A stretch of 32,000 nt of DNA, taken from assembly GCF_000284115.1 (NCBI RefSeq), contig NC_017080.1, forward strand, positions 3,090,001-3,122,000. Direction: 5' to 3'. A program made the translations under genes and the position numbers. Of this stretch, positions 1 through 32,000 are shown piece by piece (the first letter of the stretch is position 1; every line of letters begins with the position of its first letter). The notes under the pieces were generated by a model, which was not told where the DNA came from, did not search any database, and was given only the letters and a program-made list of their open reading frames with translations. The stretch comes from Phycisphaera mikurensis NBRC 102666. GTDB taxonomy: Bacteria; Planctomycetota; Phycisphaerae; Phycisphaerales; Phycisphaeraceae.

Positions 1-1535
1 AGCAGAAGATGGACCTGGCGAACCTGGGCACCGCCCAGGTGCTCGACCTGCTCTCGCCGATGGACGAGATGGGCGTGATCGCGGTGGACTCCTCCGCCCA
101 CACGATCGCCGACCTCGCCCCGGTGAGCGACAAGGCGAAGCTACGCAACGACATCCTGCAGATCGAATCGATCGGCGGGGGCATCTTCGTGTTCCAGGCG
201 CTGAAGGCCTCGGCGGAGATGCTCAGCGATGCCCGGGCCGGCACGCGCCACATCGTGCTCTTCGCCGACGCCGCCGATGCCGTGGAGCCCGGGGCGTACG
301 CCGCCCTGCTCGCGCAGTGCCGGGCCGCGAACATCACCTGCAGCGTGATCGGCCTCGGCCGCGACACCGACCCCGACGCCGCCTTCCTCCGCGACGTCGC
401 CGCTCGGGGCGGCGGGCGGATCTTCTTTACCGAGGACGCCCGCAAGCTGCCGGCCCTCTTCGCGCAGGACACCTTCGCCGTCGCCCGCTCCGCCTTCGTG
501 GATGAGCCGACGCCGCTGGCCGCGACGGCGGCGCTCGCGCCGCTGCTGGGCGCCGCCGCCCCGCCGCCGGGCCCGCCCGCCGTCGGCGGCTTCGGGCTGA
601 CCTACCTCCGCCCCGAGGCCACGCCTGCGATCCTGACCGCCGACGACTTCAGAGCCCCCTTCGTCGCCACCTGGTCCGCCGGCCTCGGCCGCGCCGCCGC
701 CCTCACCGGCGAGGCCGACGGCGAGCACACCGGGAGCCTCCGCGGCTGGCCCGCCTACGGCGACCTGCTCGCCAGCCTCGCCCGCTTCACCGCCGGAGGC
801 TCTTCGGATGCGCGCGGCGGCGCTCCACCGGTCGGCCCGCCCGGCTCCCTCGCCCGCCAGCGCGTCGACGACGGCGAACTGACCGTCGAGCTGCTGCTCG
901 ACCCGGCGGCCGCGCCGCCCCGCGCGGAGATCTCCGCCCGCGTGGTCGTCTCCCGCCCCGGCCAGCCGCCGCGCCGGCTGCGTGTGCCGCTGCGGTACGC
1001 CGAGCCCGACCGCCTCGCCGCCACGGTCCCGCTCGCCGCCGAGGACACCGCCGTCGCCGCCGTGGACTTTGGCGACGGCACCGCCGCCCCGCTCCCGCCG
1101 GCACGCCTGCTCTACGACCCCGAGTACGCGCCCGCGCAGGAGGCCTCCCGCGGCCCCGCCACGCTCGCCGCCCTCGCCCGCGCCACCGGCGGCGTCCGCC
1201 GCGCCGACCTGGGCACCCTCTGGGACGACCTGCCCGCCGTCCCGCGGACCGTCCCGCTGGCGTGGCTCCTGTGGCTCGCGTCCGCGGCGGTGCTGCTGCT
1301 GGAGGTGCTCGAACGCCGCACCGGCTGGCTCTCCGCTCCCGCCGAAGCCCGCGGCCCCTCGGGAAGCGCCGCCGATGACGGCCGCGACGCTCCGACGCCG
1401 AAGCGGGCAACCGCCGCGAAGCCCCCAGCGGCGGCCGAAGCCGCGCCCGCAGCACCCCAGGCCCCGCTTCCATCCACCGGCCTCGGCTCCGCGTTCGACG
1501 CCGCCTCCCGCCGGGGGCGGGAGCGCATGAAGTGA
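1..1535 (+). CDS. von Willebrand factor A (VWA) domain membrane protein, C-terminal part (5' end lies outside the window)
   Basis: The frame of ORF 9..1535 stays open to the window edge. It has a VWA-like block (GTRHIVLFADAAD ... ITCSVIGLG ... GGRIFF) and a C-terminal TM helix (VPLAWLLWLASAAVLLLEVL), followed by an Ala/Pro-rich tail. Third codon positions are G/C-rich. Confidence 0.75.
   Translation, partial: QKMDLANLGTAQVLDLLSPMDEMGVIAVDSSAHTIADLAPVSDKAKLRNDILQIESIGGGIFVFQALKASAEMLSDARAGTRHIVLFADAADAVEPGAYAALLAQCRAANITCSVIGLGRDTDPDAAFLRDVAARGGGRIFFTEDARKLPALFAQDTFAVARSAFVDEPTPLAATAALAPLLGAAAPPPGPPAVGGFGLTYLRPEATPAILTADDFRAPFVATWSAGLGRAAALTGEADGEHTGSLRGWPAYGDLLASLARFTAGGSSDARGGAPPVGPPGSLARQRVDDGELTVELLLDPAAAPPRAEISARVVVSRPGQPPRRLRVPLRYAEPDRLAATVPLAAEDTAVAAVDFGDGTAAPLPPARLLYDPEYAPAQEASRGPATLAALARATGGVRRADLGTLWDDLPAVPRTVPLAWLLWLASAAVLLLEVLERRTGWLSAPAEARGPSGSAADDGRDAPTPKRATAAKPPAAAEAAPAAPQAPLPSTGLGSAFDAASRRGRERMK
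1242..1287. repeat. 46-nt hairpin repeat, copy 1 (degenerate right arm), inside the VWA CDS
   Basis: CCGCGGACCG at 1242-1251, a 26-nt spacer, then GCGTCCGCGG at 1278-1287. Eight of 10 arm positions pair. Confidence 0.6.
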
Positions 1536-1604
1536 GTCCGCTACGCCCAGCTCCGCCTTGGCTAAGTTGGACCCACCTCCAGCCGATGGGCGTGGACTCC
1601 CACC

Positions 1605-1859
1605 ATGACGTTCGCAAACATCCACAACGCCAAGACGCACCTCTCGAAGCTGGTGGCTGCCGCGGAGGCCGGCGAAGACGTGGTCATTGCGCGGGCGGGC
1701 AAGCCGGTCGTGCGGATGATCCCGTTCGAGAAGCCGGACACCGGGTTCGACTTCCGGGTCCCGGACCAGTTCACCGGGGAGATCTGGATGTCGGACGACT
1801 TCGATGATCCCGTCGACTTCGGGACGAACGACGATCCCGAGGATCTGGCCGAGCGATGA
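1605..1859 (+). CDS. Type II antitoxin, Phd/YefM family
   Basis: 84 aa. The N-terminus MTFANIHNAKTHLSKLV...VVIARAGKPVVRMIP fits the Phd/YefM pattern and the C-terminal tail is acidic. Its stop overlaps the next start (ATGA at 1856-1859). Confidence 0.8.
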   Translation: MTFANIHNAKTHLSKLVAAAEAGEDVVIARAGKPVVRMIPFEKPDTGFDFRVPDQFTGEIWMSDDFDDPVDFGTNDDPEDLAER

Positions 1860-2269
1860 GCTTCGGGCTCCATCCAGAGGGCTACCTCCTCGACACGCAC
1901 GTCCTGCTGCGGTGGCAGTTCGAAAGTGCGCGTCTCCCTGAGCGGGTGAGGGAGCTGCTGCGACGCGAGGACCCTCGGATCATCGTGTCGGTCTGCTCGC
2001 TCTGGGAGATCCGGATCAAGGAGCGCCTCGGGAAGCTGAAGCTCCCCGCCCGCTTCATCGACGTCCTCCGGAGTGACGCGATCCAGCGGCTCAACATCTC
2101 CACGGAGCACGCACTCACCGCCGGCGCGTTCGATCCACTGCACGGCGACCCGTTCGACCGCATGCTCGTTGCGCAGGCGCAGCTGGAGAACCTGACGCTC
2201 GTCGCCGCGGACGGCAAGCTCGCCGCCTACGGCGTGCCGATCCTCGACGCGAAGCCGAAGCGACGCTGA
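1856..2269 (+). CDS. vapC: PIN-domain ribonuclease toxin (VapC-like)
   Basis: 137 aa. PIN signature residues are present: LLDTHVLL (first Asp), SLWEIRIKE (Glu), GDPFDRMLVAQA (Asp) and LVAADGKL. The gene is translationally coupled to the upstream antitoxin. Confidence 0.85.
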   Translation: MSFGLHPEGYLLDTHVLLRWQFESARLPERVRELLRREDPRIIVSVCSLWEIRIKERLGKLKLPARFIDVLRSDAIQRLNISTEHALTAGAFDPLHGDPFDRMLVAQAQLENLTLVAADGKLAAYGVPILDAKPKRR

Positions 2270-2304
2270 TGCGCAGTTTTCCGCGTCACCCGCCGCTCCC
2301 GCAC

Positions 2305-2333
2305 TTGACCAACTGTCCTACGTGAAGTAGAAC
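2305..2333 (+). promoter_or_regulatory. Candidate sigma70-type promoter of the GntR-ABC operon
   Basis: TTGACC (2305-2310), a 17-nt spacer, then TAGAAC (2328-2333). The predicted TSS falls at about 2340, on the GTG start, which would make the transcript leaderless or nearly so. Confidence 0.4.
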
Positions 2334-2337
2334 AGTT
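2311..2337. promoter_or_regulatory. Candidate GntR/YtrA operator: 11-bp inverted repeat with 5-bp spacer
   Basis: AACTGTCCTAC-gtgaa-GTAGAACAGTT has one mismatch between arms. It fills the -35/-10 spacer and covers the -10 element of the regulator's own promoter. Confidence 0.5.
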
Positions 2338-2339
2338 AC

Positions 2340-2753
2340 GTGACCTCGCCCTCCTCCTCCTCCTTCCACCCGGAGATCACGACGGGCGGGTCGGTGCCGA
2401 TCTGGCTGCAGGTGGTGCGTGGGGTGCGGCTCGCCGTCGCGCAGGGCCGACTGCAGGAGGGTGAGGCGATGCCCAGCGTGCGGGCGATGGCCGAGCGGCT
2501 GGTCGTCAACCCCAACACGATCAGCAAGGCCTACGCCGAGCTGACGCGCGAGCACACGCTGGTGAGCCAGCCCGGCCGCGGCGTGTTCGTCGCCCCGCCG
2601 CGGGAGGTGCTCAGCCGCAAAGAGAAGAAGCGGCGCCTCGCCGAGGCGGCGGAAGAGCTCGTGCACGCCGCGGTGGAGGTCGACGCCGACCCGGCGGAAG
2701 CGATGGCGGCGCTGCAGAAGGCGCTGGTCCGCCTCCGCGTCGCCGCGGCCTGA
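2340..2753 (+). CDS. GntR family transcriptional regulator, YtrA-like subfamily
   Basis: 137 aa with a GTG start. The N-terminus EITTGGSVPIWLQV aligns with the I-x-I-D-x-x-S-x-x-P-I-Y start of YtrA-type regulators. The winged HTH reads MPSVRAMAERLVVNPNTISKAYAELTREHTLVSQPGRGVFV, followed by a short helical C-terminal domain. An in-frame stop at 2328-2330 prevents upstream extension. An alternative GTG lies at 2394. Confidence 0.8.
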   Translation: MTSPSSSSFHPEITTGGSVPIWLQVVRGVRLAVAQGRLQEGEAMPSVRAMAERLVVNPNTISKAYAELTREHTLVSQPGRGVFVAPPREVLSRKEKKRRLAEAAEELVHAAVEVDADPAEAMAALQKALVRLRVAAA

Positions 2754-2776
2754 CCCAGCCCCAGAAGGAACCGCCC

Positions 2777-3721
2777 ATGGAACCCGTCCTCACCTGCACC
2801 GGCCTCGCGAAGGCCTACGGCAAGCACCTCGCGCTCGAGCCGCTCGACTGGGAGGTGCACCGCGGCGGCGTCGTCGCGATCCTCGGCCGCAACGGATCGT
2901 GCAAGAGCACGCTGATCCGGCTGGTGATGGGGCTCGAAGCTCCGACCGCCGGCGGCTCCACGCTGCTCGGCTGCCCGAGCACGGAGCTGACGCCCGAGAT
3001 CCGCGAGCGCGTCGGCTACCTGATCGAGGGCCACCCGACGCACACGCACCTGCGCGTCCGGCAGCTTGCTGCCTCCGAGGCGGACCTGCACCCACGCTTC
3101 GAAGCTTCGATCCTCGACCGCGTGCTCGACCACTTCCGCATCGAGCCCGAGCAGAAGGCCGGCTCGCTCTCCCGCGGCCAACGCGGCGGCCTCATGCTCG
3201 GCCTCGCCCTCGCCGCCCAGCCCGAGCTGCTGGTGATGGACGATCCCACGCTCGGTCTCGACCCCGTCGCGAAGCGGGCCCTCCGCGAGGCCCTGCTCTT
3301 CACCACCCGCGACCCCGGCCGCACCGTCGTCATCGCCACCCACGACCTCGCCGACGTCGAGCGCCTGGCCGACCGCGTCGCCGTCTTCGACCGCGGCAGC
3401 CTGCGGGCCTGGTGCAGCACCGAGGTGCTCGGCGAGCGCGTGCTGCGTGTGCGTGTGTCCGCCGTCGACGGCTCCTTCACCGACGAGGCCTTCGGGCATG
3501 TGCCCGGCCTGCTCACCGGCCGCATCGATCCGGGCGGGAGCGAGGCCGAGCTGATGATCGTCACGCCGAGCGAGGCGGGGCTGGACGAGGAGCAGGAGGA
3601 CGCGCTCGACCGGCTCGGCCGCGTCGAAGCCGTCGTGCAGCCGGGCTTCGAGGCGGCGGCGATGGCCTACCTCGAAGAGGGGCCGGTGAGCGAGGGCTTC
3701 CTCGCGGGGGTGGCTTCGTGA
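2777..3721 (+). CDS. ABC transporter ATP-binding protein
   Basis: Walker A GRNGSCKST, signature LSRGQRGG, Walker B LLVMDDPTLGLD and H-loop ATHD. A GAAGGA Shine-Dalgarno-like sequence lies upstream. The gene starts 23 nt after the GntR gene. Confidence 0.9.
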   Translation: MEPVLTCTGLAKAYGKHLALEPLDWEVHRGGVVAILGRNGSCKSTLIRLVMGLEAPTAGGSTLLGCPSTELTPEIRERVGYLIEGHPTHTHLRVRQLAASEADLHPRFEASILDRVLDHFRIEPEQKAGSLSRGQRGGLMLGLALAAQPELLVMDDPTLGLDPVAKRALREALLFTTRDPGRTVVIATHDLADVERLADRVAVFDRGSLRAWCSTEVLGERVLRVRVSAVDGSFTDEAFGHVPGLLTGRIDPGGSEAELMIVTPSEAGLDEEQEDALDRLGRVEAVVQPGFEAAAMAYLEEGPVSEGFLAGVAS

Positions 3722-5445
3722 AGCGTGTCTCCCCCACCCGCGTCGCCGCCCGGCTCTCGCTGCTCACGCTGTGGCCGTGGACGCTGGGGCTGCTCCTGGT
3801 CAACACCGTCGGCCTCTTCTGGGTGGTGCTCGTCGAGGCCAGCCACACCGGCATCCACCACGAGAACACGCAGGCCACGCTGCTCGCGCTCTCGGTGCTC
3901 AACGCGCTGGTGCTCGGCTTCCGCGGCTGGTTCGACGGGTTCAGCACCGGCGGCTGGGCGTTGCTCGCGCACCAGGCCGCGTCTCGAACGGACGTGTTCG
4001 TCGGCAGGGTGGTCGTCGGGCTCGGGCTGCAGCTGGCGGTTCTGCTGCTTCCGTGGCTGGCGGTTTCAGCGTTCCACGCGACGCCGGGCGTGGTGGCTGC
4101 GCCCTACTTCGCGGAGATGACCGGCGTCGGGCTCGTGTGGATCCTCGCGGGCGTGCCGGTGCACCTCGCGGCGGTGGCGACGGTGTTCCACGAGCCCCGG
4201 CATCCGCTGATGCGGACGCTCTGGGGGCTCGCGGCGGCGGCGGTCGCCGCCGCCTTGGAGGCGACCGGGCCGTCGGTCTCGCTGGCAGCGATCGTCGGCA
4301 GCCCGGAGGAGACGCTGCGCCTGTCCGTCAGGCTTCCGCCGCCGCGGCCCGGGCCGGCCAACGCTGCGCCCTGGACGGCCGAGCCCGCCTGGTCGGAGCT
4401 GGGCACGCTCTACGAAGAGGTCGACGCGGAGCCCGGCAGCGGGAGCCGCGCGTACCTGGACTTCCGCCGCGGCCTCCTGCAGACGTACCCGCGTCGGGAA
4501 CGGAACGGGCGGCTTCCGGCCGTGGAGGCGGTGGAGCTGCCCGACCGCGTGGGCGGGTGGGCGGTACCGCGGCCGACGCCGGCGGAGTTGGGGGAGCCGG
4601 GGGTGGCGGGATCCGAGGCGAGCGGATCCTGGACGTTTCACGGCGGGAGCGGCCCGGCGGTGGGGACGTTCGCGCTTTCCGGGCGCGCGTCCGGCGGCAC
4701 CGGGAGCGGCGTGATCCGCATCGGCACCGGCGTCGACCGCTGGTCGGTGGCGGACGCCCGCTTCCAGATCCACTCGCGGGGGTTCGAAGCGCTGTTCCCG
4801 GAGGCCGCCGCGAGCGGATCCCCCGCGGTGCTGATGGCGGCGGCCGATGGCCTCGCGTTCCGCAGCTTCCCGCCGTCGGGGCCGATCACCCACGCCGCCG
4901 CGCCCCCGCCGCCCGCGACTGTCGCCCCCGGTGGCAGTGCGTCGGGTTCGCTCCGAGAGGGCGGGACGGCAAGCTTCCTCGTCGCCGGGCCGGCGGGGAC
5001 CGCGTACTGGAGCACGCACCCCGCAGACGCGACGCGGGGCTGGGAGGTTCTCGCTCCACCGCCCGCGCTCACCGAGCGGGCGCCTCCGTTTACGCTCACC
5101 CTGCCGGCCGCGTTGGCGGGCTCCGCGGCGCCGGCCTGGTGCCACCTGCTGCCGCGGGAACTGCCCGGCTCGATCGCCGGCTGGCACGTAGCGGCGACGC
5201 TGCTGCACGCGATCGTCTTCGCGGCGCTGCCCATCGGCCTCACGCGCGTCGGTGACCGCCGCTCGCACCCGCTCGCCGCCGCGGCGGCCGGGTTGCTGCT
5301 CGGCCCGACGCTCAGCCTCGTGCTGCTCCTGGAGCGCAAGCCGCGGACCGTGGCAGAAGTGGAGCCGAAACCCCGGCGGTCCGCGGTTACGCGGTTGCTC
5401 GTGCCGGCGGTCGCGACCGTCAAGCCGCCAGCCGCGGCCGGTTGA
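3718..5445 (+). CDS. Polytopic membrane protein, putative permease partner of the ABC ATPase
   Basis: The GTG at 3718 overlaps the ATPase stop (GTGA). The N-terminal half has about 6 hydrophobic helices, followed by a large non-hydrophobic middle region and two C-terminal helices. I recognised no family. The upstream part of ORF 2899..5445 is an alternate-frame artefact over the ATPase gene. Confidence 0.6.
   Translation: MKRVSPTRVAARLSLLTLWPWTLGLLLVNTVGLFWVVLVEASHTGIHHENTQATLLALSVLNALVLGFRGWFDGFSTGGWALLAHQAASRTDVFVGRVVVGLGLQLAVLLLPWLAVSAFHATPGVVAAPYFAEMTGVGLVWILAGVPVHLAAVATVFHEPRHPLMRTLWGLAAAAVAAALEATGPSVSLAAIVGSPEETLRLSVRLPPPRPGPANAAPWTAEPAWSELGTLYEEVDAEPGSGSRAYLDFRRGLLQTYPRRERNGRLPAVEAVELPDRVGGWAVPRPTPAELGEPGVAGSEASGSWTFHGGSGPAVGTFALSGRASGGTGSGVIRIGTGVDRWSVADARFQIHSRGFEALFPEAAASGSPAVLMAAADGLAFRSFPPSGPITHAAAPPPPATVAPGGSASGSLREGGTASFLVAGPAGTAYWSTHPADATRGWEVLAPPPALTERAPPFTLTLPAALAGSAAPAWCHLLPRELPGSIAGWHVAATLLHAIVFAALPIGLTRVGDRRSHPLAAAAAGLLLGPTLSLVLLLERKPRTVAEVEPKPRRSAVTRLLVPAVATVKPPAAAG
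5341..5386. repeat. 46-nt hairpin repeat, copy 2 (perfect arms), in the 3' tail of the membrane-protein ORF
   Basis: CCGCGGACCG at 5341-5350, a 26-nt spacer (tggcagaagtggagCCGAAACCCCGg), then CGGTCCGCGG at 5377-5386. It lies 34 nt from the stop of the convergent gene. Confidence 0.9.
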
Positions 5446-7915
5446 GTCCGCCGGCGGCGGCGTGGCAGAAGGCGGGCACGTCCTCGGGGCGGAGCGGGCG
5501 GGAGAGGCCGAAGCCCTGCACGAAGTCGCAGCGGAGGGAGGTGGCGATCTCCAGCTGCAGCGGCGTCTCGATGCCCTCGGCAACCACCTCCAGGCGCAGC
5601 GTGCGGGCGAGATCGAGCACGCCACGGAACACGGCGGTCCGCGTGGCGTCGACGCCGAGGCCGCTCACGAAGGCACGGTCGATCTTCAGGACGTCCAGCG
5701 GGAAGCGGTGCAGCGCGGCGAGGGAGGACTGGCCGGTGCCGAAGTCGTCGAGGTCGATGCGGATGCCGCCGGCCCGCAGCTTCGCAAGGGTCCGCAGCGC
5801 GGCCTCGGGCTCGTCCATCACCTCCCGCTCGGTCACCTCCAGGTGCAGCCGCGACGCCGGCACGCCGTGCTTCGCCAGCAGCGTCGACGCGGTCCGGCAG
5901 AAGCCGGGGTCCGCCAGCTGCCGACGCGAGAGGTTCACGCTTAGCGCCGCGTCTCGGGGGAAGCGGGGGTCGCGACGCCAGCCCGCGTAAGCCTCCAGCG
6001 CCCGGTCGAGGATCCAGGCGCCGAGCGGGATGATCTGGCCGCTCGCTTCCGCCAGCGGGATGAAGCGGTCCGGCGGGATGCTGCCCAGCTCGGGGTGGTC
6101 CCAACGGACCAGCGCCTCGAGCGACTCGGTGCCGCCGCTCCGGGTCCTGACGATCGGTTGATAGACCAGCCGCATCTCCGCACGCTCCGCCGCGCGAGGC
6201 AGGTCGGCGGCCACCTGCATCCGCAGCCGCTCCTCCTCCCGCATCTCCGCGTCGAAGACGCGCAGCGTGCCGGGCGCCCGCCGCTTCGCCTCGTACATCG
6301 CCGCGTCCGCCTCACGCAGCAGCGCGGCGACGTCGCGGTGGCCGGCGTTCCCCAGCGCCACCCCCACGCTCGCGGTGGAGCGGACGGTGTGCCCGCCGAT
6401 GTCGTAGTCGGGCGCCAGCACGTCGAGCAGGCGCTTGCCGACCGCTTCCGCGTCGGCCACGCCCCCAAGACCCTCGATGAGCACGACGAACTCGTCGCCG
6501 CCGAGGCGTGCGGCCATGAGGTCGCGGGTCCGGCGGCCCGGCGTCGGGGTCGCCTTCATCCTCCCGGCGGCGGTCGCGTCCTCGCTCCGCAACGCCGCCC
6601 GCAGGCGGCCGCCGATCAGCCGCAGCAGCTCGTCGCCGGCGTCGTGGCCGAGGCGGTCGTTGACCTGCTTGAAGCGGTCGAAGTCCAGGAAGAAGACCGC
6701 GAACCGAGGCCCCTCCGCGGCGCCGGACCGGGCGTCCGCCATGGCTTGCGCGATCCGGTCGATGATGCGGGCCCGGTTGGGGAGGCCGGTGAGCCGGTCG
6801 GTCATCGCGGCCCGCTTGAGGTCCAGCGTCATCGTCCGGGCCAGCGTGTGGGCGTGCCGGAGCATCGTCCGCTGCGAACGCAGCAGCAAGCCGAGCACCA
6901 GGGCCAGCAGCGATCCGCCGGCCGCCGTCGCCACGGCCGGCGCGTGCGACGCCGCCTGGAAGGCGTCGTTGGGGCGGGTGCGGATGGACCAGTCGCGCCC
7001 GCCCAGGCGCAGGGTCCGCGTCGACGATCCCGGCCCCCGCACGGCGGCGGCGGCCGGGCCGGTGGCCGCCGCGACGTACAGCACCTCCGGCTCGGCACCG
7101 GGCCGGAGCTCATCCACCGCGAAGTCCAGCTCGTGGTCGGTCACGCGGGCGGCGCCCGTGAAGAGGCGATCGGCCCGCAGCGCGACCATCAGCCAGCCGC
7201 GGATCGCGGCGCGGCGGGCCGCTTCGTCGATCGGCGGCGGCCCGTGCCCGTAATCGCCGAGCAGCAGGAGGAAGCCCGGGGTGCCGGCCCCGTCGCCGCG
7301 GAGGCGGAGCGTGGCCGTCAGCACCGGCTCCCCCGTGTCGCGGGCGCGTTCGGCGGCGGCCCGCCGACGCGGCTCCGACTCCAGCCCCTGGCCCAGCACC
7401 GTGGCGTTGGGGCCTTCGGGCTCGGCGTACTTCATGGCCAGCCACGGCCGGTCCGCCGGCGGCGGGGACGCGAAGGCATCGGGAGAATTCAAGGACCCGT
7501 CCGCCCGGACCTCGCGGAGGAAGGCCTCGCGGTCGGCCGGGAGGACGTTCTGCGCGTAGCCGATGCCGATGGCCGCCGGGTAGAGGGTGGCCGGCTGCTG
7601 GCTGGCGACCGAGCGGCTGAAGCCCGCGCGCGACACGTGGACGCTGCCGGCGAAGGCGGAGCGGAGGCCCCGCAGCCCGTGGGCGTAGATCTCCACCCGC
7701 CGCTGCAGCTCCTCCGCGAGCTTCTCGGCCAGCCGCTCGTGCCGAGCCGCGTCCTGCGCCCGGTTGGCGTGCACGAGGCCGCCGGTCGCCAGCGTCGTCA
7801 GCGTGAGCACCGCCACGACGAGGAACCGCGGCCGCGGGAGGCGCTCCGCGAGCATCCGATCACGGAGAACCGTGGCGGCGGGCGAAGCGGGCGGGTGGCT
7901 GCGGCGTTCGTCCAT
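5420..7915 (-). CDS. CHASE sensor domain / GGDEF / EAL protein (c-di-GMP turnover)
   Basis: The N-terminal TM helix is followed by a CHASE-like periplasmic block (MKYAEPEGPNATVLGQGLESEPRRRAAAERARDTGEPVLTATLRL) and a second TM helix. The GGDEF motif is intact (ARLGGDEFVV). The EAL domain has EALVRW, VNLS, EVTE, DDFGTG, KIDRAF, EGIET and QGF. I chose the ATG at 7915 (MDERR...) because the upstream part of ORF 5420..8167 overlaps the NlpC/P60 gene. Confidence 0.85.
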   Translation of the reverse strand: MDERRSHPPASPAATVLRDRMLAERLPRPRFLVVAVLTLTTLATGGLVHANRAQDAARHERLAEKLAEELQRRVEIYAHGLRGLRSAFAGSVHVSRAGFSRSVASQQPATLYPAAIGIGYAQNVLPADREAFLREVRADGSLNSPDAFASPPPADRPWLAMKYAEPEGPNATVLGQGLESEPRRRAAAERARDTGEPVLTATLRLRGDGAGTPGFLLLLGDYGHGPPPIDEAARRAAIRGWLMVALRADRLFTGAARVTDHELDFAVDELRPGAEPEVLYVAAATGPAAAAVRGPGSSTRTLRLGGRDWSIRTRPNDAFQAASHAPAVATAAGGSLLALVLGLLLRSQRTMLRHAHTLARTMTLDLKRAAMTDRLTGLPNRARIIDRIAQAMADARSGAAEGPRFAVFFLDFDRFKQVNDRLGHDAGDELLRLIGGRLRAALRSEDATAAGRMKATPTPGRRTRDLMAARLGGDEFVVLIEGLGGVADAEAVGKRLLDVLAPDYDIGGHTVRSTASVGVALGNAGHRDVAALLREADAAMYEAKRRAPGTLRVFDAEMREEERLRMQVAADLPRAAERAEMRLVYQPIVRTRSGGTESLEALVRWDHPELGSIPPDRFIPLAEASGQIIPLGAWILDRALEAYAGWRRDPRFPRDAALSVNLSRRQLADPGFCRTASTLLAKHGVPASRLHLEVTEREVMDEPEAALRTLAKLRAGGIRIDLDDFGTGQSSLAALHRFPLDVLKIDRAFVSGLGVDATRTAVFRGVLDLARTLRLEVVAEGIETPLQLEIATSLRCDFVQGFGLSRPLRPEDVPAFCHAAAGGLNRPRLAA

Positions 7916-8033
7916 CGGAAGAGGTGGGGCCCCGGCGTCTGCCCCTCTCTTCGGTTCCCAAGCGGCGAAGCTCAAGCCGCCGCGGCCGCCCCGCGCCCGA
8001 TCCGTCGCGGTCCGGGCGGGTCCGGGGCATCGC

Positions 8034-8876
8034 TCAGCCGCGCCCGGCGGGGTCCACCAGCCGTCGCACGGCCGCGACGCTCCCGCGGGGTGCCACCGCC
8101 GCCCAGGTTTCGCGGCGGACGGCGGGCGGGCCGCCCTCCGCCGAGGCGTGCAGCACCGAGCCGCCACCGGCGTTCATCACGACGTGGTCGACGCGGGCGC
8201 CCCGCCGCGACGGGCGCAGGTAGACGAAGTCCCCGGGCGCGGCGCTGCCGAGCCCCTCGACCGCGACGAAGCGGTCGCTCTCCAGCTCCGCCTGTCCCGC
8301 CGCGGAGTGCGGGAGGCCCACGCCGGCCATCGAAGCGAGGAGCTTCACGAGGCCCGAGCAGTCGAGGCCGAGCGAGGTGCAGCCGCCCCAGACGTACGGC
8401 CGGCCGATCAGCGATTCGGCGATCCGCAGCCGCGCCGCCGGCGACGCCGCCACGGGCGGCCGCTCCGCGAGGTCCTCCTCCTGCACGAAGAGCGGCTCCC
8501 CGCGGACGGTGACGGCTCGGAACCCGCTGCCCCCGCCGTCCGCGGGTCGCGACGCCCCAAGCCCGCAACCCAGCGGGAGCCTCGCGACCGGCGGGCCGGC
8601 CCGGCGCGTGGGCGCGGCGAAGGCGAGCGCCTCGGCGGTGACCACCCAGCGGTCCGGCTCCTCGCCCGGAGCCAGCGCCGCCCGCGGCACCCAGCCCCGC
8701 TCCTCCTCACCCTCGCCGCCCCAGCCGGCCGCGACCTCGACGCGGCCGTCGCGTGCCGCCCCCACCACCCGCACCGCCTCCCCGCACCGCGCCTGCGAAA
8801 CGACCCCGCCGCCCGGGGAGGCCGCGAGGTCGAGGACGGGCTCGATCACCCGGAGGATGCCGGCGTCGCGGGGCAC
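8034..8876 (-). CDS. NlpC/P60 (C40) family peptidase with N-terminal SH3b-like region
   Basis: GRPYVWGGCTSLGLDCSGLV carries the catalytic Cys and DHVVM...LHAS the His residues. I chose the GTG at 8876, 5 nt after the desaturase stop, and the start is uncertain (an alternative GTG lies at 8846). The rest of ORF 8034..9656 is an alternate frame over the desaturase gene. Confidence 0.8.
   Translation of the reverse strand: MPRDAGILRVIEPVLDLAASPGGGVVSQARCGEAVRVVGAARDGRVEVAAGWGGEGEEERGWVPRAALAPGEEPDRWVVTAEALAFAAPTRRAGPPVARLPLGCGLGASRPADGGGSGFRAVTVRGEPLFVQEEDLAERPPVAASPAARLRIAESLIGRPYVWGGCTSLGLDCSGLVKLLASMAGVGLPHSAAGQAELESDRFVAVEGLGSAAPGDFVYLRPSRRGARVDHVVMNAGGGSVLHASAEGGPPAVRRETWAAVAPRGSVAAVRRLVDPAGRG
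8500..8545. repeat. 46-nt hairpin repeat, copy 3 (compensatory arm variant), inside the NlpC/P60 CDS
   Basis: CCGCGGACGG at 8500-8509, a 26-nt spacer, then CCGTCCGCGG at 8536-8545. Position 9 of the left arm and position 2 of the right arm are both changed, so all 10 bp still pair. Confidence 0.85.
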
Positions 8877-8881
8877 GCCGC

Positions 8882-9922
8882 TCAGGCGAGCTTCGGATCG
8901 TGCGGCACTTCCTTGGCCGGCTCGTTCATCCCGCCGGGCATCCGCTCGGCCGGCGGCAGATTGATCTTCTTCGCCAGGCCGACCCATCCGAGCACCTTGA
9001 TGGTGCAGTAGGTGATGTCGAACTCGAACCAGCGGAGTCCGTGCGCGGCCGATCGTGGGTTGGCGTGGTGGTTGTTGTGCCAGCCCTCCCCGAAGGAGAA
9101 CAGCGCGAGCCACCACAGGTTGGTGCTGCGGTCGCCGGTGTCCTTGTAGTTCTGGTAGCCCCAGGTGTGGCCGGCGGAGTTCACGAACCAGGTCAGGTGG
9201 AAGAACAGGACGGTGCGGACAGCGACGGCCCAGACCACCCACGAGGTCCCCACGACCCAGCCCGCCTTCTCGCTGAAGCCCAGGGCCGCGAAGGCCCACC
9301 CGCCGGCGAACAGGAGCACCATCAGGCCCACGATGGGGAGCCAGGAGTACTTCTCCAGGAAGCGGAGGCCGCGGTCCTTCATGAGGTCGGTCGCCGCCTG
9401 CGTGCGGTGCACGCCGTGGTGGTAGCGGTGCACGAACCAGAGCACGTGGGCCCAGGTGAATCCGTGCTCGGGAGAGTGCGGGTCGTGCTCGGTGTCGGAG
9501 TGCTGGTGGTGCAGCCGGTGGGTCCCGACCCAGCCGATCGGGCCGCCCTGCCAGGCGAGGCAGCCGCAGGTGGCGAGCACATACTCGAACCACTTGGGGG
9601 TCTTGAAGCTGCGGTGCGAGAGCAGCCGGTGGTAGCACAGCGTGATGCCCAGGCAACTCGCCACGAAGGTCATGATCCCCGCCATGACCAGGCCGGACCA
9701 GGTGAACAGCAGCGGGATCAGCGCCAGGGCCGCGAATGCGTGCAGCGCGATGGCGCCGCCGACGACGACCCAGTCCAGCTCGGCCCAGTTGATCCGACCC
9801 TTCTTGTGGTTGTGCTCGGAGCCGGGCACCGCCCGCTGAGCGCGGGCTGGGCGGGCCTGGATGTCGTTTCTCTGCGCTGAAGCCCCGCCGGGGGCGGGCT
9901 CCGTGGTGGCGGTCGCGGTCAT
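8882..9922 (-). CDS. Membrane fatty acid desaturase, delta-9 (stearoyl-CoA/acyl-lipid) type
   Basis: Three histidine boxes are present: HRLLSHRSF, HRLHHQHSD and GEGWHNNHHA. Several TM helices are visible. I chose the ATG at 9922 (MTATATTEP...). Confidence 0.85.
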   Translation of the reverse strand: MTATATTEPAPGGASAQRNDIQARPARAQRAVPGSEHNHKKGRINWAELDWVVVGGAIALHAFAALALIPLLFTWSGLVMAGIMTFVASCLGITLCYHRLLSHRSFKTPKWFEYVLATCGCLAWQGGPIGWVGTHRLHHQHSDTEHDPHSPEHGFTWAHVLWFVHRYHHGVHRTQAATDLMKDRGLRFLEKYSWLPIVGLMVLLFAGGWAFAALGFSEKAGWVVGTSWVVWAVAVRTVLFFHLTWFVNSAGHTWGYQNYKDTGDRSTNLWWLALFSFGEGWHNNHHANPRSAAHGLRWFEFDITYCTIKVLGWVGLAKKINLPPAERMPGGMNEPAKEVPHDPKLA

Positions 9923-10072
9923 GTTGTGTCTCTGGTGGAAGATCCCGTGCGGGACGAGCCCCGGGGCGGGTGCCTGGCTTCGCCGGCTCCCAGGAAGGAG
10001 CGGCGCAGCAGCCATGCTAGGAAGAGAGCCGACGCCCGGACGGGCGATCGGTCCAAAAACCGGCGGGGAGGC

Positions 10073-10100
10073 AAAAAAGCGGAGAACGGTGTTCAGCCGC
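10073..10100 (-). terminator. Candidate intrinsic terminator after ybaB
   Basis: The minus strand reads GCGG-ct-GAAC-acc-GTTC-t-CCGC followed by TTTTTT. A T6 run is conspicuous in DNA this GC-rich. The hairpin includes the ybaB stop codon. Confidence 0.45.
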
Positions 10101-10488
10101 CGAGCATCTTGGTGAGTTGGTCGAGGTCCGGGCCGTCTCCCTCCCCGCCGGGTCCACCGGCGTCCCGGAAGGCTTCCCCGGCCATGGCGACGGCCTTCTG
10201 CTGGGCGTCGTCGACGGCGTCGACGATCATCGCCTCCAGCCGCTCCCGCGAGGCCGCGGCCTGCTCCTCGCCGCCACCCGCCGCCGCGACCAGCATCGCG
10301 GTGTCCAGGTGGAGGCCGACCAGCTTCATCTTCCCGTTCACGGTGGCGCGGACGGCGCCCCCGCCCGCCTCGCCCTCGGCGGTCTTCTTCTCGAGCTCGG
10401 CCTGCATCTGCTCGAACTTCTCCTTGAGGCCGGAGAGGTTGCCGAGCATGCCGGCGAGCGCCTTGAGTTGTTTCGCGTTCTCGAACAT
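10093..10488 (-). CDS. ybaB: YbaB/EbfC family nucleoid-associated protein
   Basis: 131 aa. The protein has MLGNLSGLKEKFEQMQAELEK, then VRATVNGKMKLVGLHLD, then LEAMIVDAVDDAQQKA. This order and spacing are typical of YbaB. Confidence 0.85.
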   Translation of the reverse strand: MFENAKQLKALAGMLGNLSGLKEKFEQMQAELEKKTAEGEAGGGAVRATVNGKMKLVGLHLDTAMLVAAAGGGEEQAAASRERLEAMIVDAVDDAQQKAVAMAGEAFRDAGGPGGEGDGPDLDQLTKMLGG

Positions 10489-10605
10489 GCCGGCAGTTTA
10501 GGTGCCGCGCGGAGTCTTCTGATCGCCGCCGCGGGCGGGGCGATCAGGCGAGGGCGTACGACGCTCTCGCGAGCCGCCTGCACCGAGGCCGGCCGTGGCG
10601 GCCTG

Positions 10606-11901
10606 CTAGCTCACCAGCGTGCTCAGCTTGAAGATCGGCAGGATGATCGCCATCGCGATGAAGCCGACGATGCCGCCCATCACCACGATCATGATCGGCT
10701 CGATCATCGAGGTCACGGTCTTGATCGTCTCCTTGAGCTGCTTCGCATAGAAGCTGCTGACCTGCTCGAGAACCTCGCCGAGCTTGCCCGACTCCTCGCC
10801 GGCGGAGATCATCTGGATCACCGGCTTGGGCAGCAGCTCGCCCTTGTGAAGCGGCGTGGTGATCTTCTTGCCCTGCTTGACGCTGTTGTAGACGTTGAGC
10901 CAGAGGCGGCGGAACATGCGGTTGCCGGAGATCTCTCCGGTGATCTGCAGGGTGTCGAGCATCGGCACGCCCGCGTTGATGAGCTCGCCCATCGTGTGCA
11001 GCGACCGGCCGATGTAGAGGCTCTTGAACATCCGCTGGAAGACCGGCACCTTCAGCTTGAGCGCGTCCACCCACCAGCCGCCCTTCTCGGTGCGGGCAAC
11101 GAAGAAGAGGGCCGCGGCGACGCTGAGCATGCCCAGGATCACAGCCCACCACCACACGACCATGAAGTCCGAGAGGTTCATCAGAATGATCGTCGGCATC
11201 GGCATCGCCGACTCCTTGCCCTCGAAGACCGCCGCGAACTTGGGCAGCACGAAGGTGAGCAGGAACATGCTGACCGCCACCGCCATCACCGCGATGATGA
11301 CCGGGTAGACCATCGCCCCGGTGACCATCCGCTTGGTCTCGATCTGCTGCGTCAGGTACGCGGCGATCCGGTCGAGCATGTGGCTGAACTGGCCGGACAT
11401 CTCCGACGCCCGGATCATGTTGATGTACAGCGGGCCGAAGAGCTTCGGGTACTTCTTCAGCGCCTCGGAGAAGGGCTTGCCCGCCTCCACGTCGCCCTTG
11501 ATCGCGAAGAGGATCTTGCGGAACTTGGCGTTCTCGACCTGCTCGGCGATGCCCTCCAGGGCGGCCCGCAGCGAGATGCCCGCCTTCACCATCACGGCGA
11601 GCTGCGTGGTGAAGCCGAGGATGTCGTTCTGGTTGGGGCCGCTGGTGTAATTGAGCGCCTTGAGCTTCGCTCCCCAGTCGGTGCCCTGCTCGGCCACGGG
11701 CGCGAGCGCGATGACCGTGTTGCCGCGGGCCCGCAGGACCTGCGACGCCGCCATGGCGGAGTCGGCCTTCAGGTTGCCGACGGAGACCTCCCCGCCGGCA
11801 TTCTTCATCTGGTAGCGGTAGAGCGGCAAGGGGTTTCGCCTCCGGGCGGTTTCTAGGAGCCGGCCTGCGGCCGTCTCGGCATTCGAGTTCTGGAGGGGCA
11901 A
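10606..11901 (-). CDS. pilC: Type IV pilus / type II secretion platform protein (PilC/GspF family)
   Basis: 431 aa with a duplicated GspF-type domain architecture and three TM segments. The N-terminus YRYQMKNAGGEVSVGNLKADS is typical of PilC. Confidence 0.85.
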   Translation of the reverse strand: MPLQNSNAETAAGRLLETARRRNPLPLYRYQMKNAGGEVSVGNLKADSAMAASQVLRARGNTVIALAPVAEQGTDWGAKLKALNYTSGPNQNDILGFTTQLAVMVKAGISLRAALEGIAEQVENAKFRKILFAIKGDVEAGKPFSEALKKYPKLFGPLYINMIRASEMSGQFSHMLDRIAAYLTQQIETKRMVTGAMVYPVIIAVMAVAVSMFLLTFVLPKFAAVFEGKESAMPMPTIILMNLSDFMVVWWWAVILGMLSVAAALFFVARTEKGGWWVDALKLKVPVFQRMFKSLYIGRSLHTMGELINAGVPMLDTLQITGEISGNRMFRRLWLNVYNSVKQGKKITTPLHKGELLPKPVIQMISAGEESGKLGEVLEQVSSFYAKQLKETIKTVTSMIEPIMIVVMGGIVGFIAMAIILPIFKLSTLVS

Positions 11902-11970
11902 CGCTGCCCTTCACGGTGTGACGCGGCGGATCCCGAAGAGAGGACACCGCGTCGTCGGCTCGGTCACCGC

Positions 11971-13026
11971 TCAGGCGGCGATCTGACGCTCGAGCTTCTC
12001 GGGGTACGCGGCCTGGGAGAGGGCCGAGTCGCGGTCGATCATTCCGTTGAAGTAGAGCTCCGCGATGGAGTTGTCGAGCGTCTGCATGCCCAGCGGCCGG
12101 TTCGTCTCGATCACGTTGGGGATCTCGTACGTGCGGTTCTCGCGGATCAGGTTCCGGACGGCGGGCGTGCAGAGCATGATCTCGCTGGCGGGCACCATGC
12201 CCGGCTGGTCGAGCCGCTTGAAGAGCGTCTGCGAGATCACCGCCTGCAGCGTGTTCGCCAGCATCGAGCGGATCTGGTTCTGCTGGTCGGCGGGGTACAT
12301 GTCGACGATGCGCTCGACGGTGTGGGAGGCGTTGACCGTGTGCAGCGTCGAGAAGACCAGGTGGCCCGTCTCGGCGGCGGTGATCGCCGCGGCGGTCGTC
12401 TCCAGGTCGCGCATCTCCCCGACGAGGATGATGTCGGGGTCCTGCCGCAGCACGTGCCGCAGCCCGCTGGCGAAGCTGGGGGTGTCCTGCCCGAGCTCGC
12501 GTTGCTCGATCAGGCACCGCTTCGAGGGCAGGACGTACTCGATCGGATCCTCGAGGGTGATGATGTGCTTGTCGTAGCGCTCGTTCATCGCGTCGAGCAT
12601 CGCCGCCAGCGTGGTCGTCTTGCCCGAGCCGGTGTCGCCGGTCACGAGCACGAGGCCGCGGGGCAGGTACGTCAGCCGCGAGACGACCTCGGGCAGGTTG
12701 AGGTTCGGCAGCGCCGGGATCTTGGTCTTGATCGCCCGCAGCGTGATGCCGATGTGGCCGTTTTGCTGGTGGGCGTTGACGCGGAAGCGAGCGAAGTTGG
12801 GCACCTCGTAGGAGAAGTCCGCGTCGCGGATCTTCTCGAACTGCTTGAGCTTCTCGGGGCCGGCCATCGACTTGAGCATCGCCGCCGCGGACTCCGGCGT
12901 GATCACCGGGAAGTCCATGGTGGTCATCACCGTCTGGATCCGGCACTTGGGCGGGTGGCCCGCGACCAGGTGGACGTCGGAGCTGTCCAGCTCCAGGGCG
13001 GTCTTGAGGATGGTGTCCAGCTGCAT
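11971..13026 (-). CDS. pilT: Type IV pilus retraction ATPase PilT
   Basis: 351 aa from the ATG at 13026. It has Walker A GDTGSGKTTT, Walker B/Asp box DIILVGEMRD, His box TGHLVFSTLHT and the PilT-type AVRNLIRE motif. Confidence 0.9.
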   Translation of the reverse strand: MQLDTILKTALELDSSDVHLVAGHPPKCRIQTVMTTMDFPVITPESAAAMLKSMAGPEKLKQFEKIRDADFSYEVPNFARFRVNAHQQNGHIGITLRAIKTKIPALPNLNLPEVVSRLTYLPRGLVLVTGDTGSGKTTTLAAMLDAMNERYDKHIITLEDPIEYVLPSKRCLIEQRELGQDTPSFASGLRHVLRQDPDIILVGEMRDLETTAAAITAAETGHLVFSTLHTVNASHTVERIVDMYPADQQNQIRSMLANTLQAVISQTLFKRLDQPGMVPASEIMLCTPAVRNLIRENRTYEIPNVIETNRPLGMQTLDNSIAELYFNGMIDRDSALSQAAYPEKLERQIAA

Positions 13027-13131
13027 GGAGGAGGCCTGTGGGGCTCGCGGGGAGGAGCGTGGGGTTCGGGAGTTCCCGGGCGGGGAATCGACAGGCTCTC
13101 CTTCGGCCGGATGTGGGGGCGGCTGAAGCGG

Positions 13132-13177
13132 CCGCGGACCGTCGGGGTTTCGGAACGCGGGAGGCGGCGGTCCGCGG
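13132..13177. repeat. 46-nt hairpin repeat, copy 4 (perfect arms), intergenic between the UPF0104 gene and pilT
   Basis: CCGCGGACCG at 13132-13141, a 26-nt spacer, then CGGTCCGCGG at 13168-13177. The reverse complement of the spacer contains CCGAAACCCCG, as in copy 2. Confidence 0.9.
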
Positions 13178-13247
13178 CTCGGGGTGGCGCCCGCAGCGGC
13201 CGGGGCCGTGCAGGCCGCTGCGGTCTTTCGATCGGCGCTCGAGCGGC

Positions 13248-14141
13248 CTAGCCGCGCGGCGTCGCGTGCAGCAGCGACGCCGGGCGGGAGGCCGCGGCGG
13301 CGGCCGCGACCACCAGGGCCTCGACCCCGCGGTCGACGATGGCGGCGGCGGCGACCGCCCCGCCGTCGAGCGGGGTCAACGCCGCGGCCAGGCCGGCGAC
13401 GGCGGCCTCGGAGATCCCCAGGCCGTTGGGCGTCAGCCCCACCAAGCGGCCGAGCAGGCCGCCGGTGGCGAGCAGCAGCGCGTCGGCGAAGCCCAGCGGC
13501 ACCCCCACGACGCCGCAGGCGAGGACCAGGCGCGTAGCGCCGAGGGCGAGGTCGCCGCCGCGGAGCAGCGGCCAGGCCCAGAGCCGGGCGCCGCCGGGAA
13601 CGCGGACCCGGGCGTGGATCCGCGGCAAGGCGGCGCAGGCGATCGAGAGGCCCCCGACCCCCGCGGCGGCCACGGCGATGCGCACGAGGTCGTCGCCGCG
13701 CACCATCAGCAGGCTGCCGGCGGCGACCGCGAAGACCGCCAGCGAGACGGTGAGCACCAGCGACAGGGAGAGCAGCGAAGCCCGCAGGCTCAGGCCGTGC
13801 CGTGCCTTCAGGTAGGCCGCACGCCCCCAGACGCCGGCGCGGGGCAGCGGCAGGAAGTTCAGCAGCGCGCTCACCGCGACCAGGCGGAGCATGAGCCCGC
13901 GCGAGACCGGCGGGTCGTGCGGGAAGAGGTGCATCGCGAGGCCGAGCAGCTCGGCGGCGAGCACGAGCGCGGCCGCGACGGCGAGGGCCGTGCCCGCGAG
14001 GGGCAGAGCGTCGCGCGGGCCGACGCTCCGGGCCGCCTCGACGAGCGGCCCGGCGGCCCACCCGGCCGCGGCGGCGAAGAGCACGGCGGCGAGGAGCCAG
14101 CCCGCGAGTCTCCGGGAGCCGTAGGCGAAGCGACCCCGCAT
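13248..14141 (-). CDS. UPF0104 / LPG-synthase-TM-like (flippase-like) membrane protein
   Basis: 297 aa and highly hydrophobic. It has LLNFLPLPRAGVWGRAAYLKARHGLSL and a C-terminal TPNGLGISEAAV motif, both typical of the UPF0104 family. Confidence 0.6.
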   Translation of the reverse strand: MRGRFAYGSRRLAGWLLAAVLFAAAAGWAAGPLVEAARSVGPRDALPLAGTALAVAAALVLAAELLGLAMHLFPHDPPVSRGLMLRLVAVSALLNFLPLPRAGVWGRAAYLKARHGLSLRASLLSLSLVLTVSLAVFAVAAGSLLMVRGDDLVRIAVAAAGVGGLSIACAALPRIHARVRVPGGARLWAWPLLRGGDLALGATRLVLACGVVGVPLGFADALLLATGGLLGRLVGLTPNGLGISEAAVAGLAAALTPLDGGAVAAAAIVDRGVEALVVAAAAAASRPASLLHATPRG

Positions 14142-14150
14142 GCCGGGACG

Positions 14151-14420
14151 CTACCCGCTGCCGTCGGTCCCGGCCCGGCCCGGCGGCACCGGGTCGAAGC
14201 CGCCGGGCCCGCCGAGCGGGTGGCAGCGGGCGAGGCGGCGCAGCGTGAGCCAGCCGCCCCGCCACGGCCCCAGCTCCGCGACCGCCTCCAGCGCATACGC
14301 GCTGCACGTGGGGTGGAAGCGGCAGTGCCCCTGCCCCAGCAGCGGGCGGACCGCCCCGCGGTAGAACAGCACGAGGGCGCGGAGCGTGGCCGAGGCCGCG
14401 GCGTCGAGCCGGCGCTTCAC
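14151..14420 (-). CDS. yidD: Membrane protein insertion efficiency factor YidD
   Basis: [47 protein letters not shown] matches the YidD signature. I chose the GTG at 14420. The gene lies 26 nt after hemB and 9 nt before the next gene. Confidence 0.8.
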
Positions 14421-14446
14421 GGGCCCGGGCTCCGCATTCCCGCCGC

Positions 14447-15460
14447 TCAAAGCCAGCCCGCGGCTTCCGTTGCGGCGTAGGTCAGGATCGCGTCGGCGCC
14501 GGCGCGGCGGATGCCGACCAACGCCTCCAGGTGGGCCTTCCTGCGGTCGAGGTGGCCCGTCGCCGCGGCGGCCTCGAGCATGAGGTACTCGCCGCTGACC
14601 TGGTACGCGGCGACCGGGAGGCGCGTGCGTTCCCGCACCGCGCGGATGACGTCGAGGTAGGGGCCGGCCGGTTTCACCATCAAGAGGTCGGCGCCTTCGG
14701 CCTCGTCCAGCGCCGCCTCGCGCTGCGCCTCGCGCACGTTCGCCGGGTCCATCTGGTAGGTCGCTTTGTCGCCGGGGATGATCCGTCCCGCCGGCGCTGC
14801 GCGGGGGGCCGAGTCCAGCGCCTCGCGGAACGGGCCATAGAAGGCCGAGGCGTACTTCACCGAGTAGGCGAGGATCGCCACGCGGTCGTGCCCGGCCGCG
14901 TCGAGCCCGGCCCGGATCGCGGCGACGCGGCCGTCCATCATGTCGCTCGGCGAAACGACGTCGGCCCCGGCGTCCGCGTGCGCGACGGCCTGCTTCACCA
15001 GCACCGCCACCGTCGCGTCGTTGTCGACCTCGCCGCCGGCGTCGACGACGCCGTCGTGGCCGTCGCTGGAGTAGGGGTCCAGCGCCACGTCGGTGATGAC
15101 GCACAGCGCCGGGTGCGCGGCTTTGAGGGCGGCGACGGCCCGCGGCACCAGCCCCGCCGGGTCGTGCGCCGCCTCGCCGCGGCGGGTCTTCTCCGCCTCG
15201 GGGATCTTCGGGAACACCACGACCTTGTCGACGCCTGCGCCGAGGCAGCGCCCGGACTGCGCGACGAGCCCCCCGAGGCTCCAGCGGGTCTGGCCGGGCA
15301 GCGCGTCCAGCGGCGTGTCGGCGTCGTCGCCGTGCACGAACAGCGGCTGGACGAGGTGCCCCGCCGAGAGCTGCGTCTCGCGGACGGCGGCACGCAGCGC
15401 CGGCGTCCGCCGGACGCGACGCGGGCGGATCGGCAGGTCGAGCTTGGCGGCGTCGGTCAT
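14447..15460 (-). CDS. hemB: Porphobilinogen synthase (delta-aminolevulinate dehydratase)
   Basis: 337 aa from the ATG at 15460. Recognised motifs are [30 protein letters not shown] and YQVSGEY. The metal-site region reads [14 protein letters not shown], which is Asp-rich and not the Cys-rich zinc type. Confidence 0.92.
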
Positions 15461-15554
15461 GGCCGAAGGTAAGCGGCGGGCTCGGCCGGGGAGTCCCCCG
15501 CCGCGGATCCTGCCGCGTGCTCCGCGGCGGGCGCGGCGCCCGTAGCTTCTCCGC

Positions 15555-16625
15555 TTGCCGCCGCCTCCCGAAGCCACACCGCCCGGGCCCGCCCCGCCGT
15601 CGACGCGGGGCCGCGGCCGCTGGCTGGTTCTCCTGCAGCTCGGCGTCGCGGTCGGCCTGCTCGCGTGGGTGCTGCGGAGCCCCGCGGCCCGCGCCGCCTT
15701 CGCCGCCGGCCTCCGCTCGGCCGAGCCCGCGTGGCTGCTCGCCGGGCTCGGGCTCGGCGGGGTCTGGCTGCTCACGTGCGCCCGCCGCTGGCAGCTGTAC
15801 CTGCGGCTGAACCGCCTGGACCTCCCGCTGCACCGGGTCTTCCGCGTCTACGCGGCCGGGCAGTTCTTCGAGCTGTTCCTGCCCGGCTCGCTCTCCGGCG
15901 ACGCGGTCCGCTGGCTCTACGCGTCGCGGCTGCCCGCCACCGCCACGGCGGAGGCGCAGCGATCCGCCCGCGCCGACGCCGCGCGGGCCCTGCTGATGGA
16001 CCACTTCTCGGGCCTGCTCGCGGCGGCGGCCCTCGCCACCGCGCTGGTCGTCTTCCGATGGCGCTGGTTCGCCCAGAGCCCGGTCGGCATCGCCGGCCTC
16101 GTGTTCCTCCTGGGCTTCTTTGGCTTCTGCGTCGGCGGCCTCGCGTTGACCTGGGTCGCCGACCGCCGGGGGTGGACGCGGCGCCACCTGCCCGCGTGGC
16201 TGCCGGGCCGCGACGCGCTGCTCGGGGCCGCCGCCGCCACCGGACACTTCGTCCGGGCCTGGCGGACCGCGCTCCGCGGCGCCGCCCTCTCCGGCGTCAG
16301 CCTGCTGTCTTATTACCTGGGCTTCTGGTGCGCCGCGCGGGCGTACGCCGCCGACGTCTTGGCCGTCGAGGTCGTTTCGGTGATGCCCGTCGTCGACACC
16401 GTCTCGAGCCTGCCGATCTCGATCGCCGGGCTCGGCGTCCGCGAGACCGTCTTCGAGCGGTTCCTCGGCGACCTCGCGGGCGTGCCCGCCGGCACCGCCG
16501 TGCTCATCTCGCTGACCGGCTTCTCCTTCACGCTGGCCTGGTCGCTCCTCGGCGGCCTGCTCTGGCCGACGCTGGGCCGGCGGGCGAGCAACGCAGAAGC
16601 GGAGCCGAACCCGCGGACCGCGTGA
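15555..16625 (+). CDS. UPF0104 / LPG-synthase-TM-like (flippase-like) membrane protein, second paralog
   Basis: It has [27 protein letters not shown] and [19 protein letters not shown] motifs and multiple TM helices. The TTG start at 15555 is uncertain. The stop lies inside a copy of the 46-nt hairpin repeat. Confidence 0.65.
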
Positions 16626-16656
16626 GAGAAACCTCCCGAAGCCCGGCGGTCCGCGG
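16611..16656. repeat. 46-nt hairpin repeat, copy 5 (perfect arms, stem extendable to 15 bp at 16607-16660), between convergent genes
   Basis: GAAC-CCGCGGACCG-C ... G-CGGTCCGCGG-GTTC. The TGA of the + strand gene (16623-16625) lies in the loop. The right end touches the stop of the minus-strand gene (16659-16661). Confidence 0.9.
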
Positions 16657-16658
16657 GT

Positions 16659-18551
16659 TCAGGCGGCCACCCGCAGCCCCGGCCGCTCCGCCTGCCCCAC
16701 CTGCTCCTTCAGCCACGCCGACGCCTCGGCAACCCGCATCGGCTTGGCGAAGAGGTAGCCCTGACCGCCGTCGTAGCCCATGGCCTGGAACATCGACACC
16801 TCCTCCGGCGTCTCGAGGCCCTCGGCGACGGTCCGCAGGCCCAGCTTCCGCGCGAGCTCGGCGATGGCGTCGGCCACCACCGCGACCCTGCGGTCCCGCG
16901 CCGCCTCGGCCGTGAAGGAGCGATCGATCTTGAGCCACTGCACGGGGTACGCGTGCAGGCCCGACAGCGTCGAGGTGCCGGTGCCGAAGTCGTCGAGCAT
17001 CAGCTGGAAGCCGGCGTCCCTCAGCCGCTGCATCGTCACCCGCGCCTCGCGGCAATCGGCGACGTCCGACTCGGTCAGCTCCAGGTGCACCTGGTGGGGG
17101 TGGAGGCCGGCCTCCGCCACGGCCGCTCCGACGCGTGCGGGCAACCCGGCGTCGCGGAGCTGCCGCTTCGAGAGGTTCAACGAGACGAAGAGCCCCGCGT
17201 CGCCGTCCACCGCGGCGCCACACTCCCGCCGCATGCACGAGACGCCCTCCAGTGCGGCCCCGGCGACGGCCGCGAAGGTCTCGTCGATGAGGCCGGACCG
17301 CTCCGCGAGCGGGATGAAGTGCGTCGGCGGGATCGGCCCGTGAACCGGGTGCGTCCAGCGGGCGAGTGTCTCGAAGCCGCAGACGCGGGAGGTCGAGAGG
17401 TCAACGATCGGCTGGAGCACCGGGTGGATCTCGCCGCGATCGAGCGCTTCCCGCAGGTCCGACTCGACCCGCACGTCCCGCCGAGCGCGCTGCAGCATCG
17501 GAGGGTCGAACACCTTCGGCCGCGCGGCCGGGTCTTCGCTCGAGGCCTCCGCCGCGGCGGTCATCGCCAGGATGGCGCGGGCGAGCAGATCGGCACAGGC
17601 TTGGATCCGCGGGAGCCCGAGCGGACGCCCGCCGCCCCGCTCACGCACCGCCAGCCCGATCGACGCGGTCAGCGGGAGCCGCTGATCGTCCAGCTCGTAG
17701 GCCCGGTCGAGGGCGTGCCCGACGCGGCCCGCCAGCCCCGCGGCGGCCACGCCCGTGTCCACCTCGCCGGAGAGCATCAGCGCGAAGGTCCCGCTCTCGA
17801 CCCGAGCGACTTCGCGACGCGTCCCCGCCGCCACGCCCGGCAGGTCGCCCTCGATCGACGCCCGGAGGCGGCGCGCGGTCTCCAGGAGCACCGCGTCGCC
17901 GGATCCGGTGCCCCCGGCGATCGCCTCGAAGCGGCTCAAACGCAGGCTCAGGATCAAGACGGCCTCGCCCGAAGCGAGCGCCGCGTCGCCGAGGCGCGTG
18001 AGGCCGCGGCCGTTGAGCAGGCCCGTCACCGGGTCCCGCAACGCCGCCTCCTCCGCCCGCACCACGTCGCGGTGCAGCTCGATCAGCCGGCTCGCCTGCT
18101 CCGCCAGAGAAACCAGCCGGTCTCGCTCGGCGGAAGCGAGCTGCCGCGGCTTCTGGTCGCACAAGCAGAACGCGCCGAGTGCGTGGCCGCCCGCGGAGAA
18201 CAGCGGAACGCCGGCGTAGAAGCGGAGATGCGGCTCCCCGACCACCAGCGGGTGGTCGCAGAACCGCGGGTCGGCGGCGAGATCATCGACGACCAGCGGC
18301 GACCGCCGCACGACCGTGTGGTGGCAGATCGCCACCTCGCGCGGGGTCTGAGAGAAGCCGAGCCCGACGCAGGACTTGAACCACTGCCGATCGGCGTCCA
18401 CCAGGCTCACCGCCGCGATCGGCACGCCGAAGAGATCGGCCGCGAGCCGCGTCAGGCCGTCGTAGGCGGACTCCGGCGCGGTGTCCAGCAGCCGGTGCGC
18501 GTGGAGGTCCGCGAGCCGCGGCGCCTCCATCTCGGGATAGGGTGCGAGCAT
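16659..18551 (-). CDS. GAF / degenerate GGDEF / EAL protein (likely c-di-GMP phosphodiesterase)
   Basis: The GAF-like block reads FGVPIAAVSLVDADRQWFKS...RFYAGVPL. The GGDEF position reads VESGTF, which is degenerate. The EAL domain has ETLARW, LNLS, ELTE, DDFGTG, KIDRSF, EGLET and QGY. I chose the ATG at 18551 (MLAPYPEMEAP...). Confidence 0.85.
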   Translation of the reverse strand: MLAPYPEMEAPRLADLHAHRLLDTAPESAYDGLTRLAADLFGVPIAAVSLVDADRQWFKSCVGLGFSQTPREVAICHHTVVRRSPLVVDDLAADPRFCDHPLVVGEPHLRFYAGVPLFSAGGHALGAFCLCDQKPRQLASAERDRLVSLAEQASRLIELHRDVVRAEEAALRDPVTGLLNGRGLTRLGDAALASGEAVLILSLRLSRFEAIAGGTGSGDAVLLETARRLRASIEGDLPGVAAGTRREVARVESGTFALMLSGEVDTGVAAAGLAGRVGHALDRAYELDDQRLPLTASIGLAVRERGGGRPLGLPRIQACADLLARAILAMTAAAEASSEDPAARPKVFDPPMLQRARRDVRVESDLREALDRGEIHPVLQPIVDLSTSRVCGFETLARWTHPVHGPIPPTHFIPLAERSGLIDETFAAVAGAALEGVSCMRRECGAAVDGDAGLFVSLNLSKRQLRDAGLPARVGAAVAEAGLHPHQVHLELTESDVADCREARVTMQRLRDAGFQLMLDDFGTGTSTLSGLHAYPVQWLKIDRSFTAEAARDRRVAVVADAIAELARKLGLRTVAEGLETPEEVSMFQAMGYDGGQGYLFAKPMRVAEASAWLKEQVGQAERPGLRVAA

Positions 18552-18762
18552 CGTCGGGAGAGGTGGGGAGGAGGCGAGGCGGGGTGAGGGCGAGGGGTTT
18601 GGAGGGCCGGAGCGGTCGCCGCGGCTTCCTCGGTTTCCATCGGCCCGATGTTCCCCGCGGGCAACACGTTCATCGGCGAAAAGCCAGGGGCTTCTCCCGA
18701 TGAGGCCCACCCGGCGCGGACCGATTGGCCGGCTCCGGGCCGGCGGGCCTTTATCGTCCGCC

Positions 18763-19662
18763 ATGAGCACGCCCCACTTCCCGCCGCCCGGCCCGCTGCG
18801 ATGCGTGCTCGACACCGACACCTTCAACGAGGTGGACGATCAGTTCGCGCTCGCCTGGATGCTGCGCCGGCCCGACCGGTTCGACGTCGCCGCCGTCACG
18901 GCGGCGCCCTTCCTCAACGAGAAGGTGGCGACCGCCGCCGAGGGCATGCGCCTCTCGCTGGAGGAGGCCGAACGGGTGCTGGAGCTCTGCGGCCGCGAGG
19001 ACGTGGAGGTCGTGCCCGGCAGCGAGTCGTTCTGCCGCCGCAGCGGCGAGCCGGTGCAGAGCCCCGCCGCCCACCGGATCCTCGACGCATCGGCCGCGCA
19101 CGGGCCCGATCACCCGCTGCACGTTGTCGGGATCGCCGCGCTCACCAACGTCGCGAGTGCCCTGTGGATCGATCCCACGCTCAAGGAGCGGGTCGTGCTG
19201 CACTGGCTCGGGGGGCACCGCCCGCCGCTGGGCGTGGAGAGCGAGTTCAACTTCGGCCAGGACGTCGCCGCGGGCCGCGCCGCGTTCGGCGGGGTCCCGC
19301 TCGTGTGGCACCCCTGCCGGGGCGTCGCCTCGCACCTGCTCACCACCGTGCCCGAGCTGGAGCGCGACCTCGAGCCCCGCGGCCCGCTCGCCGCCTTTCT
19401 CACCGGCCGCTTCCGCGACCACGTCGCGGCTCCCGGGAGCGACACCTCCGGCCCCGCCACCGCCAAGGAGATCTGGGACGTCGCCCCGGTCGCGTGGCTG
19501 CTCGGCGGCGAGGACCTCGTCCTCACCGGCGAGGAGCCCAACCCTTACACGGCCGGAGACGACGGTCCGGGCACCCCGGCCGGGCCCGAGACGATCCGGT
19601 CCGCCCTGCTGCCCCACCGCAACCCGATCTTCCGCCGGCTCTTCGACGACCTCGCGGGGTGA
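18763..19662 (+). CDS. Nucleoside hydrolase-like protein (IUNH-related)
   Basis: The N-terminus has an Asp cluster, VLDTDTFNEVDDQFAL, which is DxDx5DD and two residues longer than the canonical DxDxxxDD. A later block reads VVGIAALTNVA. I chose the ATG at 18763. Confidence 0.65.
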   Translation: MSTPHFPPPGPLRCVLDTDTFNEVDDQFALAWMLRRPDRFDVAAVTAAPFLNEKVATAAEGMRLSLEEAERVLELCGREDVEVVPGSESFCRRSGEPVQSPAAHRILDASAAHGPDHPLHVVGIAALTNVASALWIDPTLKERVVLHWLGGHRPPLGVESEFNFGQDVAAGRAAFGGVPLVWHPCRGVASHLLTTVPELERDLEPRGPLAAFLTGRFRDHVAAPGSDTSGPATAKEIWDVAPVAWLLGGEDLVLTGEEPNPYTAGDDGPGTPAGPETIRSALLPHRNPIFRRLFDDLAG

Positions 19663-19719
19663 GCGTGACGCCCGGGGCGGCGCCGTTCGGCGTCCGGCGC
19701 CGCGGGAACTCCTCGCCGG

Positions 19720-20460
19720 TCAGGGCGAGGGCAGCTTGATCGTCGAGCCGCTCGCTTCTTCCCGCTCGCCGGTCACCAGGTCGTGGATGACGCCGGCGAC
19801 GGATATCGGGTCGAGCGCCTTCTCCGGCGGGATCGCCCGCTCGGAGAAGTTGCCGCGGAGCAGCGCCGTCTCCACCGCACCCGGAGCGACGGCGTAGGTG
19901 CGGATGCCGAGGCGCTGGCCCTCGGTCGCCGCGTTGGCGACGAAGGCCTCCACCCCCGCCTTGGCCGCGGCGTAGAAGCTGAACTTCTGGTGCGGCGTGT
20001 GGATCGCCATCGCGGAGATGCCGACCAGCACGCCCGCGTCCTCCCGCCCGTTCGCGCGGAAGGCCGGCCAGGCGGCGCGGGCGAGGTAGACCAACGCCTT
20101 GAGGTTGACGTCGACGCAGGCGTCGAGCTCGGCGTCCTGGATCCGTTCGATGGCGGCGAGCGGCGCCTGGCCGGCGGCGTTCACCACGGCGTCGAGGCGG
20201 CCGAAAGCGGCGACCGTTTGCTGGACCGCCGCGTCGACGGCGGCTCGGTCGGTGACGTCGGCGACGATCGGGAGGACCTCCGCCTCGGGACGGACCTCCT
20301 CGCGGACGAGTGCCGCCGCGGCCTCGAGCTTCTCGAGCGTCCTGCCCGCCAGCGCCACCGCGTACCCGCTCTCGGCGAGCAGCATCGCGGTGTCGCGGCC
20401 GATGCCCGAGCCGGCGCCGGTGACGAGGACGGACTTGCGGGGGGAGGCGGCGTCGGTCAT
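19720..20460 (-). CDS. Short-chain dehydrogenase/reductase (SDR) family oxidoreductase
   Basis: 246 aa. It has the TGAGSGIG cofactor motif, NAAG, and the catalytic Ser plus YAAAK (YxxxK). Confidence 0.88.
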   Translation of the reverse strand: MTDAASPRKSVLVTGAGSGIGRDTAMLLAESGYAVALAGRTLEKLEAAAALVREEVRPEAEVLPIVADVTDRAAVDAAVQQTVAAFGRLDAVVNAAGQAPLAAIERIQDAELDACVDVNLKALVYLARAAWPAFRANGREDAGVLVGISAMAIHTPHQKFSFYAAAKAGVEAFVANAATEGQRLGIRTYAVAPGAVETALLRGNFSERAIPPEKALDPISVAGVIHDLVTGEREEASGSTIKLPSP

Positions 20461-20612
20461 GGGCGACCGTAGGAGAACCGGACGCCGATCCGACCGCGCC
20501 GCCACGCCGGGAAGAGAGCTCGCTGACGCGCTCGCCGGGTCCGCTTCCCCCCTGCCCTGCGCGGCGGTCTGCCTGCGCCCCGCCGTGCCCGCTCCTCCGC
20601 GCCCGCTCCCCT

Positions 20613-21701
20613 TCAGAACGAAAGCCGCGCCGCCACGCGCACGAACGCCGCGTCGTCGAATTCCTGGATCTCCTCCGTGCTCCGCAGGTCGTAGCCGCGG
20701 CGGAGCTGCTGGCCGAAGCCCCAGCCTCCGGTGAGTGTGAAGGACAGCCGCTGCACGGGCGTGATCGTCGCGCCGACCTCGAGGCGTTGACCGACGACGA
20801 AGATGCGTCGGCGCTCCTTCGTGTCGGCGTCGTGGAACTGGTCGTAGAAGCCGCCGTAGCCGGCGAGCACGGTGACGTGCTCGTTCACGCGGTAGCTCGC
20901 GAGGGCGGTGAAGGCGTCGAGCTGGCTGAAGCCGGCGCTGAGCGTCCACCGCGTGTCGGGCTTGTAGATCAGCCGCGTCTCGGGATAGCCCAGCGTCAGC
21001 CCGATCTCCGCGGCGCTGGGCCGGCCGGTCTGCGGGTCGATCGACAGCGGCTTGCGGAAGAGGACCAGCGGCAGCGGGAGGTCGGGCAGCGTCGACCGGT
21101 TGCCGTCGTAGGTGAGGCCCAGCAGCAGGCGGTTGCCGTTGGCGGAGACCCGCTCGGCCTGCACGCTCGCCAGCCCGTACCAGCCGCGGTCGTCTTCGTA
21201 GGGATTGGTGCTGGCGTGGCCGAAGCCGACCTCCAGAGCGGGCGTCCAGGCGCCCGAAAAGAGCCCGTCGCCCCCGACGTAGAACGTCTGCTCGTCGAGG
21301 GTGAAGCCGACGTCCATCTCCTGGCGGACCAGGCGCTCGGGCACGCTCTCGCCGCCGCCGGAGAAGTCCACGTGGGTGTACTCGTGGCCGAAGAGCATCC
21401 CCCCCGCCGCCCCCTCGCCGGGGGAGCCGTCGGAGCCGACGCGGGCGCGGAGCCGCGTCCGCGAGGCCCAGATGTCGGTGTCGGTCGCCTCGCCCGGGCC
21501 GCGGGTCTCGGTGGGGACGCGGGTGCTGTCGCCCTGCACGGCGAGCACCTGGCCGGGCTCCCAGTAGCTGGTCAGCAGCGCCGTGCCGGTCTGGGCCTGT
21601 GCCGTCGCCGCGGCGAGCGCGGGCAGGAGAAGGCACCGGCGGAGGGCGCGGGCGCAGCGCGAGAGCCCACGCCGGGTCGGAACGGGGTGGGGAAGCGGCA
21701 C
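20613..21701 (-). CDS. Predicted outer-membrane beta-barrel protein
   Basis: A signal-peptide-like N-terminus reads RRCLLLPALAAATAQAQ. Alternating amphipathic strands run through the protein and it ends in a C-terminal Phe (VAARLSF). I recognised no family. The GTG start is uncertain. Confidence 0.6.
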   Translation of the reverse strand: MPLPHPVPTRRGLSRCARALRRCLLLPALAAATAQAQTGTALLTSYWEPGQVLAVQGDSTRVPTETRGPGEATDTDIWASRTRLRARVGSDGSPGEGAAGGMLFGHEYTHVDFSGGGESVPERLVRQEMDVGFTLDEQTFYVGGDGLFSGAWTPALEVGFGHASTNPYEDDRGWYGLASVQAERVSANGNRLLLGLTYDGNRSTLPDLPLPLVLFRKPLSIDPQTGRPSAAEIGLTLGYPETRLIYKPDTRWTLSAGFSQLDAFTALASYRVNEHVTVLAGYGGFYDQFHDADTKERRRIFVVGQRLEVGATITPVQRLSFTLTGGWGFGQQLRRGYDLRSTEEIQEFDDAAFVRVAARLSF

Positions 21702-21737
21702 GACGGGAGATTAGAACGGTCGAGCCGGACCCACATC

Positions 21738-21747
21738 TGGTATACCA
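21738..21747. promoter_or_regulatory. AT-rich 10-bp palindrome TGGTATACCA in a divergent intergenic region
   Basis: It reads TGnTATAcc on both strands, so it could serve as an extended -10 in either direction. It lies 44 nt upstream of the GH5 ATG and 37 nt upstream of the OMP GTG. Confidence 0.3.
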
Positions 21748-21790
21748 TTACGCTCCCTTGGCTTGACCGTTTTCTCACGAGGAGCCCGCG

Positions 21791-23077
21791 ATGCGCCACC
21801 GCCCCCTTTCCCTGCTGCTGGCTCCGTGCCTCGCCCTGCTGCCCGCTGCGCCGGGGGAAGCGGCCGGGCTGGAGGTCGTCGGCGGCGGCTTCGAGCGTGA
21901 AGGCGTCGCGTACCGGGCCGTGGGCGTGAACTACTTCGACGCCTTCCTCCGAACGCTGCGTGAGCCCGGGGACTTTCAGCGGACCCGGTCTTCGCTCACC
22001 GGCCCGGCCAATACCAGCTACGAGGCCGGCTTCGACGGCCTCGCCGCCGCCGGCGTGCCCTTCATCCGCTTCAACGCGGGCGGCTTCCGGGTGGCCGATT
22101 ACCGGCTGTACCAGAAGGACAAAGCGGCGTACCTCGCGCAGATGCGTGCCGTCGTGGACGCGGCCGACGCCCGCGGGATCGGCGTCGTGCCCTCGGTTTT
22201 CTGGCAGACGGACAGCTTCGCGGCGCTCGCCGGCGAGAACCGCGCCGCGTGGGCGGACGCCGGCAGCGCGACCCGCCGGCTCGCCGACGCCTACGCCCGC
22301 GACGTCGTCGGAGCGCTCCGGGGCGCCAACAACGTGCTGATGTGGGAGTTCGGCAACGAGTTCAATCTCCAGCAGGACCTGCCGGTCAACGACGACCGGC
22401 CCGCGACGATCTCCAGCGCCGGCGTCCGCGACGCGGTCGCGGCCTTTGCCGGGGTGGTCGCCGAGCTGGATCCGGCCCGCACCACGACGACCGGCCACTC
22501 GGTGGAGCGAACCGCCGCCGCGGCCCTCCGGCAGAGCGGGAGCTTCCGCCCGCTGGACACGCGAGAAGACTTCCGCGAGGTGACGATCACCGACCACGCG
22601 GGCGTCGGCGTGATCAGCGCGCACCTCTACCAGCATTCGGCGCTGGGCCTGGATCCCAAAGATTCCACCGCCGATCCGGCGGTGCGTTTCGGCGAGCCCG
22701 GCCTCGCGTACGTCGAGGTCGTCGCGGAGCTGATGGCCGCGAGCGCCGCCTCCGGCAAGCCGCTGTTCCTCGGCGAGTTCGGCGTGGGCGAAGGCTCGGC
22801 CCTCGGCGCCCCCGACGCACCCGCCACGGAAGCGGAGCAGCTGCGGTACCTGCTCGACGCGATCGTGGAGGAGCAGGTCCCGCTGTCAGCGCTGTGGGTC
22901 TACGACCGCCTGTTCACCGGGCGCAACGAGCTGGACTACACGATCACGACCCGCAACGACCGTGCGGACCGGCTCGCGCTGATCGCCGAGGCGAATCGCC
23001 GGCTCGCCGTGCCCGAGCCGGGCACGCTCGGGCTCGCGGGCGCGGCCGCTCTGCCGCTGCTCCGCCGCCGCCGCTGA
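21791..23077 (+). CDS. Glycoside hydrolase family 5-like enzyme with C-terminal PEP-CTERM sorting signal
   Basis: It has a signal peptide, NVLMWEFGNEFN (acid/base Glu of the GH5 NE motif) and LFLGEFGV (nucleophile Glu). The C-terminus VPEPGTLGLAGAAALPLLRRRR is PEP, a TM helix and an Arg cluster. A GAGGAG Shine-Dalgarno sequence lies 6 nt before the ATG. Confidence 0.75.
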   Translation: MRHRPLSLLLAPCLALLPAAPGEAAGLEVVGGGFEREGVAYRAVGVNYFDAFLRTLREPGDFQRTRSSLTGPANTSYEAGFDGLAAAGVPFIRFNAGGFRVADYRLYQKDKAAYLAQMRAVVDAADARGIGVVPSVFWQTDSFAALAGENRAAWADAGSATRRLADAYARDVVGALRGANNVLMWEFGNEFNLQQDLPVNDDRPATISSAGVRDAVAAFAGVVAELDPARTTTTGHSVERTAAAALRQSGSFRPLDTREDFREVTITDHAGVGVISAHLYQHSALGLDPKDSTADPAVRFGEPGLAYVEVVAELMAASAASGKPLFLGEFGVGEGSALGAPDAPATEAEQLRYLLDAIVEEQVPLSALWVYDRLFTGRNELDYTITTRNDRADRLALIAEANRRLAVPEPGTLGLAGAAALPLLRRRR

Positions 23078-23101
23078 CCCCGCGGCTACAACCGCTGCCC
23101 G

Positions 23102-26100
23102 ATGAGCGGTCCTCCTGAGCATCCCCGCCCCTCCGACGCCCGCCGCCAGGACGTGCCCGCGCTGCGCGCTCTCTGGAAGAAGATCCAGCACGCGCAGAGC
23201 CGCAACCGCCCGCACGACCGCGACCTCGCCCGCTTCGAGAAGCGGCTGGCGGCCTCCGTCGCGGCGAAGGCGGAGCGGGCGGCGGCGGCCCCGGATGTTT
23301 CTTACCCGGCCGACCTGCCGGTCTCGGCGGAGAAGGACCGGATCAAGGAGCTGATCGCGCGATACCAGGTCGCGGTGCTGTGCGGCGAGACCGGCTCGGG
23401 CAAGAGCACGCAGCTGCCCAAGATCCTGATGGAGCTGGGCCACGGCAGCGACGGCGTCATCGCCCACACCCAGCCGCGGCGGCTGGCGGCGCGCACACTG
23501 GCGCAGCGGGTGGCGGCGGAGCTGTCGGTGCCGGTGGGCGGCGTGGTCGGCCACTCGGTGCGGTTCGAGGACCGGACCGGGCCGCAGACGCGGATCCGCT
23601 ACCTGACCGACGGGCTTCTGCTCGCCGAGCTGGCACGCGACCCCGACCTGCTCGCCTGCGACGCGGTGATCGTCGACGAGGCCCACGAGCGGTCGCTGAA
23701 CATCGACTTCCTCCTGGGCTACCTCAAGCGGCTGCTGCCGCGGCGGCCGGACCTGAAGCTGGTCATCACGTCGGCGACGATCAACACGCAGCTGTTCGCC
23801 GAGCACTTCCGCGACGAAGCGGGCGAGCCCGCGCCCGTCATCGAGGTCAGCGGGCGGACGTACCCGGTCGAGGTGCGGTACGCGCCGCCGGAGGACGCCA
23901 GCGATGCCGCCGCGGACCGGGCGCTCCTGGAGGCCTTCGACGCCGCGGTCCGCGGCACCCCCGGCGACGTGCTGGTCTTCCTGCCGACCGAGCGGGCGAT
24001 CGGCGACGCGGCGAGGCTGCTGCGGGGCCACACGCAGGCCCGGAGCTTCCCGGGCGGGAGCGTGGAGGTGCTGCCGCTCTACGCGCGGCTGTCCAACGCC
24101 GAGCAGCAGCGGGTCTTCTCGCCCTCGGGGCCGGGCCGGCGGGTCGTGCTCGCGACGAACGTCGCGGAGTCCTCCGTCACGGTCCCGCGGATCACCTCCG
24201 TCATCGACACCGGGACCGCCCGCATCTCCCGCTACTCCGCGCGGGCGCGGATGCAGCGGCTGCCGATCGAGCCCGTGAGCCAGGCGAGCTGCAGGCAGCG
24301 GGCGGGCCGCTGCGGGCGGGTTGCCCCCGGCCTGTGCATCCGGCTCTACAGCGAGGAGGACTTCGACGACCGCCCGGCCTTCGAGGCGCCCGAGGTTCTG
24401 CGGACGAGCCTCGCCTCGGTCATCCTCACGATGTCGTCGATGGGGCTGGGCGACCCCGCCGACTTCCCCTTTCTGGAGCCGCCCCGGCCGGCCGCGATCC
24501 GCGAGGGCCGCAAGACGCTGCACGAGCTGGGCGCCGCCGAGAAGGACGGCACGCTGACGGAGCTCGGCCGCCGGATGGCCACGCTGCCGGTCGACCCCCG
24601 CGTCGCCCGCATGATCTTCGCCGGTGCGGAGGAGGGCTGCCTGGCCGAGGTTCTGGTCATCGCCGCCGCGCTGGAGGCGCAGGACCCGCGGCTGCGGCCG
24701 GTCGAGAAGCAGCAGGCGGCCGACCAGGCGCACCGGCCCTTCGTCCACCCCCGCAGCGACTTCCTCACCCTCCTGAACCTCTGGGACGGCATCCATCGCG
24801 AGAAGGACAGCCTCTCCGGCGGGGCGTTCAAGCGTTGGTGCTCGCGGACGTTCCTGTCGCACCCGAAGGTCCGCGAGTGGGCAGAGCTGCACCGGCAGCT
24901 GGTGGAGACCGCCCGCGGGGCCGGCCTGTCTCCGAAGCGTCGGACGCCGGGCCCCGAAGCGGTCGAGAAGCTCGGCGACGCGGTCACGCGGGCGCTGCTC
25001 GCGGGCCTGCTGTCCAACGTCGCGCTCCGCGAGGACGGACCCGCTTACAAAGCGGCCGGCGCCGAATCGGGCGATCGGGAGCTGTTCCTCTGGCCGGGGT
25101 CGGCGCTCGCCAGAGCGAAACCCCGGTGGGTCGTCGCGGCGGAGGTCGTGTCGACGACGCGGCAGTACGCGCGGACCTGCGCCCAGATCGACCCGCGCTG
25201 GATCGAGGATCTCGCCGGCGACCTCGTCACGCAGACCCACAGCAACCCGCGGTGGGAGCGCGAGGCCGGCGGCGTCTTCGCCGACGAGAAGGTGTCCTTC
25301 CGGGGCCTGGTGCTCGTGCCGAAGCGGCGGGTGAAGCTCAGCCACGTCGACCCCGTGCAGGCGCGGGAGATCTTCCTGCACGAGGCGCTGGTCGGCGGCG
25401 ACGCCGACCTGACGGCGCCCTTCTTCCTGCACAACCGCGAGCTGGAGCGTGGCATCGAGGAGGAGCAGGCCCGGCTGCGCCGGGTCGACCTGCTGGCGGA
25501 CGCGAAGCGGCGCTACCGCTTCTACGACGAGCGGCTGCCCGCCGAGGTGACCGGCGTGGCCGAGCTGAACCGCTGGCTGAAGAGAGCGAGCGAGGCACGG
25601 CGGCGCCGCCTGTTCATGGCCGAGGCCGACCTCCGGGAGCAGGAGGCGGAGGAGGACCCGGGCCGCCCTGCGACGATCGAGACCGGCGGGCTGGTGCTGC
25701 CGGTGCGGTACGTGCACGACGCGTCGGCGGAAGACGACGGCGCGACGCTGGAGGTCCCGCTCGCGGTGCTCGGCCGCGTCGGGAAGGAGCGGCTGGACTG
25801 GGGCCTGCCCGGGCAGCTCGAGGAGCGGCTGGCGGCCGTGATCCGCTCGCTGCCCAAGCCGATCCGCAAGACGCTTGCGCCGGCGCCCGACTCCGCCCGC
25901 CGGGCCGCGGCACGCATCCGCTTCGGCGAGGGCGGGTTCCGGGCGGCGGCCGCCGAGGCCCTCGGCTGGGTCCGCGGCGAGGCGCTTGACCCGCTGCTCA
26001 TCGACGTCGCCGCGCTCGACCGGCACCTCCGCCTCGGCGTCGCCGTGCTCGACGACGCCGGCAAGGAACTCGCCCAGGGCCGCGACCTCGACGCGCTCAA

Positions 26101-27067
26101 GGAGGAGCTCGCCGCCAGCGCCGGCCGGGCCGTGGCCGGCCTCGCCGACGACCGCTGGATCCGCGACGGACTGGTTTCCTGGAGCTTCGGAGACCTGCCC
26201 GAGACGGTCGACGTGGCGCACGCGGGCGTGAGGCTGCGCTGCTTCCCCACGCTGCTCGACCGCGGCGAGAGCGTCTCGCTGCGGGCGGTGGAGACGGCGG
26301 CCGAGGCCGAAGCGACGTTTCCCCGCGGCGTGCTGCGCCTCGCCCGGCTCGCCGTGCGGAGAGACCTCGTGAAGCGGGTGGAAGGCGCCCGCGGGGCGCA
26401 GCCGCTCGCGCTGATCGCCTCGACGCTCCCCGGCGGCGCGGCGGCACTCCAGCGCGACCTCGCCGACGCGGCGAGCGCCCGCGTCTTCGTGCCCCTGATC
26501 GAGGCCCACCCGTCCCGGAGCGCCGCCGCCTTCGAGGCCCTCGTCGAGGCCGGCCGCGGCGACCTCGCCGGCGCCGCCAGCGAGGCGACCGCCGAAGCCG
26601 CCGCCGCGCTCGGGCAGGGCCACGCCCTGCGCCTCGAGCTCGAGCGTCTCGCCAGACGCTGCCCGCCCGGCTGGGAGACGGCGGTGCGGCAGAGCCGAGA
26701 GCAGCTCGAGGACCTCCTGCGGCCCCGGTTCGTCGCCACCACGCCGGCCGGCCGGCTCCGCCACCTCGGCCGCTATCTCGCCGCCTCCCGCGAACGCCTC
26801 GCCGCGCTGGCCCGCGGCAAGCTCGCGAAGGACCGACCGCTCGCCGACGCCTTCGACCGGCGGATGGGGCCGCTGCGGGCACGCCTGAGCGAGGCGGGCG
26901 GCAGCGCCGCGCTGGAGAGCTCGCCCGAGCTGGCGGCCTACCGCTGGATGCTCGAGGAGTGGCGTGTCGCGCTCTTCGCCGCCGGGCTGGGCACCAGCCA
27001 GCCCGTCAGCGAGAAGCGCCTCGAGAAGCAGGCCGCCAAGGCCGACCGCGAGGCCCGCGGGGGCTAG
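23102..27067 (+). CDS. hrpA: ATP-dependent RNA helicase HrpA (DEAH box)
   Basis: 1321 aa. Recognised motifs are GETGSGKSTQLP, DEAHERSLNIDFLLG, SATI, LPLYARLS..EQQRVF, TNVAESS and QRAGRCGR. The long HrpA-type C-terminal extension ends ...WRVALFAAGLGTSQPVSEKRL. Confidence 0.93.
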   Translation: MSGPPEHPRPSDARRQDVPALRALWKKIQHAQSRNRPHDRDLARFEKRLAASVAAKAERAAAAPDVSYPADLPVSAEKDRIKELIARYQVAVLCGETGSGKSTQLPKILMELGHGSDGVIAHTQPRRLAARTLAQRVAAELSVPVGGVVGHSVRFEDRTGPQTRIRYLTDGLLLAELARDPDLLACDAVIVDEAHERSLNIDFLLGYLKRLLPRRPDLKLVITSATINTQLFAEHFRDEAGEPAPVIEVSGRTYPVEVRYAPPEDASDAAADRALLEAFDAAVRGTPGDVLVFLPTERAIGDAARLLRGHTQARSFPGGSVEVLPLYARLSNAEQQRVFSPSGPGRRVVLATNVAESSVTVPRITSVIDTGTARISRYSARARMQRLPIEPVSQASCRQRAGRCGRVAPGLCIRLYSEEDFDDRPAFEAPEVLRTSLASVILTMSSMGLGDPADFPFLEPPRPAAIREGRKTLHELGAAEKDGTLTELGRRMATLPVDPRVARMIFAGAEEGCLAEVLVIAAALEAQDPRLRPVEKQQAADQAHRPFVHPRSDFLTLLNLWDGIHREKDSLSGGAFKRWCSRTFLSHPKVREWAELHRQLVETARGAGLSPKRRTPGPEAVEKLGDAVTRALLAGLLSNVALREDGPAYKAAGAESGDRELFLWPGSALARAKPRWVVAAEVVSTTRQYARTCAQIDPRWIEDLAGDLVTQTHSNPRWEREAGGVFADEKVSFRGLVLVPKRRVKLSHVDPVQAREIFLHEALVGGDADLTAPFFLHNRELERGIEEEQARLRRVDLLADAKRRYRFYDERLPAEVTGVAELNRWLKRASEARRRRLFMAEADLREQEAEEDPGRPATIETGGLVLPVRYVHDASAEDDGATLEVPLAVLGRVGKERLDWGLPGQLEERLAAVIRSLPKPIRKTLAPAPDSARRAAARIRFGEGGFRAAAAEALGWVRGEALDPLLIDVAALDRHLRLGVAVLDDAGKELAQGRDLDALKEELAASAGRAVAGLADDRWIRDGLVSWSFGDLPETVDVAHAGVRLRCFPTLLDRGESVSLRAVETAAEAEATFPRGVLRLARLAVRRDLVKRVEGARGAQPLALIASTLPGGAAALQRDLADAASARVFVPLIEAHPSRSAAAFEALVEAGRGDLAGAASEATAEAAAALGQGHALRLELERLARRCPPGWETAVRQSREQLEDLLRPRFVATTPAGRLRHLGRYLAASRERLAALARGKLAKDRPLADAFDRRMGPLRARLSEAGGSAALESSPELAAYRWMLEEWRVALFAAGLGTSQPVSEKRLEKQAAKADREARGG
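23910..23955. repeat. 46-nt hairpin repeat, copy 6 (perfect arms), inside the hrpA helicase core CDS
   Basis: CCGCGGACCG at 23910-23919, a 26-nt spacer, then CGGTCCGCGG at 23946-23955. The segment encodes AADRALLEAFDAAVRG. Confidence 0.9.
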
Positions 27068-27072
27068 AGCAT

Positions 27073-27214
27073 CGTGCGCAATTTTCCGATCGGCCTGCGT
27101 CCGCGCGTCGTGTTCCTCGTGAGGAGGCGAAGCAGCCCTGCCCCTGCAGGGCGATGCAGCCGACGAAGCGAGGGGCACGACTCGCCCGCAGAGGCGATCG
27201 GAGAATTGCGCACG
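27073..27214 (+). other. 142-nt imperfect rod-like hairpin (candidate structured RNA or ERIC/MITE-like palindromic element) directly 3' of hrpA
   Basis: The outer arms CGTGCGCAATTTTCCGATCG (27073-27092) and CGATCGGAGAATTGCGCACG (27195-27214) pair over 20 bp with one U-G. Pairing continues inward (27105-27119 with 27169-27183) to an apical hairpin at 27132-27157 that contains the palindrome CCCTGCAGGG. Three of the four non-Watson-Crick positions in these two arm stems (27084/27203, 27113/27175, 27114/27174) are U-G on the + strand, which would be C-A on the minus strand. The fourth (27106/27182) is a C-U mismatch. Confidence 0.5.
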
Positions 27215-27252
27215 GTGCGCTAAGGACGCGGACCCTCCGGAGCATGACCGAG

Positions 27253-27287
27253 CGGTCATGGATCGGCGGCCCGCCGATCCATGACCG
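27253..27287. promoter_or_regulatory. 35-nt perfect palindrome (17-bp arms, 1-nt centre), candidate operator or alternative hairpin
   Basis: CGGTCATGGATCGGCGG-c-CCGCCGATCCATGACCG. A further direct copy of CATGACCG at 27243-27250 can pair with 27253-27260 instead. The element ends 30 bp upstream of the -35 box at 27317. Confidence 0.5.
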
Positions 27288-27316
27288 GACCCGGAAAGGC
27301 GGGGAGGAGCCGCCGC

Positions 27317-27344
27317 TTGACTGCGACGAAGAAAGTCGTAGTAT
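27317..27344 (+). promoter_or_regulatory. Near-consensus sigma70-type promoter for the PEP-CTERM / prepilin-like / DUF4198-Kelch cluster
   Basis: TTGACT (27317-27322), a 16-nt spacer, then TAGTAT (27339-27344). This AT-rich island stands out in otherwise GC-rich DNA. It predicts a leader of roughly 180 nt before the ATG at 27533. Confidence 0.55.
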
Positions 27345-27384
27345 CCGCTCCTCGGGTCGCGGCGTCGCGGCCCGCGTCCGCACA

Positions 27385-27425
27385 GCAGACGACCGGCTTC
27401 CCTGGACGGTGCGCCGGTCGTCTGC
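27385..27425 (+). promoter_or_regulatory. Perfect 12-bp stem hairpin in the predicted 5' leader
   Basis: GCAGACGACCGG, a 17-nt loop, then CCGGTCGTCTGC. No U-tract follows it. A second small hairpin, GTTCC-cgaaa-GGAAC (27512-27526), covers the AAGGA Shine-Dalgarno sequence. Confidence 0.4.
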
Positions 27426-27532
27426 CTTCATCCGACGACCCGGAGGTCGCCGGCCCGCAGCATCCCCCGGCGCCGCCTGCGCCGCAAGCGAGCTCGGCCG
27501 GTGCGACCCGGGTTCCCGAAAGGAACGACCCC

Positions 27533-28210
27533 ATGATCGCCCCGAACCCGACCGCCCCCGGCCGCTGCGCGCTCGCGCTCGCCACCTCCGCGCTGCTCGT
27601 CGGCCCGGCCTCCGCCTCCGTCGCGCCCGGTTGGGACCGGCCGACGACGCCCGCGGACGCCGCGGCGGCCGGAACCTCCTACACGGCGTGGGACGTGTTC
27701 ACCGGCACGACCGAGCTCGCGCCCGACGTCGCCGAGGTGAACGCGGCCGGCTCCGCCCGGCTGAGCGAAACCACCGGAGAAGCCTTCGCCACCGGGAGCG
27801 GGAACATCTACTCCTTCTCCGCCGCAACGGCCTTCGACATCGCCCTGCCGGCCACGGCCACGCCGGGCGGCGTGACCGACTTCCAGTTGCAGCTCCGCAC
27901 GCTCGGCACCGCCCTGGACCTCGGCTCGGTCATGCTCGACGGTGTCGCGGCTTCAAGCCTCGCGGGCTTCTCCTACGCCGAGACCGGCAGGCTCCCGCTC
28001 GGCGGCTTCGGCGGCGACCGGGTGGACCACCTCTTCCGCTTCACCGGGCCGGCCGGCGGCGACGCGACGCTCCGCTTCGCCGCCGCGGGCAGCAGCATGA
28101 GCCTCGACCGGGTCTGGATCGACACACGCGTCCGCGCCGTGCCCGAGCCCGGCCCCGCGGCGCTCGCGCTCGCCGGTGTCGGCCTGCTCGCCCGCCGCCG
28201 CGGGGCTTGA
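27533..28210 (+). CDS. Secreted PEP-CTERM domain protein of unknown function
   Basis: 225 aa. It has a signal peptide (ALALATSALLVGPASA) and the C-terminus AVPEPGPAALALAGVGLLARRRGA (PEP, a TM helix and an Arg cluster). An AAAGGA Shine-Dalgarno sequence lies 8 nt upstream. Confidence 0.7.
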   Translation: MIAPNPTAPGRCALALATSALLVGPASASVAPGWDRPTTPADAAAAGTSYTAWDVFTGTTELAPDVAEVNAAGSARLSETTGEAFATGSGNIYSFSAATAFDIALPATATPGGVTDFQLQLRTLGTALDLGSVMLDGVAASSLAGFSYAETGRLPLGGFGGDRVDHLFRFTGPAGGDATLRFAAAGSSMSLDRVWIDTRVRAVPEPGPAALALAGVGLLARRRGA

Positions 28211-28258
28211 GCCCACGCCTCTCCCCCTCGGCTGACGCCCTCCAACCAAGGAGTCCCC

Positions 28259-29161
28259 GTGCCCCCCCGCCCCCCGGCGCCCGCGGTTCGCGGCCGCCGC
28301 TGCCGCTGCCGCTGCTCCGCGTTCACGCTCATCGAGCTGCTGGCGGTCGTCTCGATCGTCGGCCTGCTCGTCGGCTTGCTGCTCCCGGTGCTCGCGGCGG
28401 CGCGGATCGCGGCGAACCACGTCGTCTACCTCTCGGCGGCCCGCCAGCTTTGCAGCGGCTACACCGCCTACCACGCCGACCACGGCGGCGACCTCCTGCT
28501 GGGCTACACGCCGCCGGCGATCGGCGGCGTGCCGGTGACCGTCCGCGACGCCATCAGCGGCCAGACCTTCGGCTACCCGGTCAGCGACCGGTACCCCTGG
28601 CGGCTGTCCCCCTGGGTCGGCGACGTCTGGCCGCTCCTGCACCTCCACGCGGAGGACCCGCAGCGGCCGGCGGCGGGCGACGCCCCCCCGGTCGCTCAGG
28701 CGAAGGCCTACCGGCTCAGCGTCGGGCCGGCCTTCGGCCTCAACAGCGTCTACCTCGGCGGCCACGCCGGCCCCTTCTACCGCGGCTTCAGCGCACCCGG
28801 CAACCGGCCGACGCGCAACGCGCACGTCGCCTTCCGCGCCGCCGAGGTCCGCGACGCGGCGGCGCAGGTCGTGTTCGCCGAGAGCCGGCTGCGCAACGCG
28901 GGCTCCGCCGCCGACCCCGACGCCGGCCTGCACTTCGTCAGCCCCCCGCGGGCCAACGGCCGGCGCTGGGTGGCCGCCGGCGGCGGCTTCGAGATCGCCA
29001 GCGGCCTGGTGACCGGCCTCCCGCTGGGCCGGCACGGGCCGGCCGCGGCCACCGCCTTCTTCGACGGGCACGCGGCCTCCCGCACGCCCGAGCAGCTGGC
29101 CGACATGCGCGGCTGGGCGCCCCGCGCCACCGACGCCGACTGGGACTTCCGATCGCCATGA
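28259..29161 (+). CDS. Prepilin-type N-terminal cleavage/methylation domain protein with H-X9-DG tail (DUF1559-like pseudopilin)
   Basis: The prepilin motif and hydrophobic helix read FTLIELLAVVSIVGLLVGLLLPVL. The C-terminus GRHGPAAATAFFDGH is H, 9 residues, then DG. An AAGGAG Shine-Dalgarno sequence lies 6 nt before the GTG at 28259. Confidence 0.85.
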   Translation: MPPRPPAPAVRGRRCRCRCSAFTLIELLAVVSIVGLLVGLLLPVLAAARIAANHVVYLSAARQLCSGYTAYHADHGGDLLLGYTPPAIGGVPVTVRDAISGQTFGYPVSDRYPWRLSPWVGDVWPLLHLHAEDPQRPAAGDAPPVAQAKAYRLSVGPAFGLNSVYLGGHAGPFYRGFSAPGNRPTRNAHVAFRAAEVRDAAAQVVFAESRLRNAGSAADPDAGLHFVSPPRANGRRWVAAGGGFEIASGLVTGLPLGRHGPAAATAFFDGHAASRTPEQLADMRGWAPRATDADWDFRSP

Positions 29162-31167
29162 CCTTCCCTCCCCCGAGACCTTCCATGACCCCCCGCTTCC
29201 TCCTGCGAGCCGTTCCGGTCCTCGCGGCCCTGCTCACGCCCGCCGCGAATGCCCACTTCGTCTTCGTCGTGCCCGACGCCCCCGAAGCGACCGCCACCGG
29301 CCAGCCGGGGGGCGTCTCGGTCCTGATGAGCGAGAACCTCGAGCCCGACGCCGAGGTGCCGGTGGCGATCGTGTCCGGCGCCGAGCTCTCCGTGCGGGAC
29401 GCCGACGGCACGCAGCGCCCGCTCGACCTCGGCCCGGCCGACGGCGACCGCTTCAGGATCGACCTGCCCGCCGCCGCCGATCCCGAGGCCCCGCGCGTCG
29501 TCCGCGGCCTGGTCGACCTGGGCTTCACGCGACGCGGCGACGGCCCGGGCCACCTGCTGCTCTACCACCCCAAGACGATCCTCGGCGACGCTCTCGCGCC
29601 GTCCACGAGGCTTCGCTGGGGCGTGCCGGTGGAGCTGGTCCCCGTGGCGGACGGCGGCGGCGCCCGGCTGGTGCTGCTCGGCAACGGCCAGCCGCTGGCC
29701 GGGGCGGAGGTCACCGTGATCCACCCCGACGGGCGTGAGGAAGTCGTGACCACCGACGCCCGAGGCCGCACGCCGGTGCTGGCCGCGGGCGGCCGCTACG
29801 GCGCCTGGGCCCGCTTCTGGGTCGATGCGGACGGCGAGCGGGACGGCGAAGCCTTCACGCAGATCCGCCACTACGCCACGCTCGTGTTCGACGCGGACCG
29901 CGGCCTCGGCGGGGCCGGGGCCGCCGCTCCCGGCGCGGCCGCGGAGGAGGCTCCGGCGGCCGACGCCGGCCACGCGATCGAGCGGATCGCCGCGCTGCCC
30001 GAGGCCGCCGCCAGCGGCGGGATCGCCGCCGCCGGCGGCTGGCTCTACGCCTACGGCGGCCACGTCACGCCGACGCACGCGTACCACCGCGAGGCCGTGT
30101 CGGGCGCCTTCCACCGCGCCCGCCTCGACCGGCTCGCCGGCGGCGACGCGTCCGCCTGGGAGGCGTTGCCCGCCGGGGAGCCGCTCCAAGGCATGAACCT
30201 CGCCGCGCTCGGCGGCAAGCTCTACCTCGCCGGCGGCATGCAGCCGCAGAACCGCGAGGGCCACGAAGAAGACAACCGCTCCGTCGCCGACGCCCGCGTC
30301 TTCGATCCCGCCGCCGGCGCCTGGGGCGACCTGCCGCTGCTGCCCGAGCCCCGCTCCTCCCACGACCTGGTCGCCCTCGGCGGGAAGCTCTGGGTCGTCG
30401 GCGGCTGGCACATGCACGGCCGGGCGCAGACGTGGTCCGACACGATCCTCTGCCTCGACCCCGCGGCCGAGTCGCCCCGCTGGGAGGCACGCCCGCAGCC
30501 GTTCCGACGCCGCGCCCTGATCGCCGCCGCGTTCGAAGACCGCCTCTGGGTCATCGGCGGCATGAACGACGCGCAGAAGATCCCCGCCGCCGTCTCCATC
30601 TACGACCCCGCCTCCAACGCCTGGGCCGACGGCCCGCCCCTGCCCGCCGGCCGCTTCAATGGCTTCTCGCCCGCGGCCTGCGTCGCCGGCGGCCGGCTCT
30701 ACGTGAGCGTCGCCGACGGCACGCTGCTCCGCCTGTCCGCGGCAAAGGACGCGTGGGAGGAGGTCGCCCGCGCCGCCCCGCGGGTGGTCCACCGCATGGT
30801 CGCCGACGAAGCCCGCGGCCGGCTGCTGCTCGCCGGCGGTGCCTGGGACGGCGACAACCTCGACCGCATCGACGCGGTGGAGATCCCCGGACTCGCCGGA
30901 GCGACACCCGGCACGCCCGAGGCCGACGCCGACGCCCCGCCCGACGCAGCCGCCGCGGCCGCGTCCGCCGCCGCGGCCGCGGCGCAGACCCACTGCCCCG
31001 TGATGCCGAAGGTCGGGGTGAGCGAGGCGAGCCGCACCGTCTTCCACCGCGGCCACACGGTCCGCCTCTGCTGCCGCCTCTGTGTGAAGCACTGGAACGC
31101 AGACCCGCTGGCCTTCGCCGACCCCGACCTGCTCCCGCAGCTGCGGGCGGCGCCGAGCGACTCCTGA
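29158..31167 (+). CDS. Fusion protein: signal peptide, DUF4198-like domain, Kelch-repeat beta-propeller and C-terminal Cys/His (YHS/TRASH-like) module
   Basis: The ATG overlaps the upstream stop (ATGA at 29158-29161). The signal peptide ends ...TPAANA followed by HFVFVVPD, the His-first start typical of DUF4198. A later block reads GNGQPLAGAEVTVIHPDG...TTDARGRT. There are 5-6 Kelch-like blades (GGKLYLAGGM, GGKLWVVGGW, EDRLWVIGGM, GGRLYVS, RGRLLLAGGA). The tail reads HCPVMPKVGV...FHRGHTVRLCCRLCVKHWNADP. Confidence 0.75.
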   Translation: MTFPPPRPSMTPRFLLRAVPVLAALLTPAANAHFVFVVPDAPEATATGQPGGVSVLMSENLEPDAEVPVAIVSGAELSVRDADGTQRPLDLGPADGDRFRIDLPAAADPEAPRVVRGLVDLGFTRRGDGPGHLLLYHPKTILGDALAPSTRLRWGVPVELVPVADGGGARLVLLGNGQPLAGAEVTVIHPDGREEVVTTDARGRTPVLAAGGRYGAWARFWVDADGERDGEAFTQIRHYATLVFDADRGLGGAGAAAPGAAAEEAPAADAGHAIERIAALPEAAASGGIAAAGGWLYAYGGHVTPTHAYHREAVSGAFHRARLDRLAGGDASAWEALPAGEPLQGMNLAALGGKLYLAGGMQPQNREGHEEDNRSVADARVFDPAAGAWGDLPLLPEPRSSHDLVALGGKLWVVGGWHMHGRAQTWSDTILCLDPAAESPRWEARPQPFRRRALIAAAFEDRLWVIGGMNDAQKIPAAVSIYDPASNAWADGPPLPAGRFNGFSPAACVAGGRLYVSVADGTLLRLSAAKDAWEEVARAAPRVVHRMVADEARGRLLLAGGAWDGDNLDRIDAVEIPGLAGATPGTPEADADAPPDAAAAAASAAAAAAQTHCPVMPKVGVSEASRTVFHRGHTVRLCCRLCVKHWNADPLAFADPDLLPQLRAAPSDS

Positions 31168-31241
31168 AGCGGCGGGCCGCCGCCGCCGTCACGCGCCGCC
31201 GGTTGCGGGTGCTGCCGGATCGGGGTGCCGGGCCTCGCGGG

Positions 31242-31448
31242 TCAGGCCGCCGCGGCGGCGAAGCCCGCGCAGCCGCTGATCGGCGTGACCTTCAGGCGCA
31301 GGCTCTCGTTGCGGGGATGGCCGCAGGGCTCGGTCATCCCGGCCGGGGCCGAGCGGGAGGTGCGGATCTGCACGAGCGGGGGCCGGTTCGGCTCGCCCTC
31401 GCCGAAGTGCCGACAGAGACCGCACTGACCGTCTTGGAGCGTGAGCAT
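31242..31448 (-). CDS. Small Cys-rich hypothetical protein (68 aa)
   Basis: MLTLQDGQCGLCRHFGEGEP...CGHPRNESLRLKVTPISGCAGF. The four Cys are arranged CxxC ... C ... C. Nearly every codon ends in G/C, as in the neighbouring real genes. No family was recognised and no Shine-Dalgarno sequence is visible. Confidence 0.45.
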   Translation of the reverse strand: MLTLQDGQCGLCRHFGEGEPNRPPLVQIRTSRSAPAGMTEPCGHPRNESLRLKVTPISGCAGFAAAAA

Positions 31449-31546
31449 GGTGGAAGATCGTCCGCTTCGGAGGGCGACTGAAGCGCTGCGGCGGCCGCCG
31501 GGGCACCTCACGCCGGCCCCGCTTGGCGCTCCCGCCGCGTCCCCGC

Positions 31547-31592
31547 CGCGGACCGCGGCCGCTTCCGCCCGCTTGGGACCGCGGTCCGCGGA
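31547..31592. repeat. 46-nt hairpin repeat, copy 7 (perfect arms, extendable to 13 bp), intergenic between the YhcH-like gene and the small Cys ORF
   Basis: CCGCGGACCGcgg at 31547-31559 pairs with ccgCGGTCCGCGG at 31580-31592. Each arm is here a full 13-nt palindrome, CCGCGG-W-CCGCGG. Confidence 0.9.
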
Positions 31593-31603
31593 TCCGGGCC
31601 GCT

Positions 31604-32000
31604 TCAGGCCCCGCGGTCCTCCGGCCGCGCCAACTCCACCTTGAAGACGACCTTGCGGACGCGCTCGCCGGCGGCCCCCAGGCACGGCGCGTGGACGTCT
31701 TCGGGGAGGAACAGCGCGAACTGGCCCGGGTTCAGGCCGAACCAGACCGCCGATCCCGCCGCCGGCCCCTCGTAGAACGCGACGTCGCGCTCGGGATCGT
31801 GCGGCACCGAGAGGGTGAGGTCGTCCCGGAGCGGGCACCAGCCGAAGCCCTCGCGATCGCCCAGGACCACCTGGATGTCGGCGTAGCGCCGGTGCGCCTC
31901 CCACCGCGCCTCCTCCCGCGGCTTGAGGGGCTGGGTCTGCGGCATCACCAGCAGACGCTCGCCCACGAGGGGGATCGTCCGGTCGCCCTCCGCGACCAGC
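31604..32000 (-). CDS. YhcH/YjgK/YiaL (DUF386, EbgC-like) family protein, 5' end outside the window
   Basis: ARWEAHRRYADIQVVLGDRE ... GQFALFLPEDVHAP ... VRKVVFKV matches the family pattern. The frame stays open to the right window edge (…LVAEGDRTIPLVGERLLV…), so the GTG at 31966 is probably internal. Confidence 0.75.
   Translation of the reverse strand, partial: LVAEGDRTIPLVGERLLVMPQTQPLKPREEARWEAHRRYADIQVVLGDREGFGWCPLRDDLTLSVPHDPERDVAFYEGPAAGSAVWFGLNPGQFALFLPEDVHAPCLGAAGERVRKVVFKVELARPEDRGA

Follow-up and report, generated by a model that had tools for sequence, protein, structure and literature searches.

Rickettsia palindromic elements (RPEs) are whole-unit insertions of 100-150 bp. The REP/REPIN sequences of Proteobacteria are RAYT-associated repetitive extragenic palindromes (PMC3733652; for REPINs, PMC3116915), and the defining features of REPs include, besides extragenic location and a RAYT gene flanked by the repeat, a GTAG or CGTC tag that is conserved and unpaired at one end of the unit (PMC3733652). 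The uptake signals USS (Pasteurellaceae) and DUS (Neisseriaceae) are single 9-12-mers that work alone and form pairs at variable spacing (PMC1852404, PMC2397512, PMC3630211). In high-G+C bacteria, a conserved hairpin motif of mycobacteria is terminator-like and has no U-tract (PMC3993855). The 46-bp family that we describe here is absent from Rfam and from the literature searched: no Rfam family matched at the gathering score or at E≤1, and in the literature search the 10-mers turned up solely in papers on other subjects, with no account of a Phycisphaera repeat. The original prediction, which did not recognize the consensus as a known family, was right in this respect.

The window that we analysed is a stretch of 32,000 nucleotides from the chromosome of the marine planctomycete Phycisphaera mikurensis. 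With up to three mismatches allowed, it contained seven copies of the 46-nt unit CCGCGGACCG-N26-CGGTCCGCGG, of which five are exact and two carry two mismatches (Table 1). By comparison, dinucleotide-preserving shuffles of the window (n=100) gave a mean of 0.17 copies and a maximum of 2. When the spacing between the arms was scanned from 0 to 60 in the window, a spacing of 26 gave 5, 0, 2, 0, and 0 matches with zero to four mismatches respectively, that is, no decayed copies with three or four mismatches. The other spacings yielded no exact and no one-mismatch matches and only three isolated two-mismatch matches, of which approximately 0.05 per spacing are expected by chance. The exact 10-mer arm occurred 11 times in the window, 11/11 within dyad units, and lone arms were nearly missing, with one in 48 kb of P. 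mikurensis. These numbers bear out the original prediction of a non-chance family with invariant arms and invariant spacing, comprising five exact sites at a fixed offset and two altered copies. Its details also agreed with the sequence: pairing is preserved in the copy at 8500 although both arms are altered, 8 of 10 positions pair in the copy at 1242, a CCGAAACCCCG block is common to copies, and the mixed genic and intergenic placement matches the gene calls. One coordinate had to be corrected, since the last copy lies at 31546/31582, ending at 31591, and not at 31547/31583. Over the 20,210 bases that were compared, the window matched the NCBI assembly GCA_014207395.1 (Phycisphaera mikurensis) without a difference, and the HrpA copy was also present in an independent read assembly, which rules out an artificial feature or an artefact of a single assembly.

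Table 1. The seven copies of the 46-nt unit in the window.
Copy	Position	Arms	Location	Further features
1	1242..1287	CCGCGGACCG-N26-GCGTCCGCGG, 2 mismatches; outer 8 bp pair, inner 2 unpaired	within VWA/BatB-like gene (ends at 1535), phase 0	encodes PRTVPLAWLLWLASA in a hydrophobic helix; weakest of the seven copies
2	5341..5386	exact	59 nt upstream of the stop of a 575-aa ORF (3718-5445, +), which converges on a CHASE-GGDEF-EAL gene (5420-7915, -)	C-terminal tail of the ORF translates through the copy, with rare codons
3	8500..8545	variant CCGCGGACGG...CCGTCCGCGG, 2 mismatches; pair 9 altered on both sides	within NlpC/P60 gene (8034-8876, -), phase 1	encodes ADGGGSGFRAVTVRG in an SH3-like strand; arms near-canonical in the ortholog of a relative (L030 1536)
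4	13132..13177	exact	intergenic; 70 nt past the stop of gene 13248-14141 (-); 105 nt from the T2SSE start (13026), ahead of that start	MFE -37 kcal/mol; family-type spacer (tcggggtttcgg...)
5	16611..16656	exact	between convergent genes; LPG_synthase_TM gene (15555-16625, +) ends within the copy (TGA); GAF-GGDEF-EAL gene has its stop (16659, -) 2 nt outside	stem lengthened by flanks (gaac/gttc); retained at this gene end in relative L089, arms 20/20 identical, spacer diverged
6	23910..23955	exact	within HrpA (23102-27067, +), aa 270, phase 1	encodes AADRALLEAFDAAVRG; present at the same HrpA site in four genomes
7	31546..31591	exact	intergenic; 12 nt past the stop of the DUF386 gene (31604-32098, -); 97 nt ahead of the start of a 68-aa ORF call	

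The consensus of the arms covers 10-11 nt (CCGCGGACCGY...RCGGTCCGCGG), with a 26-nt spacing between the 10-nt arms. Without exception, a pyrimidine stands at position 11 and a purine at position 36, and the two form T-A, C-G, or T.G pairs. The spacer interiors of the copies are unrelated or weakly similar. The intergenic copies have a spacer consensus in common. The consensus of the spacer is weak and oriented, with a T/A tract off centre in addition to the pyrimidine and purine at positions 11 and 36. The element is therefore not fully symmetric, and the claim that it looks the same on both strands had to be corrected. In the flanks, the palindrome extends weakly as GAAY|...|RTTC, partly made of stop codons. 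The predicted hairpins are strong, as originally proposed, with MFEs from -25 to -50 kcal/mol, and the intergenic spacers contribute extra inner pairing (z=-0.74, p=4e-4). We also considered G.U wobble on the mRNA strand. The single-mismatch variants were split between strands with no consistent preference and therefore lend no support to an mRNA-specific hairpin.

The pattern was also present outside the window and in relatives, whose loci (L029, L030, and L087-L091) were fetched via protein homologs, independently of the motif. Overall, eight stretches of the Phycisphaera clade, including the source genome, held 32 copies in 146 kb, or approximately one per 4.5 kb; the source genome contributed 10 copies in the 48 kb read. 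Well inside coding sequences lay 16 of the 32 copies, while the other half were mostly just past stop codons. The intergenic copies typically lie 0-25 nt after stop codons and between convergent genes, and they turn over between species. An orientation rule relative to transcription held for 4/4 copies in the source genome and failed in the larger set. The family was absent from Algisphaera, viral contigs had no copies, and other genomes and phyla gave only single chance-like matches. A scan of 596 Gb of genomes with the exact pattern returned 26 single matches and none from Phycisphaera, in a collection that evidently lacks or masks the P. mikurensis genome. The motif family is restricted to P. 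mikurensis and its close relatives.

We then compared orthologous sites. The arms differed at 9/180 positions (5%), while the spacer (82/234) and the flanks (295/810) both differed at approximately 35%. At synonymous third positions of HrpA, 3/32 differed in the arms versus 51/140 in the flanks (p=0.003). This comparison shows constraint on the arms and the spacing while the spacer drifts, and the conserved arms sit in segments that are otherwise fast-diverging and permissive. At two orthologous sites, BatA and NlpC, the double change C9G/G2'C was found where the relatives are canonical. Because the arms and the exact 26-nt spacing stay constant even inside protein-coding genes, we infer that a specific reader of the motif exists.

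Comparison with homologs shows that the copies arose in two ways, by true insertion and by being built in place from native coding sequence. The RecR copy, which lies just beyond the window, was truly inserted, in frame and with a family-type spacer: relative to solved RecR structures, approximately 20 extra residues lie exactly at the element. At the end of the LPG_synthase gene, two genomes differ in the frame in which the ORF enters the element, and the DUF58 loop at the element exceeds that of distant homologs by 5-8 aa. RecR, the gene 3' tails, and a DUF58 loop carry true insertions. On the other hand, the HrpA copy consists of native sequence, and distant HrpA homologs have the same length there, and the NlpC/P60 copy at 8500 is not an insertion either; both show clade-specific amino-acid changes (AVRG vs EVT.. 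in outgroups). No direct repeats indicating target-site duplication flanked the copies. The suggested likeness to in-frame Rickettsia elements was a fair lead. Like an RPE, the RecR copy is an in-frame palindromic repeat that adds a peptide loop, of approximately 20 residues. However, at least two of the three window copies in coding sequences (HrpA and NlpC/P60) are native, the unit here is 46 bp long, and several genic copies are not insertions.

The explanation that we favor, tentatively and at a little short of an even chance, is that the copies form a hairpin family of the REP/REPIN type, maintained by selection, in which a dedicated protein recognises the base of the stem. They would be dispersed, clade-specific 46-bp 'clamp' palindromes that act like REP/REPIN sequences with a different build. 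Their functional part would be the 10-11-nt arms held exactly 26 nt apart. In single-stranded DNA or in a transcript, the arms would pair into a G+C-rich stem closing a free loop of 20-26 nt, and the base of this stem may be read by a putative sequence-specific protein, for which the candidates are hairpin-binding proteins such as a HUH/Y1 (RAYT-type) enzyme. The family would have spread at least partly through whole-unit insertion and would now be under purifying selection on the arms and spacing in every context, with the spacer drifting. At gene ends, the hairpins may influence the transcript 3' end or the local topology of the DNA, roles that have been proposed for REPs. The protein reading of the motif, the hairpin rather than the duplex as the active form, and the 3'-end role are what we infer from these patterns.

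The likeness to REP/BIME elements in the original prediction was also a fair lead. As with REP/REPIN, the palindromes are short, dispersed, high-copy hairpins with a lineage-specific consensus, concentrated after genes and between convergent genes, and units sometimes lie within genes. One relative (L091) has a Y1/RAYT-like gene. The product of this candidate partner, a RAYT-like Y1 transposase, scored 39.7 bits with PF01797 and 55 bits with NF047646, the latter below the cut-off of 80. On its flanks the gene has different 19-nt terminal inverted repeats of its own in place of dyads, and tandem modules that have CGCGGACCG in common with the arm. Its protein had no second copy by tblastn in the fetched DNA and no match among solved structures, and no RAYT gene was found in the 48 kb of P. 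mikurensis read. The resemblance ends in several respects. Half of the copies are intragenic, unlike REPs, which departs from the extragenic location, and no GTAG/CGTC tag was found in the flanks of the copies. Only the arms and the length are conserved, with a free 26-nt interior, rather than the whole unit as in REP/REPIN master sequences. Finally, the HrpA and NlpC/P60 copies were built in place, which no REP/RAYT mechanism accounts for. If the reader is of the REP/RAYT type, it would extend this host-element partnership to Planctomycetes in a new architecture.

The main rival is a second reading, possible but on the unlikely side, in which a dimeric protein reads the motif on double-stranded DNA, as an uptake-signal-like (USS/DUS) or chromosome-organising site. 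Copies would arise by point mutation in place and accumulate genome-wide by molecular drive or per-site selection, and those at gene ends would double as hairpins. Under this reading, the share of copies in coding sequences and the copies built in place with clade-specific amino-acid changes would be expected, and the strictly fixed spacing would fit as well, since a dimeric protein bound to duplex DNA accounts for it more readily than does a hairpin whose loop is unstructured. Like USS/DUS, the family is dense, taxon-specific, and both genic and intergenic, and has copies that arose in place. The strong conservation of arms in permissive, fast-evolving segments is a pattern reported for DUS (PMC2397512), the weaker extended consensus with an A/T tract has its counterpart in the flanks of uptake signals, and USS/DUS form inverted pairs in terminators, that is, hairpins at gene ends (PMC1852404, PMC2397512). 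The copies were also spaced more evenly than random (CV 0.49, P=0.026), a test that rests on only 9 copies. Nevertheless, the known signals act alone as single 9-12-mers, whereas here the dyad is obligate, its 26-nt spacing exact, and lone arms nearly absent. The symmetric double change, which affects the same pair at two independent sites, points to pairing rather than to the reading of half-sites, and the whole-unit insertion with a family-type spacer in RecR also stands against a duplex site. To our knowledge, natural competence has not been reported in Planctomycetes, including P. mikurensis, and we know of no receptor; our literature search on competence in this phylum found nothing relevant. 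In its bolder form, the dyad would be a genome-wide 'self' signal read on DNA, uptake-like or for chromosome organisation, with selection or molecular drive strong enough to rewrite codons even in conserved genes, HrpA among them. We consider this slightly less probable still. If true, it would be without precedent, both as such a signal in Planctomycetes and as one built from an obligate 46-bp dyad around a free spacer; more generally, finding a reader of this kind could give the phylum its first known system of an uptake-signal-like or chromosome-organising type.

A MITE-like miniature transposon, whose transposase recognises the 10-bp terminal inverted repeats and whose copies are otherwise neutral and decaying, would account for the inverted terminal arms, the insertion in RecR and at gene 3' ends, and the turnover of intergenic copies between species. 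Transposase genes also occur in relatives, an IS630-like DDE_3 in L089 and the Y1_Tnp in L091. We hold this to be improbable: decayed copies and target-site duplications were missing, the arms were kept at orthologous sites where spacers and flanks are saturated, some copies were built in place, and recent transposition would leave near-identical copies instead of unrelated spacers.

Comparably improbable is an RNA-only 3'-end hairpin, a terminator or mRNA stabiliser whose sequence identity is due to descent with no dedicated reader. The position of the intergenic copies past stop codons, the very stable hairpins, and the lack of canonical terminators at gene ends in the window would agree with it. 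Conserved G+C-rich hairpins that lie between convergent genes and lack a U-tract also recall the mycobacterial type; those repeats, however, are intergenic only, and neither a free interior of fixed length nor conserved intragenic copies are reported for them. Stability needs neither one invariant 10-mer nor an exact 26-nt loop. Moreover, half of the copies lie in coding sequences, where termination would do harm, and are conserved there at synonymous sites. No T-run follows the stem, and Rfam offered no matching family. An intrinsic (Rho-independent) terminator in particular was rejected, as the right flanks (ATCC, GTTC, CGCG, etc.) have no T run and a scan with the terminator consensus missed the copies.

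The last reading, a chance or codon-usage artefact of a 74% G+C genome (ADR...VRG and PRT...SA in preferred codons), draws on the single matches in unrelated high-G+C genomes, which are mostly coding matches of just these peptide types; it is already refuted, with a negligible probability, by the 26 single matches in 596 Gb against 10 copies in 48 kb here, by the shuffles and the enrichment of spacing 26 only, and by the existence of intergenic copies. Restriction sites were also considered, since the arm is built from the overlapping palindromes CCGCGG (SacII) and CGGWCCG (RsrII), a construction which the original prediction had pointed out. The palindromes turned out not to be special: CCGCGG occurred 185 times in 40 kb against 197 expected, CGGWCCG was near expectation without the elements, and the recurrent arm variant abolishes CGGWCCG. 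CRISPR, integron attC, tRNA-derived, and riboswitch readings were rejected because the copies are dispersed, without a tRNA or an Rfam match.

The family thus has an unusual signature, with 20 invariant bases in two arms around an interior of 26 nt that is fixed in length but free in sequence, equal genic and intergenic numbers, synonymous-site conservation, a two-sided pair change, and a dual origin. This combination suggests a reader acting at the nucleotide level, which would constrain protein-coding sequence across a whole bacterial clade. For practical use, the motif sharply marks DNA of the Phycisphaera clade in metagenomic data, and C-terminal tails and loop insertions in proteins of this clade call for caution in annotation.

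Overall, a pattern search allowing up to three mismatches recovered seven CCGCGGACCG-N26-CGGTCCGCGG units in the window, five of them exact and two with two changes. Dinucleotide-preserving shuffles of the window gave a mean of 0.17 units. The window contains 11 exact arm 10-mers, each of them inside one of these seven units. We scanned every spacing from 0 to 60 nt: a spacing of 26 returned 5, 0, 2, 0 and 0 matches at zero to four mismatches, and the other spacings showed background from three mismatches up, the exceptions being three isolated two-mismatch matches. The scan revealed no decayed copies; the family was bimodal in the window, with copies either intact or absent. Spacing 26 alone stood out, which bears out the original prediction of seven copies at a fixed spacing. 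Its coordinates were right for the first six copies, and the arms of the last one actually start at 31546/31582. A de novo search found no other recurrent 8-mer dyad family.

The window, with a G+C content of 74%, encodes proteins that assign it to Phycisphaera mikurensis (Planctomycetota). It was identical to GCA_014207395.1 over the 20,210 bases compared, and the HrpA copy was also present in an independent read assembly. The motif is therefore genuine. Gene context was assigned by GC3 frame analysis together with database gene calls and a codon-usage gene caller that reproduced those calls.

Positions of element copies and of other features in the window, its flanks (window coordinates), relatives' loci (L089, L091) and marine metagenome contigs (L047, L052, L067)
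Sequence	Position	Feature	Context
Window	1242	copy	within VWA/BatB-like gene
Window	1605-2269	PhdYeFM antitoxin / PIN toxin pair, stop and start overlapping	between bat-like operon and GntR regulator
Window	5341	copy	59 nt 5' of stop of 575-aa ORF, which converges on GGDEF-EAL gene
Window	8500	copy	within NlpC/P60 gene
Window	13132	copy	intergenic, 70 nt past a stop
Window	16611	copy	contains TGA of one gene; copy end 2 nt from stop of convergent gene
Window	23910	copy	within HrpA
Window	27068-27532	about 465 nt without gene call, coding signal weak in GC3 frame plot	3' of HrpA
Window	31546	copy	12 nt past a stop
Source-genome flank	-4739 (L084:2486)	lone arm CGGTCCGCGG without partner, the only one in 48 kb of source genome	
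Source-genome flank	-3665	copy	DUF58 gene
Source-genome flank	-2639	copy	BatA gene
Source-genome flank	35978 (L092:16794-16839)	tenth copy, exact	RecR gene, outside the window
L089	7435-8570	IS630-like transposase (DDE_3 plus HTH)	beside conserved LPG_synthase gene-end copy
L089	18335-18473	two copies 93 nt apart, one with 2 mismatches	divergent region directly upstream of topoisomerase I gene, close relative
L091	5413-6114 (-)	233-aa RAYT-like gene	region 5346-7903, sample ERZ25070591
L091	7209, 7244, 7860	further 19-nt repeats	
L091	9435-9979	three tandem repeats about 261 nt apart	320-aa gene (9149-10111, -)
L067	167-737	copy pair	flanks 93-aa membrane-protein ORF
L047	790-967	two copies	within one intergenic region, 130-210 nt apart
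L052	1429-1685	two copies	within one intergenic region, 130-210 nt apart

The three further copies in the flanking DNA brought the source genome to 10 copies in 48 kb. Loci of relatives were obtained through protein homologs, without use of the motif in selection, and their tested orthologs (HrpA, DUF58 or ALAD) shared 79-92% amino-acid identity. L029, L030 and L087 to L091, all from the Phycisphaera clade, carried the same motif, as densely as the source genome. Globally, the clade held 32 copies in 146 kb, about one per 4.5 kb at up to two mismatches; 16 lay well within genes and 16 were intergenic or at gene ends. In 24 kb of Algisphaera, whose HrpA is 56% identical, neither the motif nor an analogous dyad occurred. 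Metagenomes scanned for the exact pattern returned 53 stretches, about 30 of which were contigs of one marine assembly. Their intergenic copies were mostly 0-25 nt 3' of stop codons, in convergent or tandem gene pairs and, in a minority, between divergent genes. Among species-representative genomes we obtained only 26 single matches in unrelated taxa, mostly coding and in no case similar to the window; Phycisphaera returned none, the source genome evidently being absent from that collection. Viral contigs gave zero matches.

Five orthologous sites (DUF58, BatA, HrpA, NlpC/P60 and a gene downstream of MoxR) were compared between genomes. Differences affected 9 of 180 arm positions, 82 of 234 spacer positions and 295 of 810 flanking positions. 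At synonymous-codon third positions of HrpA, the arms differed at 3 of 32, compared with 51 of 140 for the flanks (p=0.003) and 22 of 42 for the spacer. In five DUF58 orthologs, the element encodes ADR and (T/A)VRG separated by eight residues that are constant in number and vary freely in identity. Where the LPG_synthase gene ends, two genomes had identical arms (20/20) and a spacer close to saturated; the coding sequence enters the element in differing frames, ending in ...PRTA* in one and ...SADRAAEDA* in the other. The IS630-like insertion beside this copy in L089 interrupts a GGDEF-EAL neighbourhood present in the window. At BatA and NlpC/P60, P. mikurensis has CCGCGGACGG...CCGTCCGCGG, compared with canonical or near-canonical arms in relatives, and therefore both partners of the same base pair were replaced at two independent sites.

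Across all copies seen, both arms were invariant over their outer 8 bp. The arms reach inward to the 11th position, where a pyrimidine at position 11 always faces a purine at position 36, paired as T-A, C-G or T.G. There is also a weak outward extension, GAAY|...|RTTC, of which stop codons form part. Intergenic spacers followed a weak oriented consensus, TCGSSG-TTTY...CCR, with a T/A tract 4-7 nt off centre. A long hairpin was predicted for every copy, at -25 to -50 kcal/mol. Pairing of the intergenic spacers was somewhat above that of shuffled spacers (z=-0.74, p=4e-4); genic-copy spacers showed no extra pairing by the same comparison.

The copies are of two kinds, inserted and built in place. 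Inserted copies include the one in RecR: relative to solved RecR structures, the protein is longer by about 20 residues (aa 137-156), and this addition coincides exactly with the element, which is read in phase 2 with rare GGA codons. Also of this kind are the element-encoded 3' tails of two ORFs and the copy in the DUF58 loop, which exceeds that of distant homologs by 5-8 residues. Among the copies built in place is that of HrpA, whose element-encoded AADRALLEAFDAAVRG can be aligned with AADRALCEAFDEVTRD-type sequence from motif-less Phycisphaerae without any difference in length, so the left arm and spacer are ancestral; the right arm arose by clade-specific substitutions. In NlpC/P60, likewise built in place, the element spans a native SH3-like strand. 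No transposition mechanism accounts for this second kind.

These data cannot be explained without a reader that recognizes the arms and their spacing at the nucleotide level. We tentatively favor, at a little less than an even chance, a hairpin of the REP/REPIN type that a protein reads. Pairing is indicated by the two-sided change, the pyrimidine-purine pair at 11/36, the predicted folding energies, the insertion of whole units and the location at gene ends, and together these speak for the hairpin reading. A rather unlikely but substantial alternative is a motif read on duplex DNA that accumulates through drive or selection, like uptake signals (DUS/USS properties: PMC1852404, PMC2397512). 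The large genic share, the copies built in place, the conservation of arms inside permissive segments and the exact spacing speak for duplex reading, as does the rather even distribution of copies (CV 0.49, P=0.026, n=9). A neutral MITE is improbable: direct repeats flanking the unit were absent, and some copies were built in place. The predicted folding of every copy speaks for a plain RNA hairpin and the absence of a T tract 3' of the stem against it; that reading is just as improbable. Chance or a codon artefact is negligible beside the shuffled counts.

The element lacks several defining features of REP and the defining feature of USS, and is thus a dispersed palindromic repeat outside any named family. 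Rfam gave no match even at E<=1, the sequence occurred in unrelated papers only among those searched, and a broad REP survey did not cover Phycisphaera.

A RAYT-like gene in L091 is a candidate partner of the dyad, which is a lead rather than proof. Its product matched Y1_Tnp at 39.7 bits and the REP-associated tyrosine transposase model at 55 bits, under the cut-off of 80, and contains an HWH motif and a RYVERN tyrosine motif. Solved structures gave no match, and no second copy of the gene occurred in the DNA retrieved. The repeats on either side of the gene are 19-nt inverted ones, AAGGTGTCAGGAATC.., rather than dyads. These repeats recur nearby, each time with tandem 14-16-nt modules, ACACCTTCGCGGACCG, after them; the modules have nine bases, CGCGGACCG, in common with the dyad arm. 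Elsewhere in this locus, each tandem repeat of the 320-aa gene contains GGCAACGGTCCGCGGCTTGCTC, a single dyad arm without its partner.

Follow-up and report, generated by a model that had tools for sequence, protein, structure and literature searches.

The 32,000-nt window of Phycisphaera mikurensis NBRC 102666 analyzed here contains three co-oriented ORFs on the forward (+) strand, g1 (27533-28210), g2 (28259-29161), and g3 (29185-31167), for which independent gene callers agree on products of 225, 300, and 660 aa. As described in an initial annotation made from the sequence alone, the three genes are tightly linked by short gaps. g1 and g2 are 48 nt apart, and g2 has its own Shine-Dalgarno sequence (AAGGAG, 28248-28253, +) 6 nt upstream of the GTG start codon at 28259; a Shine-Dalgarno-like site (AAGGA, 27520-27524, +) precedes g1. 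The second junction was initially described as an ATGA overlap. Such an overlap with the g2 stop codon does exist for an ATG at 29158, which, as an alternative start, would give a g3 product of 669 aa. However, because the gene callers place the g3 start at 29185, which leaves 23 nt between g2 and g3 and gives a signal peptide of 23 aa, and because the gap upstream of g3 in relatives is 18-29 nt, the overlap is doubtful as the real junction, and the 23-nt gap is more likely.

We identified a single sigma-70-like promoter candidate (TTGACT-16-TAGTAT, 27317-27344, +) in the region 26900-31600. It is located upstream of g1, as expected for one promoter ahead of all three genes; it is a consensus match only, and shuffled sequence yields 0.0 such sites. 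No terminator-like site was found on the + strand between g1, g2, and g3. With one promoter-like site, Shine-Dalgarno-like sequences upstream of g1 and g2, short gaps, and no internal terminator, the cluster is probably an operon of three envelope proteins, and the genes would then be co-transcribed. We observed a perfect inverted repeat of 17+17 nt (CGGTCATGGATCGGCGG c CCGCCGATCCATGACCG, 27253-27287, 100% complementary) some 30 nt 5′ of the −35-like hexamer; it may represent a site for a regulator or mark where the hrpA transcript ends. In the leader, a perfect 13-bp stem closes a 15-nt loop to form a hairpin (27385-27425, +), while the leader as a whole (27350-27540) is not unusually structured (z = −1.47) and had no match in an Rfam search. 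Neither a metal-regulator box nor a riboswitch was detected upstream.

g1 encodes a small secreted PEP-CTERM protein, as initially annotated. Its N-terminus (MIAPNPTAPGRCALALATSALLVGPASAS) is a Sec-type signal of about residues 1-29, and its C-terminus (VPEPGPAALALAGVGLLARRRGA) carries the PEP-CTERM tail at residues 202-225 (nt 28136-28210 including the stop codon). The window copy scores 17.5 bits against the Pfam PEP-CTERM model and is, thus, under the cut-off of 20.7; the VPEP, hydrophobic, and Arg-rich parts of the tail are kept across the g1 family, and TIGR02595 is matched by 13 of 23 members. The middle of the protein is a beta-sandwich domain (AF2 pLDDT 82.6), and a fold search of the PDB with the model gave no significant match and no recognisable ligand-binding fold. 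The family comprises 284 clusters (50% identity, E≤1e-30), is without a name, and is marked by the motifs TYQEWDVFT, GGGNIYSF, LGGFGG, and GSSMSLD. The window also encodes a second PEP-CTERM protein, a GH5. It was initially described as lacking exosortase and prepilin peptidase genes, and we detected neither among the ORFs scanned, which are a subset of those in the window; genes for a PilT-type (T2SS/T4P) ATPase and a PilC/GspF platform protein are present at 10606-13032.

The prepilin-like nature of g2 holds, with scores above the cut-off for both N_methyl (23.1 vs 21.2 bits) and TIGR02532 (19.9 vs 16.3 bits). The leader (MPPRPPAPAVRGRRCRCRCSA) has a predicted cleavage site before F22 with Glu at +5 (E26), and the N_methyl motif with this Glu is kept in 32/32 relatives. 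The protein is built of a long N-terminal helix followed by a globular domain (AF2 pLDDT 93.5, pTM 0.86), and a PDB fold search with the model returned nothing beyond the pilin helix and no recognisable ligand-binding fold. Family motifs are RYPWRL, G(I/L)NSVY(V/L)GG, IVFAE, FFDGH, and DMRLWA, and H130, H189, D269, and H271 are conserved. The N-terminus also matches GspG/GspH-type models, with GspG-type coverage confined to the generic pilin helix. Membership of g2 in DUF1559, as initially suggested, is rejected by Pfam criteria: searches with DUF1559 (PF07596) and TIGR04294 gave no match at E≤1, and among the 32 relatives, only three and one, respectively, had weak matches. The H-X9-DG string that had been noted is present (HGPAAATAFFDG), but its His is not conserved, with Y, F, H, N, or W at this position in the family and the consensus GR[YF]...FFDGH. 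g2 represents a distinct family that is distantly related to DUF1559/H-X9-DG proteins.

g3 has a signal peptide (29185-29253) followed by His24 (29254-29256) as the predicted mature N-terminus, so that the three different sorting signals attributed to the cluster (PEP-CTERM, prepilin-type, and Sec) are all real. The DUF4198-like domain (about 29254-29892) is followed by an Ala-rich linker, a Kelch propeller (about 29995-30909, E 1.6e-18), and a Cys domain (about 30976-31134) with the pattern CPVM...x22...CCRLC, all on the + strand. Of the DUF4198-Kelch-Cys/His fusion initially proposed, the Kelch part is, therefore, strong, the DUF4198 assignment is borderline (32.0 bits for the whole protein and 34.8 for the isolated N-domain at a cut-off of 34), and the Cys tail is better described as YHS/TRASH-like. 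Across the cluster, N_methyl passes and Kelch is strong when Pfam and TIGR profiles are applied, while DUF1559 is absent from g2, and PEP-CTERM and full-length DUF4198 remain under their cut-offs. In 117/120 g3 homologs, the residue right after the AxA signal-peptide site is His, the Kelch propeller has an invariant His/Tyr cluster, and the tail pattern C-x22-CC-x2-C is conserved, with relatives matching YHS at E 3e-6 to 3e-3. Some g3 relatives are annotated by JGI as 'uncharacterized GH25 family protein', which we take to be the COG name corresponding to DUF4198. The N-terminal His is a hallmark of DUF4198 proteins (79%), for which a Ni Kd of 18 nM and binding of Zn by Zcp have been described. 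Thus, g3 carries marks of metal binding and may itself bind metal.

To place the cluster in context, we surveyed 15 loci with close g2 orthologs. The set is small and its loci are phylogenetically related, although it includes no fewer than four independent types of cargo. Wherever assessable (13/13 loci), the gene immediately 5′ of g2 belongs to the g1 family (window/L001, L086, L087, L088, L090-L094, L096, and L139-L141). At greater distance, the two families co-cluster in L136 and L138, where genes without a metal link lie between g1 and the g2-like gene (two PEP-CTERM genes in L136; DUF2167 and TSP3_bac in L138). Only 5 of the 15 loci have g3 after g2, and four other arrangements were seen; L086 (59-64% identity) and L088, as the nearest relatives, retain the full triad, and in L137, g1 is directly upstream of a DUF4198-Kelch gene. 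Because genes of the g3 type also exist apart from g2 (L003, L005, and L137) and in Acidobacteria, g3 does not need the g1+g2 pair. Accordingly, the expectation that a PEP-CTERM gene precedes g2 was borne out at every assessable locus, while the fixed operon partnership of three genes was not, g3 being absent from 10/15 loci. The pair is constant; the triad is not. As a control, we used 80 loci at generic prepilin-type N-terminal matches from PVC and other phyla, for which DUF1559 membership was not a criterion. A g3-type gene was found at 0/80 and a weak g1 match at 1/80 of these loci, and the association of g1, g2, and partner is, therefore, specific. A looser form of the initially proposed partnership is hinted at in these controls, where a gene for a ~155-aa lipoprotein comes after approximately 6-7 of 49 pilin-like genes. 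A scan of six such lipoproteins and a 90-aa ORF gave sub-threshold CarboxypepD_reg matches in three and weak matches to the C-terminal part of DUF4198 in two of these three and in a fourth.

The genes downstream of g2 fall into a few types. DUF4198-Kelch genes follow in five loci (window, L086, L088, L093, and L095), DUF6607 genes in five (L091, L094, L096, L140, and L141), genes for a secreted CbiX-like His-rich protein in two (L087, where CopD comes next, and L090), and ChuX/HutX in two (L092 and L097, the latter continuing with Peripla_BP_2 and FecCD). In L139, nothing follows g2, and a haem oxygenase gene is located three genes upstream of g1. Overall, g2 is followed on the same strand by a haem- or metal-related gene in 14/15 loci, with CbiX and YHS domain calls being under curated thresholds. 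Between g2 and the partner gene, measured gaps span 18 to about 435 nt, most of them being short. The DUF6607 family matches RhuH (E 5e-61), a haemophore with a solved structure (PDB 8xjc; PMC11967795). Most cargo proteins carry signal peptides, while ChuX/HutX in L092 and L097 do not. Genes for FTR1, Rrf2, a CzcB-type RND pump, and a YHS/HMBD P-type ATPase lie near the L086 cluster. Because of this gene context in relatives, the metal-related role initially envisaged is plausible.

That the position after g2 is filled in relatives by varying haem- or metal-capturing proteins suggests that the pair helps the bacteria to acquire haem and metals. Our preferred reading, which we put at an even chance, is that g1+g2 form a conserved Phycisphaerae envelope module for haem/metal acquisition, of which g3 is an interchangeable metal-binding partner. 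The invariant core would be g1+g2, moving as one unit in Phycisphaerae and joined to interchangeable haem/metal genes. All three products would cross the inner membrane; g2 would be cut by a prepilin peptidase and then either be anchored by its N-terminal helix or be built into a short (pseudo)pilus, while g1 would be anchored, or processed, via its PEP-CTERM helix. g3 would be periplasmic or surface-located and bind a transition metal of the Ni, Zn, Co, or Cu class, and g1+g2 might act as an envelope-side receptor or relay for the ligand of the cargo protein. Several points speak against an acquisition module. Gene adjacency is no proof of shared function, the predicted models of g1 and g2 have no recognisable ligand-binding fold, g3-type genes do without the pair elsewhere, genes with no link to metals stand between g1 and the g2-like gene in L136 and L138, a number of the domain calls are sub-threshold, neither metal-regulator box nor riboswitch was detected upstream, and the surveyed loci are few and related.

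It is possible, if unlikely, that the pair serves export or display instead of uptake. g2 would then be a pseudopilin dedicated to its cargo in a type II secretion-like machine, g1 would provide the surface anchor, and the two together would push the haemophore, DUF4198-Kelch, or CbiX-like protein across the outer membrane or hold it there. Haemophores must be secreted, each known class by its own route (PMC11967795), and the signal peptides of most cargo proteins, the GspG/GspH-type matches of g2, and the T2SS/T4P ATPase and platform gene in the window fit with this idea. However, the GspG-type matches span the generic pilin helix only, ChuX/HutX has no signal peptide, L097 with its periplasmic binding protein and FecCD permease has the layout of an import operon, and L139 has no gene after g2 that could be the cargo. 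Rather improbable, in our estimate, is a reading in which g1, a surface protein, and g2, a minor pilin, have generic envelope or adhesion roles and no mechanistic link to the haem/metal genes, their adjacency reflecting only shared regulation, e.g. to remodel the surface during starvation, or the chance makeup of an island. PVC genomes contain very many PEP-CTERM and pilin-like paralogs (PMC10632474), the GH5 is a further PEP-CTERM protein in the window, unrelated genes lie inside the pair in L136 and L138, and neither fold resembles a known binding protein. Against this stand the same-strand haem- or metal-related gene after g2 at 14/15 loci, the haem oxygenase gene at the fifteenth, the four unrelated cargo types, and the lack of anything comparable at the generic prepilin-type control loci.

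The suggestion that PEP-CTERM, DUF1559, and DUF4198-Kelch proteins form a fixed triad acting as one surface capture module could draw on the complete L086 and L088 clusters and on L137, but it is already contradicted by the neighbourhood survey, in which g3 is missing at 10/15 loci and stands alone elsewhere, and g2 is outside DUF1559 by Pfam criteria; we regard it as highly improbable. A very slim chance is left for g2 as an inner-membrane-anchored periplasmic binding protein that forms no fibre and passes haem or metal from the cargo to an inner-membrane transporter. DUF1559 carries the Pfam name "SBP_bac_10" and was regarded as a family of solute-binding proteins in an early paper (PMC2754498), an ABC importer follows in L097 and CopD in L087, and the conserved H130, H189, D269, and H271 might serve such a function. 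Nevertheless, L097 already encodes a classical Peripla_BP_2 protein, g2 has no fold likeness to binding proteins, and the conservation of N_methyl with Glu+5 in all relatives argues for pilin-type processing.

Compared with known systems, g2 resembles the DUF1559/TIGR04294 proteins of Planctomycetota and Verrucomicrobiota, whose function is unknown, as is that of g2, in having a prepilin cleavage/methylation helix and a ~250-aa globular domain ending in a ...DG(H/S)V-type motif. Its C-terminal ~86 columns align with true members (hhalign probability 96%, E 1.3e-9), which makes g2 a distant relative only. It differs from them in its own motif set (RYPWRL, GINSVYVGG, FFDGH, and DMRLWA), in lacking the conserved Cys pair C46/C120 of the DUF1559 set, and in always having a g1-family PEP-CTERM gene upstream. 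g1 shares with PEP-CTERM/exosortase-sorted proteins (TIGR02595) the N-terminal signal, C-terminal VPEP, hydrophobic helix, and Arg cluster. Its globular domain, in contrast, has no Pfam model, and the PEP-CTERM system as described includes no partnership with a pilin-like gene. Weak matches to NF038129 (NCBIfam) in 15/23 g1-family members score far under the 65-bit cut-off (19.5 bits for the window copy).

Zcp of Neisseria gonorrhoeae (Zn) and IsDUF4198 of Ideonella sakaiensis (Ni) are DUF4198 proteins that have in common with g3 a signal peptide followed by His at the mature N-terminus, and the prealbumin/CarboxypepD_reg-like region of g3 matches positions 129-191 of the DUF4198 profile, with the whole-model score remaining borderline. 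A search of solved structures with the g3 DUF4198-like domain profile found none by sequence. Zcp and IsDUF4198 lack the Kelch propeller and Cys-rich tail that are fused in g3, and DUF4198 proteins adjoin a TonB receptor, whereas g3 adjoins the pilin-like/PEP-CTERM pair. The g3 tail shares with YHS/TRASH (PF04945, PF24273) the spacing C-x(~22)-C-x3-C and the ...DPxxY ending, and L003 and L005 contain a tandem pair of this domain; every YHS match is under the gathering score of 30.3 bits, the window copy has none, and the CC-x2-C doublet and CP(I/V)M start set the tail apart as a distinct subfamily.

Finally, the g1+g2 loci can be compared with the TonB-receptor uptake loci RhuR/RhuA/RhuH, HasR/HasA, and ChuA-ChuS/X-ChuTUV. 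The examined g1+g2 loci encode no TonB-dependent receptor, TonB, or ExbBD (TonB-receptor Pfam families were absent among the called genes of L001, L086-L089, and L136-L141), and g1 and g2 have no sequence or fold in common with these receptors. The accessory genes, however, are shared and include the RhuH-type haemophore, ChuX/HutX, Peripla_BP_2 with FecCD, a nearby haem oxygenase, and DUF4198. In other phyla, such cargo genes are neighbours of TonB-dependent receptor genes, which we count in favour of the acquisition reading. rhuH is divergent from rhuR (PMC11967795), and DUF4198 genes adjoin those for TonB receptors and NikR (PMC12537917). In a Sphingomonas and a Bernardetia plasmid, DUF6607 adjoins a TonB-dependent haem receptor, and it is the place of this receptor gene that the g1+g2 pair occupies, a likeness of layout only and not of membership.

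Loci for comparison with the window were drawn from contigs carrying homologs of each of the three genes and from 46 metagenome loci recovered with a g2 profile trimmed of its helix; an untrimmed g2 alignment run on genome contigs was saturated by the generic FTLIELLVV pattern and returned unrelated pilin-like genes almost exclusively. All loci were scored using HMMs of g1 (the PEP-CTERM protein), g2 (the prepilin-type protein) and three domains of g3 (the secreted DUF4198-like/Kelch/Cys-tail protein), and a score above 360 defined a close g2 ortholog. A g1-family gene was found immediately upstream of the close g2 ortholog in 13 of the 13 loci in which upstream DNA was present. The gene directly downstream of g2 varied. 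It is a g3-type gene in the window, L086, L088, L093 and L095; a DUF6607 gene in L091, L094, L096, L140 and L141; a gene for a secreted His-rich CbiX-like protein in L087 (Fontivita pretiosa), where CopD is next, and in L090; and a ChuX/HutX gene in L092 and L097, followed in L097 by Peripla_BP_2 and FecCD. This position is empty on the same strand in L139, which has a haem oxygenase gene three genes upstream of g1. Based on the constant upstream g1 and the varied downstream genes, the fixed unit is g1+g2, and the third position is a slot for different cargo genes. Conversely, g3-type genes occur without g2 in L003 and L005, which have no g1 either, and in L137, where the genes that come right after g1 encode a DUF4198-Kelch protein and an MFS_3 transporter. 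Remoter g2-like genes (scores of 100-200) were without either partner; the exceptions were L136 and L138, in which g1 and a g2-like gene lie in one cluster with other genes between them. The initial annotation had proposed a fixed three-gene partnership and suggested a neighborhood survey; that survey speaks against the partnership because the slot after g2 varies and g3-type genes also occur without g2. Neither the constant g1+g2 pairing nor the association of this pair with genes for haemophores, for haem importers and for metal-binding proteins was described in the literature searched.

As a control, we used 80 loci from the untrimmed g2 scan (Planctomycetota, Verrucomicrobiota, Lentisphaerota and others), centered on generic prepilin-type N-terminal matches, with the anchors defined by that match alone. 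None of the 80 contained a g3-domain match, and one had a weak g1 tail match, supporting that the association is specific to the g2 subfamily. A lipoprotein of ~155 aa followed the pilin-like gene directly in about 6-7 of the 49 control loci with a callable downstream open reading frame (ORF). We scanned six of these lipoproteins (L038, L050, L072, L074, L076 and L080; all Planctomycetia) together with one 90-aa ORF. Sub-threshold CarboxypepD_reg matches were obtained for L038, L074 and L076 and weak matches to the C-terminal part of DUF4198 for L072 and L074; the scan was empty for the ORFs following the pilin-like genes in L050, L080 and L070. The pilin-like gene and the ~155-aa lipoprotein gene may form a recurrent pairing; the scan results are a faint echo of the previously suggested pairing of a pilin with a DUF4198-like sandwich. 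Two other genes directly after generic pilin-like genes encode a DUF4465 protein with a PEP-CTERM tail (L035, 6898-7767) and a di-haem cytochrome c peroxidase (CCP_MauG; L021, 7108-8145).

Classical operons for haem uptake have ChuX, a binding protein and an FecCD permease as their inner part. The DUF6607 proteins match the solved haemophore RhuH of Riemerella anatipestifer (PDB 8xjc) with an E value of 5e-61. RhuH takes haem from haemoglobin, and its gene is divergent from the TonB-dependent receptor genes rhuR-rhuA (PMC11967795). On a Sphingomonas plasmid, a DUF6607 gene starts 14 nt after the gene for a TonB-dependent haemoglobin/transferrin receptor, and on a Bernardetia plasmid, it is divergent from genes for a TonB receptor, DoxX and HmuY. 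DUF4198 genes, in turn, are neighbored by genes for TonB receptors and NikR (PMC12537917). The RhuH match, the ChuX operon layout and the presence of DUF4198 and DUF6607 genes beside TonB receptors point to all four cargo types being haem or metal acquisition proteins. The cluster in L086 is surrounded by genes for FTR1, Rrf2, a CzcB-type RND pump and a YHS/HMBD P-type ATPase.

In the window, which has a G+C content of ~75%, the cluster lies downstream of an HrpA helicase gene (23102-27067, + strand), from which it is separated by a 465-nt spacer. The spacer contains a perfect 35-nt palindrome (27253-27287; two 17-nt arms around a single nucleotide), located ~30 nt ahead of the −35 element of a promoter-like sequence; the palindrome may serve as an operator or mark where the hrpA transcript ends. 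Beside it, at 27243-27250, we noticed a partial third copy of CATGACCG. The promoter-like sequence is a sigma-70-like site, TTGACT-16-TAGTAT (27317-27344), the only one in the region, and shuffled sequences gave 0.0 such sites. The leader of the cluster contains a hairpin with a 13-bp stem (27385-27425), and its overall stability is not unusual (fold z = −1.47, not significant). Rfam models matched neither the window nor any of 11 related loci, and at E ≤ 1 the leader gave nothing beyond one chance match. A B12 or NiCo riboswitch or other leader RNA upstream of g1 was rejected based on the empty Rfam searches and the nonsignificant leader fold.

All three genes are on the + strand: g1 (27533-28210) is preceded by AAGGA eight nt upstream; g2 (28259-29161) has a GTG start, follows after a 48-nt gap and has AAGGAG at 28248-28253; and g3 ends at 31167 and starts at 29158 or 29185. 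The proposed arrangement of three genes with a 48-nt first gap carrying AAGGAG and a promoter-like site upstream is therefore borne out, and the same three genes are called in contigs of assembly GCA_014207395.1 and on a 3,803,225-bp contig. The ATGA junction suggested for g2 and g3 fares less well. The ATG at 29158 does overlap the g2 stop codon as ATGA; gene callers, however, choose the ATG at 29185, which gives a 23-aa signal peptide as in homologs and a 23-nt gap to g2, and the corresponding gaps in relatives are 18-29 nt. For these reasons, we regard the overlap as unproven. Converging on g3 from downstream is a 68-aa Cys-rich ORF (31242-31448, − strand) with CGLC, CG and one additional C, which is called in public assemblies and had no Pfam match; a DUF386 gene also lies downstream of g3 and converges on it.

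In the g1 protein, a signal peptide precedes a beta-sandwich domain, which is followed by the tail VPEPGP...RRRGA. Its C terminus, VPEPGPAALALAGVGLLARRRGA, has the PEP motif, a hydrophobic helix and a basic cluster in this order, and in an alignment of 23 family members, P204 is invariant and P206 nearly so. The window copy scores 17.5 bits against Pfam PEP-CTERM (PF07589; cut-off, 20.7 bits), 13 of the 23 members match TIGR02595 at E ≤ 0.01, and all 23 homologs retain the tail. The order of the motifs, the signal peptide and the family-wide tail agree with the earlier assignment of g1 as a secreted PEP-CTERM protein. Its globular part has no Pfam family and is weakly similar to NCBIfam NF038129. 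A HMMER scan of 1.84 billion representatives gave 284 clusters (50% identity) at E ≤ 1e-30 and 776 at E ≤ 1e-10, supporting that the family is sizeable and unnamed. An AF2 model (pLDDT 82.6) has a jelly-roll-like sandwich, for which a fold search returned weak, low-TM matches to carbohydrate-binding module (CBM) and adhesin beta-sandwiches and nothing more; a function for g1 based on these matches is unsupported. Dockerin-like insertions precede the PEP-CTERM tail in other g1 members. Extra proteins with PEP-CTERM tails adjoin the g1 gene in L136 (8807-10520), L140 (5129-5800) and L141 (5128-5820), and L139 has a g1 paralog beside g1 (5232-6071) that ends in dockerin-like repeats without a PEP-CTERM tail. 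The window itself encodes a second PEP-CTERM protein, which is GH5 cellulase-like (21767-23074, + strand; PF00150, E 2.7e-5; PEP-CTERM, 19.4 bits, just under the cut-off), just upstream of hrpA.

The prepilin-type nature of g2, also part of the initial annotation, is confirmed by matches above cut-off to N_methyl PF07963 (23.1 versus 21.2 bits) and TIGR02532 (19.9 versus 16.3 bits) and by a prepilin N-terminal match in 32 of 32 relatives. The usual cleavage site has Gly at −1, Phe or Met at +1 and Glu at +5. F22 (+1) and E26 (+5) are invariant in the family, and the −1 residue is Ala in the window copy and Ala or Gly in relatives; prepilin peptidases can tolerate Ala at −1. The further assignment to the DUF1559 or H-X9-DG proteins holds as remote homology and not as membership. 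The window copy has no DUF1559 (PF07596) match at E ≤ 1 and no TIGR04294 match; weak matches were obtained for 3 of 32 relatives to DUF1559 (best E, 0.019) and for 1 of 32 to TIGR04294 (E 0.11), and some relatives are labelled H-X9-DG/TIGR04294 in the JGI annotation. Within the family, D269 is invariant and G270 nearly so, but the His of H-X9-DG varies (Y/F/H/N/W). Using hhalign, an N-terminally trimmed g2 profile matched eight PF07596-positive proteins (96.4%, E 1.3e-9) over the last ~86 columns only, including FFDGH. From the Pfam and TIGR04294 misses together with this match, we conclude that g2 is a distant relative of DUF1559 and not a member. The g2 family, with proteins of about 290 aa, 41-61% identity and its own motif set, comes from Fontivita, Tepidisphaeraceae, Phycisphaerales and other Planctomycetota. 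The AF2 model of g2 (pLDDT 93.5, pTM 0.86) matched nothing in the PDB at E < 0.001, and the best hits were pilins via the helix; with PDB counterparts limited to the pilin helix, a function for g2 based on fold is unsupported. Planctopirus limnophila has 68 copies of DUF1559-type pilin-like genes, its largest paralog group, of which two are essential (PMC10632474). The literature that we searched reported no function for DUF1559 and did not mention H-X9-DG in the protein-domain sense or DUF6607 by name, and a recent Planctomycetota review does not mention TonB, pilins or PEP-CTERM.

No exosortase and no prepilin peptidase was seen among the scanned ORFs of the 32-kb window, as had been noted before. 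Genes for a PilC/GspF-type platform protein (10606-11901, − strand; PF00482, E 4e-62) and a PilT-type ATPase (11974-13032, − strand; PF00437, E 1e-47) lie side by side, supporting that pilus or type II secretion machinery is present in the window. This stretch (10606-13032) has a G+C content of 0.66-0.69 versus ~0.75 and is ~15 kb from g2, with unrelated genes between. Elsewhere, at 1566-2266 (+ strand), two small overlapping ORFs by eye resemble a Phd/YefM-type antitoxin and a PIN-domain toxin.

The N-terminal domain of g3 scores 32.0 bits against DUF4198 (PF10670) in the whole protein and 34.8 bits as an isolated domain (gathering score, 34), with the match spanning positions 129-191 only of the 209 in the profile; 12 of 14 relatives match at E ≤ 1. 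In 117 of 120 homologs, a His follows the AxA cleavage site directly (AANA|HFVFVVP in the window). The first mature residue is His in 79% of DUF4198 proteins (PMC12537917), and an N-terminal His has been reported as characteristic of the DUF4198 metal binders IsDUF4198 (Ni) and Zcp (Zn). The suggested DUF4198 domain is thus borderline by score and favored by the His. Because a sequence-profile search found no solved relative or DUF4198 structure for this domain, a sequence link to the solved DUF4198 structures was dropped.

The Kelch part of g3, likewise predicted, is beyond doubt at the level of sequence (Kelch_1, E 1.6e-18; Kelch_6, E 1.4e-14; PDB Kelch proteins, E 3.5e-21). YxYGGHx4HxY (30046-30084; residues 288-300) and H393-D394 (30361-30366) are invariant in 120 of 120 homologs, and H536 (30790-30792) is kept in 118; this His/Tyr cluster may be a metal or active site not shared by generic Kelch proteins. 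Given the metal context, we also considered a galactose-oxidase-like copper radical enzyme, which is unsupported because the propeller has no conserved Cys in the 120 homologs and the PDB matches are to generic Kelch proteins only. The tail pattern C-x22-CC-x2-C, for comparison with C-x19-22-C-x3-C in YHS/TRASH domains, is conserved in 22 sequences. The tail of the window copy does not match YHS (PF04945), and four relatives reach 18-27.5 bits (cut-off, 30.3). Homologs fall into two classes: those of ~700 aa carry the Cys tail and come from Phycisphaerae, and those of ~530 aa lack it and come from Acidobacteria. The YHS/TRASH-like Cys domain, single in the window, occurs twice in tandem in L003 (3497-3829) and L005 (9741-10094). 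In L086, the closest relative, the g3 ortholog is split by an in-frame stop (9537-9576) into genes for a 206-aa DUF4198-like and a 391-aa Kelch protein, which may be real or a sequencing error in this 6x long-read assembly. L005 also encodes, between a MacB-type ABC efflux system and the g3 homolog, a 187-aa lipoprotein with the Cys-rich motif CDELHGDACETPWDYCCEP (7274-7837) and no Pfam match.

The proteins g1, g2 and g3 are all of known kinds, each as a new member or as a distant relative. In the mechanism that we propose, the promoter-like site would drive one transcript of g1-g2-g3, g1 and g3 would be exported by Sec, g2 would be cut by prepilin peptidase before F22, and the C-terminal helix of g1 would lead to retention or exosortase processing. 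g3 would bind metal through its N-terminal His domain and Cys tail, and g1+g2 would receive or relay the ligand that the cargo protein carries. We consider the chances about even that g1+g2 forms a module for acquiring haem and metals, of which g3 is one exchangeable partner that binds metal. The main alternative gives the pair a dedicated role in export or display, with which the layout of a cytoplasmic ChuX and an importer in L092 and L097 fits less well. g1 and g2 could also be unrelated envelope proteins that are purely co-regulated, or g2 could be a membrane-anchored binding protein. The acquisition module has a more specific form, which we judge rather unlikely, in which g1+g2 would be a hitherto unrecognized receptor or relay in the outer envelope of Phycisphaerae, handling haem and transition metals in place of the TonB-dependent receptors of the compared loci from other phyla and taking its ligand from interchangeable capture proteins, i.e., a RhuH-type haemophore, the DUF4198-Kelch protein or the CbiX-like protein.

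If the receptor reading were true, it would offer a first way to approach the function of the DUF1559-like pilins, which are very greatly expanded in the PVC superphylum. The pair and its neighbors give rise to a testable hypothesis for haem/metal acquisition, possibly without a TonB-dependent receptor, and three unnamed families suitable for models are now defined: the g1 beta-sandwich PEP-CTERM proteins, the g2 pilin-like proteins and the N-terminal-His DUF4198-Kelch(-YHS) fusions. No TonB-dependent receptor (Plug plus beta-barrel) was found among the called genes of eleven related loci. The likeness of the Phycisphaerae loci to TonB-receptor-centered haem/metal loci is thus one of layout and function and not of membership: a TonB receptor stands beside such cargo genes on the two plasmids and in the studies of RhuH and DUF4198, whereas g1+g2 stands there in the Phycisphaerae loci.
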